A stretch of 64,000 bases of DNA, taken from the NCBI GenBank assembly GCA_024679065.1, contig JAGIQG010000043.1, positions 2,170,001 to 2,234,000 on the forward strand, written 5' to 3'. Position 1 is the stretch's first letter. The number at the start of each line of letters is the position of its first letter. The position numbers and the translations under genes were made by a program. The notes below the pieces were generated by a model. The model was given only the letters and a program-made list of their open reading frames with translations, did not search any database and had not been told where the DNA came from. This document shows, one piece after another, positions 1 through 64,000 of this stretch. Origin of the DNA: Sphyrna mokarran (Eukaryota).

Positions 1-610
1 TCAGTCAGAGAAGTGAATCTCCGGGGAAGTTGGGCTGCAGTGAGTGAGTGACACTGGCATTGTTTAGAATCTGAACTTCCAGCACGCTCTTTGCGAAGTC
101 CGAGCAAATTTCCTGGGGCGTTAATGTCATCCAGTGAGATCTGGAGATGAAAGGAAAGAACAGCCGGTATGAGGGGATAGCGAGCATCGTTCTTTTTGCA
201 GCTTCCCTGTGTGTCACAGGACTGCAGCAGGTTTAAATATGGATTACTTGGAAATATTTCTTCCAGCTGCTGCTGGGGATCCTGACCCTTGCGTGAACTC
301 ACCCTTCCCATTCCTTTCCCTGATCTGGTGCGGGACTGTGAATGAAGGGACTTCCAGGAAGTGTTCCAACATCCAATACACAGTTAGAATTTGATGGGTG
401 TGGCGGTAGTTTTCCTTAAAAAAAGTTTTTTTTTTATTTGAATCATGATCTCTGCAGATCTCACCGTTAGTTTTTCTCAGCTCATAGCCTGAGATGATGT
501 CATTGGTAGGAAGAGAAAAAAAGTGTGCCAATCAGGTGAGGAAGTTTGGTTTTAAGTTGTTTTGGCCGCTGCGTCATAAGCAGAGCCTCATGAAGTCTCT
601 CTGTCTTCTG

Positions 611-626
611 TTTTATTTTATTTATT
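611..626 (-). terminator. Polyadenylation signal cluster (overlapping AATAAA) of gene A1
   Basis: Plus strand ttttattttatttatt reads as overlapping AATAAA on minus, ~390 nt after the stop; the same run occurs at ~50305-50320 after A2. Confidence 0.55.
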
Positions 627-1016
627 GGTCAATAGAAACATTTGATGCAGCGTTATAATCGAAGAAAAAATGATTTTATTTACATAAAGGAATGTTCAAA
701 CAATTAACAATCTCACCAGTCACTGGAGTTCCACAATATGCCATTGAAGATTTTGAAAAAAAAACAAGGAATTACTTAGTGTGTTACTTCACACTTGTAT
801 GGCCTTAATACTGTAAAATATCTTTCACAAAGCTGATGAAACTCGTTATACGTTTGACAAAATGAGTCAGTCTTTCTAATCTGTGGCCAGTATGCGAGGA
901 ACATTTAGCAGTTTGACGGGGATGTACTTGCTCCCATGTTGATATCCACAGGGCAGAACACACATTAGTAATCCCAGTCTCGTGTATAATACATCACAGA
1001 CAAAACACACAGATTC

Positions 1017-1094
1017 TCATTTCCGGATCTTCTTTTTTGACCTTTTTTCCAATGCAGCCAAATCCAGGGAGATGTAGAGAGGTCCATCCTGAGA
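1017..1094 (-). CDS. A1 exon 6, Tyr-motif tail SQDGPLYISLDLAALEKRSKKKIRK*
   Basis: tttcccag| acceptor, phase 0, YxxL motif, TGA at 1019-1017; matches the A2 last exon. Confidence 0.72.
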   Translation of the reverse strand, partial: SQDGPLYISLDLAALEKRSKKKIRK

Positions 1095-1197
1095 CTGGGA
1101 AATATATTAAATAGAAATGCTCGAAGTGGTTAAAATAAAGGACTGTTTCCCAAAATTCATTTCGATGTATTTATTACAGGGGGTTCATTGCACTCAC

Positions 1198-1247
1198 CTG
1201 TATTCTACGCTGCGTTTTCAAGTTTGCCACTTTTTGACCGTCATCCC
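1198..1247 (-). CDS. A1 exon 5, cytoplasmic (GDDGQKVANLKTQRRIQ)
   Basis: cacag| acceptor and CAG|GTGAGT donor; 50 nt, phase 1 to 0; conserved in A2. Confidence 0.7.
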
Positions 1248-1426
1248 CTGTGAGTTAAGGGTTAAATTACGAATTGAAATGTCACCCAAGCTATAGAATC
1301 TGTAAGTACATAGAAACATCGCGCGCCAATGACCACCTGTTTGTCAACAATTTAACGTGTGTTTTACAGAATCAGAAGTGTGCTTACATTAACTCTGCAA
1401 AGATGTTCCTATAAAAATCTCTCTCT

Positions 1427-1648
1427 CGCCACATCCCAGTGTTTGTTTTCCTGCACTGAGAGAGAACTTAGCATTGCCAACTCACCTAAGTAGCACCTCG
1501 TTTGGATTGTGGGCGGAGCACATGGAAAAAACACACGCGCACACAGGGAAAACATGCAGACTCGGCATAGACAGATACTCAAGCTAGGAATCGAACAAAG
1601 GTCCCTGATTTTGCGGGAGAGCAGTGCGAAGTACTGTGCCACCATGTC
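1427..1648 (-). mobile_element. tRNA-derived V-SINE (HE1-like)
   Basis: Reverse complement has A-box (GGTGGCACAGT) and B-box-like (GTTCGATTCC) motifs and the central SINE domain; paralogous copy at ~51105-51325. Confidence 0.7.
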
Positions 1649-1961
1649 ATTGCTTTAGGTTGCTAGGCTACAATCATTAACACACAGTCCACTGAAATTT
1701 CACCAACGTGACAAATATTCCACAATTCTTCAGAGGCAGTTAGATATGACATTGCACGTGAAGGGGACCAAAGGATGTGGGGAGAAGGCGCGATCATGCT
1801 ATTGAATTGGGTGATCACCCATGATCATAGTGAATGGCGAAGCAGCAGCGAAGGACAGATTGGTATCTTCCTGCTCCTATTTTGAATGTTTCTAAGTTAA
1901 GTGGCCAATGGATGAATGAGGAAAATCTCATGCCATTATCTGTCGCTGATTGTCCACCACA

Positions 1962-2262
1962 GGGCGGCACGGTAGCACGGTGGTTAGCACTGCTGCTTCA
2001 CAGCCCCAGGGACCTGAGTTCGATTCCTAGCTTGGGTCACTGCCTGTGTAGGGTTTGCACATACTTCTCGTTTCCTCCGGGTGCTCCGATTTCCTCCCAC
2101 AGTCCAAAGATGTGCGGGTCTGGTTGATTGGCCTTAGTGTTCTGAGATGCGTGTGTTCGAGGGGTTAGCGGGTGAATATTGAGGTAGAGCGGGGTGGAAT
2201 TGTGTTCAGTACAGAATCGATGGACCAAATGGCCTATTTCTGTACAGTAGAGTTTCTATCAT
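1962..2262 (+). mobile_element. tRNA-derived V-SINE (HE1-like) with CR1-type 3' tail
   Basis: gggcggcacggtagcacggtggttagcactgctgc...gttcgattcc...tttcctccgggtgctccg...ggaccaaatggcct...ttctat; paralogous copy at ~51635-51960. Confidence 0.8.
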
Positions 2263-2704
2263 ATGTGTTAGTATCAACAATTTCCCCGTTTATGAAACCA
2301 ACCTCTGCACGCCTCGATGATATGTTTTTGTGTGGCAAAGCTCAAATTTGATGCGGGAAAAGAATACCAAATGAATGTTCTATCTGGTCTATCACATCTC
2401 AGATGCTGCACATTGTTGAAAGTAGGATTGTCCGATGATCTTATATAATTCATAGAAAATAGAGGCACACACTCTGGAATTTGTTTTCGGATTGAAGTAA
2501 GTCTGACAAAGTATAAGAGAGAGCAGGAGGGGACAATGAACAATGTTGAACTTTGCACACTGTTCTCATACGTTTCATTTGGGGACCCTATATGTCTGTC
2601 TTCTGAAATAGAAGAAAATATAATGAGCTAATTAAAAACTGCCAAGAGGAAATCATACTGAGGAAAAAGATATTAAATTTTCTCAGGGAATCATTAATCC
2701 TCAC

Positions 2705-2807
2705 CTGATCTACCATTTTTTACAACTCCAAATGAAAATGAAGACTGACAGTTGAATCAATATGACTAGGACACGAATTCCAGAAGAAACGACCTCTCTG
2801 CACCAAT
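2705..2807 (-). CDS. A1 exon 4, Cys-stalk + TM (DWCREVVSSGIRVLVILIQLSVFIFIWSCKKW*)
   Basis: ctctttag| acceptor and G|GTGAGG donor; homologous to the 102-nt A2 TM exon; one extra base in the A-run region gives TAG right after the TM. Confidence 0.75.
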
Positions 2808-3671
2808 CTAAAGAGAAGATAAAAACACTTAGAAAATGTGTAGTGAAAGGTCAGCTTGATATAAGGTAAAAGTAAACCACTGCGGACGCTGGAATCTGAA
2901 AGAGAAACAGAAAATACTGGAAAATTTCAGCAGGTCTGACAGAGTCTGAGGAGACAGAATAGAACCAACGATTCGAGTCCAGATAACTTTTCATCAGAGC
3001 TTTGAAGAAGGGTCATCTACACACGAGCTGTGAAGGGGACAATATATTCTGCATCCTCACATTTATTTCTCCCCTATATAGTCTATGAACAGTATGCCTT
3101 GTCTGTGCAGCGTGCAAGAGAGAATGTTAGAACATAGAACATCGAATATTACAGCCAGTACAGGCCGTTCGGCCCTCGATGTTGCGCCGGCCAGCGGACC
3201 CTCTAACCTAAACTATTCCAATATCATCCATATGCCGATCCACCGACCATTTGAATGCCCCCAAAGTAGGCCAGTCCACAAACTGGTGCAGGCAGGGCAT
3301 TCCACGCCCTCAAAACCCTCTGTGTAAAGAACCTGCCTCTGAAATATTCGCTCAATTCTCTACCCACAGATGCCGTCAGAACTTCTGAGATTTTTCAGCA
3401 TTTTCTGATTTGGTATAAGGTCTGACGGCAGCAAGGGAGAAGCTGCTCTTCCGTCTGTTTGTACGTGATGTCAAACTTTGGTATATTTTCCTCGATGAAA
3501 TAAGGTGGAAGAGATAATGTCCGGGCTGAGTGCTATCCTTGATTATGTTGACAGCTTTTCTAAGACAGTGAGAAGTGTAGATTTGCTTCACTCCTTTTCG
3601 GTTCTGTGACTCGATTTCGAATCTCTGGATCTTCTATGCTTTCCTAACAGCCTGACATCTCCAATGATTTG

Positions 3672-4205
3672 CAGGTGGCAGCATGGTGTTACAGTGATTT
3701 TCAGTGCTGTCTCACAGGGCCAGGGAACCTTGTTCTATTCCCGCCTTGGGTGCTTGTCTGTGTGGAGTTGGCACATTTCCCCCTCTCTATATGTCTTTCC
3801 TTCGGCTGCTCTGCTTTCCCCCCACAGTCCAAAAATGGGCAGGTTAGTTGGATTGCGCCTTAGTGTCCATCAATGTGTGGTTTCGTTGGATTGGCCAAGC
3901 TAAATTACCCCTTAGTGTGCAGCAATGTGCCGATTAGTTGGATTGGCCATTCTAAGTTGCCCATTAGTGTCCAGCAATGCTTGGTTTAGAATGATTGGCC
4001 ACGCTAAATTGCCCTGTAATTGTTCAGAATGTGCATATTGGATGGATTTGCCATGCTAAACTGCCACTTAGCATCCCAAGGTGCGTAGGTTACGGGGATT
4101 CGCGGCTAAGTATGTGGGTTATGGGGATGGGGCCTGGGTCAGATGAAAGTCAGTGAGGACTTGATGAGGTAAAGGTCCTCCTTCTTCACTGTAGGATTGT
4201 ATAAT
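3672..4205 (+). mobile_element. V-SINE with internal ~52-bp tandem amplification
   Basis: SINE head followed by repeated ggattggcc..gctaaattgccc.ttagtgt units. Confidence 0.7.
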
Positions 4206-4392
4206 TTGAATAGATTCACGGCCAGGTAATTATTTTCCGAGTGATGAAAGAGTTGGAATCGTTTCCAACAATCCAAATTCAATATTTGCTCTTAATTCAG
4301 ATAAAAGAGAAACAATGGGAAGAGCTAATCCAGTCAATCCCTCGAGCGTATTGCCATATGATGATGGGGGATTAATAATGATTTATAATGTT

Positions 4393-5380
4393 ACATAGAA
4401 CATAGAACATTACAGCACAGAACAGGCCCTTCGGCCTTCGATGTTGCGCCGACCATTATAAAAAGCAATGCCCCTCCAAACTAAACCATTCCCTTCTCTT
4501 CCATATACTTATCAACTAACCTCTTAAACGCCACCAAACTTGCGCATCCACAACTGCTGCAGGCAGGGCATTCCACTCCCGAACCACCCTTTGGGTAAAG
4601 AACCTACCTCTGATATCCGTCCTATAACTATCACCCCTTAATTTAAAGCTGTGTCCCCTCGTGCTAGCTTTCTCCATCCTAGGAAAAAGGTATCACTGTC
4701 CACCCTATCTAAACCTCTAATCATCTTATATGTTTCGATTAGGTCTCCTCTTAGCCGCCTCCTTTCTAATGAAAACAACCTCAAATCCCTCAGCCTCTCC
4801 TCATAAGACCTGCCCTCCATACCAGGCAACATCCTGGTAAACCTCCTCTGTACCCTCTCCAATGCCTCCACATCTTTCTTATAATGTGGGGACAGAACTG
4901 CACACAATACTCCAAGTGCGGCCGCACTAGAGTTTTGTACAGTTGCAACATGACGTTGCGGCTCCGAAATTCAATCCCTCTCCCAATAAAAGCCAAGCCT
5001 CCATATGCCTTCCTAACAACCTTCTCGACCTGACTGCCTACTTTCAGGGATCTATGCACATACACACCAAGATCCCTCTGTTCATCTAGACTACTAAGAA
5101 TCCTACCATTTGCCCTATACTCTACACATTTATTATTTCTGCTATAGTGCATTACCTCATACTTTTCCACATTAAACTCCATTTGCCACCTCTCGGCCCA
5201 GCTCTGCAACTTGTCCAAGTCCCTCTGCAAACTATAACACCCCTCTTCACTATCTACCACTCCACCGACTCTAGTGTCATCTGCAAATTTACTAATCCAT
5301 CCTTCAATACCCTCATCCAGATCATTTATAAAAATTACAAACAGCAGGGGCCCCAAAACAGACCTCTGAGGTACACCATA
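4393..5380 (-). mobile_element. Young CR1 LINE 3' fragment (RT C-terminus + tail), specific to duplication copy 1
   Basis: ORF GPLLFVIFINDLDEG...SKFADDT...[16 protein letters not shown]; (ttctatg)n tail; empty site gtgttactgacat at ~57721 in copy 2. Confidence 0.92.
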
Positions 5381-5869
5381 CTGACATGAGGATGGAAAAT
5401 TTAAATATAACTCTTATGTGAGGAGGTAGATTTAGATTGATTAATAGGCTTCCCTGAAGCAAAGTGAGGTAAATTAATTCACAGCCCTTCCGGGCAAAGA
5501 TGTCAATTTCGCCTCTTGTCTATGGTCTGTTTGTGTTGTTTGCAGTATAGAACTGATCTCATTTCCATTCTTAGAATCACTCTCCATAAAAGGAGGATGG
5601 GAGCAAATAATAAACTTCAAAAGAGAAATCACTTCTTGACATGGAGGTGAAAACCTGAAAGGGCGAGGGGTAAAATGGTGAGCAGAACAACATCGCTGTT
5701 TTGAAGAATGATTCTCTGCATAGAAGACTGAATGAGATATTTCTGGGTGCATTGCTCAGAGATTCTTACATGTTTTCAGGAATATAAAGCGAAACGTGGA
5801 AGTGTGTATCTAACGTGAACCTACTCTGGGTAGGTGCAACCAATGCAGTCTGACATATTTTATCAATTG

Positions 5870-5898
5870 ATCGCACATACACGCTCAGATAAGTAATT

Positions 5899-5956
<58 letters not shown>

Positions 5957-6930
5957 ATACACTCAGATATATGTCGATATACAACGCTTAGATATTTATG
6001 TATATACAAACATAGACAAAAACGCTCAATATTTCTCTTTATGCACACATTTACACGCACGCTCAGATACTTACCCATACGCACAAATAGACACACATCC
6101 GTTCAGATATTTATTTATGTACAACACATAGACACACATTTGGCTCATATATTTACAGATACACAGACATAGACACACATTCTCAGATCTTTATCCATAC
6201 GCACATGCAAGCTTAGTTATATGTATGTATGTTTATATATTATATATATATATTCTCAGACATATATATATATATTATAACCTCACGCCCATTTACGTAT
6301 CCATATACACATATTCAGATATATAACTACATACACACACAAGTTCCGATATTTATCTACATTCACAGTTCAGATATATAATCATATGCACAGATGTTCA
6401 GGTATGTATTAATACACACACGTCTAAGTCTGAGATATCCACGAACAGACTCAAAAACTGCTTCTTTCTTGCTGCCTTCGGGCTTTTGAATGCACCTATC
6501 TTGCAATAAGCTAATCTTTCTCTAAACGTTAACTGTGTGTAAAACAACATGCTGTACTCTCTCCTTTCATTCACCCCGTGAACTGTATGAACGTCATGCT
6601 TTGTCAAAATAGCATACAAGAAATTATACATTTCACTGTATACTAATGCATGAAAAATAATGCTTCAAATGAAATCAAATGCACATATGCTCAGGGANNN
6701 NNNNNNNNNNNNNNNNNNNNNNNNNNNNNNNNNNNNNNNNNNNNNNNNNNNNNNNNNNNNNNNNNNNNNNNNNNNNNNNNNNNNNNNNNNNNNNNNNNNN
6801 NNNNNNNNNNNNNNNNNNNNNNNNNNNCACACACAAACAAACGCACACACGCATAGTCAGAATCCCATATATGTTTATACATACAAACACGCACACACGT
6901 ACAAACATACACACACGCACACATATGCCA
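5870..6930. repeat. (CA)n microsatellite and CTCAGATAT/CA compound repeat with N gap 6698-6827; includes a Rex1 tail fragment
   Basis: Seen directly; the related array lies at ~58330-59320 in copy 2. Confidence 0.85.
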
Positions 6931-7010
6931 AGATGGCCTGGTTCTACTAAACTAATCCACTTATCTCTAAAGTTGAATAGAAACCTTCATAATACACAGT
7001 AGCATCTCAC

Positions 7011-7341
7011 CTTTCCAATTTTCAGTTGCCTTAGGAAACGAAACACTTTTTGTCCAATATTTCCTCGGAGTCCCCAGTTGAGCAATACAATTACAGATAG
7101 CGCCGCTTCTCCACGTTACCCCCGACACCATGACGTTACACCTGACGGGAGGAGGTCCCGTCCTCCTCCATTGTCCCTGGATCAGTCGATCCTTCAGCGA
7201 CTAAACCGGAAATATTCCAGAAAACAGCAATCTGGTTGGAAGAAACTCCATTGACCAAACACACCAAGGGGACGGTATCATTCACATCCAGCTCATCCGG
7301 CGGGATAAATACCTGCACTGCCGTCTTGTTGGTAGAACTGT
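7011..7341 (-). CDS. A1 exon 3, C1-set Ig domain with +1 frameshift near 7147
   Basis: VPLVCLVNGVSSNQIAVFWN...EDGTSS then a premature TAA. Removing one base restores VRCNVMVSGVTWRSGAICNCIAQ...ENWK up to donor G|GTGAGA. Confidence 0.85.
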
Positions 7342-7431
7342 CTAGACAGAAATTGGGACATAGTTAACGATTTATTTACACCAAATGTTACTGCTGTGCA
7401 CAATCTAAATTCATTTCACTTGCTCTCTTAC

Positions 7432-7758
7432 CTCCAACTTGTAGTGTGGGTCCATTCTGGAGCGGTGCATTGCTATCCTTATCAGCACAGTAGTAGGAAC
7501 CCGAGTCATTCGCCTGGACATTGCGAATTTCCAGGATCAATTCACGTTTGTCGTGGCCTTTTTTAGAAATAAACTTACAATCAGCCTCCTGACAGGCTGG
7601 GATATCGATTACTTTCGGGATTTCACCAACATTTTGTTTGTACCAGAAATAGCTGGCCGCGACTTCCACCTCGAATTCCAGTTGACAGGTTAAATCCACC
7701 GTCTGGCCGACTTCGGCTGTCACTGTGAAGAGCCTTTGAGGTAGAGAGGAGTCGGAAT
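7432..7758 (-). CDS. A1 exon 2, V-set Ig domain with degenerate J-like strand
   Basis: ttacag| acceptor; GQTVDLTC...YFWYKQ...LEIRNVQANDSGSYYC...LQNGPTLQVG; donor G|GTAAGA; 327 nt open. Confidence 0.92.
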
Positions 7759-7967
7759 CTGTAACTAGAGAGATTATTCAAACATTACCACATATTTCAA
7801 CATAGAAAGTAGCCTTTTGGGAAAAAAACGCTGTAAATTAAGAACAGTTTCATTATTATCTTCAATTATACTTCTGCAGATTATTTCCCAAGTTGTGTTT
7901 TCTTCGCTTGAAAGGAGGAAGCTGAAAATCCCTTGTACCGATAATTAAGTCGTATTTGTAGTGCTGT

Positions 7968-8300
7968 AGCCGGGCGGCATGTGTTTGGCACCTTTGGCTC
8001 ACGGCGCTGGGGACCAGGATTCAATTCCTGGCCTGGGTCACTGCCTGTGCACGTTCTCCCCGTGCCTGCATGGGAGTTTCCTCCCACTCACCGAAAGCTG
8101 TGCTGGTTCGGTGCATTGGCCGTGCTAAATTCTGCCTCTATGTAACCGTACTGGCGCAGGTGTGTGGCGACTGGAGTCTTTTCATAGTAACTTCATTGCA
8201 GAGTCGATGCAAAAGTGAAGATTACTAGTCACAAGTGAGGCTTACACTAACATTGGAATGTGAAATTCCCCTGGAAGCCGACTTGTGGCACTAATGCTTA
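7968..8300 (+). mobile_element. tRNA-derived SINE in A1 intron 1
   Basis: gggcggcatg...ggcacctttggctcacggcgctggggaccaggattcaattcc head; shared with A2 intron 1. Confidence 0.65.
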
Positions 8301-8353
8301 AGAAACTAACTTGGCTGCTGCCATTTTCAATGTCTCACCTGGCAAATACTCAC

Positions 8354-8408
8354 CATGAGACCACAACGCATGGAGAATGAGTATCAGGGATAAAGATTGC
8401 TGGGGCAT
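8354..8408 (-). CDS. A1 exon 1, signal peptide MPQQSLSLILILHALWSH
   Basis: ATG at 8408, hydrophobic core, phase-1 donor G|GTGAGT; a second in-frame donor G|GTGAGA lies 15 nt downstream (exon end 8339); conserved in A2. Confidence 0.8.
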
Positions 8409-8409
8409 T

Positions 8410-8575
8410 TTGCACAGATGAGCAATATCTCCCTGTTTCCACTCACACCAGTTTGTTTTTGCTGAGAGGTCCGAGGACTGACCTGGTCTCAGAGCCAGTT
8501 AATTGTTGCACTTTATGATTGGGTGGAAACTGTGACAAGAGACAATGGAAAGTGTGACATAGTACTGATGACGTT
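8410..8575 (-). promoter_or_regulatory. Putative 5' UTR/proximal promoter of gene A1
   Basis: Non-repeat sequence upstream of the ATG, almost identical to 60772-60935 while neighbouring repeats are clearly diverged; contains CCAAT (minus) and GGAAAGTG/GGAAACTG motifs. Confidence 0.45.
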
Positions 8576-8859
8576 GCGCTGCTGAATGCATTTGACGCAC
8601 TGTGATCGCCGCCTACGTGTCACAGGATCAAGTGATAGAACATTCACGCAGAGCTTGACTGGTTTGACATACCGAGAGGACCACAAGCTAATCATTGTGC
8701 TGATATGTGCAGAATATGTAAGTTACAGGTTAATTTATTCTCAGGATATACAATACGGCGGCTTAGTTGAGAAGGGTGAGGGCGTTGATCTCACTGAAAC
8801 TTACAGAACACTGCAACGCCTTGTAAAGTGGACATGGAGAAGATCTTCAGAATATAATA

Positions 8860-9200
8860 GAATAGAAGCACTACAGTCCAGAAGGAGGCCATTTTAGCCG
8901 TTCGAGGTTGCACTGACAATGACACCAGCCAGGCAATATATCCGTAACGTATCTTACACTCTTAGCCCCCCTCCCCCCTCCACCTCTCCCCTTCACTCCC
9001 CCCACCCCGACACTAAGGGACAATTTAGCATGGCTAATCCAACAAACTTTGGATTGTTGGAGGAAACTGGAGCAACGACAGAAATCCCATGCAGACACTG
9101 CGAGAATGTGCAAACTCAACACAGTCACCCAAGACCGGAATTGAATCCGAGTCCCTAAGTGCAGTGAAGTAGCCGTGCTAAAAGCTGTGCCACCATCCAT
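8860..9200 (-). mobile_element. V-SINE (HE1-like)
   Basis: Reverse SINE head at ~9200 and CR1-like tail at ~8860. Confidence 0.7.
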
Positions 9201-11896
9201 TAGTTGGAGAGACTCGGCTCTGAGTGCACAGACTCAGAGTAAAGGGTTGACCCTTTCGCACCGAGAAGAGATTCCCTCAGCCAGAGAGACGTTAATCTGT
9301 GGAATTCATTGCCACAAAAGGCCGTGAAGGCCAAGTCATTGAGCGTATTTAAAACAGTGATAAGTAGGCTTTGGACAAGAGATAGATTGGCAAGTGGTTC
9401 AAAAGTGTAGAGGAAAAGGCGGGAGAGTGGGGTTGAGAAACATATCAGCCATGACCGAATGGCAGAGCAGACCCGATGGGCAGAATGACGTAATTAAGTT
9501 CTTTTATCTTATGGACTTATTGCTCGGCAATATGTATTAACCAGCTATATCATCCGATTGAGTTGTCCTTGTAAAATATTATAGTATAGAATTATATATT
9601 ATAGAAGTGTAAAACACTTCGATGTTGTGCTGGACATGACAGGAGTTAAAGTAATCCCTTTTGTCTTACCTTCGTCCATATCCTCTGTTTCTTGAATATT
9701 CATACCATTATCTAAAAGCCCCTTAAACGCCACTTTCAGACCTACCTCCAACACCACCCCAGACAGCGCGTTCTGGACAACTATTACTCGCCGTGTAAAC
9801 AATTTACTCCTCGCACCTCCTTTGAACTTTCCCTCTCTCACCTTAAGTATTTGACATCTCAAATCTGAGAAAAATTATTTTGAGTGCCAACTCTATTCAT
9901 GACTATTATAATTTTTATAGACGTCTATCAGGTCTCCCCTCAGTCTTCAATGCCCCATTGAAAACAGCTTCTGCATCTTCTGTGTGGTTCTCCTTGTGCT
10001 ACATCAACAGTGCTAAATAGGAGCGAGGACCATCAATTTGACCACGCCGCAGTGAAGTAACGGCAATAGGTTTCAAATATATTGCGTCTGATTGGGAGGG
10101 GAGTTGATGGCGATGGTGTACACCATCTCTTTGTCCTTCTCTTTGTCCTTCAGGGCCAAGAAGGTTTGGATTTGCAAAGTGAATGACAGGAATATAAATT
10201 GAATGTACAAGTATATACGATGATCCATTCTGAAAAAAGGCTTTGTTTTTACAGTTATTGTTATAGAAACATCGGCAATATAAGCAAGAAGTGGCCATTT
10301 GGCATTTTGAACCTGTTCGGCCGTTCATTTTGGTCAAGGCTGATCATCAAATTCAATGTCCCGAATTCCCCCTTTCCCCTCATATTCCTCTTTTGATCTA
10401 AAAGCTATTTCTTCTAATTCCTCGAACTCCATTTTGAAATCACAAAAGTTTTTGGCCTCAACAACAGTCTGTGGTAGTGAGTTTCACTACCTGGGTGAAG
10501 ACATCCCTCTCCATCTCAGTTCTAAAAAGTTTACCTGATGGAACTTTCTATGTTACAACGAGACCCCCTCTTACTCTCCTAAACTCTGAAGAATTCAATC
10601 CAAACCGACTTAGTCTCTCCCCACTTGACAGACCTGTTATCTCAGGAATCAACCTGGTCCACCTTCGCTGTTCTTCCTGTAAAGCAAGGACATGCTTCCC
10701 TCAAATAAGGCAACCAGAATTGTACACAACACTCTAGATTTTTTTTAAAATCACATAATGTTTTGGTCTCAGCTCCTTTATGTGATAGTGAGTTCTACAC
10801 ATTCAACACTCTTTGGGTGAGGAAATTTCTCCTCACTTCAGTCCAAAAACTGGGGCGGTACGGTGGCATAGTGATTAGCACTGATGCTTCACAGCATCAG
10901 GGACCTGTGTTTGATTCTCGGTTTTCCTCACTGTCTTTATGGAATGTACACGTTCTCCCTTTGTCTGCGAGGGTTTCCTCCGGATGCTCTAATTTCCTCT
11001 CACATACTGAAAGACATACTAATTCGGTGCATCGACCTGAACAGGCGCCCGGCTGTGGTGGTAGTGGGGTGGGGGAGGGAGGGATTTCAAATTTCACAGC
11101 AAGTTGTTTGCAGTGTTAATATAAGCTTTACTACTAAGACTAATAAATTAACTTTAAACTTGAATAGGTTTACCAATATCTTCAGAAATGATCTGTCGGT
11201 AATGACATAACCTGCTTGCACAGAAACTGTAAAATACTGGATGGGCTGTGGGTGGATTCAATTGAAATAACTGCACAGTTGCAGCCCAAGTTATTTCGAT
11301 GCTCCTTGTACGTCGAGAATATGCTGCCCGCTATTTGGCACAATACTTTTTTGTGAGTAAGTCTGGATATCTTTGACTTGTCTTCCAAGCTGGGCCTTGA
11401 AGAAACACATGGACTTAGTCGCGCATTCATGAGGGCATCGTACATACTTGGCCTTTGTTCATTTTATCAAAGCTGGTAGCAGGCAGTCTGCTGCTTCCAG
11501 TTTCAAGCTGAGAGGCAAGATGTGTCATCCCCAGGCAGCTCTCTGCGTGCACCGTCTCAATTGTAAAAACAAGCAAACCACTGAGAGTTTCTGGCTCGAA
11601 TAATTTTCCATCAGTGGTTTAAAGTGGATAGAATCTTGGCTAGTGATTTGCGCCCCTCGATATCCTCTGCACACCGCAGAACATGCGAGCCGTCCTTGTG
11701 TGGGTGGAAGCAAGGAGCCGTGGACAGAGACAACGCGCATCTTTGCTGCCACACCAAACCGTCCGTTACAGGGGCGACTGGCTCGCTTCATTTTCATTCT
11801 ATTTTATGCACTTATGCAGGACAGTTCAGACACAGTTCCCAGAGGTCAGAAGCCAATCTACAAATTCATTCTACAAATCTCTTCATTTTAAAGGAG

Positions 11897-12240
11897 AAGC
11901 GATGGCCGAGTAGCATTATCGCTGGACTATTAATCCAAACACTCAACTGCTGTTCTGGTGACCCTGGTTCTAATCCCGCCACGATAGCTGGAGGTATATT
12001 CATTCAATAGAAGGTATCTGGAATTCAAAATCTACTATGACCATGAAACCATTGTCTATTATCAGGTAATACCCCCAAATTTCCTTAATACCCTTTAACG
12101 AAGGAAATCTGCTCCCCTTATCAGTTCTGGCCTATATGTGACTCCAGACACATAGCAATGTTGTTGAGTCTCAACTGCCCTCGAGCAGCTAGGGATAGGC
12201 AACAATTTCTGGACAGCGAGCGATGCCCAAGTCCCATGAA
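11897..12240 (+). mobile_element. Second tRNA-derived SINE family
   Basis: gatggccgagtagcattatcgctggactattaatcc...ctggttctaatccc head; related copies at ~62955-63290 and, reversed, ~43225-43420. Confidence 0.5.
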
Positions 12241-15200
12241 TATGTGATTCTTTTGAGGCAACGCGCGTTCCCCATCATTGTACTGAATATTATATGTGAC
12301 AGGGGTTCCTGAGGGGTATTAGAGAAAATACAAATTTCACTGAATTCACTGCAGAACTAGGTCATATTTCTAATGAGAGAATCCAATAAGCATCAACATT
12401 TGCCCCATTAACAGGTCCAAGTGTTTTGCCTGTTAGAATGATGCATAATAGCCCTTTGCAATAGCTGCCACATTGATCGGGATTCTATTCTTTATTCTCA
12501 TTCGGATTTGAAGTCTTAAGACAGCTGATAAGGCTGATGTTTAGAAGGCACATTGTAAAATTAAAATTTGTATTGGTTTGAAACACCACTTGTAATTCAT
12601 TTGCTTCTCCCCTCCCTCCACCGGAAATCTGAGTGAACACACCGGCCAAGGAAAAGTGAGCGAATGATCCATTTCATAATGTTGATTAGTAACTTCGTTA
12701 CTCTTTTGGTCGAGAACTTCAACTTTCTTGTGTCCAGATCACCAGCAATCTGTCCTGGTCCCTTCATGCCGAAGATATGGTTAGGGAAGCCCACCAACCG
12801 CTCTACTTTCTCAGATGGCTAAAGAAATTCGACATTTCTGCGCGGCCTCTCACCAACTTTTACAGATGCATCATAAAAAGAAACATCCTTTCCGGATTTC
12901 ACACAGGTTGGTACGGCTGCAGCTCTGACCAACACTGCAAAAACTACAAATGGTTGTGAATGAGGCCAACTGCATTTTACTGTTGTCAGATAATTTAATC
13001 AAATCTGATGAACTCATTTAACTGTCATATTGGCACTTCCTGGAATATTCTGGGGTGCATCATCCACTGGCCACTTCTAATTGAAGTTTGTTACAGCAGT
13101 TTCATCCTTGCATTATTCACTGATGTGCTGGGTTCCCCGTCATTGAGCTTAGATATATGATTGGAACTTCCTAACCCATTAAGTATCGCAGTTAATACCT
13201 CCATTCCCTACTGAATGGAGGAGGACAGCAGTTGACAGTGATTTGCTTTAGTTCTGTCTATCGCATGCTGCGTTCGCTGTTTGGAACGCAAGACTTCGTG
13301 TGCTGCACTTTAACGACGTTACATTCTATTTTTAAGGTTCTCCCCCGGTCAATACATCCTTCAAGTGAATTTCAAGATGGAGGAGTATTGATGCATGAGC
13401 TGAGGCGGACAGTATGAGGCAAATAGCAGAACGTTTTCTTGTCCATGGATGTGCTGTTGGCAAGTGACGTGCTCCAGAGACGTTGGGAACTCAGTGCATA
13501 AATCTGCGATTCTATCTGTGTTCAGCCTTTGTAGTACTGCAGCGCCACCTCAGGGATGGCGTTGGTAATATCTAAGATTTCCTCCACCTGACCTGATTTC
13601 CTGAGTATGCTGATTTCCTGAGCATGCCGATTTACAGCTTTTTGTTTTCCTATTCGGGGGTAGGGGGTCAGCCGAGGTGGCTGGGGGAGGGGTAGTAGGG
13701 AGGGGTCGGGAAAGATATAGGTACGGAATGCATTTCCTCTAAACTTAGAAGAGAACCCTCCCCATCCCTCAGATGTTATTAGGGTGTGCTTTGAAGGGTC
13801 AACTTTGCATTTTTTTCTGCTGTTGTTTTCGATGTCTCTATGAATGTGGGGCGATGTTTCCTGATCTATTCTTATTGCACCATTTTTATACAATGGGGTG
13901 ACATAAAAACTATCTCAAAGGCCCGGAATCATAAGTGGCCAATGTAAGACTGGCCGCAGAGTGACCATTTCATACCCTAAATGTTTCTTTATGACGACCG
14001 ATCACGGTTTCGGAGTCTGTATAACTGGGAGATGTTTTTGGACTGTAACTACAATTACTTCCGTTATCAACTGAAATTTAATTCCACATTTTCCGAATTC
14101 TATTGAATATCCCAAACGGGTAGAGGTGAGAACATCGGAGTGGCAGCGCAGGCTCGTTGGACCGAAGGGCCTGTTTCCCGTGTTGTTTTGCTTTTTGTTC
14201 TTTGATTTGTCTGCATATGTCGAAGGATGTGACCATCGGCGGACTGTGTCCGGTTTAACAATTCAAATGGTGTATCTTCTCTTAAATGACATTCTGATTT
14301 AAATATTAATGGCATGGTTTTTCATGTGAAATATTTCATGACCAACATTCATCCCAATTTGCCTATGATTCACCTACCGGTTTCATGTTCCATGCTAAAC
14401 AACTGAACTGATTTGAGGCTGATTTGACTCCTACACATGTGCATCAGCGGGGGTGAACAACCAGACACTTAAAACGCTTTTCTTCATTGAACAAAGACCG
14501 ATATGAAGACAAGAAGGAGGCTAGAAGTTAAGTGGATTATCTAAGATTTCCAAACGGATCCACTGCAGTCACGGACAGGAACTAAATGGTCAATCTAAAT
14601 ATCAAAGAATCTCAACAAACAACTAAACAATGTTAAGATAATGGGTTATTATTAGTAATATCGATAATAATAATTTTAGAAAGACATGATTGATTTCAAT
14701 ATGTTTGGTACTTTCCACGGACGGGCGAGTTTGAGAATCCCTGGGACCTTACATAAACACTGGATGGCTTGTGGGAATATGACTGGATTTATTTTAGAGA
14801 TTAAGTTGCTATAGGATCTGCACCCTAAAGGTATGTTTATTTATGAGTCTAACCAGGGAAGAATCTTTGCTGGAAAATATTCTGTAAAATTAACGTTCAT
14901 GGTGTAATGTAATCTGTGTGTAACTTTTGAATCATTTCTAATAAATGGATAACTTTAACATTTAAAAGCATCAGTCTTGTTGTGGAATTTCTAGCACCTG
15001 ATCTTGTACATCTACCTTCTTGTAGAAAGGGACAAGTAAAAGACGGATGCAATGATGTGATTTGTTATTGTCACATATATTAGGATGCAGTGAAATATAT
15101 TATTTTTTGCGCACCATACAGACAAAACATACCATTCAAAGAGTATGTGGAGGTAAGGAAAATAGAGGGTGCAAAATACAATGCTGCAGTTATCGAATTT

Positions 15201-17849
15201 GTGTGGACAAAGTTCAGCTTAATATGTGATAGGACCATTCTAAAATCCGATTGCATCAGGGAAGAAGCTGTCATGTCCCGTGCAGAATGTCCAGGATGCG
15301 TTGGGTCCTTAGTAATGCTGGCTCCTTTCCTTAGGCAGCGGGAAGTGTGGACAGAGCCAATGGATGGGAGGCTGGTTTGCATGACGGACTGAGCGACGTT
15401 CACGACTCATGATAATTTCTTGCGGTCTTGGAGCAGGACACATAACAAGCTGTGATACATAGAAAATTGATGCTTTCCATGGATCTTCCATTTTCCATGG
15501 AACTTTGATGAGTTCCACAGTGGACATAACGAATTTCCATTGCCTCTTGAACTGTATTTTGCACTTTTGGTGATGTCCATTTTGAAATGATGCGATGTGC
15601 TTCCAGATATTTTATCAATAAAGTATATTTTTGTAACACACGAAAATAAGGGAACAGCCTCCATGTTGATGAGGCCCAAGGCACCCAATATGATTGACAG
15701 CGTCATCTATTCCATGGCGGTTCTGACTCTGTTTTCTTTGAAGTGCGGAGATCTCTTTCTTGACACTGCATTCCTGTTTAGAAACGGTTCCTGCCAAGAT
15801 CATCCCACCTCAGTCCATCAGATTATCAGGGAGCTATTCCAGAATCTGAATCAGCATCATCCCTGCAGTTTATTTCTCTGTCAAAAGGTACATTGACTCC
15901 CACTGCCATTCGTGGCAAAGAACAGAAAATGAGAATTATTTGAAGTAATTGAACATGTCAGAACGCCCCGAAAGAGGATGCATCCGCTCCATCTCCATTT
16001 TATCCATACTTTCATCATGTTATACCCCTGAATTTGATTTCCCCTCATTCTTCTCAGTTCTGGCGAGTATATGCCTAAACGTTTCAATCTCTCTTTATCC
16101 CTTCATCACTGGAATAAGCCTAGTGAATCCCCTCTGAACTGCGTCCAATATCACTACAACAATCTTCAAATAAAGGAAAGGAAACTGGTCACAATACTCC
16201 AGGTGCGGCCTCAACAATGCCTTGTCTAGTTACATCAATACTTCCTTACCATTCTATTCTATTCATTTAGCTGCAGACTGATTTCTATGTCGTTTTTCAT
16301 GACAGCACTGATCTCTTTAACCAAATGTTGTGACTGCCTCCTGAAAGAACGGCTGGTTGAGATTCTGGAAATCAATGCCTGAAGGAAGAGTACCTTACAA
16401 CGTTTAAGATGTATTTAGATGCCCACTTGCGATGCACAAGGTATATAAGAAAACGGGCCAAGTTCTGCAAAAGTTAATAGGATAGTTAGGTGGTTTGTCT
16501 CTGTCTGACACAGACACGATGGACTGAAGGGCATTTCCTGTGCAATTTACCTTTATGACTCCATTTGAATGTATTCTTTAAGATGGATGCCTGCTGAGAA
16601 ATATATGCCTCCATCCCACACCCCTTAAATCCCAAATGAAACGAATGCCCTATTCTCCGAGTCATATCCTAGGTGTAAAATTCCTCCTTCTCTTCGTGAA
16701 TATCTCAGTATTATCCTCCAATGACTGCGTCCTCAGGCTGTAGTCTGCGGATTGACTGTTAAAGAGCTCACATGGAACAGAACTGCACAGTACAGGCCCT
16801 TCGGCCCTCAGTGTTGTGCCGAGCCATGCCGAATCCCAAGATCAAGCTGTCCCCGCCATGTGCCTATCCAATAACGGCTTGAAAGTATCCGACTCCACTA
16901 TCACAGCAGGCAGTCTATTCCACATCCCAACCACTCTCTTAGTAAAGAACCTATCCCGAACATCCTTCCTGTATCTCCCACTATGAATTTTATAGTTATG
17001 CCCCTAGTAACAGCTACATCACCAGAGAAAATAGTCTCTGCACTTCCACTCAATCCCCTTCATCATTTTATAAACCTCTATTAAGTCGCCTCTCATCCTC
17101 CTCCGCTCCAAAGAGGAAAAAGCCCAGCTCTTTCAACCCTTCCTCAAAAGACCTCACAATGGAGACTGCTATACAAAACAAGTGAGTGAGAATTAGAAAC
17201 TCAATCATCAATAGACATCTGCTCACCTTATAGTTATCATGAAACAGCCAATTGGATTATTTTAACTCAAACACTAATTCATTATTAACATTTTTTTCCT
17301 GCTTTCACAAAAGGGATGGTTGGCGTGGGCGTCTTGTGCTATTTTATCTTGCAAGGGAATGCGACCTCCACTGGCAAGGTGAATGCGTATCGTCTGCCCT
17401 AATTGCTTCCCGAGATGGTTGTGATTTCCTTCTTGAGCCGCTGATTTCCCTGTGGTGTATGTATAGGGAGGTATACAAAATTGTCTCCCAGCGACAGTGA
17501 AGGGAGAGTGATCTATTTCCAAATAAGAATGGTGTGAGACTTGGAGGGAAATCTCCAAGTGCTGGTGTCCCCTCGCGCCTGCTATCCTTGTCCTCCTTGT
17601 TAATCGAAGGACAAGTGTAACAGACGGATGAAAATTGTTTTCAATGCGGAAAATTGCTGCAGTGCATCTTGCCCATGGTGCTCACGGCTGTCATTTTGCA
17701 TTGGTGGAAGAGGGAGTGGATGTTTATTGTGTGTGTAGCAATCAGGTCGGGCTGCTTTACCCACCTGACCAATCCTTCACATTGCCCATGTTTTTTTGCC
17801 TGCTGGAACGGAATGTCTCAGCAGTGGAGGAGTTTTGAATGGATCATAG

Positions 17850-18260
17850 TTCATCGATATTTAGCCTGTAGGTGACAATTAGAAGTGGGAACAATCTTCG
17901 ATTCATCTGGACTCAGGAGTTAAAAGTACAACGAGAGGGATGGTTGCTTTTGATTCCGGATTATGATTCAATAGCTCAGAATGGAATCCTGTCAAGGTCA
18001 GTTCCATTAAGTTGGACAAGTATTGGAGAAGGGCGGTATTGTCAACCCTGCTGCTGGCTACATGTGGAGAATGATGTGGACGGAGAGATTATCGCAGTCA
18101 CTAACAAATGATATGTGTTGCTTTGAAATGGATCCTGGCCTGTGAAGGCAACTGATTGGAGAACGGCAGAAATGGAATTGTGGTGAAGTTGAGTGTGGAA
18201 ACGAAATCTTATAGCATATTGGAGGGCGTCGGAAAGGAAAGGGATGTTGGTGATGGGATG
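17850..18260 (-). mobile_element. Degenerate L2-like LINE RT relic
   Basis: Minus strand reads PITNIPFLS...FHTQLHHN...LQS, resembling the L2 RPISNLPFLSK...QSGFR block. Confidence 0.4.
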
Positions 18261-18384
18261 TTAAATTAGAAGGACAAAGCTTTTAAGGGTCTAATTCTGG
18301 ATTGAAGTGAGAACAGCGTATTTGCAATGAGGGACAATTACCAAGGGAGCGATCTGTTTCTAATATAGGCTCTGTAAGAAGTCC

Positions 18385-18660
18385 CAGAACACCACATCGA
18401 AGTCAAACAGGTTTATGTGGTAGCACAAGCCACGAGCTTTCGGAGCGCTGCTCCTTCATCAGGTAAACGGGAGTTCTGATCACAAACATGACATATAAAG
18501 ATACAAATTCCATTGCTAAAGTAATGGTTGGAATGCGAGTCTTTACAGGTAATCAAGTCTTAAAGGTACAGAAAATGTGAGTGGTGAGAGGGTTAAGCAC
18601 AGGTTAAAGAGGTATGTATTGTCTCCAGCAGGACAGTTAGTGAGATTTTAGAAGTCTGGT
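18385..18660 (-). mobile_element. Penelope-like element terminal-repeat fragment with hammerhead-ribozyme-like core
   Basis: Minus strand TAC-CTGATGA-A-GGAGC-AGC-GCTCC-GAAAGCTC-GTG; a related fragment lies at ~44110-44450 (+). Confidence 0.55.
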
Positions 18661-20129
18661 GGTAAATGCGGGGTCACTGTTAACATTTAAGAGAAACTTG
18701 GACAGGTTCATGGATGGGAGGGGTGTGGAGGGATATGGTCCAAGTGCAGGTCAGTGAAACTAGGAAAAAATGATTCGGCACAGACAAGAAGTGCCAAAAG
18801 GCCTGTTCCTGAGCTTTAAATTTTCTATGCTTTATATGGTTTCTAAGTGAAGACAAGTCGTGAGAATTACAAATGATGCAGGCTCAATTTTGTATGAAAC
18901 TGTCTTCCCACTAACAGATCCGCTGGAACAACACTTGCTGTTGTTCTCCCGCAATCGAGCATAAAACGTGCCATCCGGTCTCCTAAGTATGCCACCAGTT
19001 GCTTTGTCATACAATCATTGAAGTCTTGAACCATACGTTGCACCAGCCTTTGAGCGAAAAGTGATCATGCGCTGCTAAAATATTTTGGTAATCTTTGGAG
19101 AGCATGCATTGCTAGGAATCATTGCTAGTAAAGTTCTAGCCGTTTGTGGGAACCACAATCCGAGTATTCCATATACACTAGCACCTTGACATTACATCTA
19201 GATCACTGCCTGGGAAATAGTGTAGTCCTCTCGGGGCACCTGCAACCCTTTAAGCAGGAGTGCACCATGATTTAACCCAAAGAGCTCATAAATGTCCACA
19301 GGTACTCATGGCCCTTCCAGAGCACTCCCAGATGAGTAGGAAAGCATCAACTTTAACTATCCGGATTCCAGATCGCTGTTCCTGAAGATATTTGTAGGCT
19401 GACAATAAAGTAGAGTTATATCAGGACAGAGACTTTGGGAAGAAAGGGAGATGGGATTGGTGGTCGGTGGAGAAGGAGTGTGGAATTGCCTTATCCACTT
19501 GTAGAAGCCTAATAGGTGTTACAAAGAACAAAGAACAACACCGCACGGGAAACAGGCCCTTCGGCCCAATGAGCCTGCGCCACCATTTTAACATTGTGAG
19601 TGCCCTTTTCCACCCATGACCTTTGTCTACGCCTATTGGGGAAGATTTAGGGAAGACTAATTTAGGGACAATTTGATAACACCAATAGTATTTCTGTTTG
19701 GTAGCTAATTAAATAAATCATCCGAAACTGTTGATGAAAGCCCTGGACACCAAATACAACCCAAGCTCTGACAAAGGGTTGTCCAGAACAGTCAGCTCAG
19801 AAACTTTGTTCCTATTCTCCCTCCACTGATGGTGTCAGACCTGCTGAGATTTTCCAGAATTTCCTGCTTTTATTTCAGATTCCAGCACTAAATTGCTTTC
19901 GGCCACTTTATTAGAAGTGGCTTTACAACTCTCCTCGGCTCCTGGAATCTGTAGGGTCGGCTTATTTGCCCATCACCTTTTGAGAATTCATTCTGTTGAC
20001 TATTTATAGCTGAAATCGCAACAGTAGCCATTTGCTCAACTGTAGAATTACTAGTTTTCTGAGTCTGCTCAGATGCAGACGTGTAGGGTCATGGTCACAA
20101 AGCCTTATCGTTGCAGATGTCACCATTGT

Positions 20130-21243
20130 AGATGCCAGATCAGCCTTCTCGAAATTGGACCTACGGAAAGCGATGGACTGGGATGGGGTACCAGGATGAG
20201 CACTCAGATCCTGTGCAGATCAGGTGGCGGGAATATTCGCAGACATCTTCAGTCTCTCTTTTCAATAGCCTGATGTCCCTATCTTCTTCAAGAAGACAAT
20301 CACCAACCCGCTACCAAAGTAAAGCCTTAATAAAGCGTGAGGCCCCTATTTACTTCTAGAAGACAATCACCAACCCACTACCAAAGCGTGCCTTAATAGC
20401 TATCGTCAGGTGGTCTGACATCCATCACTATGAAGATCTTTGAAAGGCTAGTCATGACATAATCAATTCCAGCCTCCCAGACTGTCGGGATCGACGACCG
20501 TTTTCCTATCATGCAACCGCTCCGCAGCAGACGTTATCTCTCTAGCCATGCACTCAATCCTGGAACACCGAGGTAACAAAGGCAACTATGTCAGGCTCCT
20601 TTTTTATTGACTACCGCTGAGCCGTCAATACCATTATTTCTACCGAGCACATCTCCAATCTCAATGGCCTGGGCCACGCCCCCGCCTTCTGCCCCTGAAT
20701 CCTGAACTCACTAATCCACAGACCACACAGCTTCAACACCGGTGCCCCACAAGGCTGTGTTCTCAGCCCCCTACTATTTGTATATACACCTATGACTGTG
20801 TGGCCAAATTACCCTCCAACTCCATTTTTCGAGTTTGCTCACTGTCGTGAGTCGGATCTCAAACAATGACGAGACAGAGTTACAGGAATGATATAGAAAC
20901 TCTGGTGAACTGATGCGGCAATAATTATCTCTCCCTCACTGTCAACAAAACGAAGAAAATTGTCATTGACTTCAGGAAGTGTAGCAGAGAACATGCCCCG
21001 GTCAATATCAGTGGGGACGAATTTAAACGAGTCAAGACCATTCCTGACATAGCTTTTCTGCTACCATCAGACTTTGAATGGACCTACCTTGTATTCAGTT
21101 GATCTTTGTATAACCCTAGCTCTGACAGTAACACTGCAATCTCACCGTCTCCTTTCTTTCTCTAGTGCTTTGTCTGTAGAGCGCATATGAAACAATATCT
21201 TTCACTGTATACTCATACATGTGACAATAATAAATCCAATCAA
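20130..21243 (+). mobile_element. Rex1/Babar-type LINE RT relic with 3' tail
   Basis: Decayed LTSITMKIFERLV, NTGAPQGCVLSPLL and VNKTKKIVIDFRK blocks; tail ...catgtgacaataataaatccaatc. Confidence 0.75.
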
Positions 21244-21249
21244 CACATC

Positions 21250-22653
21250 GGCCCGCACACAGCCAGAATCCCTATGCCTCCGTCACATGCACGCGCACAG
21301 ACTCACACACAAGCAGAATTTCTCTCGCACACAGGCACATCTAGGGTCATTCTCGCTCACTCACTCACACGCGCACATTTTAAACACGCAAACACACACA
21401 CTTTTACCAATGTACCTTCTGTTGGATACTGTCAGAATAACACAAACAATGCGCGCGCGCACACACACACACACACAGACATAATCTTTATCGTTCTCTC
21501 TCCCCATCACACAAACATAGTTTTATCAATCCAGCCTGTGCTTGATAATGTTAGAATCACACACCCCCGCAGACACAGAGACAGCCATAATTTTTCTCTG
21601 TTTGTTTTTCTCTTTCACAGATACATGCACACACAAAGAAACACACATGGCTTTACCAATCTACCCTCTGCTGGATAATTTCAGAATAACACACACACAC
21701 ACACATACACGCACACACACGCAAAACATACACACACATAGCAAAATCTCTCTCTCTCATTCTCTCTCTCACAGACACACACACACGCACAAAACATAGA
21801 CACACGCATGTACCAATCCAGCTTTTCCTGATAATATCAGAATCACATACCCACCAAGACATACAGATAGCCAGAATTCCTCTCAACCTCTCTCTCTGTT
21901 TCTCTTACCCTCTCGTACACAAAAGTACATACACCTTAACCAATCTACCCTCGGCTGTGTAACGTCAGAATCTCTGTCTCTCTCTCTCACACGCACACAC
22001 ACTCACACACGCACACACACACACACACACACACAGACATCATCTTTTTCGTTCTCTCTCCCCATCACACCAACATAGTTTTATCAATCTAGCCTATGCT
22101 TGATAATGTTAGAATCATACACCCCCGCAGACACAGAGACAGCCACAATTTATCTCTGTCTGTCTGTTTTTCTCTTTCACAGATACATGTACACACAAAG
22201 AAACACACATGCCTTTACCAATCTACCCTCNNNNNNNNNNNNNNNNNNNNNNNNNNNNNNNNNNNNNNNNNNNNNNNNNNNNNNNNNNNNNNNNNNNNNN
22301 NNNNNNNNNNNNNNNNNNNNNNNNNNNNNNNNNNNNNNNNNNNNNNNNNNNNNNNNNNNNNNNNNCTACCAATCCAGCCTTTCCTGATAATATCAGAATC
22401 ACATACCCCCTAGACACACAGATAGCCACATTCCTCTCATCTCTGTCTCTGTTTCTCTTACCCCTCTCCGTACAAAAAGTCATACACCTTAACCAATCTA
22501 ACCCTCGGCTGTGTAACGTCGAATCTCTCTCTGTCTCTCTGTCTCTCTGTCTTCTCTCTCTGTCTCTTTCTTCTCATCTCGCTCTCTCTCCTCTCGTTCA
22601 TCTTCTCTCTCTCTCACAACACACACACCTACAGCAAAACTCACACACACACA

Positions 22654-22720
<67 letters not shown>

Positions 22721-22800
22721 CTTTAACACTCTTCCCACTACTGGATGATGTCAGGAACAGACATGTACAAATCCACAATCTCTGCTGGGACTGTCAGAAT
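21250..22800. repeat. Higher-order compound satellite (~40-bp core alternating with CA/CT microsatellite), with N gap 22231-22365
   Basis: Core tt(t/a)accaatc(t/c)a(c/g)cc...gataat.tcagaat recurs about 11 times; ~558-bp second-order period. Confidence 0.75.
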
Positions 22801-23206
22801 TTCATTGGACGCGATATTACAGGAAACAACTTTGCTTAAGATTATTTCATTGTGTGTTGAGTGTGTCACATGCATTTCACATCACGTTGAAAGTAAGATT
22901 TCAGTCTCCACTCGCAGTGGTTCCATTCATATTGAATCCGTTTGTGATTCGCCTCTCTTTGATTAGCAGCGTTTTCAATACAGCAACACCCACCTCTCAG
23001 TAAAGAGTCCGGTGCTGCAAACCCGCCCTAAACCTGTAAAACATTTCATATTAGGGAAATATATAAATACAGAAATTTGACTCCTATCTGTTTATTCACT
23101 GGGCATCAAACACGTATCTGCTTTCACTGGGGATGATGATTAATAAGAAAATAATAAAATTGGATTAAATAAGATTACTTTTCAAATTAAAATATCTAGT
23201 CAGTAA

Positions 23207-23530
23207 ACAAAGAACAAAGAACAAAACAGCATGGGGGAACAGGCCCCTGGGCCCAAAGAGACCGCGCTGCCACCCCGATGTTCCCACCTCTACCCGCAAT
23301 CCCTGTCCGTGTTTATAGATCTATGGATTAAAAACCAAATTTGAGACAATTTAGGGAGAATTTGTTTTGCCAATTAGCCTAAGAGCACATCTTTGGGATG
23401 TGGGAGGAAACCGGAGCACCCGGAGAAAACCACGCAAGCACGGGGAGAATGTGCAAACTCCCACAGACACAGGCCCAAATCCATGTACCTGCACAGCACA
23501 GCGATAGTCACTGAGCTGTCGTGTTGCCCA
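23207..23530 (-). mobile_element. V-SINE
   Basis: gggaggaaaccggagcacccggagaaaaccacgc...ggggagaatgtgcaaactccac central domain with (aaagaac)n tail. Confidence 0.7.
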
Positions 23531-23728
23531 TCAAATGGTCCAGGTCAAGCGTACACTAACGACGTGAAGCACTAGGATACTCAAAAAAAACCCAAGAGCA
23601 GCCCTCTCACGACCCATCTCGTTAGACAACAAGGTGGACCAAAGCACCTGTAGAATAAAAACAAGTACATCAGTATCATCATCTATTTACACACTTCCCA
23701 GGGACTCCAAAGGCTCATGATCCCTATT

Positions 23729-25915
23729 TTAAATCAGTTTTCTATATCCCTCCATTCCCATTCTGTTCATGTGCCCATCTAAGTATTTCTTAAATATTTC
23801 CAGAGTACCTGCCTCCACCACTTTACTTGGTAGCGCATTCCATACCCCCACCACCCTCTGTGTGAAAAAACTCCCTCTAGCATCCAAATTATACCTTACC
23901 CCCCTCACCCTAAGCCCGTGACCCCTCGTGCTATTTGAGTCCATCCTAGGAAAAAGCTTAGCCCTGTTTGTACACCTCTGTCAGATCTCCTTTAAGTCTA
24001 CGTCTTTCTAAGGAAAACTGTCCCAATTTGCCTAACCTCTCCTCGTAACTCAGACCTTCCATACCAGGCAGCATTCTGGTAAACATCCTCTGCAGTCTTT
24101 CCAGAGTCTCCACATCGTTCCAGTAGTCAGGCGACCAGAACTGGACGCAGTATTCCAAATGAGGTCTAACCAACATTCTATACAACTGCAACATTAAAGG
24201 CCAGCTCTTGTACTCTATACCTCTTCCTATAAAGGCTAACATACTATATGCTATCTTCACAACCTTCTCCACTTGCTCTGCCACTTTCAGAGACTTGTTC
24301 ACCTGCACCCCCAGGTCCCTCTGTGTTTCTATACTCTTAATAGGTCTACCCTTTATCATATACCTCCCCCCTACATTTTTTCTCCCGAAATGCATCACCT
24401 CACATTTATCAGGATTGAATTCCATCTGCCATCTGTCTGCCCAAGCTACCAGCCTATCTATGTCTGCTGCATCGCCTGACAATGCTCCTCACTATCCGCA
24501 AGTCCAGCCATCTTTGTATCGTCTGCAAACTTGCTGATCACTCCACTTACTCCCTCTTCCATTTCTATATATTACAAATAGAAGAGGTCCCAGTACCGAG
24601 CCCTGCAGCACACCACTAGTGACCGACCTCCAGCTAGAGAAACACCTTCCACTATTACTCTCTGTCTCTATTACCAAGCCAGTTGCTTATCCATCTAGCT
24701 ACCTGTCTTTGTATCCCATTTGCCTTGACCTTCTCGACTAACCTCCCATGAGGGACTTTGTCAAACGCCTTACTAAAATCCATATAGACAACATCAACGG
24801 CTCGCCCTTCATCCACCGTTTTCGTCACCTCCTCAAAAAATTCTACCAGATTTGTAAGGCACGACCTCCCCTTAACAAATCCATGCTGCATATCCCTAAT
24901 CAGATTACAACGCTCTAAGTGCCTATACATCCTATCTCTAAGAATCCCCTCCATCAGCTTCCCTACCACTGACATCAAACTCACCAGCCTATAATTTCCG
25001 GGGTTATCCCTACCACCCTTTTTATAAAACCGTACAACATTAGCTATTCTCCAGTCCTCTGGGACCTCCCCGTGTCCAAGGAAGAGACAAAGATTTGCGT
25101 CAGAGGCCCAGCAATTTCACCTCGCACCTCTCTAAGCAGCCTGGGATAAATGCCATCAGGCCCAGGAGATTTATCAGTTTTAATGCTACCTAGAAGCTCT
25201 AACACTTCCTCCCTCGGTATGGATACTTCCCTCAACTGGTCCACAGCTCCCTCAGAGACAGGAGCTGTCAACAAGCCCCTCTCCTTCGTGAATACTGACG
25301 CAAAGTATTCATTCAGGATCCCTGCCATTCCCTCGTGCTCTAAGTACAGTTCCCCTCCTCCGTCCCTAAGAGGTCCAATTTTTCCTCTAACCACCCTTTT
25401 ATTCCTAACATAGGAGTAAAAAGCCTTTGGGTTTTCCTTAATCCTATCCGCCAAAATCATTTCATGCCCCATTTTTGCCCTTCTAACTCTCTGTTTGAGC
25501 TCCCTCCTACTCTCTCTATATTCCTTCAACGCTGTCTCAGTTCCCATCTGCTTTGACCTATCATACGCTTCTCTTTTCTTCCTAACCAAGCCCGCAATAT
25601 CCCTAGTAATCCATGGCTCTCTAATCCTACCTTTCCCATCTTTCCTCTTGGCCGGCACGTACTTATCTTGCAACATTTTCAGTATTCCCTTGAAAGAGTC
25701 CCACATGCCTAGCGGGGACGTACCCTCAAACAATCGTTCCCAATCAGTTTCCCTAAGTTCCTGCCTAATTCTACGTAATTAGCCTTTCCCCAATTCAGCA
25801 CCCTGCCCCTAGGGCAACAAACATCCTTTTCCATCTGTATCCTAAAGTAGACAGAATTGTGGTCACTGTTAGCCACATGTTCCCCCACTACAACATCAAC
25901 CACCTGGCTGTTCGA
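23729..25915 (-). mobile_element. CR1 LINE ORF2 fragment (~2.2 kb: endonuclease end, linker, RT), frameshifted
   Basis: ORFs ...NSDHNSV..., KSPGPDGIYPRLLRE, QHGFVKGRSCLTNL...[39 protein letters not shown]. Confidence 0.92.
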
Positions 25916-26159
25916 CAGGACCAATGAATCCAAGTAGGCAGTTCTTCTGTATCTTGTCAGTCTCTGCCGTCCCATGTTGAAAGGGAAATGTTCCCAATTC
26001 CTCACAGTTCATTGCTTCAAAAAAAAAATGGAAACAGGTTTTCTGGCTCCCCTATTGGTGAGAGAATTTGCTCTGTCTGGGTATTACTGAAAAAAAAACT
26101 TCTTGCGGGTTAGGAGGGTCAAGCTAACTTCTTGTTGTTTTGAATAACAGCATCTCCTA

Positions 26160-26960
26160 ATGACGCGCACAAAGACACACATACAAATTCATACACTGAC
26201 TCATGCTCTCTCTCTCAGTGACACACACACACATACACACACACATACACATTCTCTCTGTCTATCTCACACACACACACCCACAGACACNNNNNNNNNN
26301 NNNNNNNNNNNNNNNNNNNNNNNNNNNNNNNNNNNNNNNNNNNNNNNNNNNNNNNNNNNNNNNNNNNNNNNNNNNNNNNNNNNNNNNNNNNNNNNNNNNN
26401 NNNNNNNNNNNNNNNNNNNNNNNNNNNNNNNNNNNNNNNNNNNNNNNNNNNNNNNNNNACAGAAAACATACTAATAAGATAATATTCGATTAGAGAGGCA
26501 TCAGTGTCCGCATAGACCTGGTGGGCCGGAGGGTCTGTTTCTATCCTGTAATATTCTTTGTTCTTTGTTCACACTCATGCACACAAATACACTGATATAC
26601 ACATGTTCACACACACACAGACACAAACCAGACACACACACACACACAGTTAAACATACATACACGCATACATACACACTCATGCACTTAAACACACTTT
26701 CAAACACACTCACATTCTGACGCACACAGAAACACACACACACACTCACATTTATACACACTCATGCCCACACTTACAGACACTCAGACAAAAACAGACA
26801 TATATACATTCGCGCATATACACACAGATAAATTCATGCACTTAGACACACACACACACTTACATATTAAGCTGATTCACTGACACAGACACAATTACTC
26901 ACAATTCCTCACATATAAACACACTCTCTCATACACTGACACACACTCGAATACTTACAC
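26160..26960. repeat. CA-rich low-complexity tract with N gap 26291-26458
   Basis: Seen directly. Confidence 0.85.
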
Positions 26961-28461
26961 TTAATGTTTGCGAAATGTCACATAGAATCCCTCAGTTTAT
27001 TAATTGAGGCATTTAGTCTTAAGACATTCAAGTTTGGATAAGCACATATGAAACATTACTTGCATATATTTTCCACATTCCCTTCACTTCCAAACACCAA
27101 ACTTCTGGAATGATATTAGCATTTTCGGAAAATTCCCGAACATGTCAGAGGAGAGCAATGCCAGTCAACGTAGAACGTTTGGGGAAGTCGATATTGAGTT
27201 GACATTGTTCTCCTGAGAACAGAGAAACTTGGGTGGAGATATGGAAGAGATGTGAAACACCATGGAAGCACTGTCTGAGGGAGTGAATCTTTAATCGTAA
27301 AATACCCAGCATAAGGATATCGAGCAGCTAATATTTTAATGTAAGTTTTAAGGATGAAATGGGCATTTAAATACTGTAGTTTCAAAATAAATGACTAATA
27401 AGCCTGCTAGTATTAAATTGTGTAACTCAAGGACTGATTGAGTCAGTAAGTTAGCTAAAACAAATTTAACCAGAATGATAGGGAGTGGGATAGCTTGATC
27501 TTGAGTTTGAACACAGCTTGGCACAACATCGAAGGGCCGAAGGGCCTGTACTATGCTGTTACTGTTCTATGGTCTACATAACTTAAACTTGGGATGATTA
27601 CCAAATCGGACATTAATTAAAGGGACAAATAATGTAATTTTGTCTTGGGTACAGAGACTCCAACCTGGATATTCTTCCTGATGATTGAGCCCTCCTCCAG
27701 CAGATTACTTAGATTTGACTTCCCCACAGAACGCGGAACATTGAAATTATTGTTATGTATTGCTAAACAGCAAGGAAGCCATTTTGTTTAAGGAGTGAAC
27801 CAACTTAGCAGTGTTATCAGACGGGAATATGGATTTCAGATAATGTTATTTCAGGTTTAACTACCAATGTCCTATTGAATGTCCAAAACTAGGGTACATC
27901 CTGTTAAGTTTTGGGGCACATTTAATCTTGCAGTTGCATATTCATGCAGCAGAAATCCCAAACCAGTTGCTCACATTCTGCCCTTAATACCATCTCCAAC
28001 GCAAACAAACACACCCTAAAAGTGTTTCTGTAAATTAGCTGAAGAGCCGCCGGAAACATATTTCTTCCAAATCCTTATAGAAACCGGAATTACACAGGTA
28101 ACATTTCGTATTGAAAACCTTCTTCTATATTTAGTTAACTCGGATATTGATACATTTTTAACTATTTCTTGCACAATTACAGTAGAAAATGCAGAATAGA
28201 ATTTTAAAACCCACTATGAGAAATTAGAAGCATAGAGAGGTGTAATTGCATTGCAGGCGATATTCCATCTTAGAATGGTGGAAATTAACAGAAAGTTCAT
28301 TTCCGCTTTGGTTGCCATCATAATATTGAGCCCCCCGTCCGTCCGAATTTGCACTGGCCGCACTTTCGGAATTCTCCTTGCAAAAATAAGAATGTTTCCA
28401 CGACACTATAAATCCCGGAAACACACGGTGAGTTCTCTCTGTCCCTCTCTTTTCTCTCGAG

Positions 28462-28506
28462 TTAAATTTTTGGATCCTCGTTAAAGGCCAGGCGAGCGTA
28501 AAGTGT
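28462..28506 (-). CDS. B exon 6, TLYARLAFNEDPKI*
   Basis: cttttcatccacag| acceptor, phase 0, TxYxxL motif positioned like the A tail motif. Confidence 0.68.
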   Translation of the reverse strand, partial: TLYARLAFNEDPKI

Positions 28507-31500
28507 CTGTGGATGAAAAGTGATCTGTTAGCGTGACACACACCATTATTATAGTGACAGGTGAGACCATTGAGTCCCCCCAATCCTCCGCCTCCCCCCC
28601 CCACTCCATTCAATCGGCTCATGGCTGCAAGGTAATTCAACTCACAGTCACCCACTAATATTGAATAATCCTTAATCCCTCCCCAATATAAATCTAACTG
28701 TCGCATCTCTGGAGTACCAATTGCCCAATGCTCTATATAGCGTTTTAGTGACCAGTATTCCGCCCCGCGTTCTGTGAAGATTTATTGTTGTCACATATGT
28801 GAGTATGCATTGAAATGTAATGATTCTTGCCCACTGTACAAACAAAGTGTATCGTGTGTGAAGAATGAAAGGAGAAGGTGCAGATTATAGTGTTACAGTG
28901 ATAGACAGGTTTGAAGAGAAAGTTCAACTTAACATGAGACAGGTCAATTCTATTGCCTGATGGCAGCAGGGAAGGAGCTATCCTTGCGTGACCTCAGAAT
29001 TGTATATCTTTTTTCCCGAAGGAAGAAGAGGGAGAAATAAAACGTATTCAGGCTGCGTGAGGTCCTTGATAATGGTGGCTGTTTATATAGAAACAGAAGA
29101 TTGCAGCAGGGAGAGGTCATTTGGCCCTTTGAGTCTGCTCCAGCATTCATTATGATCATGACTGATCGTCCAGCCCAATCGTCTAATCCTTCTTTCTCCC
29201 CATAAACTTCGCTCCCAAGTGCTGTATCCAGCCACCCATTGAATACATTCAATGTTTTGGCATCAACTGCTTCCTGTGATAATGAATTCCACAGGCTCAC
29301 CGAGTGAAGAAATGTCTCCTCACCTCCGTCCTAAATGGTCTATCCCAAAACCTCAAATAGTGACCCCTGATTCTGGACTCCCTTCACTATCGGGAACATC
29401 CTTCCTGTATCTACCCTGTTTAGCCTGTTAGAATTTTATAAGTCTCTGTGAAATCCCCCCTCATTCGTCTGAACTCCAGTGAAAACAATTTTAATCTGGT
29501 CAATCTCTCCTCATGCGTCAATCCCGCCATCCCTGGAGTGAGCCTGGTGAACCTTCGCTGCACTCCCTCCAGAGCCAGAATATCCTTCCAAAGTGAATGC
29601 ATTTGGTATGTCTCCTGTTCTGTCCAAGACTGCAAGAACTGGTCTTGTCCCATTATTCAAACCATCATCCCCTCCATTGACTCTATCTCCACGTCCTGTT
29701 GCCTCAGGGAAAAGCAGCCAACATAATCGAGCACCCCGACCCCACCCACGCATCCCGGACATTCTGTCTTCCACCTTCTCCCATTGGGAAAATGATACAA
29801 AAGTCTGAGGTCAGGTACCAACCGACTCAAGAACAGGTTCTTCCCTGCTGCTGTCAGACTTCTGAATGGACTCAACTCGCACTAAGTTGATCTTTCTCTA
29901 CACCCTAGGTATGACTGTAGCACTATATTCTCCACTCTCTCCTTTACTTCTCAATGAACGATATGCTTTCTCTGTGTAGTGCGCAAGAAACAATACTTTT
30001 CACTGTATCCCATACACGTGACAATAATAATCCAAATCTCAAATATTAAGCAAAACATACTTTCACTGTACTCCAATGCTGTGACAATTCCTGTACTCAA
30101 TGAACGGTATGCTTTGTCTGTATAGCGCGCAACAACAACGCTTTTCACTGAATCCCAAAACACTTGCCAATAATAAATCCAATGTATGTACTCTGTGAAT
30201 GGTATGCTATGGCTGTGAACTGTGCAAAAAACAATACTTTTCACTGTCTCCTAATGCATGTGCCAATAATAAATCATAAATAAATCATAAATCAATAATA
30301 AATCATAATAAATAATAAATAGAGTATGTACTCTATAAACGGTATGCTTTGTCTTTATAGCGCGTAAGAAACAATACTTTTCACTGTATCCCAATATATG
30401 TGACAATAACAAACCAAATCTATGTACTCTATGAATGGTATGCTTTGTCTGTATAGTAGACAAGAATCAATTCTTTTCACTGTATCCCAATATATGTGAC
30501 TATAATAAATCAAATCAAATCAAATGTGCCATGAATGAATTAAACAAAAAAAGCAAACTTGAAAGAAGTTATTCGGCCTCGAAGCTTTCTCTGCCCATGG
30601 AAGCTGCCAGGTTTGTTGACCTTTTCTAGAATTTTCTGTGTTCATTGTCAATTCCAAACCGCGGATAAATAATTAATGAAAAGTATCCGCGCGGTATGTA
30701 AAAAAAAATCCAAACATTCACCTCTTTATTCTGTTTGTGTTCTCTGAATTCTGTCAGTTCCTCATCAGTGTCCGCGGGTCCTGTTAGAAAGAGGGATTTA
30801 AACTGAAATTTAAAATGGACTAATTTCACACCGAATTCGCTCAGAATTATCAATAACTCGGTGATAGATGTGTGGATTGAGAACGCCGCGGAGTAACAGA
30901 TTCCCCCCAAAATCGCTACCTCTCTGCCGGTTCCTGCAGATCCTTCTTCCAGCCACAAGGACCAATCCCAGAAGAAGAAGGGCCGCGGCCGACAAACCCC
31001 CGGAAAACACGAATTGACAGATTGGCCAGAACGGAGAATCTGTAAAAAAGCATTAAACTTTCAGTCTACAGAAATCAAGTGTGGAAATAATTAAACAAGC
31101 AAGCATCTTGTTCAATTCAACTGCCCAATTTGACCGGAAAATGAGAAAAACAATTGCACACTTTCCTTTCATGTAATAGAGTCGCACTTTGACAACAGAA
31201 CGCAAGGCGAGGCAAAGAGAGATACTGACAGAGAGACTGAGTACTTTTTGAATAGGGCACACAGAGAGATGGAGCGAGTGAGTGGAACATTCAGGCAGAG
31301 AATAATCATATAATCCCATAGGGCAGAAGAAGACCATTTGGGCCATCAAGTCTGCATCACCCTATCCCCGTCACCTCGCGTATTTACTCTGCTCATCCTC
31401 CTGACTCTCAGCTCAATTTAGCATGGCCAATATACCTATCCCGCACACTTTGGGCACTAAGGAGCAATTTAGCATGACCAATCCACTTAACCCGCGTATC

Positions 31501-34500
31501 TTTGGACACTAAAGGACAATTTGTCACAGCTAATCTAACTAACCTACATATCTTCGATACTAAGGAGCAATTTACCATGGCTTATCCACCTAACTTACAC
31601 ATCCTTTGACATTAAGGGCAATTTACCATGGTTGATCCACCTAGCCTTCACATCCTTTGACACGAAGGAGCAATTTACTGCGGCTGGTCCACTTAACCCA
31701 ACACACCCGTTGACACTAAGGGGCATGTACCATGGCTGATCCACCTAACCGACACATCCTTTGGCACTAAGGGACAAATTAGCATTGCCAATCCACCTAA
31801 CTGGCACACCTTTGGACACAAAGGGGCAAATTAGCATGGCCAATCCACTTATCCCGCACATCTTTGGACACTAAGGGGCAATTTAGCAGGTCCAATCCAC
31901 TTAACCCGCATATCTTTGGACACAAAGGGGCAATTTAGCACGGCCAATCCACCTAACCTGCACATCTTTGGAATTTGTGGGAAAACAGGAGCACCCGCGG
32001 TAGAGCCGATGTAATTGAATGGGATTGAAGTACTGGGAGGCGAAGGGATGAATAAATGGTTCACTGCTGTGCTGAGATAGAGAGCAACACTGGGGATATA
32101 ATCACATATTTCAATTTTACACACTGACACATTGGTCCCTGACCTTGAGATGCGTCATGTTGTCTTAGCCAGATACAAGAAGGCGAAGAGGAGAAGAGTC
32201 CATTCGGCCTATCTCATCTATTCTGCCATCCAACATCACCATCCCTCACCATGTTTACAAATTTCATTTCTCCGCTCTTTCTCTTACTCATTAATCTATC
32301 CACTCTCACAAATGTGCTTCAGTGATTGAACATCCACGAAGAGAGGCAAAGAAGAAGAAGCGAAGAAGAGGCAAAATATCAGAAAATGAAACCGGGAGGA
32401 TTATGATAGAACAGTTCTGATTTAGACATTCATGGATGCCTGCAGAGACATTTGTAATTTACAAAGTTAGGCTGCTTTTAGTAAAGTGTCCCGTTATTAT
32501 TAAATGGAAAGAAAAATAGTCATTGTGAATAGTCACCTTTCTGAGATGAGAAACTGTCACTGAGAATACTGTCACTGGAGTTGACCCGAACGGCGCAGGT
32601 ACAGCGAGCTCCGCTTCTCCAAGTTTCCGCTGGAAGGCTGATGTAACTCCTGACGGTGTAGGTCCCGTCTGGCTCCAGTGTCCCCGAATCGGTCTGTCCC
32701 TCGGCATCCCGCCCCGAAACATTCCAGCGGACAGGAAAAGAATCGGGAGACACACCTCTGACCAGGCACATCAATGGGACCTTTTCCATGACGGGAATCT
32801 CATTCAGCGGCGGGGTGAGGAGGAATATGGAGGGAGAACCCGCTAAATTCGGCAAATGAAACGGAGAACAGTCATTAACTGGTGGACACTTTACTTGCTC
32901 TGAAATACCCACTGCAATAGAATATTAATGGAATTTACCTGCAATCATTAATTTGGAGCCATTTCCGAATATTCGGACCATGTTCTGATAATTTTGCGTT
33001 GCACAGTAATACAGCCCAGAGTCATTTATTCTGGAATCCGCAATGATTAGTGAATAAAGGCGCCCATTTTCAGAAATCTCGCTGGAAAATCTCCCCTCAG
33101 GTCGGCTATTCTCATACGCTGTGTAAACCAAATCCATATTGTTTCTTCGTTTCTGTCTGTACCAAAAGACAGTACTAGCAGCTTGACCCTGGATGTGGCA
33201 GCTGAGATTAACAAGACTCCTTGCAGGGAGTGTCTGAAGTGGCGGAGACTGGGACACGGTGACCTGAGACATTGTAACTGGGAAAGAGAAGGACAGAGAA
33301 CAACAATTACCTCAGGTTATGGAGCATTCCCTGAAGACAGTGGACAATGGCAGTAAACCTCAAACTACCCAGTGACACTTCCCACTACCTCGGGGAAAAG
33401 CAGCCAGCATAATGAAGGACCCCCTACAGACCCCGGACATCTTCCGTCTGGAAAAAGATACAAACATTTGATGTCACGTACCAACCAACACAAGGACAGC
33501 TTCTTCCCTGCTGCTGTCAGACTTTTGAATGGACCTACCTCACGCAAAGTTGATATTTCTCTACACCCTAATTATGACGGTAACACGACATTCTGAACTC
33601 TGTCCTTTCCTTCTCTATCTACGGCATGCTTTGTCTGTATCGTGCGCAACAAATAATACATTTCATTCTATAGTAATACAGGTGACAATAGTAAATCAAA
33701 TCAAATGAAACCACAAAAGTGCCTCATTCAGAAAAAAAATGGAACATAGAACATTACAGCGCAGAACAGGCCCTTCGGCCTTCGATGTTGCACCGACCAA
33801 TTACGAAAAAAGCAATGACCCTCCAAACTAAACCATTCCCTTTTCTTCCATAAAATTATCAACTAACCTCTTAAATGCCGCCAATCTTGGCGCATCTACA
33901 ACTGCTGCAGGCAGGGCATTCCACTCCCGAACCACCCTCTGGGTAAAGAACCTACCTCTGATATCCGTCCTATAACTATCACCCCTTAATTTAAAGCTGT
34001 GTCCCCTCGTGCTAGCTTTCTCCATCCTAGGAAAAAGGCCATCACTGTCCACCCTATCTAAACCTCTAATCATCTTATATGTTTCGATAAGGTCTCCTCT
34101 TAGCCGCCTCCTTTCGAACGAAAACAACCTCAAATCCCTCAGCCTCTCCTCATAAGACCTGCAAATATCTGTCTAATTATGGTGTTAGTTGTCTCATTTT
34201 CCTCTTCCCTTTCGAAAGGTGTAATATCAGTCCATTCACCAGTAAATCTGGTTTAAACACTGGTGAGGGGGCACATGGGAACTGGGTGATGTTAATCACA
34301 CAGAGAGCTTCAGTAAAATTACATTTCTCAATATTGCTTCCATCCCGTTTCTCTCCTTATAGAAAAGCGAATGACTGCGCATGCCTGAAACTGAACAAAA
34401 GAAAACAGAAAATGCTGGAAAATCTCAGTGGGATTAAGGGAATTGCGATCAGTGCCGACTCGATGGGCCAAGTGGCCTCCTCGAGCAGTGAACAAACTGA

Positions 34501-35574
34501 CTCTAGGATTCTCGTTCTAGAGCATCAGTGGAGAGAGAATGGACCCGACGTTTCGAGTCTGGATGCCGCTTGGTCAGCGCTCCATTTGCCTCTCTGCCGA
34601 TGCTCTCAGAATCCGAGAATCATAGAGTCCTACAGTGCGGAAAGTGGCCGTTCAGCCCATCGAGTCTTCTCTATTCCCGCCAACCCACATATTTACACTG
34701 CTAATCCTCTGCTACAAAGCGGCAATCGAGCGCGGCCATTCAAAGTAACCTGCGCATCTTTGGATATTGGGAGGAAAGATGAAAGCACGGATGAAACCCA
34801 CGCAGTCACGGAGAGAACGTGCAAACTCTGCAGACAGTGACCCAAGCCGGGAATTCAAACCTGGCGCTGTGACCACTGTGCCACTGAGATCTTTCAGCAC
34901 TTTCTATTTTTGCCTCGTTTCTTTTCCTCCGTTGACTTTGGGCGCCAAAGTCTGTTCAAGAATTTATAACTGACTCTGAAGTTTTACTTAAAAAGCTTTT
35001 TCTCCCACGTGGCCAATATTGTTAAGGGAGTCTATTCACAATGCATATCTCAGGAGAAATGAAAATCAGATTAATTCCATTCTAATCATTGTTATGAATC
35101 GACGTTGCATTGTCTCAGCAACATTTGATTCATTGTTAAACTTGCACGCTAAATCACAACTTACAGAACTGCTGAAGCCCGGGGAGGGGGACCGTTTAGC
35201 CCTACCAATTTGAGTTAAATCTGTAAAGGTTTCGCTCATATTATCGAATTTCCCCTTCAAATTTGTATCCAATTCCCCCATTTTGAAAGTTCCATTTCCC
35301 CCGTTTGAAAGTTCCTTGTTGGATCTACTTCCTTCGCCCTTTGAGGCAAAAGCCTTCAGATCACAGCAGCTCAGATGCGCTAAAAAAAATCCCCTAATTT
35401 CCCTCTCTGTTACTTTGACCAAATTCATATTCCCTTGGTTCCAGAAACTCTTGCTAACGGAAACAGTTTCTACCTCTTCGCTCAATCCATAACCTTCTCC
35501 GTTCTATCTGAATATAATGAGGATATCTCACCCTGGAAGAGATGGAACAATGCACAGATACCGAGGAAACCCAT
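28462..35574 (-). CDS. Gene B: intact ~303-aa non-rearranging VJ-C1-TM receptor with ITSM/ITIM-like tail (PRARP/VJC1-like)
   Basis: Exons 35574-35532, 33277-32939, 32842-32537, 31039-30920, 30780-30722, 28506-28462 join in frame (912 nt including stop), all introns GT-AG. Confidence 0.85.
29085..29590 (-). mobile_element. CR1 LINE 3' fragment (older subfamily) in B intron 5
   Basis: KDILALEGVQRRFTRL.PGMAGL..EERLTRLKLFSLEFRRMRGD. Confidence 0.8.
29600..30525 (+). mobile_element. Rex1-type LINE 3' end with tandemly reiterated tail
   Basis: accaaccgactcaagaacagg..., then five copies of tgaa(c/t)ggtatgcttt...tacttttcactgt...; a similar reversed array lies at ~36180-36470. Confidence 0.7.
30722..30780 (-). 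CDS. B exon 5, cytoplasmic (GPADTDEELTEFREHKQNKE)
   Basis: ttctaacag| acceptor, GAG|GTGAAT donor, 59 nt, phase 1 to 0, the same phase pattern as A exon 5. Confidence 0.72.
30920..31039 (-). CDS. B exon 4, Cys-stalk + TM (DSPFWPICQFVFSGGLSAAALLLLGLVLVAGRRICRNRQR)
   Basis: ttttttacag| acceptor, hydrophobic segment followed by basic stop-transfer residues, G|GTAGCG donor; 120 nt. Confidence 0.82.
31310..32000 (-). repeat. V-SINE with ~11 tandem 52-bp units
   Basis: Unit ctttggacactaaggggcaatttagcatggccaatccacctaacc.gcacat; period 52 (31862 to 31914). Confidence 0.85.
32537..32842 (-). CDS. B exon 3, C1-set Ig domain
   Basis: PSIFLLTPP...VPLMCLVRGVSP...VRW...DGTYTVRSYISLPAETWRSGARCTCAV; 306 nt, phase 1-1. 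Confidence 0.92.
32939..33277 (-). CDS. B exon 2, germline-joined VJ domain
   Basis: QVTVSQSP...VNLSC...VFWYRQ...GRFS...DSGLYYCATQNYQNMVRIFGNGSKLMIA; FGxG J motif in the same exon; no RSS seen. Confidence 0.95.
33740..34162 (-). mobile_element. Young CR1 3' fragment in B intron 1
   Basis: [27 protein letters not shown]...; (ttctatg) tail. Confidence 0.9.
34610..34885 (-). mobile_element. V-SINE
   Basis: ggagagaacgtgcaaactctgcagacagtgaccca...gggaattcaaacc central and head motifs. Confidence 0.65.
35532..35574 (-). CDS. B exon 1, signal peptide MGFLGICALFHLFQ
   Basis: ACAATGG start context, hydrophobic, phase-1 donor G|GTGAGA; joins to VTMS-QVTVSQSP. Confidence 0.72.
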
Positions 35575-37149
35575 TGTCCTTGAGCGAGACCATGAGACTC
35601 TGAGCCCCTGTTCTAAATTTCACTGAGAACTGGCTCTTGTTCTTTCTGTGTGGGGGAGGTGTGAAATACGCGCACTCTGTACATGAATGAAAACATGACA
35701 GGGGTTTGAAAATAGAACCGAGGTAGAGAGCTGTCTGCGGTTTTCCTGTTTACTACAGGCCCAGTGCTGGCGAGCATTCGGCATGTTCTCCAAAATGTGT
35801 CAAATATCTCACTCACATCAGCTACACCAGACATGGAGTGCAGAGCACGGCTCTTCCGAATCTGGTAAGGATTCCCAGGTTGTGGAAAAGGTGCAGTTAA
35901 CATTTCACAACGAATGATACCAGAAATGAGAGCGTGAAACTGTCAGTGAGCCTTGAGGTAGTTGGTGCTCTGTATCTCTAAAAGAAAAATTGAAAATTGA
36001 GGGCTGATCCACTGAAATATTTGCAATTATGAAATGGTTCAACAAGGCAGAAGTCGGATTCCAAGATATTGCAGGATGAGTTTGTCGCTAAGCAGGAATT
36101 CAGGACAAAAATGTATCTAGGAAGAATGGGGAGGATATGGAAGTCGGTTGCATAGGGAATGCTTTTGATTGGATTAGAATTGATTTGATTTCTTACTGTC
36201 ACATGTATTTTAATACAGTGAAAAGTATTGTTTCTTGCGCGCCATACAGACAAAGCATACTGTTTAGAGAGTGAACACAATCGATTTATTATTGTCACAT
36301 GTACTGGACTAAAGTGAAAAGTATTGTTCCTTGAGCGCTATGCGGACAAGACATACCGTTCATAGAATATATAAATTTGATTTATTATTGTCACATGTAT
36401 TAGGATACATTGGAAAGTATTATTTCTTACGCGCTATACAGACAAAGCATACTGTTCATCGGGAAAGAAAATAGAATGTAGTGTCACTATCATTGCCAGG
36501 CTGAAGAGAAAGTTGAACTTAATGCAAAGTGGGCCCATTTTTCGTTTATAATAATACATGTGACAATAATAAATCAAACCAAATCAAATTAAAATGTGCC
36601 CATTAAAAATAAATGGCACTATTAAGATCTTTCTGATTATGGCGTTAGTTGCCCGATTTTCCTCCTCATGTCCGCTTGAGACGAATGACAAAGATGTATT
36701 TTAATTGGGCAGCTGGATAGACACCAATGAGAGAAAGGAGTAGAAGGATATGTTGATGGAGTGATAGAAAGAAAGAATGGGGTACCTCTGGAACATTGAC
36801 AGCAGCTGATAGGCCGAATGGTCCAAAACTGTTCTGTGCTTTTTATGTAATTGTGTCAGAAAAACATGAAATCAAAGCCATCCTTTGATACTCTGATATG
36901 CGAACAATTATTGCTGCCTCTATGCTTTACATGGATTGCAACAGGGCATAGTCCACATTACTTCAGAGAGATTACAATTGTCTAGTTTAATGTTGAGCCT
37001 GGCCCGAATATAGGATGTCCCCAGGTTCTTGGTAGCCGGTGATATGTCTTTGCAAATGCACTTAGTTTGGAAATATAGGAGACTCAGTCAGGTTCGTGCA
37101 AAACGGGATGCTGAAAATTGACAATTGATAAAGTTTGGATAAGTTAACT

Positions 37150-37940
37150 TACAGAAGCATAAAACTCCTATAGTGCAGAAGGAAGGCCATTCAGCCCACT
37201 GAGCCTGCACTGCTAGCAAATGCACCCAGGCGCTATCGCCGTGACCCCACACACTTAGCCTGCAAATTCCTCTGACACTAAGAGACTATGTAGCATGTCC
37301 AATCTACCAAACATGCACATCTTTATCCACTAAGGAACAATTTAGCACGGACAATCCGGCGTCCTGCACATCTTTGGATAGTTGGGGAGAATTTAGCTTG
37401 GCCAATCCACATAACCTGCACATCTTTGAACACTAATGGACAACTTTCTCATGGCCAATCAGACAACCGGCACATATTTGGCCACTCAGGGACAATTTTG
37501 CAGGACCAATCCAGAATACCTGAACATCGTTGGATACTAAGACTAATAGAGGTGTATAAAATTATGAAGGGCACAGATAGGGTGAAGCTTTTTCCCAGGT
37601 CGGAGGTGACGAGCACAAGGGGTCATAGTTTCAAGGTGAGGGTGGGGGGGAGCAAAGTTCAACGCAGATGTCAGGGGGACGTATTTCATACAGAGGGTGA
37701 TGGAGGCCTGGAAAGCAATACCAAGCAAGGTGGTTGATGCGGATACACTGGGATTGTTTAAGACTTATCTCGATAACCACATGAACAGACTGAGAATAGA
37801 GGGATACAAACGAATGGTCTAATTGGTCACATGAACGGCGCGGGCTTGGAGGGCAGAAGGGCCTGCTTCTGCGCCGTACTGTTCTTTGTTCTAAGGGGCA
37901 ATTAAGCATGGTCAATCCACCTAATTGCACATTGTTGGTC
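37150..37940 (-). mobile_element. V-SINE tandem array interrupted by a plus-strand CR1 3' fragment (~37538-37892)
   Basis: 52-bp units flank LIEVYKIMKGTDRV...TRGHSFKV and a CR1 tail. Confidence 0.7.
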
Positions 37941-40361
37941 ATTGACATTTAAACTTAGTGTTCTAGTTTACAGATCCTGTCCCAGACACATCAATCGCCA
38001 TTTTTATTAATTCCTGTTGCTCCTTTTAACAAATCCTCTTAAATCAGTGCCATGTAACTCTTGATATTTTGCCGTTTTAACAACTTTAGTAGTCGTTCTT
38101 TTTTTACAGAAATGACAAATGGTGATAGAACATAGAAACAGACAAGGCTCTAAACTCAAAACTAAATAAAAATAACCCGATTTGTTCTATTTAAGCAAAT
38201 CTTCGCCCTTCATCTTAATGTAGGTTATCTTAATGCAGGGAGAGTAACATTGTTTCTTTATCATTGCGCTTCACAAGCCTGTTTAAATAGCAGGTGCCTG
38301 ATTACTTGTTCTCTACTATCCAAGACCATCTCTACACAGCTTAGTGGTGGCACTTGCTGTCGACTGTATGATGGTGAGTTGACATTCCTGATTAAACATT
38401 AACAAAGGGGTGGTAGTTATAGGACGGATGTCAGAGGTAGGTTCGCTACTCACAGGTAGTAAGGACGTGGAATGTCCTGCCTGCAGCAGTTGTGGACTCG
38501 CCAAGTTTACGGGCGTTTAAATGGTCAGTGGATAGGCATATGATTAACATTGGAATAGTTTAGGTTAGAGGGTCATTAGATGTTTCCACTGGTTGGCGCA
38601 ACATCGAGCGCCGAAGGGCCTGTACTACGCTGTAATGTTCTACGTTCTATGTTCTATGTCCTATGTCTTATTCCTGATTAATCTGTATACTTGGGCGCAG
38701 TACATTTTTTCCCAACTCCTAATAATCTATCATTGATCTCTTGAACGATAAAGTTGCCCTGTGCTGAGAAACTGGAAAAAATATGTTAAATTCTCTGTAG
38801 AACGCGAAAATGAGACTTCAGCGCATTGAAACACAATATTTTGAAGGATGGTGACATGACAGATCCGAAGGAAAATGATTCCCCCTTGGCTGGAAAATAT
38901 GTCAAATAGTCTTAGTGTGAAGAAGTTGACTATTTCAGAATGAGTGAAGAATTTTCTGCGCCTCAAGGATAATAGATGGTTGGGCTCTACCCAAGTGACC
39001 TGTCAATGTTCAGTCACTCATGACCCGGTCCCTGGTGCTGTGAGACAGCGGTGCTATCCACTGTGTCACCGTGCCGCCCAGGAACTTAGTCAATGGAGTG
39101 AAAGTCAACGGTGACTGGCACAAGCAGGATCAATGAATGTAATGTCGTTACTGGAAAATACCGGCTCAAACTATGGATCAAACACCTCGGCTCAAAATTC
39201 AAATTTGTAAAATGTATTTTGTGTATAAAGTATTTTGAGTCGGAACTATTCGCTCTGTTATGAAACAAGAAACTAGTTAGCATTTTGAAGTCACGAATAT
39301 TAGAGGAACATTTATTCAAATATTCCAATAAGACATCCCAGTAGAATCAGCCGCTTTAGTGAAACAAATTAGGATACGGTTTAGAACACGGTTTTCTGTG
39401 ATACTTACTGTAAAGCGTCAACATGCACCACTCTAACAGACCAAAGACACTTATAAACTGCTGGTGGATCAAATCTTTCATTTTTGGGAGTTCGGCAGTT
39501 AATCCAATGAGAATATTAAAACAGTAAAGTCAATGTTCTAGTTTCCCTACGAGAATCTATAGCAATTATTCCAGCAGGGACGTTCAAAAGAATGAGAAGA
39601 AACAGAGCGGGTAGACCAGAGCTAGATCCATTGTTCTTAATGTGAAGGCCCTGGTAGAACAAATTAGTGCCACAACAGACTGGGAGGTGAACAGAGAGGG
39701 CGCTCCTTCCGGAATGGTTGAAATGCTCTGCAAAAAAATCTTTGACCTTTAAAGTCAAGGAAAATATTCGTGAGATTTTCAGCAGAGAGCCAGGCTTGGC
39801 AGCAGAAAGACAGAAAGGCGTTGTCTGTGGCCACGCTTGCATGGTGTGACCTTAAGAGAGACGCCTCACTCACAGCCCTTTCGGGGACTGTGCAAAAGCA
39901 GCAATCGCTGGTCGAGATTCTGACCACGTTGATACATAAAGTTGTCCGAGACTACAGTTCAATGTGGTTTTTCGTTTGTTTACAGTCCAGATGCTACACC
40001 TGCCCAACTGCCTCCAGAGATCAGAAGCTGAGACACAATAGAAAACCGCAGACAGTTGGGCATTCGAGGTAGATTTAGCTGTTCAGAGAGCCTGCTGGTT
40101 TACAATTAAGCCATATTACAGGAAACTATTCAAACGAGTATTTTTCACAATTTGGACGCATTGCTAGTGTTGATTACAATTTGCAGAAACCCCCTCTGAT
40201 TCACAACAGACGCACTCATTTCATCTGCAGGTCAGACGAACTGCAGTTTGTACATTGTACACTCAAACAGCAAATCACTGAGATTTTCAACACAATTTCA
40301 ATCAATTTGCATATAATTCATAGAATATTTTCACTTCTCTTCCTTCGGCAGGAATCATAGA

Positions 40362-40895
40362 ATATAGAACATAGAACAATACAGCACAAACAGGCCATTC
40401 GGCCCACGAGTTGCGCTGATCACATCCACCAATCCACAGACCTATCTATAACCCCCTATCCTATTCGTTTCCAAATGCCCATCCAGAAGTCTCTTAAAAG
40501 ACCCCAGCGTGTTTGCCTCAACAACCCCCAACGGCAGTCCGTTCCATTCACTGACCACCCTCGGAGTGAAAAACCTACCCCTGACATCTCCTTTGTATTT
40601 GCTTCCCTGCACCTTAAATCCGTGTCCTCTCGTAGTGACCATTTCATGTGGTGAAATAATCTCTGGGAGTCCACCCTATCTATCCCTCTCAACATTGTAT
40701 AAACCTCTATCAGGTCGCCTCTCAACCTACGTCTCTCCAGTGAGAAGAGTCCCTGCTCCCTCAACCTATCCTCATCAGGCCTGCCTCCCAATCCAGGCAG
40801 CATCCTCGTAAATCTCCTCTGAATTCTCTCAATAGCCTCTACATCCTTCCTATGATGAGGCGACCAAAACTGCGCACAATACTCCAACTGGGGCA
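40362..40895 (-). mobile_element. CR1 3' fragment
   Basis: [35 protein letters not shown]. Confidence 0.88.
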
Positions 40896-41677
40896 ATCAT
40901 GTGCAATCTCTTTAAAGAATGAATTAGATTGAGCACAATTACATTACAGCCTGTTGTCACAGTTGGTAGCAGTGCTTTCTCACAGCGCCTGGGACCTGGC
41001 TTCGATTCCTGCCTTGTATCACTGTCTGCCTGGAGTCTGAATGTTCTCCTCATGCCGACGCAGGTTTCCTCTGGGTGCTCGGTTTTCCTCTCACAGTGTG
41101 AAAGTGTGCAGTCTTAGTGGATTGGTCCTGCTAAATTGCCTCTTCGTGTCCAAAGATGCATCGTTTAGCCTGATTAGCCATGTAAATTATCCCATAGTGT
41201 TCAAACATGTGCAGGGTAGGTGGATTGACCATAACCAACTGCCCTTTAGTGCTTTTCGATGTGCTGGATAGAAAGATTGGTAATGCTAAATTCATAGGAT
41301 TGGATCATATAACACGTTTAATGAGGATTTCCCCTTTCGTGTCCCGAGATGTGTAGGTCAAGGGGATGTTCCACAGCTCCTAGGGGCACTTTATCATTCT
41401 GGTATTCCAGTTAATCTGTCCGTGTCGTCTGGAGGTAGAACTCTTAGTGTTTGCATGCGCACTGGCAGGAATACGGAATATGATCAGAGACTGCCTGCAG
41501 TGCAGAAGGAAGCACTAATTTACCCAGATCCACATCACCCACCTTATCCCCATAACAACGCAGAATGAACACGACTAATCCACCTAACCTATACATTGTT
41601 GGCACTAAGGGGCAATTTAGCACGGTCAATCCACCTACCCCGCACATCTTTGGATACTAAGGAGCAATTTAGCATGT

Positions 41678-42467
41678 CCAATGTGGAAAAGTGTGAGCTA
41701 ATGCACTTTGGCAGGAACAATAAATGTGTAGAGTATAGGGCTAATGGTAGGGCTCTTAATAGTGTTGAGGAACAGAAGGATCTTGGTGTATGTGTCAATA
41801 GATCCCTGAAAGTAGGCAGTCAAGTGGATAAAGTTGTTAAGAAGGCATATGGAGTCTTAGCTTTTATTGGTAGGGGGATTGAATTTAGGAGCCGCAGCAT
41901 CATGTTGCAACTGTACAAAACTCTAGTGCGGCCGCACTTGGAGTATTGTGTGCAGTTCTGGTCCCCACATTATAAGAAAGATGTGGAGGCATTGGAGAGG
42001 GTACAGAGGAGGTTTACCAGGATGTTGCCTGGTATGGAGGGCAGGTCCTATGAAGAGAGGTTGAAGGATTTGAGGTTGTTTTCGTTAGAAAGGAGGCGGC
42101 TAAGAGGGGATCTTATTGAAGCATATAAGATGATTAGAGGTTTAGATAGGGTGGACAGTGATAGCCTTTTTCCTAGGATGGAGAAGCTAGCACGAGGGGA
42201 CACAGCTTTAAATTAAGGGGTATGAGTTATAGGACGGATATCAGAGGTAGGTTCTTTACTCAAAGAGTGATTAGGGAGTGGAATGCCCTGCCTGCAGCTG
42301 TTGTAGATGCGCCAAGTTTGGTGGCGTTTAAGAGGTTAATTGATAAGTATATGGAAGAGAAGGGAATGGTTTAGTTTGGAGGGGCATTGCTTTTTATTTT
42401 GGTCGGCACAACATCGAAGGCCGAAGGGCCTGTTCTGTGCTGTAATGTTCTATGTTCTATGTTCTAT
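41678..42467 (+). mobile_element. Young CR1 3' fragment inserted into a V-SINE tandem array
   Basis: NVEKCELMHFGRNN...[17 protein letters not shown]...; (ttctatg)n tail; 52-bp SINE units on both sides. Confidence 0.92.
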
Positions 42468-43702
42468 AATTTTCACATCTTTAGACAGTAAGCGACAACT
42501 TAGCACGGTCAATCCACCTAATCTACACAAATTTAGACACTAAGGAGCAATTTGGCATGACCAATGCAACTAATCTGCTCTTTTTGGATACTAATGTGCA
42601 ATTTAGCATGGCCAATCCACCTAATTTACAAATCTTTAGACAGTAAGGTACAATTTGGCACGGCCATTCCATCCTAACCTGCACATCTTTGGACATCATC
42701 ATTTTCGAAAGAAAATCCTTGCTAAGGAATTCACATCCCGCGAATGAATTGAAATTTAGCTGAAATAGAAAACATATCACCACACAATTATTGTACTGAA
42801 ACACTCCCTGAAGACATGCTGCCTGTCCATCGCTATGGCGCACAGTCGATGGCCACACTGTGTCAAGTGAATGTGGAATTCACCAGCACACCGCACCAAA
42901 CTTGTGTCAGACTTTCCATTGCACAGCCCGTCATAATTTCCACTGTATCTGAAAGGGACAAAGTTCTCTGGGTTTGAGCTCAGGTCAACCTGCAGCCATT
43001 AACCCTACAGAAACAAACAGGTCCACAAAACATGTAGAAATAGCACGTAAAGATATCCAAAGAATTGTTATATGCAAGATTCATTTTCCTGTTGTTGCAG
43101 GTTTATGTTGAGTAAAAGAGGTAAGAACTATCAGCTAGAATAAGTATTCACACAGTAAAAACTGTGACCCCATCTTCAGATGAAAGGAACTACTCTGTTC
43201 ATGCGAGTTTGCTTTTTTTTTCCTCACATAAATGTTCATTAAAGGTTCAGTAATGCCCTTTAGGGAAGGAATTTTCCCTCCCTTATCTGGTTTGCCCGAC
43301 ATGTGGACTCTTGAGCTAGAGTAATGTGATTGATTTTTAACGGCCCTCCAAAAGCAACTAGGGATGGTCAAAAAATGGTGGCCCAGCCAGCAACACCCGT
43401 GTCTCAAAAATGAACATTCAAAAAAGCTTGTGATGGCTTCATTTTACTTTTATATAGTAAAATATGATTTTATTTGAACCCTAAATATCAGTGCAATGGT
43501 TCACTGCACTGTGTTTTCAAAGAGCCAATTTTTCCCTAAATCCTTCGCTCCTTTTCTCTATTTTCCTCCCTAACTTCCTTTTGTTTCAGAGGGTATTTGA
43601 TAGTAAACAAGGTGGCTTTGGAATAGAGATACATGTCATCCAGGCCAGGTGAGAACGATCGATTTCCTTCCCGAAACCAGTTGTATTTTACGACAATCCA
43701 CA

Positions 43703-44060
43703 ACAGAACATAGAACATTACAGCGCAGAACAGGCCCTTCGGCCTTCGATGTTGCGCCGACCAATTATGAAAAAAGCAATGACCCTCCAAACTAAACGAT
43801 TCCCCTCTCTTCCATAAACTTATCAACTAACCTCTTAAACGCCACCAAACGTGGCGCATCTAAAACAGCCGCAGGCAGGGCATTCCACTCCCTAAACACC
43901 CTCTGGGTAAAGAACCTACCTCTGATATCCGTCCTATAACTATCACCTCTTAATTTAAAGCTGTGTCCCCTCGTGCTAGCTTTCTCCATCCTAGGAAAAA
44001 GACTATCACTGTCCACCCTATCTAAATCTCTAATCATTTTATATGTTTCGATAAGGTCTC
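43703..44060 (-). mobile_element. Young CR1 3' fragment
   Basis: Same subfamily and tail. Confidence 0.88.
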
Positions 44061-44499
44061 AATGGTTTAATGATCATCATTAGACTTCTGAACCCAAATT
44101 TCTATTGGAGACAAGATCCCGGGTGAGGTCGTCCTCATGAATGGGGGACTTGGCTATAATTTTGTGTTTGGCGAGTATGCGTTTTCTTGTATCTTGAACA
44201 CCGCCTTGGAGACCGCTTACCCGTCACTGTACATCCCTCCACATACATTGTCTGCACCTGTAAAGACTTGATTAACTGTAAAGACTCGCATTCCAACCAT
44301 TGTCTTGCAATTGTGTCTCTATCTATATATACCGTGCTTGTGAACCCACCTTTCCTCTCACCTGAGAAAGGAGCAGTGTTTCAAAGGCTCGTAATTCCAA
44401 ATAAACCTGCTGGACTTTATCCTGCTGTTGTGAGATTTATTACTGTCCTACACAATATTGAAGATTCATTTCCATGGCAACGTTGTTATCATTGTATTA

Positions 44500-44840
44500 T
44501 CATAGAATTTTACAGCGCAGAAAGAGGCCCTTCGGCCCATTGAGTTTCCCCCAAAACAATCCTACCCAGGCCCTACCCCCTTATCCCTATACATTATACC
44601 ACTAATCCCTCTAACCTACACATCCCTAGACGCTAAGGGGCAATTTCTTAGCATAGCCAATCAACCTGACCCACATATCTTTGGACTGTGAGAGAAACCG
44701 GAGCACCCGGAGGAAACCCACACACATACAGGGAGAATGTACAAACTCTACACAGACAATGACCCGAACCGAGAATCGAACCCTGAACCCTGGAGCTATA
44801 AAGCAACAGTGCTAACCACTGTGCTACCGTGTCGCCCTAC
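44500..44840 (-). mobile_element. V-SINE (HE1-like)
   Basis: Complete reversed head (gggcgacacggtagcacagtggttagcactg) and tail. Confidence 0.75.
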
Positions 44841-46344
44841 CAGAATTGTAGGATGCAATCTTTATGGAGTTATGCATTTTTCTCTATTTCATTATTCAGA
44901 TGTTACTAATTCTAAGTTTGTGAAGCTTTGCAAGAAAGTTTCCAGTTAGCGATAAAGGATCAACATCAGTCTAACTATTTATTCCTCAATCAAGAAAAGC
45001 AATCGGATTTGGTTCAAGTTGTAGTTTCACCTATTTTGTAAATTCCATCTCCCAGACACTGGCAAAGTGTATTGCCGATTTAATAGATCTCCTATTTGAC
45101 TATCCCTTTCTTGTTCACGAGAACTTTGATTATATTATGAATATAAATGCTGGATAAAATCAGCAGTTCTGGCAGATCCGTGGAGACAGAATTGCAGTTT
45201 CACAGACATTCTCTCTCGCCACCATGACGCTCAGTGTATACCAATAATTGACCAAAGATCCTTCGACAGCACCTTCCGAACTTATGACCACTGCCTTGTA
45301 GAAGAACTAGAGCAGCTTATGCATGAGAACACCACCATCTGCAAGTTCCCCTTCGAGCCACTCACCATCCTGACTTGGAAATATATTGGCCGTCACTAGG
45401 CCAACATCCTGGAATTCTCTCCCTAACGGCCATTTTGTCAACCTATAGTAGGTGGACTGAAGTCTTTCAAGAAGTCAGCTCGCTTCATTCGGGCCATTGA
45501 GAAGGGGAACGAATTCTACCCATCCAGCGACCACCATATCCCAGGAATTAATAAACAAAATGAACATTTTAGATTCATGTGAGTTGTGCAGAATTTGAAT
45601 TGCGGTGTTGGGTTCTCTGAAACACATCTCAGTTTAGCATGAAGATATTGGAATTAAAAAGGGATACATTACGAGAACGCGTTACACAGAGTAAACTTAT
45701 TCCTTCCAGCGGGTAAAATTATGAGATGGTCTAATCTCTTTGTTTAAGTTTGAAAAATAATGTGATGAGTTGATGGAGGGAAATAGTGTCCTCTGACGGG
45801 GGCGGATTGGAGGAGCTTTCCATAACATGGTGTCAGAGCTTTTCAATTACTGCCAGAGTGTTTAGGGGTGATGTCAGGGTGCACTTTCCCAGTGTGGACT
45901 GGTACTGTGGATCACTGTCTCCCAAGAAGATCTTGATGCAACGATAAATGTCATTTTGTTGGATTATGTTACAGGGCCCCGTGTTCAATTCCGACTCCGA
46001 CACATGGCAAAAGATAAACACAACACAAAACATTTGGAATTAAATTCTAATGTATAATTAAAACCAGTTGTTGTAAAAAAGTCCGTGTTGACAAATCACT
46101 CATTAGTTGAAGGGTAAATAAGGATGGCCAATACATACTGGTGAACCGGTGACGCCGCCATTCCATGAATGAACTAATTGAAGAAATAGTGAAGTTTCTC
46201 CCTGGGAAAGAAAAGGGCCTCAAGCTTCCAATGTTTGCAATATCGAAATTGCAACGGATATACATCATCACCTCAATGAAACGTCCTTTGAATTTCACTT
46301 TCATAATGAACTATTTATTTTATTCAGGAGGCCAGTATCATTTA

Positions 46345-46903
46345 CATAGAACATAGAACATAGAACAATACAGCACAGAACAGGCCCTTCGGCCTTCGAT
46401 GTTGTGCCGACCAAAATAAAAAGCAATGCCCCTCCAAACTAAACCATTCCCTTCTCTTCCATATACTTATCAATTAACCTCTTAAACGCCACCAAACTTG
46501 GCGCATCTACAACAGCTGCAGGCAGGGCATTCCACTCCCTAATCACTCTTTGAGTAAAGAACCTACCTCTGATATCCGTCCTATAACTCATACCCCTTAA
46601 TTTAAAGCTGTGTCCCCTCGTGCTAGCTTTCTCCATCCTAGGAAAAAGGCTATCACTGTCCACCCTATCTAAACCTCTAATCATCTTATATGCTTCAATA
46701 AGATCCCCTCTTAGCCGCCTCCTTTCTAACGAAAACAACCTCAAATCCTTCAACCTCTCTTCATAGGACCTGCCCTCCATACCAGGCAACATCCTGGTAA
46801 ACCTCCTCTGTACCCTCTCCAATGCCTCCACATCTTTCTTATAATGTGGCGACCAGAACTGCACACAATACTCCAAGTGCGGCCGCACTAGAGTTTTGTA
46901 CAT
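46345..46903 (-). mobile_element. Young CR1 3' fragment
   Basis: 154-aa [19 protein letters not shown]...MEEKGMV. Confidence 0.92.
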
Positions 46904-47479
46904 CCATTGATGTATCGATTCATCAACTGATTTTGTTTATGCTTCACGCTATCTCCGAAAAATCGCGAGGTTATCTAAGGACCCCATTCACCCCAGACAA
47001 ACTCTCTTCCACCTTCTTCCGTCAGTAAAAAAAAATATACAGAAGTCTGAGATCAGCTACCAACCAACTTAAGAACAGCGTCTTCCCTGCTGCCAACAGA
47101 TTTTTGAATGAACATGCCATTATTAAGTGCTCTTTCTCTACATCTATGACTGTAACAATACATTCTGCAGCCTCTCCTATCATTCTCCCCTATGTACTCT
47201 CTGTGAAATGTATGTTTTGTCAGCAAGAAACAATAATTTTCAGTGTACCCCAATCCATGTAACGATAATACATCAAATCAAACCAAATTAAATCAAACAT
47301 TCAGGCTTTCTTCCAATGAAGAGGAAACAGATGAAACCATCTGAACTGCGTCATATCCCGGAAACAGATCGTCGGAAGTCAATTAGGCCAGATGACCATT
47401 AGTTGTAGGAGCAAAATTTGGCCATTTGGCGCATCGCGTCTGCTCCACCATCTGGTCATGACTGATCGGTTTCTCATTC

Positions 47480-47808
47480 CTTGGAAACCCTGCAGTGCAG
47501 AAAGAGGCCACTCTGTCCATGGAGTCCGCACCGACAACAATCTCACACAGGCCCTATCCCCTATTTTACCCGCTAATCTGTCTCACCGACGCATCCCATG
47601 ACACAAAGTGACAATTTAACTTGGTCAATCCACATAGCCCGGACATCTTTGGATTGTGGTAGAAAACCGGAGCACCGGGAGGAAACCCACACAGACATGG
47701 GGAGAATGTGCAAACTCTGCACAGACAGTGACCCGAGCCAGGAATAGAACCCAGGTCCCTGGAGCTGTGAAGCAACAGTGCTAACCACTATGCTACTGTG
47801 CTGCCCAA
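47480..47808 (-). mobile_element. V-SINE (HE1-like)
   Basis: Reversed gggcagcacagtagcatagtggttagcactgttgcttcacagctccagggacc head. Confidence 0.75.
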
Positions 47809-48154
47809 ACTCCCACCTTTTCCCTGTCAGATTTGATTCTCTTAACAATCAAAAACGCATCAATCTGTCAAATACACTCAGCGGCCTGGCCTCCAGAGTC
47901 ATCTGCGGCAACGAATTCCACAGATACACCACCTCTGGCTGAAGACATTGTTTCTCATCTCAGATCTTAGGAAATGCCCAGTTACTCCGAGAGGTGCCCT
48001 CGAATCCTAGTCATTGCTGCTAATGGAAGAATCTTCTATATGTCCACTCGATCCAGGCGTTTTAGTATTCTGCAAATTTCAATGAGATCCCCCCCACCCT
48101 TCTAAACTCCATTGAGTACAGACCCATTGCCCTCATATTGGAGCCTCCATATTG

Positions 48155-49182
48155 GCATATGGAGTCTTAGCTTTTAATTGGTAGGGGGATTGAATTGAGG
48201 AGCCGCAGCATCATGTTGCAGCTGTACAAAACTCTAGTGCGGCCGCACTTGGAGTATTGTGTGCAGTTCTGGTCGCCACATTATAAGAAAGATGTGGAGG
48301 CATTGGAGAGGGTACAGAGGAGGTTTACTAGGATGTTGCCTGGTATGGAGGGCAGGTCCTATGAAGAGAGGTTGAAGGATTTGAGGTTGTTTTCGTTAGA
48401 AAGGAGGCGGCTAAGGGGGGATCTTTGAAACATATAAGATAATTAGAGGTTTGGATAGGGTGGACAGTGATAGCCTTTTTCCTAGGATGGAAAAAGCTAG
48501 CACGAGGGGACACAACTTTAAATTAAGGGGTATGAGTTATAGGACGGATATCAGAGGTAGGTTCTTTACTCAAGAGTGATTAGGGAGTGGAATGCCCTGC
48601 CTGCAGCTGTTGTAGATGCGCCAAGTTTGGTGGCGTTTAAGAGGTTAGTTGATAAGTATATGGATGAGAAGGGAATGGCTTAGTTAGGAGGGGCATTGCT
48701 TTTTATTTTGGTCGGCACAACATCGAAGGCCGAAGGGCCTGTTCTGTGCTGTATTGTTCTATGTTCTATGTTCTATGATTTGAGGTTGTTTTCGTTAGAA
48801 AGGAGGCGGCTAAGAGGGGATCTTATTGAAGCATATAAGATGATTAGAGGTTTAGATAGGGTGGACAGTGATAGCCTTTTTCCTAGGATGGATAAAGCTA
48901 GCACGAGGGGACACAGCTTTAAATTAAGGGGTATGAGTTATAGGACGGATATCAGAGGTAGGTTCTTTACTCAAAGAGTGATTAGGGAGTGGAATGCCCT
49001 GCCTCAGCTGTTGTAGATGCGCCAAGTTTGGTGGCGTTTAAGAGGTTAGTTGATAAGTATATGGATGAGAAGGGAATGGTTTAGTTAGGAGGGGCATTGC
49101 TTTTTATTTTGGTCGGCACAACATCGAAGGCCGAAGGGCCTGTTCTGTGCTGTATTGTTCTATGTTCTATGTTCTATGTTCT
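48155..49182 (+). mobile_element. Two head-to-tail young CR1 3' fragments (48155-48776 and 48777-49182)
   Basis: The second unit restarts at gatttgaggttgttttcg immediately after the (ttctatg)n tail of the first. Confidence 0.9.
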
Positions 49183-50704
49183 AATTGTCCGGTAGATGTA
49201 ACCTTCCAGTTATCCCAGGACCTCTGTGAAGCTCACGTATTTTCTTTTTAATAAAGCCTCCTTCTGCAATGTAGGGATTCTACGTATCTTAAACCTTTTC
49301 GATAAAGTAACTGCCTTCAAGTAATGAGGTAACCTCAACTCCGCACAGTATGCATGTTGTGGAGACCTGAGTGACCTGCATTCAGCTCCACCCTCAGACC
49401 CCATTCAGGTTCCTTTCACCTCAGACCTCGCACTCAAGCCCCCTTCTCCCTCAGACCCACAACACAGTACCTTTTTCCCTCACATCTTCCAGTTCATCTC
49501 TTTTTCTACTCAGATCTCGTACTCAGCCCTCTTCCGGCCCGCGTCTATCCACACCATTCAGTTTGTACGGTGAGGCCTTTGCCCTTTGTCCTACCTATTT
49601 GTACCATCCCCTCCTGTCCCCATCATTTCTGCCTTCACACCACCTGCAGAATACTTTTGGATTTGTGGAAAGTGGCAAAGACCAAAATAGTCTTTCAGTC
49701 AGAGGTGTGAACCTCCGGGGAAGTTGGGCTGCAGTGTGTGAGTGACACTGGCATTGTTTAAAATCCGAACTTCCAGCACGCTCTTTGCTAAGACCGAGCA
49801 AATTTCAATGGGCGTTAATGTCATCCAATGAGATCTGGATAAGAAAGGAAGGAACAGCTGGCATGATGGGATAGGAGCACCATCCTTTATCTAGCTTTCC
49901 CTGTGTGTCTCAGGGCTGCGGCAGGTGCTAATATGGATTACCTGGAAACATTTCTTCCAGAGGGTGCTGTGGAGTCTGACCCTTGTGTGAACTCACCCTT
50001 CCCATTCCTCCCCCTGATCTGATGCAGGACTGCGAATGAAGGGAGTTCCGGGAGGTGTTCCAACATCCAACACACAGTTAGAGTTTGATCAGTGTGACGT
50101 TAGTGTTCCTTTAAGAAAAGATTTTTTTATTTAAATCATGATCGTTGCAGTTCTCACAGTTAGTGTTTCTCAGCTCACTGCCTTAGGTGATGTTATTGGT
50201 GGGAGGAGAAAAAAAAGTGTGCCGATCAGGTGACAAGGAGTGGTTTTAAATTGTTTTGGCTGCTGTGTTATAAGCATAGACAAATGAAGTCTGTCTGTCT
50301 TCTGTTTTATTTTATTTATTGGTCAATAGAAACATTTGATGCAGCGTTATAATTGAAGAGGAATTGATTTTATTTACGTGAAGGAATTTTCAAACAATTA
50401 ACAATCGCATCAGTAACTTGAGTTACAGAATATGCCATTGAAGATTAAGAAAAAAAGAAGGAATTATTATTGTGTTACTTCATACTTGCAAGACCTAAAT
50501 ATTGTAGAATATCTTTCAGAATGCTGAAAGAACTCATTACACATTTGACATGAGCCAGTCTTTCTAGTCTGTGGCCAGTATGCGATCAATTTTTAGCAGT
50601 TTGACGGGGACGTACTTGTTCCCATGTTGATTTCCACAGGGCAGGACATACATTGGTAATTCCAGTCTCCTGCATAATACGTCACAGACAAAACTCCCCG
50701 ATTC

Positions 50705-50782
50705 TCATTTCCCGATCTTCTTTTTTGACCTTTTTTCCAATGCAGCCAAATCCAGGGAGGCGTAGAGAGGTCCACCCTGAGA
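50705..50782 (-). CDS. A2 exon 6, SQGGPLYASLDLAALEKRSKKKIGK*
   Basis: 78 nt open, YASL ITIM-like motif. Confidence 0.72.
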   Translation of the reverse strand, partial: SQGGPLYASLDLAALEKRSKKKIGK

Positions 50783-50877
50783 CTGGGAAATATATTCAAC
50801 AGAAATGATTAAAATAAAGGTCTATTTCCCAAAACTCATTTGAATGTATTTTATTGCAAGTGGTTCATTGCACTCAC

Positions 50878-50927
50878 CTGTATTCTACGCTGCGTTTTCA
50901 AGTTCGTCTCTGTTTGACCGTGATCCC
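50878..50927 (-). CDS. A2 exon 5, cytoplasmic (GDHGQTETNLKTQRRIQ)
   Basis: AG/GT boundaries identical to A1 exon 5. Confidence 0.7.
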
Positions 50928-52549
50928 CTGTGTGTTAAGAGTTAAACTATGAATTGAAATGTCACCCAAGCTGTAGAATCTATAAGTATATAGAAACATC
51001 GCGCGCCAATGACCGCCTGTGTATCAACAGTTTGAAGTCTATTTAATAGAGTCACAAGTAGGCTTATATTAACTCTGCAAGGAAGTCACTGGAAGAATTT
51101 CCTCCTCGTCACATCCCGGTGCTGGTTTAGATGCACTGATGGAGAATTTAGCATCGCCAACGCATCTAAATAGCACATCGTTTGAACTGTGGGTGGACTA
51201 GTCGGAAGAAACACCCGCACACAGGGAGAACATGTAAACTCGGCATAGACAGATGCCCAAGCCAGGAACCGAACCAAGGTCCCTGATGTTGCGGGAGAGC
51301 AGTGCGAACCACTGTGCCACCGTGCCACTGCAATAGGTTGCTGGGCTACAATCATTAACATACAGCCCACCTAAATTTCGTCAACACGATAGATATTCCA
51401 CAATTCTTCACATTAGATATGACATTTTAGGTGAAGGGGGCCAAAGGATGAGGGGAGAAGGCGCGGTCAGGCTATTGAATTGGGTGATCTGCCATGATCA
51501 TGGTGAATGGCGAAGTAGGAGCAAAGGACAGGCTGGTGTCTTCCTGCTCTTATTTTGAATGTTTCTATGCCAAGTGGCCAATGGACGAATGAGGGAGATC
51601 TCACACCATTATCTGTGTCTTGTTGTCCACCACAGGGCGGCACGGTAGCACAGTGGTTAGCACTGCTGCTTCACAGCCCCAGGGACCTGAGTTCGATTCC
51701 TTGGGTTAGTGCCTGTGAAGAGTTTGCACAACCCCCTCGTGTTTACGTGGGTTTCCTCCGTGTGCTCTGTTTTCCTTCCACAGTCCAACGATATGCGGCC
51801 TAGGTTGATTGGCCGTGCTAGACTTCCTCCTTAGTGTCCCAAGATGCATATATTAGACTGGTTAGCGGGTGAATATTGGGGTAGGAGCTGGGTGGAATGG
51901 TGTTCAGTACAGACTCGGTGGACCAAATGACCTCTTTCTGTACTGTAGGGTTTCTATGATCTGTGTCAACATCAACAATTTCCCCATTTATGAAACCAAC
52001 CGCTGCAAGATTGATTGTTGCTTTTGCTGAAGATAAGGAACGCACGCTGTGGACAGAAATAGCAAGTGCACACATTATGGTTAATCCAAATAAACAAAGG
52101 AGAGGACAGCCATTGCCTGGTTCATTCCTCGGGCCAATGCTTTGACCAATCAGTGAAACGACCTCTTTTAACTATCTAGCAGGAAGTTAATAAGGCAAAT
52201 GTTATGTTGTCATTGATAGACTGAGGATTTGAGAACAGGAATGAGACATTTTACTACAATTGTACAGGGCGTTGGTGAGAAGTGATATATGGAGTTTTGG
52301 AATCCTTATCTGTGGAATGATGTCCTTACTATAGAGGGTGACTGTTTATCAACTGATTTCTGGTTGGCGGGTCTGTTTTTTAAGGAGAGACTAAGTCGAT
52401 ACGATTGTATTGACTGGAGATAAGAAGATTGAGAGGGGACTTCAAGGAACCTTATAAAATTCTGAAAGGACTCGATAGGGTAGATTGAGAAGCAATGTTG
52501 CCGATAGTTAAGGTGTCCAGAACAAGGGATAATAGGTGGCAACGAGGAT

Positions 52550-53357
52550 AACGAGGTGGCAAATGGAGTTTAATGTGGAAAAGTGTGAGGTAATGCACTT
52601 TGGCAGGAACAATAAATGTGTAGAGTATAGGGCTAATGGTAGGGCTCTTAATAGGGTTGAGGAACAGAAGGATCTTGGTGTATGTGTCAATAGATCCCTG
52701 AAAGTAGGCAGTCAAGTGGATAAAGTTGTTACGAAGGCTTATGGAGTCTTAGCTTTTATTGGTAGGGGGATTGAATTTAGGAGCCGCAGCATCATGTTGC
52801 ATCTGTACAAAACTCTAGTGCGGCCGCACTTGGAGTATTGTGTGCAGTTCTGGTCCCCACATTATAAGAAAAATGTGGAGGCATTGGAGAGGGTACAGAG
52901 GAGGTTTACCAGGATGTTGCCTGGTATGGAGGGCAGGTCCTATGAAGAGAGGTTGAAGGATTTGAGGTTGTTTTCGTTAGAAAGGAGGCGGCTAAGGGGG
53001 GATCTTATTGAAACATATAGATAATTAGAGGTTTGGATAGGGTGGACAGTGATAGCCTTTTTCCTAGGATGGAAAAAGCTAGCACGAGGGGACACAACTT
53101 TAAATTAAGTGGTATGAGTTATAGGACGGATATCAGAGGTAGGTTCTTTACTCAAAGAGTGATTAGGGAGTGGAATGCCCTGCCTGCAGCTGTTGTAGAT
53201 GCGCCAAGTTTGGTGGCGTTTAAGAGGTTAATTGATAAGTATATGGAAGAGAAGGGAATGGTTTAGTTTGGAGGGCCATTGCTTTTTATTTTGGTCGGCA
53301 CAACATCGAAGGCCGAAGGGCCTGTTCTGTGCTGTATTGTTCTATGTTCTATGTTCT
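52550..53357 (+). mobile_element. Young CR1 3' fragment nested in an older CR1, specific to duplication copy 2
   Basis: WQMEFNVEKCEVMHFG...; older CR1 sequence flanks it at ~52200-52550 and ~53360-53640; absent from copy 1. Confidence 0.9.
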
Positions 53358-54445
53358 AATAGTTTGAGGTTATAGGGGAAACCTTTTAGATCTAAAATGA
53401 GGAGAAATGTCTTCCCCTAGAGGGTGGTGAATATATGGATTCATACCACAGAATATAGTTGAGGCCAAAACGTTATGTGATTTCAGGAAAAAAACAAATA
53501 CAGTTCTTGGGATTAAAGGGATCAAATGGTACGGGGGAAAGGAGGATCAGATTGTTGAATTTGATTATCAGTCATTGTCATAATGAATAGCAGAGCAGGT
53601 TCGAAGGGCCGAATGGCATACTCCTTCTTCTAGATTCCATGTTAACAAATGTCGGCAGATAATTGGCAATTATCAGTTAACTGGAGCACTCTCCATAAAA
53701 ATGCTGCAACCAATCAAAAATCATTTTGCTAAACAGGTAAATTGTCTTTTCAGGAAGAATGCATAACTGTTTCCCTTATATATGCTACTCTTGTGTTATT
53801 TTTTGTGCGAATGAATACAAGGCCAAACGCCTCGATGATATGTTTTTGTTTGACAAAGCTCAAGTACTCCATTTATTCAAATTTTCTGTCAAACATGCCT
53901 CAGCAGTTAACCGTCAGTACAAAACAACTGGTGCATGCACCATAGAAACGCCTCTAATAATCAATTTCTACTTCATTTTTTTTTAAATTCTGACATTTAA
54001 ATTGACTAACATTTCGCAGAAACCTACCCATTTGTTGTTCCTTACGTCCCTCTCGATGCCTTCTCTTGCTGAAGCTAAAATTGGATGTTGGAAAAGAACG
54101 CCAAACAAATGTTATATCTGGGCTATCAAATCTCAGATGCGTGCACATTTTTGAAAGTAGGATTGTCCAATGGTCTGATATAAATCATAGAAAATAGAGG
54201 CACACATCCTGGAATCAGTTTTCTGATTGAAATAGGTCTGACAAAATATAAGACAGAGAAAGAGGGGACAATGAACAATGTTAAAATTTGCACACACTGT
54301 TCTCTTACTCACGTGTCATTCTGGGATCCTAATTCTCTGTCTTCTACAATAGAAGAACGTACGATTAGCTAATTAAAAACTGCAAAGAGGAAATCATATT
54401 GAGGGAAAAGATATTAAAATGTCTCAGATAATCACTAATCTTCAC

Positions 54446-54547
54446 CTGATCTGCTTTGCTTACAATTCCAAATGGAAATAAGGACCGACAGCAGAATCAA
54501 AATGACCAGGGCAGTCATTCCAACAGAAACTACCTCTCTGCACCATT
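54446..54547 (-). CDS. A2 exon 4, Cys-stalk + neutral TM (EWCREVVSVGMTALVILILLSVLISIWNCKQSRS)
   Basis: ttttatag| acceptor, G|GTGAAG donor, 102 nt open, phase 1-1. Confidence 0.8.
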
Positions 54548-56354
54548 CTATAAAATGAAAAAAAAACAGTTAGAAAATGCCATCGGTCACATCATTTGGT
54601 TCCGGGATTCTCTGACCAAGTTAAAAATGCAGTATCACCAAAACAGGGGCCGAATGTAGGAAATGAACCATTGCTGGTGGGATGGAGAGTGGAGAATGAA
54701 CGCACAAAATGGAGTTGATGAGACAATATTTGCTTGTGGAGATCAATTAAATGACAGCACTGTCAGAGTTGTCCTAAATTCACAGCGTATCAGATGGTAT
54801 TAGACCATAAGATCAGGAGACACAGGAGCAGAATTAGGTCACTCGGCCCATGATTCTACACTGCCATTCCATTATGGCTGATATGTTTCTCATCCCCATT
54901 CTCCTGGCTTTTCCCCATAACATTGACCCCCTTATTAATCAAGAAACCATCTATCTTTCTCTTAAAGATACTTAATGACCTGATTTCTATATTGATCTGC
55001 CGAAAAAGCTTCCACCAATTCGCCACTCTCAGCTGATTCCCCCTCATTTTTGTTTTAGAAGGTCCCAATACATGAGACAATAAATCCAATCAAGTCATAG
55101 AGTCATAGAGTCATTGAGGTTAGAGAATGGAAACAGGCCCTTCGGCCGAATTTTTCCATGCCCCCCTTTTTATTAAATCGCTAAGCTAGTCCTAGTTGCC
55201 CGCATGTGGCCCATCCCCCTCTCTACTCATTGTATGTAAATATCTAAATTATTTTTCAAAGATAAAATTGTACCCCCCTCTAATATTATCTCTGGTAACT
55301 TGTTCCAGACAAACACCTCTGTGTGAAAAAAAAATGTCCGCCTGGATGCTTTTGTATCTCTGCCCTCTGACTTTAAACTATGCCCTCAAATTTTAGACTT
55401 TGGGAAAAGATATTGACAATTTACCTTGACTGTGCCCCTCATTATTTAATAGACCTCATAAGATAACCCCGCAGCTCCGTATCCTACAGTAAAAAAAAAA
55501 TCCCAGTTTATTCAGCCTCTCCTTATACTCAATCCATCAAGTCCCAGTAGCATCCGAGTAAATCTGTTCTGTACTCTTTCTAGTTTAAGTCTATGTGCTC
55601 TGTGAACGATATGATTGACCGTTACTGCATGCAGGAAAGAACACTTTTCACTGTATCCTAATGCATGTGACAATAATAAATCAAATCAAGTCAAATCAAG
55701 TTGATGGGGACTGATATTTAACTGTCCTTCATTGCGCCATTGTTTCTTTTTCCAATCTATTTAAATTGATGCCCTCCTGGTCCTCGGCTCTTTCCGCCTT
55801 TGTGAATTGGTTCATCTTTGCTGCTTTGTCCAGACAATTCAGGATTTTCACCACATTTCTCACATCCCCTCTTACCCTTCAGCTATTTCAGGAAATCAAG
55901 CCTCGCTTTGTCCACGCTCTTTAGCTGACTGAAGTGCCTCATCTTTATGACCATTTGGTGAATAGTTTTTTTTTTCTGCACTCTCTTCATATTTCTCATA
56001 AATTGCGTTGCCAGTAACTGAACACTTTTAAGACCGATTCAGAATTCTGCAAAATGCTGCTGTTGATTTGGTATGTTAGTATTATCATATCTATTGGTAT
56101 GTAGTGAAACATATTGTTTCTTGCACGCTATACATACAACACACACATTTCACAGCGTACATAGATATGAATTGATTTGGTTTGATTTATTTTTGTCACA
56201 CCTATTGGGGTACAGTGAAAAACATTCTGTCTTGCACGCTACACAGACAAGACATACCGTTCATAGACTACATAGTGGAGAAATAAATGTGAGGATGCAG
56301 ACTATACTGTCCCCTTCACAGCTCGGGTGTAGAGAAAGATCAGCTTGATAAAAA

Positions 56355-56585
56355 GTAACAGCAAATTACTGCGGATGCTGGAATCTGAAAGAGAAACAGA
56401 AAATACTGGAAAATCTCAGCAGGTCTGACAGCGTCTGAGGGGACAGTATAGAACCAACGTTTCGAGTCTAGATAACTTTTCGTCGGAGCTTTGAAGAAAG
56501 GTCGTCTAGACTCGAAATGTTTGCTCAAATTTCTACCCACAGATGCCGTCAGAACTTCTGAGATTTTCCAGCATTTTCTGGTTTG
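56355..56585. mobile_element. Palindromic non-autonomous Penelope-like element
   Basis: cagaaaatactggaaaatctcagcaggtctgacagc...tttcgagtctaga | tctagactcgaaa...gtcagaacttctgagattttccagcattttctg form inverted arms; an interrupted paralog lies at ~2875-3410. Confidence 0.6.
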
Positions 56586-59400
56586 GTGTAAGGTCAGGCG
56601 GCACCAAGGGAGAAGCTGCTCTTGAGTCTGTTGGTACGTGTACCCAAACTTTTGTGTTTTTTTTCTCGACGAGTGAAGGTGGAAGAGAAAATGTTCGGCC
56701 TGAGTGGGGTCCTTGATTATGCTGACAGCTTTTCTAAGGCAGTGAGAAATGTAAACATCTTTCCGATTCTGTGATTCGATTTCGGAATCTCTCGATCTCC
56801 TATGCTTTCCTAACAGCCTGTCATCACCAATAATTTGTAAGTGGCAGCATGGTGGTACAATGGTTAACAGTGCTGCGTCACAGCATCGGGGAGCCACGTT
56901 CGATTCCCGCCTTGGGTGCTTGTCTGTGTGGAGTTAGCACATTCCACCACCACCACCCCACCGCACCCCCACAGTCTCTATATGTATTTTCTTCAGATGT
57001 GCTCCTTTCCATACACAGTCCAAAGATGGGCAGGTTATTGAATTGGCCAGACTAAATTGCCCCTTATTGTCCATCCATGTGTAGTTTTGTTAGATTGCCC
57101 AAGCTAAATTACCCCTTACTGTGCAGCAATTTACGGTTTAGAAGGATTTGCCATGCTAAATTGCCCCTTAATTGTCCGTAATGCGCATGTGATTAGGGAG
57201 TGGAATGCCCTGCCTGCAGCTGTTGTAGATGAGCCAAGTTTGGTGGCGTTTAAGAGGTTAATTGATAAGTATATGGAAGAGAAGGGAATGGTTTAGTTTG
57301 GAGGGGCATTGCTTTTTATATTGGTCGGCACAACATCGAAGGCCGAAGGGCCTGTTCTGTGTTGTATTGTTCTATGTTCTATGTTCTATTTGTCGTTTGA
57401 AACCGCCCCTTAGTATCCCAAGATGTGTAAGTTAAGGGGATTCGCGGGTAAATCGCGGGATAGGGCCTGGGTAAGATGAGAATCAGGGAAGACTTCATGA
57501 GCTAAATGTCTTCCTGCTGCACTGTAGGATTGTATGATTTGTATAGATTCATGGTCAGGTATTATTTACCGTGTAACGGAAGAGTTGGAAACATTTCCAC
57601 CAATCCAAATTCAATATTTGCTCTAAATTCATACCCAAGGGAAGCACTAGAGAATAAATAATCCCTTCAGCCCATCGATCCCATTTCTATACCATCATGG
57701 GTGATTAATAATGATTTTTAGTGTTACTGACATCAGAATGCAAATTTAAATGCACTTATATGTGAAAAGGCGACCTAAATAAATGGGCAGTGGATAGGCA
57801 TATCGATAGCATTGGAATAGTTTAGGATAGAGGTTCATGAACTTGGTTACATTGGTCGGCGCAACATCGAGGGCCGAAGGGCCTGTACTGCGCTATAACG
57901 TTCTATGTTCTATGTTGGAGCAAAATGAGGTAAATTAATTCACTGCCCATCGGGGCAAATACGTCAATTTCACATCTTCTCTATGGTCTGTCGGCGAGGT
58001 GCCTGCAGTATAGAAGTGTTCTCACCTTCATTCTTTGATTCACTTCCCGGAAAGGAAAGTGGGAGTAAATAGTAAATTTCAAAATGGAAGGCACTCCTAG
58101 ACACGAAGGAGAAAACCTGAAAAGGCTCTGGGCACAATAGTGAACAAAACAACATCGCTGTTTTGAAGAGCGAGTCTCAGCATAGGCTGAAAGATATTTT
58201 TGGGTGCATTGCTCAAAGATTCTTACAAGTTTTCAGGAATATAAAGCGAAACGTGCAAGTGTGTCTCAAACACGAACCTATCCTGGGCAGGTGCACCCCA
58301 ATGGAATCTGACATATTTTACGAATTGGGCGCACAGACAAGCTCAGATATATATCGATACACAAACACACAGATACTTATGTATAGAGAAACATAGACAA
58401 ACACACTCAGATATTTCTCCATACACACACATTTGCACACAGATGTTCAGATATTTATCTATAAATACATATAGACATACAACATGCTCAGAGAAATATC
58501 GATACGCAGACACACATAAGCTCAGATATTTATTTATGCTCACACCTTGACATGCACTCGGCTCAGATATTTACTCAAAGATATAGACACACGCATCAGA
58601 TATTAATCTATAAGCACGTGCAAGCTCAGATATATATCTATACATACGCACTCATTGTAAACTCACACTCAGATATTTATATACACATATTCAGATATAT
58701 AACTATATTCACAATCGTTCAGACATACATGTATACACACACGCGTCGAAGTCTGAGATCACCTACCAACAGACTCAAGAACAGCTTCTTCCTGCTGCCA
58801 TCAGACTTTTGAAAGGATCAACGTTATAACAAGCTAATCTTTCTTTAAACGCCATCAATGACTGTAACACTGGATACTGCACCCCTTCCTTTCATTCTCC
58901 CCTATGGACTCGATGACGGTCATGTTTTGTCTGTAGAGTACTCAAGAAGCTGTACTTTTCACTGTGTGCTAATACATGTACGATAATAAACCAAATGAAA
59001 TGAAACACATATACACTCAGAGATATACTTGCGCACACACAGATGCACACAAGCACGCAGACACACACACACACACATACGCACATACACACACATGCAC
59101 GCACACACGGACACATTCACACACATGCACATACACACACGCACATAAACACACATGCGCTAATATTCACAAATATATTTACACACACACATTCACACAC
59201 ACTCATATACATACTTACACACACAGAAATACACTCACATATGTATTTGCATACACACACAGACACAAACGCACACACACTCACATATATATTTACACAC
59301 ACACAAACTTATATATCCCTGGGTGGTTAGGATCTACTGAATTAATCCGATTGTCTCTAACGTTGAATAGAATCCTTCAATGTACAGAGTAACATCTTAC

Positions 59401-59716
59401 CTTTCCGTTTTCCAGATGTTTTGAGATTCGACACACTCTTCGTCCAATATTCCTTTGGAGTCCCCAGTGCAGATAGCGCCGCTCCTCCAGGTAACCCCCG
59501 ACACCATGACATGACTTCTGATGCTGGAGGTCACGTCCTTCTCCATTGTCCCTGGATCACTCGATCCTTCAGTGACCAGACCGGAAATATTCCAGAAAAT
59601 AACAATCTGGTTTGAAGAAACTCCACTGACCAAACACACTAAAGGCACGGTATCATTCACATCCAGCTCAGCCGGCAGGACAAATACCAGCAATGCCTTC
59701 TTGTTGGTGGAACTGT
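59401..59716 (-). CDS. A2 exon 3, C1-set domain with 14-nt frameshifting deletion near 59468
   Basis: VPLVCLVSGVSSNQIVIFWN...TWRSGAIC then the frame shifts; the F-strand Cys codon is lost relative to A1. Confidence 0.85.
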
Positions 59717-59806
59717 CTGGACAGAAATTGGGACATAGTTAACGACTAATCTACACCAAATGGTATTGCTGTGCACAATCTGGATTCATTTCACTTGCTC
59801 CCTTAC

Positions 59807-60133
59807 CTCCAACCAGTAGTGTGGGTCCATTCTGGAGCAGTGCTGAGCTATCCTTATCATCACAGTAGTAGGAACCCGAGTCATTCGCCTGGACATTGCG
59901 AATTTCCAGTATTAATTCATGTTTGTCGTGGCCTTTTTTAGAAACAAACTTACAATCGGCTTCCTGACAGGGTGGGATATCGATTACTTTCGGGATTTCA
60001 TCAACATTTTGTTTGTACCAGAAATAGCTGGCCACGAATTCTACCTCGAATGCTTGTTGACAGGTTAAATCCACCGTCTGGCCGACTTTAGCTGTCACTG
60101 TGAAGAGCCTTTGAGGTAGAGAGGACTCAGAAT
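59807..60133 (-). CDS. A2 exon 2, V-set domain
   Basis: 327 nt open; GQTVDLTC...WYKQ...DSGSYYCDDKDSSALLQNGPTLLVG. Confidence 0.92.
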
Positions 60134-60715
60134 CTGTAACTAGACAGATTATTCAAACATTACAACATGTTTCAACATAGGAAGTTGTCGTTTGAAAAAA
60201 AAAGCCTGTAAATTAAGAACAATCTCATTATTATCTTCCATTATACTTCCCAAGTTGTGTTTTCTTTGCTTGTAAGGAGGAAACTGAAAATCCCTTGTAC
60301 CGATCACTAAGTCATATTTGCAGTGCTCTAGCCGGGCGGCATGGTGTTTGGCACCTTTAGGTCACAGCGCTGGGGACCCGGGTTCAATTCCTGGCTTGGG
60401 TCACGTCTGTGCACGTTCTCGCCGTGCCTGCATGGGAGTTTCCTCCCACTGTTCGAAAGCTGTGTTGGTTCGGTACCTTGGTCGTGCTAAATTCTGTCTC
60501 TGTGTACCCGCACTGGCGCAGGAGTGTGGCGACTGGGGTCTTTTCATGGTAACTTCATTGCAGTGTCGATGCAAAAAGTAAAGATTACTAGTCACAACTA
60601 AGTCTCACATTAACATTGGAATGTGAAATCCCCCTGGGAGCCGACTTGTGACACTAATGCTTAAAAACTAACTTGGCTGCTGCCATTTTCAATGTCTCAC
60701 CTGGCAAATACTCAC

Positions 60716-60770
60716 CATGAACCCACAGCGCATGGAGAATGAATATCAGGGATAAAGATTGCTGGGGCAT
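60716..60770 (-). CDS. A2 exon 1, signal peptide MPQQSLSLIFILHALWVH
   Basis: Homologous to the A1 leader, with the same tandem donors. Confidence 0.8.
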
Positions 60771-63700
60771 TTTGCACAGATGAGCAATATCTCCCTGTTT
60801 CCACACTCACAGCAGTTTATTTCTGCTGAGAGGTCCGAGGACTGACCTGGTCTCAGACCCAGTTAATTGTTGCACTTTATGATTGGGTGGAAACTGTGAC
60901 AAGAGACAATGGAAAGTGTGACATAGTACTGATGAAATTGCGCTGCTGAATGTCACGTGCATTTGTCGCACTGTGATCGCACCGAGGGGACCACAAGATA
61001 ATCATTGTGCGGATATGTGCAGAAAATGTGAGTTACAGTTTAATTTATTCTCAGGATATGCAATACGGCGGTTTCGTTGAGAAGGATGAGGGCGGTGATC
61101 TCACTGTAACTTAGAGAACACTGAAAGGCCTTGTAGAGTGGGCATGGAGAAGATCTTCAGAATAGAATAGAATAGAATCATTACAGTGCAGAAGGAGGCC
61201 ATTTTAGCACTTAGAGATTCCACTGACAATGACCCCAGACAGGCGATATATCCGTAACGTATCTTACATTCTGAGCACCCCACCCACACCCACCTCCCAA
61301 CACTAAGGGATAATTTAGCATGGCCAATCCAACAAACCCATACATCTTTGGGTTGTGGGAGGAAGCTGGAGTGTCGACAGGAATCCCACGCCGACACTGG
61401 GAGATTGTGCAAACTCAACACAGTCACGCAAGGCCAGAATTGAACCCGAGCCCCTAAGAGCTCTGAAATAGTAGTGCTAACCGCTTTGCCACCGTCCTTT
61501 AGTTGGAGAGACTCTGCACAGACTCAGAGTAAAGGGTTGACCCTTTCGCACCGAGAAGAGAAGGGATTCCTTCAGCCAGAGAGACGTTAATATGTGGAAT
61601 TCATTGCCACAAAAGGCTGTGAAGGCCAAGTCATTGAGCATAGTTAAAACAGAGATAGATAGGCTCCTGGTTGGCAAGTGGTTCAAAGGTTTCGAGGATA
61701 AGGCGGGAGAATGGGGTTGAGAAGCATATCAGCCATGATCGAATGCCGCAGCAGACTCGATGGGCAGAATGGCGTAATTATGGTCCTTTATCCTTATGGG
61801 CGCATTGCTCGGCGACATGTATGATTGATTGGTGGCATTGAGTTGCCATTGTAGAATGTATTGTCTATATTATAGAAGTGTACAACACTTCGATGTTGTG
61901 CTGAGCATGACGGAAGTTAAACTTATCCCTTTTGCCTGACCTTGATCCACATCCCTCTGTATCTTGCATATTCATGTCCTTATCTAAAAGCCCCTGAAAC
62001 GCCCCTCTCACGCCTGCCTCCAACACCACCTCAGACAGCGAGTTCCAGACTACTACCACTCTATGTAAACAATTTGCTCCTCACATTTCCTTTGAACTTT
62101 CCCCTCCGATTTAAGTACATGCCCCTTAGCAACGGGGAGGAATTTGAAATTTCACAGTAAGTTTTTTGCAGTGTTAATATGAGCCTTACTTCTGACTAAT
62201 ACATTGCATTTAAACTTGAAAAGGTTGACCCATATCCTCACCTTTGATCCCTGGTTCGTGACACAATCTGCTTGCACAGAAACGGGGAAAGATTTGGATG
62301 GACTGTGTGTGAATAAATTTGAAACGCAGTGGAAGCTTTAGTGAGTTATTTCGATGCTCCCCTGATGTAGAGAACACACTGTCCGTTGATTGCCAGAATA
62401 CTTCACTTGTGAATTAATTTGCCTATCTTTGACTTATCTTCCAAATTGGGCGTTGAATAAACACACGGACATGATGTCACATTCACGAGGATAGTATACA
62501 TAAGATCATTCACGCAATAGGCTAGTTTTTGTTCATTGTATCAAAGCTGGGAGCAGGCAGTCTGCTGTTTGCGGTTTCAAGTTGAGAGGTCCTCCCCAGG
62601 CAGTTCTGTGCGTGCAGTGCCTCAACTTTGAAAACAAGCAATTCACTGACAGCTTCTGGCTTGAAAACATTTCCATCAGTGATGTAAAGTGGATAGAATC
62701 TTGGCTCGCGACTTGCACCCCTCGATACCGCAGAACATGCAAGCCGTCCTTGTGTGGGTAGAAGCTAGGAGCCGTGGACAGAGACAATGCGCCTCTTTGC
62801 TGTCACACCAATCCCTCTGTTATAGGGTCGACTGACTCGCTTCATTTTCATTCTAGGTCATGCACTTATGGAGGACAGTTCAGGCACTCAGCTACCAGTA
62901 GTCGGAAGCCAAACTACAAATTCATTCTACAAATCTTTTCATATTACAGGAGAAGCGATGGCTGAGTGGCATTATCGCTGGACTCTTAATCCAAATACTC
63001 AACCGCTGTTCTGCCGACCCTGGTTCTAATCCTGCCACAATAGCTGGAGGAATGTGAATTCAGTAGAAGATATGTGGAATTCAAAGTCTACTGATGACCA
63101 CATAACTATTTTCTATGATCTGGGAACCCCCCCCCACCAAACTTCCTCAATACCCTTTAACGAAGGGAATCTGCTCCCCTTATCTATTCTGGCCTACACG
63201 TGACTCCGGATACACAGCAATGTTGTTGACTCTTAACTGCCCCCGGGCAACTAGGGATAGGCAAAAATTGCTGGACAGCCAGCGATGTCCAAGCGATGTG
63301 ATCCTTTTGTGGCAACGCGCGTTTGCCCTTATTGTCCTGACGATTATGTGATATTGTTTCCTGAGGGTTCTTAGAGAATTTACACGTTTCACCGAATTCA
63401 CTGCAGAACTAGGTCATGTTTCCAATGAGAGAATCCAATGAACATCAAATTTGCCCCATTAACAGTTCCAAATGTTTTATCTGTTAGAATGATGCATAAT
63501 GACCCTTTGCAATAACTGCCACGTTGATCAGGATTCTACTCTTTATTCTCATTGGGATTTGAAGTCTTAAGACAGCTGATAAGACGAGGGCTGATGTTTA
63601 GCAGGCACATTTTAAAATTAATGGTTTGTTTTAATTTGCATTGGCTTGAAACACCACTTGTAGTTCGTTTGTTTCCCCCTCCCCCCACCGGAAATCTGAG

Positions 63701-64000
63701 TGAACAGCTCCCTCAAGGCAAAATGAGTGAATGATCCATTTCATAATATTGACCAGTAACTTCGTCACTCTTTTGGTCGACAACTTCAACTTTTTGGTTT
63801 CCAGATCATCAGTAATCTGTCCTGGTCCCTTCATGCCGTAGATATGCTTAGGGAAGTTCACCAATGCCTCTACTTTCTCAAATGGCTAAGGAAATTCGAC
63901 GTTTCTGCATGATAAAAAACATCCTTTCCGGATGTCACACAGGTTCGTACGGCTCCTGCTCTGACCAACACTGCAAAAACTACAAATGGTTGTGAATGAA

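Follow-up and report, generated by a model that had tools for sequence, protein, structure and literature searches.

The window analysed here, a stretch of 64,000 nucleotides from the 2.77-Gb genome of Sphyrna mokarran (G000:C1027:2170001-2234000), holds two genes, A1 and A2, of a family with one V and one C1 domain, and between them a gene of a second family, B, all on the minus strand. A1 opens with a leader exon of 55 nt (8354-8408) and a V exon of 327 nt (7432-7758), which is open, matches Pfam V-set and runs unsplit to a degenerate J-like end. The C1 exon (7011-7341, 331 nt) carries a frameshift near 7147-7152 and a stop at 7136-7138, and the intron that separates it from the transmembrane (TM) exon contains an inserted high-copy repeat (4394-5379, no strand assigned), LINE-like by its copy pattern, for which paralog L020 has an empty site. 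The TM exon (2705-2807, 103 nt between AG and GT), whose letters and coordinates agreed on re-reading with those given in a previous, sequence-only reading of this locus, encodes an Arg (2773-2775) and a Gln (2752-2754), passes through a six-T run (2716-2721) and ends at a TAG (2710-2712), having one base more than its A2 counterpart (103 vs 102 nt) and then the early stop. Downstream of this stop lie relics of cytoplasmic exon 1 (2572-2602), exon 3 (1198-1247) and the last exon (1017-1094), which encodes PLYISL but is untranslated past the TM stop; cytoplasmic exon 2 is deleted.

A2 consists of a leader exon (60716-60770), an open V exon (59807-60133) and a C1 exon (59401-59716) of 316 nt, in which the loss of 14 nt near 59469 has taken out the second Cys and thrown the frame off; the predicted product stops after 261 aa, out of frame within the TM, and the gene has no intact frame. 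The neutral TM and YASL tail previously ascribed to A2 were borne out at the level of exons, in that a neutral TM exon of 102 nt (54446-54547) splices in frame across four further exons (54313-54343, 54028-54074, 50878-50927 and 50705-50782), the last of which encodes PLYASL. The B gene (28465-35574) comprises a leader, a germline-joined VJ exon with FGNG, a C1 exon, a neutral TM with a Cys, and a tail that ends in TLYARL, and could possibly encode a partner chain.

A DNA search with the V and C1 exons of A1 returned 40 matches, mostly at 0.6-2.83 Mb of scaffold C1027, and from the stretches fetched around these matches, rather than from the whole cluster, we built 37 A-gene models. Each A gene is made up of eight exons (leader, V, C1, TM and four cytoplasmic), and the cluster, which is spread over C1027 and C894, contains about 40 A copies, activating-type forms among them. 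The layout of unsplit V(J), C1 and TM was confirmed by exon models and by Pfam V-set and C1-set matches on relatives; a C1 exon is present in all 37 models, and the V or C1 exon is broken in at least 8 of them. B genes and some basal A copies have the J-like FGxG, which is degenerate in A1 and its close paralogs. Among the fetched stretches, B genes contributed 9 V exons, seven TM exons that were all neutral, and TLYARL in each of the six last exons seen. A and B genes alternate along the cluster and the TM exons of both begin with a Cys, through which the two chains may dimerise. Public proteins of the V-C1 family are named immunoglobulin chains or uncharacterised, and a PDB search returned antibody chains alone; the database name of immunoglobulin light chain was rejected, given a V that is unsplit up to its donor and a TM exon that follows C1.

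Reading frames of A1 and A2

A1 and A2 had been proposed as a working activating/inhibitory pair, a role that they cannot fill as full receptors unless C1 is skipped, because the C1 exons of both are frameshifted (331 nt in A1, 316 nt in A2). The A1 frame ends after 195 aa at the C1 stop and is therefore not intact from leader to TM. The same lesion occurs in L020 and L033 and is absent from L021, a copy 98% identical to A1, and we take it as real because it comprises several clustered changes and not one slip. Positions 7140-7165 (minus strand), which span the lesion, form a short perfect inverted repeat, as expected from template switching. In sequencing run X1, which derives from either the source sample or another animal, the intact C1 form accounts for 19 of the 19 depth units counted at 7147-7152, and the A1 frameshift is not among the pieces listed; this is no evidence against the lesion, since contigs from this run show presence only, 46 further pieces are unlisted and the origin of the sample is unsure. 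The C1 form present in X1 is that of L021 (G000:C1027:2123236-2125353); this copy has an intact leader, V and C1, continues into a repeat that lies 1.9 kb short of a scaffold gap, with no 3' half assembled, and is a candidate for the working A1-type allele.

Because the V, C1 and TM exons of A1 and A2 are all in phase 1, skipping of C1 would keep the frame in both genes, with predicted in-frame products of V-TM(Arg)-stop from A1 and V-TM-YASL from A2. Judged by its exons, A1 would at best yield a V-only form through C1 skipping, and would otherwise be a pseudogene. Its transcripts may face a further obstacle. No polyadenylation hexamer was found within 1.5 kb after the A1 TM exon, which places the last junction 86 nt past the stop in the A1 subtype; in a second Arg subtype, whose exon-3 acceptor is AA, the last junction is perhaps just 36 nt past the stop. 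Nonsense-mediated decay follows a 50-55 nt rule, and with a stop ahead of three further exons, mRNA of the A1 subtype may be exposed to it.

The arginine module and its spread

In A1, the Arg is followed by 15 mostly hydrophobic residues up to a conserved Trp, and the best 19-residue hydropathy is 2.3 for the Arg form vs 2.9 for neutral forms. The basic residue thus stands in the outer part of the TM, as in activating members of the FcRgamma/CD3-zeta-coupled type, and the short tail is devoid of an inhibitory motif, with the stop of 2710-2712 recurring in 5/5 Arg copies. A first search with the TM exon retrieved 18 matches, 5 of which share the Arg and Gln codons as well as the extra base. A profile search of the fetched loci recovered 36 TM exons, again with 5 that combine an Arg at Cys+9 with the stop; the combination of Arg and early stop for which a survey of paralogs and species had been suggested is thus present beyond A1. 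These five exons fall into two subtypes that are 10.7% apart. Three A1-type copies reside in blocks that are 99.95-99.99% identical and do not count as independent support, which comes instead from the existence of two subtypes. The second, represented by L004 and L005 (90% identical to A1), has the same extra base in a run that is interrupted by a C. Common to both are Thr/Pro to Arg, Leu to Gln, Ser to Phe, the extra base giving the stop, and the loss of cytoplasmic exon 2 in a 1.2-kb deletion whose left breakpoint is the same.

In a tree of 21 TM exons with their flanks, the Arg exons form one clade (100/99) inside a young, tyrosine-tailed group. Ectodomains tell another story: among 36 of them, A1 groups beside L020, L021 and L022-24, and the ectodomain of the other Arg gene does not differ from that of a neutral gene. 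In an AU test on 14 genes, TM topologies that pair an Arg gene with its ectodomain twin were rejected (p-AU 0.0008 and 0.0001). One Arg clade combined with discordant ectodomains implies that the module arose once and then moved, and by these trees the Arg module of this shark lineage is shown to be of single origin and to sit on unrelated ectodomains. As assembled, four of the five Arg modules have no intact 5' half. The module is an orphan in two places and adjoins a broken 5' half in A1.

This history revises how A1 came by its Arg. The suggestion that A1 was converted to an activating form holds insofar as the Arg-plus-stop module is real, derived and shared; a conversion within A1, or from A2, does not hold, as the Arg change predates A1 and arose in the ancestor common to A1 and the second subtype. 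The hand counts on which the suggestion rested were exact, with 21 mismatches over 102 aligned nt and one gap in the TM exon and 25 over 327 in the V exon, but the contrast between the two exons is less special than it was taken to be: among 13 neutral-TM genes, the TM exon differs by 15.4% on average (0-24.5%, 78 pairs) and the V exon by 14.3%. Arg and neutral TM exons differ by 22.5% (26 pairs), and the mosaic ancestry of the module explains part of the high divergence between the A1 and A2 TM exons. Nor does the Arg involve three adjacent substitutions, as had been counted: of the nine exons listed, A2 alone has the preceding ATG, and the Arg codon CGT can be reached by two changes from the common ACT or by one from CCT, which other paralogs have.

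Arg also occurs in another configuration. Four TM exons (C1027:2821586-2821719, C1404:60060, C1404:101248 and C1027:2094945) have an Arg at Cys+7, two residues further out than the module Arg, together with a full YASL tail, and three of the four belong to apparently intact genes. An Arg near the membrane edge can therefore coexist with a tail, and the Cys+7 forms would be either dual-signal receptors or carriers of a harmless edge residue. The NVxR-type TM of other sharks was matched by one weak, neutral hit in a non-exhaustive search of the genome and by 0 of the 36 exons.

An intact pair at 2.41 and 2.48 Mb

About 230-310 kb from A1 and A2 lies a pair of intact genes. The first (C1027:2409464-) has an open frame of 269 aa that ends in the Arg TM, with splice sites that are all AG/GT through the TM; the second (C1027:2481390+) encodes 339 aa and ends in PLYASL. 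Their first 238 aa are identical, as are 712 of 712 bases of the leader, V and C1 exons, and around these identical exons 7.9 kb differ by about 1%. The tyrosine-tailed partner with a near-identical ectodomain is thus C1027:2481390+, and not A2.

Down to 2408279 the Arg gene follows its neutral twin, and from 2408271 it follows an orphan Arg module; the junction (2408271-2408279) consists of about 9 nt that match neither donor, with no long shared stretch. Near the gene it differs from its donors by 0.5-2%, and it looks young (1-2%). Its contig (58,865 nt) is enclosed by two 100-N gaps and at each end mirrors the contig next to it, the identity extending over about 25 kb on one side; in the paralogous A2 unit, the places to which its end and its start map are 33 nt apart, as befits a circularly permuted unit. 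We infer that the intact Arg gene likely originated in a 59-kb tandem duplication, at whose junction the two halves were fused, the contig having been flipped by the scaffolder, and the fusion gene could be present on one haplotype only. Large apparent palindromes are centred on the 100-N gaps at C1027:2386758-2386857 and 2445723-2445822, and because they centre exactly on the gaps, gene orientation in the C1027 scaffold is unreliable. We therefore dropped a head-to-head layout of the intact pair, its mirror axes being scaffold gaps and the contig being circularly permuted. With near-identical blocks and a mirrored contig flanked by gaps, the copy number, orientation and phase of the Arg copies are likewise unsure.

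Relatives in other species

A protein search returned 57 relatives, 6 from sturgeons and 51 from sharks and rays; beyond sharks and rays there were sturgeons only, with no tetrapod relative at E<=1e-30. From the 51, we dropped 14 without a TM call and kept 37, seven of which, from seven species (Heterodontus francisci, Scyliorhinus canicula, Hemiscyllium ocellatum, Chiloscyllium plagiosum, Pristiophorus japonicus, Hypanus sabinus and Mobula birostris), have a TM Arg. A YASL tail is present in none of these seven and in 24 of the 30 others (Fisher p 1.7e-4, for rows that are related and come from automatic gene models, whose tails may be wrong). Six neutral-TM relatives also lack YASL, and Arg together with YASL is absent among those 37. 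In the Mobula form (P0041) the tail Tyr is replaced by His, and the Hypanus model ends within the motif. As far as these gene models go, the association of a TM Arg with loss of the tyrosine tail is supported across the sharks and rays of this V-C1 family.

The Arg itself is at Cys+8 in four sharks, at Cys+9 in the sawshark and here, and at Cys+6 in rays. These three different columns point to an Arg that evolved repeatedly across sharks and rays. On the protein tree, the 8 Arg rows require 7 changes, no fewer than with shuffled labels; this tree cannot count Arg origins, because it is dominated by recombining ectodomains. A protein of Mustelus asterias falls inside the clade of young copies.

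Canonical ITIMs follow [IVLS]xYxx[LV], and the PLYASL found here and in most sharks has a non-canonical Pro at -2. The tails of rays, Heptranchias and sturgeons contain ILYASL, IVYASL, VLYASL and VQYASL, and this canonical ITIM spacing supports an inhibitory ancestry of PLYASL. Three shark relatives (P0006, P0009 and P0023) are isoforms without the TM exon that keep the tail, which suggests TM-skipped forms that would be soluble or cytosolic. In P0028, from Carcharodon carcharias, the TM has an internal Gln and no Arg, and the short tail is without a tyrosine motif.

Adaptor-like genes

An Arg near the outer edge of the membrane pairs with the Asp of FcRgamma or CD3-zeta dimers. The genome contains two zeta-family TM exons that exceed the PF11628 cut-off, one FcRgamma-like and one CD247-like, both with the Asp of CYxLD. 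One of the two lies 1.2 Mb from nicastrin, to which human FCER1G is also linked. Nicastrin was not found on the scaffold of the cluster: it is located with the FcRgamma-like gene on C446, and the cluster is on C1027 and C894.

Discussion

The TM exon of A1 is probably part of a tail-less Arg module of single origin, likely activating through FcRgamma/CD3-zeta, that has been re-placed on different ectodomains and in A1 sits on a frameshifted one. On this account, a tyrosine-tailed ancestor would once have acquired the Arg, the Gln, the extra base with its stop and the loss of exon 2, and recombination would have moved the resulting module onto different V-C1 ectodomains. The module Arg would pair with the TM Asp of an adaptor, FcRgamma or CD3-zeta, and the intact Arg gene and its YASL twin would see the same ligand and signal in opposite directions. 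We hold more tentatively a broader proposal, in which the V-C1 system as a whole is KIR-like in sharks and rays, with an Arg gained repeatedly (in three or four columns), loose 3' cassettes re-mounted by tandem duplication, and A1 and A2 perhaps serving as a V-only pair.

The Arg, the Gln, the extra base and the loss of exon 2 could instead be damage in a dead 3' half that was passively copied. Such neutral decay would suit the frameshifts in both A1 and A2, the 8 or more broken models among the 37, a module that is orphaned twice and attached to a broken 5' half in A1, and an intact carrier only 1-2% from its donors. We nevertheless regard it as unlikely, because both subtypes have kept the TM splice sites, the open hydrophobic frame, the Arg and the Gln over about 11% divergence, and because tail loss accompanies the Arg in 7/7 cases from other species.

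It is quite unlikely that the Arg forms are tail-less decoys, or chains of an A-B disulphide dimer whose signal is set by the TLYARL of B, with the Arg merely at the membrane edge. A decoy needs no Arg, yet seven other species have tail-less forms with an Arg, which recurs at three columns, and tail loss alone is common (six neutral models), yet Arg with YASL is unseen among the 37. What speaks for a partner chain is the alternation of A and B genes with a Cys at the start of both TM exons, the neutrality of all seven B TM exons with TLYARL in the six last exons seen, and the four exons that have a full tail in spite of an Arg two places further out.

That the intact Arg gene is an assembly chimera or a false duplicate, which would leave the genome without a working activating member, is suggested by the gaps that bound its 59-kb contig and by ends that mirror the neighbours, with about 25 kb identical on one side. 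Against this, the junction has no long overlap and contains about 9 nt that match neither donor, the gene is 0.5-2% from both donors nearby, and a tandem duplication would predict the circular permutation seen in the contig; we consider an artefact very improbable. Finally, a homopolymer error that hides an open A1 tail, once offered as an alternative cause of the stop, can be dismissed: the extra base does fall in a six-base run in the A1 subtype, but L004 and L005 carry the extra base although a C interrupts their run, the one-base-shorter form makes up 27 of 150 depth units at 2715 in run X1, where the comparison was swamped by repeats, and the deletion of exon 2 makes a normal tail impossible anyway.

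Activating KIRs signal through a Lys that pairs with DAP12. In a study of activating KIR and Ly49 receptors, the inhibitory form is described as ancestral, and activating forms as arising through a charged TM residue and tail loss, recurrent, short-lived, often disabled, spread by recombination onto other ectodomains, and clustered in signalling-domain trees rather than ectodomain trees (Abi-Rached and Parham, 2005; PMC2213150). The shark Arg module resembles this account in its probable inhibitory ancestry, charged TM, tail loss, likely recurrence, recombinational spread, signalling-domain clustering and frequent disablement. It differs in that the family is an unrelated, antigen-receptor-like V-C1 protein and in that the Arg is near the outer edge of the membrane. 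A study of SIGLEC11 and SIGLEC16 reports near-identical ectodomain exons, pseudogene alleles that take part in exchange, and gene conversion (Hayakawa, 2017; PMC5701461). The shark system shares the near-identical ectodomain exons of a gene pair and the involvement of pseudogene copies in exchange, whereas its intact Arg gene has the look of a fusion made where a duplication joined, and not of a product of gene conversion.

LILRA, FcalphaRI, NKp46 and NKp30 combine a TM Arg near the extracellular side with a very short tail and couple to FcRgamma/CD3-zeta. The Arg form is like them in its outer TM Arg, its very short tail and the adaptor-like genes in the genome; those receptors have C2-type domains or a single V, whereas the shark family has V plus C1, with coupling that is predicted. 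NCR3 has a single V, and an identity with NKp30/NCR3, which would require a single V without C1, was rejected given the C1 exon in 37/37 models. SIRPs have a V plus two C1 domains; the gene models have one C1, and SIRP, merely a lower Atlas look-alike, was likewise rejected.

The best candidate name for the family is PRARP/VJC1, said to have been described by Fu and by Ohta in 2019 and reportedly a non-rearranging V-C1 system with a TM Cys, a tyrosine-motif tail and two gene types side by side. The shark family matches this description in its unsplit V(J), C1, TM with a membrane-proximal Cys, tyrosine-motif tail and two gene types, and departs from it in that some 40 A copies are clustered and include activating-type forms. 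For comparison with systems of this type we drew on portions of PMC10751288, PMC12227049 and PMC11599192. The passages seen of one of these describe UrIg and UrIg2 as non-rearranging V(J) genes of sharks and rays, UrIg2 having nine C1 domains in the nurse shark (Flajnik, 2025; PMC12227049). On that partial description, the V-C1 family shares the non-rearranging V(J) and differs from the nine-C1 UrIg2, and no V-C1 paired family is described in those passages. A literature search of openly accessible main texts yielded no account of the V-C1 family as paired receptors. Judged from its sequences, the shark V-C1 family is a case of KIR-like paired-receptor evolution, a principle that is itself already known.

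Little is known of polymorphic paired receptors in cartilaginous fish. Two intact genes that have the same ectodomain but opposite membrane modules offer a test system ready for use, in which one ligand hunt serves both receptors. If true, repeated origins of the Arg in sharks and rays would extend to the oldest lineage of jawed vertebrates the rule drawn from KIR and Ly49, that adaptors are old and activating receptors young and short-lived, and would do so in a family shaped like the proposed precursor of antigen receptors.

Two further copies deserve mention. An otherwise intact YASL gene (TM exon region at G000:C1027:2750361-2750494) has a GC donor after its TM exon. The entire contig G000:C782:1-54699 is a permuted copy of a 53-kb unit, starting at A1 position 5390 and ending at 6324; it is 99.994% identical over 48.6 kb to C1027:1884861-1933491, and its V exon has a large deletion.

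Follow-up and report, generated by a model that had tools for sequence, protein, structure and literature searches.

The window, i.e., the whole stretch of 64,000 nucleotides analysed here, contains genes of two types, A and B, in the order A-B-A (A1, B, A2), all on the minus strand and all following the plan leader-VJ-C1-TM-tail.

60716..60770, minus strand: A1 leader exon, ATG start, phase-1 GT donor
59807..60139, minus strand: A1 germline-joined VJ exon, open
59401..59716, minus strand: A1 C1 exon, 316 nt versus 330 in open copies, frameshift past the first F-strand Cys
54446..54547, minus strand: A1 TM exon, with the membrane-proximal Cys encoded at 54540-54542 and a TM free of charged residues
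50705..54343, minus strand: A1 cytoplasmic exons (54313-54343; about 54027-54069, ends uncertain; 50878-50927; 50705-50782)
35532..35574, minus strand: B leader exon
32939..33277, minus strand: B germline-joined VJ exon, WYRQ and FGNG present
32537..32842, minus strand: B C1 exon, open
30920..31039, minus strand: B stalk and TM exon, with the membrane-proximal Cys encoded at 31017-31019 and a TM free of charged residues
28462..30780, minus strand: B cytoplasmic exons (30722-30780; 28462-28506)
8354..8408, minus strand: A2 leader exon
7432..7764, minus strand: A2 germline-joined VJ exon, open
7011..7341, minus strand: A2 C1 exon, 331 nt, frameshift
2705..2807, minus strand: A2 TM exon, Cys codon at 2800-2802
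1017..2602, minus strand: A2 cytoplasmic exons, behind the stop (2572-2602; about 1198-1250; 1017-1094)
49695..63999, plus strand: old duplicate of window positions 1-12963 (A gene and flanks), 68-89% identity, offset 50-53 kb

The B gene is intact, encodes 303 amino acids after splicing and has AG/GT sites. Both A genes are pseudogenes, frameshifted in C1. The preliminary description of this DNA had joined A and B into a cassette spanning 30920 to 54547, and this span is exact: it runs from the base that closes the TM exon of B to the one that opens the TM exon of A1. A fixed reading of one cassette as one receptor fails in the window, since B, itself intact, is flanked on either side by a broken A. 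The last cytoplasmic exon encodes PLYASL in A1 and TLYARL in B; each chain type has one Tyr motif, neither being a textbook ITIM at position -2, and TLYARL is ITSM-like. In A2 an Arg lies nine residues past the Cys and a stop follows directly after the TM, an end type that is common to one other copy and that, going by the motif, would be of the activating type. Among all copies most TMs are uncharged and followed by long Tyr-bearing tails, and a minority carries a TM Arg. Near-identical ectodomains occur with either inhibitory-type or Arg-bearing, tail-less membrane ends, the activating and inhibitory roles being putative assignments from motifs only. In one block, present twice, the Tyr motif is lost on both chains and B has gained a TM Arg; tail switching is not always coordinated, as two Arg-type A genes adjoin B genes with a Tyr motif.

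How are the two types arranged beyond the window? Contig C1027, to which the window belongs, bears an array of 33 A and 38 B genes, 71 in all, and a second, lone A/B pair lies head-to-head on contig C894. The alternation of A and B claimed earlier is represented in the window by A-B-A alone and holds at the contig level, where 51 of 70 adjacencies join unlike neighbours (35.3±4.2 after shuffling, p=1e-4), albeit 19 of 70 neighbours are alike and tandem, convergent and divergent layouts are all found. Alternation was rejected as proof of function, because an array born from a pair alternates without selection: in a neutral simulation from one A/B pair, a simple model with arbitrary settings, at least 51 unlike neighbours arise in 13-84% of runs, depending on the setting. 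Several blocks were indeed duplicated together, as had been proposed for the cassette. The subtrees of B1248/1537/1574/1630 and A1258/1519/1562/1606, of B2440/2450 and A2409/2480, and of B2727/2779 and A2703/2754 match (names give kb on C1027), and the partner correlation rho reaches 0.81 upstream (n=22) and 0.59 downstream (n=26), with only 0.31 where the array is young (p=0.055, n=15). Duplication as a unit does not extend to loss, which is uncoupled: the nearest B is broken for 1 of 9 broken A genes (Fisher p=0.22), and intact genes stand beside broken partners in 8 and 8 of 31 nearest pairs.

At the membrane-proximal Cys the TM exon reads E-W-C-R-E in A1, D-W-C-R-E in A2 and D-S-P-F-W-P-I-C-Q-F in B. 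The single Cys just outside the membrane that had been noticed here in both types recurs in 31/31 A and 34/34 B TM exons located in the genome (those of 3 A and 5 B genes were not located). It is also present in all database proteins with a TM, 43/43 A and 21/21 B from other sharks and rays (64/64) and 3/3 from teleosts, a count that leaves out 14 proteins without TM and 5 unparsed ones. The B motif W-P-I-C-Q-F is found in the window copy, to which W-P-I is peculiar, whereas across B copies D-x-x-x-x-x-x-C alone is kept. Although the stalk Cys is single, the F strand of C1 carries further Cys (CxC) in 26/28 A and 31/33 B genes. The distance from the F-strand Cys to the stalk Cys is 28 in 5/5 A and 26-27 in 5/5 B copies measured, and despite this similar stalk length the exon border splits the stalk differently in A and B. 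A stalk Cys also links homodimers such as CD8aa and CD28.

In A and B alike, V and J lie in a single germline exon, and of 73 V loci only 2 have loose RSS-like matches nearby. Each gene has one C1 exon followed by the TM; PF07654 is found on most homologs, and gene model and predicted folds agree. The V-V pairing motif is retained in both types as described earlier, WxxQ being present in 30/30 open A and 27/30 open B V exons. By contrast, Pro at W+9 is found in 29/30 A versus 0/30 B and FGxG in 30/30 B versus 5/30 A, an asymmetry resembling that of an Fv pair. Calling the types very divergent is apt for V (26% identity) and less so for C1, where the identity of 44% indicates that A and B are paralogs of one family. 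The Arg/Asp pattern of C1 is common to both; in 3 A copies the C1 exon is 5 residues shorter, with no B showing a matching shortening. Conservation in C1 is somewhat higher at interface columns than elsewhere (p=0.045 for A, 0.086 for B), and in V the interface columns show no such excess over the others (p=0.79 and 0.75). dN/dS is about 0.5 in frameworks and C1 and 0.94-1.09 in the CDR-like loops, a value near 1 that relaxed constraint fits equally well as diversifying selection.

By sequence, the V domain of the window B is closest, among solved structures, to those of Ig light and TCR alpha, and the predicted B fold best matches Fab and TCR chains. As the A copies of the window are broken, complex prediction used A and B of the horn shark, both intact, without alignments from this analysis. 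The A+B complex scored 0.71, while none of the 3 controls exceeded 0.01; at least 83% of contacts recur between runs, with partner pLDDT of at least 78. The pass mark is reached by 51/78 solved and 2/108 mismatched microbial pairs, and by 71/105 and 2/126 eukaryotic ones. In the predicted interface Pro68 of A packs against Phe118 of B, the C1 faces are packed together, and Cys242 of A and Cys237 of B both lie within it. Since Fab and TCR structures resemble the pair, this likeness may explain the pass as memory.

Are A and B found together in other species? Of the 10 other species, 9 have both types on one record, in line with linkage in sharks and rays, which the preliminary description had proposed to test; in Scyliorhinus canicula the single B found sits on a different record from the A copies. 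A and B form separate clades, each containing sharks and rays, and relatives with the same anatomy exist in sturgeon, lungfish, turtles and salmonids. In the tree, proteins of sturgeon, lungfish and turtles join A at UFBoot 100, and another set of turtle proteins joins B at UFBoot 49 only, suggesting that at least the A lineage is older than the shark/bony-fish split. A and B probably belong, as we assume, to a family already described in chickens, and the spread of their relatives fits the PRARP/VJC1 pair. This pair, reportedly described by Fu et al. in 2019 as PRARP1/PRARP2 and by Ohta et al. in 2019 as VJC1, is said to consist of linked non-rearranging VJ(-C1)-TM genes with ITIM/ITSM-like Tyr, ranging from bony fish to birds, whose recombinant chicken products are reportedly monomers, homodimers or heterodimers. 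Like the pair as so described, A and B are two linked paralogs with bony-vertebrate relatives, a single-exon germline VJ, one C1-set domain, a TM and ITIM/ITSM-like Tyr; the shark array differs in its roughly 70 copies, its variable loops and its Arg-bearing, tail-less forms. Novelty is limited because a chicken PRARP heterodimer has reportedly been described already. PRARP is counted among the VJ genes in the MHC (PMC10751288), whereas in the shark all matches to MHC class I (53/53) are on contig C1548 and none on C894 or C1027, the latter an unplaced 2.9 Mb piece. The supplement of that paper gave no match for PRARP, VJC1 or catshark gene numbers, and a literature search, reaching few subscription papers, found no paper on the shark A/B array.

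On the whole we lean towards the reading that A and B are ancient paralogous, non-rearranging VJ-C1-TM chains that form a mix-and-match germline heterodimer. They would pair V-to-V and C1-to-C1, like TCR or Fab, and a disulfide between their membrane-proximal Cys would lock the heterodimer. Any A could pair with any co-expressed B, beyond its own neighbour, and the variable CDR-like loops of both chains would then create a germline combinatorial binding site, the likeliest class of ligand being surface molecules, whether polymorphic self or microbial. In most A-B pairs both chains would contribute one Tyr motif to an inhibitory signal, and the minority with a TM Arg and without Tyr motif would activate via an ITAM adaptor, FcR-gamma for example; homodimers may form too. 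For the two-chain heterodimer proposed in the preliminary description, the matching stalk length, the Fv-like asymmetry, the linkage in sharks and rays, the C894 pair and the predicted complex speak in favour, whereas stalk Cys, WxxQ and C1 Arg/Asp pattern are symmetric and fit homodimers equally.

It is rather unlikely that A and B each form disulfide-linked homodimers of their own, as do CD28, CD8aa and UrIg2, with an alternation that stems only from an ancestral tandem pair amplified by unequal crossing-over. The neutral simulation, the uncoupled loss and the presence of Cys and Tyr motif on each chain separately would suit such homodimers, yet Pro and FGxG are complementary and the FGxG bulge, on which an A-A V pair would rely, is absent from most A chains, both lineages are retained side by side in sharks and rays, and the Tyr motif underwent one double loss. 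A precedent for homodimers is given by UrIg/UrIg2 (PMC12227049). Matching subtrees and the high upstream rho would be expected if each B-A neighbour pair were one dedicated heterodimer, duplicated and lost as a unit, but the low rho in the young part, the intact genes so often beside broken partners, window included, and the mixed layouts with like neighbours make this improbable. Monomers or other partners, with another role for the membrane-near Cys and a predicted pairing that is a memory of Fab structures, could be argued from a complex predictor that is prone to pass pairs resembling solved complexes, from the Fab and TCR likeness of the B model and from the chicken PRARP products, which are reportedly in part monomeric. 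This is highly improbable, as an unpaired extracellular Cys would have been kept in 65/65 TM exons and 67/67 database proteins, and the outward C1 faces of the model are hydrophobic.

Regarding known receptors, A and B share with TCR alpha/beta and gamma/delta the layout VJ-C1-stalk Cys-TM, phase-1 exons and a predicted Fab-like pairing. Membership among TCRs was rejected because V and J are germline-joined, most TMs are uncharged, without conserved charged residues for CD3, and the Tyr-motif tails are long. CD8 is likewise a linked gene pair with J-like V domain and membrane-proximal Cys that forms homo- and heterodimers, but has a hinge, no C1 and single copies; the C1 exon of A and B thus excludes them from CD8. 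With SIRP, LILR, KIR and teleost NITR they have in common the tandem expansion, opposite-type ends on near-identical ectodomains and many pseudogenes. Those receptors are single-chain, with V-C1-C1 and no J motif in SIRP and V-I in NITR, unlike VJ-C1 in two interleaved lineages; SIRP membership was rejected given the one C1, FGxG in 30/30 B and an atlas ranking that places V-C1 clusters above SIRP clusters. Among the VJ-C1 proteins of sharks, UrIg/UrIg2 have been studied best; they are disulfide-linked homodimers with three to eleven C1 domains, encoded in the MHC or Ig/TCR complex and expressed in liver and gill (PMC12227049). A and B resemble them as elasmobranch non-rearranging VJ-C1 proteins with predicted disulfide-linked dimers and differ by a signalling tail and by one C1 exon per gene versus three or more (PMC12227049), for which reason membership was rejected.

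Research into how Ig and TCR arose seeks non-rearranging VJ-C1 genes; of the shark ones, those with solved or expressed proteins, UrIg/UrIg2, are homodimers (PMC12227049). If A and B do pair, a two-chain receptor is possible without rearrangement. For sharks, the array is also a concrete candidate for leukocyte receptors of the paired activating/inhibitory kind. Possible, although on balance doubtful, is a RAG-independent germline two-chain repertoire in which some 22 A and 27 B open chains, freely combined, would provide hundreds of TCR-shaped sites in inhibitory and activating versions. If true, this would be a candidate NK-type receptor system in sharks and a living model of a heterodimer predating the RAG split of V from J.

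Upstream of the B copies an ETS site is present in 33/33 and a RUNX site in 30/33, raw counts without chance control; a matching arrangement was not found in the 4 A upstream regions examined. Weaker V and C matches on contig C772 are germline-joined Ig light chains outside the A/B family. No gene was identified in the 200 kb left of the array among 60 of 240 ORFs scanned, and the flanks of the C894 pair, about 260 kb (150 of 433 ORFs scanned), contain one GPR139-like GPCR and one RT fragment. Nicastrin is located on contig C446.

The three Ig-superfamily genes of the window, which belong to the two non-rearranging types A and B, lie in the following positions:

60770-50705, minus strand, Ig-superfamily gene A1
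35574-28462, minus strand, Ig-superfamily gene B
8408-1017, minus strand, Ig-superfamily gene A2

Each consists of a leader exon, a single exon that joins V to a J-like strand, a C1 exon beginning about 90-95 nt past the VJ exon, a transmembrane (TM) exon and small cytoplasmic exons with a Tyr motif at their end. AG/GT splicing of the B gene gives an open 303-residue protein. The C1 exons of A1 (316 nt) and A2 (331 nt) are frameshifted relative to the 330-nt length of open copies, and both genes sit inside an old duplication with an offset of 50-53 kb and 68-89% identity. Homologs with a name, given automatically (for example 'immunoglobulin kappa light chain-like'), all come from sharks or rays, which identifies the genome as that of a shark. 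The C'-C'' region of the A-type V domains (7570-7600 and 59945-59975) bears an additional Cys pair instead of a normal CDR2, and A-like proteins of lungfish, turtle and sturgeon have this pair too. Degenerate A TM exons are found at 12417-12557 and 63466-63613 on the plus strand, opposite to the A genes and roughly 4 kb ahead of the leader of each A gene, with a further copy in another extracted stretch (L073:8141-8288). Several retroelement-like repeat copies in both orientations, 94-100% identical, occupy 41680-53365 between B and A1. Most B copies retain a putative ETS site next to a RUNX-like site, which in the window lies upstream of the B leader (35750-35765), some 180 nt from the B start.

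The contig bearing the window, C1027, contains at least 33 A and at least 38 B genes between 0.61 and 2.85 Mb, counts from searches that each scored 150 candidates; a C1 search added only four small fragments. V, C1 and TM exons are all open in some 22 A and 27 B. Assembly duplication may account for some of the near-identical copies and for identical matches on small contigs, C1404 among them. Another contig (C894, 2360092-2394881) carries a lone, divergent A/B pair in head-to-head orientation, with open exons and a spacing of 20 kb; its close relatives are found in Mustelus (A) and Scyliorhinus (B), and about 100 kb from it is an exon of a GPR139-like GPCR (L113:8752-9702). At C1027 620155-632225 an A-type V exon and C1 exon lead into TM and tail exons of B type, and neither an A TM exon nor a B V or C exon intervenes, possibly a chimeric gene or a deletion remnant. 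The A copies at 2124338 and 2703212 have open V and C1 exons and no TM exon ahead of the next gene, and are truncated or possibly secreted forms.

Are A and B the two chains of a disulfide-linked heterodimer, as was proposed for the interval 30920..54547, whose ends coincide with TM-exon borders of A1 and B? The feature itself, a Cys just outside the membrane, is real. When the DNA around every V match on C1027 and C894 was extracted and exons were called with nucleotide profiles, this stalk Cys was present in 31/31 A (residue 3 of the TM exon) and 34/34 B TM exons (residue 8), the counts excluding three A and five B genes with no TM exon in the extracted DNA. Database proteins with a TM segment agree (43/43 A, 21/21 B and 3/3 of salmonid type, excluding 14 proteins without TM and five unparsed). 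It stands alone in the stalk; both chains carry an additional C1 Cys in a CxC motif (26/28 A, 31/33 B), which is not among the residues named in the predicted interface discussed below. The proposed V-V pairing motif WxxQ holds for all 30 open A V exons and for 27 of 30 in B. Five A copies of one subfamily (C1027 1010638-1308983) and one other (1651047) have an aromatic residue in place of the first canonical V-domain Cys, and those five have the full FGxG that other A copies lack.

Several points favour an A-B heterodimer. The exon border divides the two stalks at different places, yet from the C1 F-strand Cys to the stalk Cys the distance is 28 residues (five A copies) or 26-27 residues (five B copies); three A copies are shorter by five residues. 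The V interface is asymmetric in a manner resembling an Fv, with Pro at W+9 in 29/30 A and never in B, and FGxG in 5/30 A and always in B. Moreover, complex prediction with the horn shark A and B proteins scored 0.71 against 0.01 for the best control, with 83% or more of contacts shared between runs and a pLDDT of 78 or more for the partners, passing a mark attained by 51/78 solved versus 2/108 mismatched microbial pairs and by 71/105 versus 2/126 eukaryotic ones. The predicted interface joins V to V (A Pro68 on B Phe118 and Tyr105) and C1 to C1, and names both stalk cysteines, albeit with no Cys-Cys pair among the 25 listed residue pairs; its C1 columns are slightly more conserved, its V columns not. 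Since the solved structures closest in fold are Fab and TCR chains, the pass may reflect likeness alone, and A with B was the only combination modelled. With moderate confidence, we take the likeliest mechanism to be that A pairs with B through V, C1 and a disulfide between the stalks, the chains being mixed and matched and not bound to a fixed cassette. The main rival, that A and B form independent homodimers, is less likely.

The related proposal that A and B were duplicated as a unit is borne out in part. Unlike neighbours number 51 of 70, compared with 35.3±4.2 after shuffling, and the A and B trees contain matching blocks. With two B fragments excluded, A-gene distances correlate with those of the upstream B (rho 0.81, n=22; 0.79 allowing for position) and less with those of the downstream B (0.59, n=26), the values in the young part of the array being 0.31 (p=0.055) and -0.05. 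The simulated pair-born array without selection reached at least 51 unlike neighbours in 13-84% of runs, and coupled loss of partners was not found in the 31 nearest pairs (14 both open, eight and eight with one broken, one both broken; p=0.22, counting the short-tailed A2409 as broken). Alternation is thus a record of history and no demonstration of function, and a fixed A/B cassette is unlikely. In nine other shark and ray species (Mustelus, Heterodontus, Cetorhinus, Carcharodon, Scyliorhinus torazame, Hypanus, Hemitrygon and two Mobula species), A and B lie on one record, as judged from identical record lengths and accessions that often run consecutively; the single B found in S. canicula is on another record than A; seven further genera have one type only among the matches listed.

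A profile search of 1.8 billion representatives showed that sturgeon, lungfish and turtles have proteins built in the same way (10 named), a species range and anatomy that we take to agree with PRARP1/2 and VJC1. In the tree, A joins one bony-vertebrate set at UFBoot 100 and B another at only 49, and a teleost-type and a lungfish-type set fall outside both groupings. A cluster of germline-joined Ig light-chain genes off the array contig (C772, 7.95-8.99 Mb) served as outgroup. Membership in the TCR, CD8, UrIg or SIRP families fails on the features tested. The likeliest origin of the array is the expansion, in sharks, of an already known gene pair to which paired-receptor ends were added; the available portions of PMC10751288 and PMC12227049 contain no description of it.

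As to these ends, most TM segments have no charged residue, PLYASL (in A) or TLYARL (in B) is present in most tails, and C1027 also holds near-identical copies with opposite membrane ends (1062421/1117550 and 2409876/2480952). B1062 and B1117 (named by type and kb position) are 99.7% identical across 5 kb including V and C1 and diverge beyond; B1062, like B1329, has a TM Arg and a stop ahead of the Tyr exon, B1117 neither. Similarly, A2409, which is 99.3% identical to A2480 across 2.3 kb, and A2 of the window (TM exon 2705-2807) have a TM Arg and a stop directly behind the TM. Five other shark genera have A-type proteins that carry Arg 8-9 residues past the Cys and, as annotated, lack a Tyr motif. 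Arg-type A copies adjoin B genes that retain the Tyr motif. The A partners facing B1062 and B1329 are also without Tyr, which sister copies retain; this loss counts as a single event that was duplicated, and the C1 donor is damaged in one of these partners. Pairwise dN/dS values, which are not independent and take in the open exons of genes that are broken, are 0.94 and 1.09 for the CDR-like loops compared with 0.47-0.53 for frameworks and C1.
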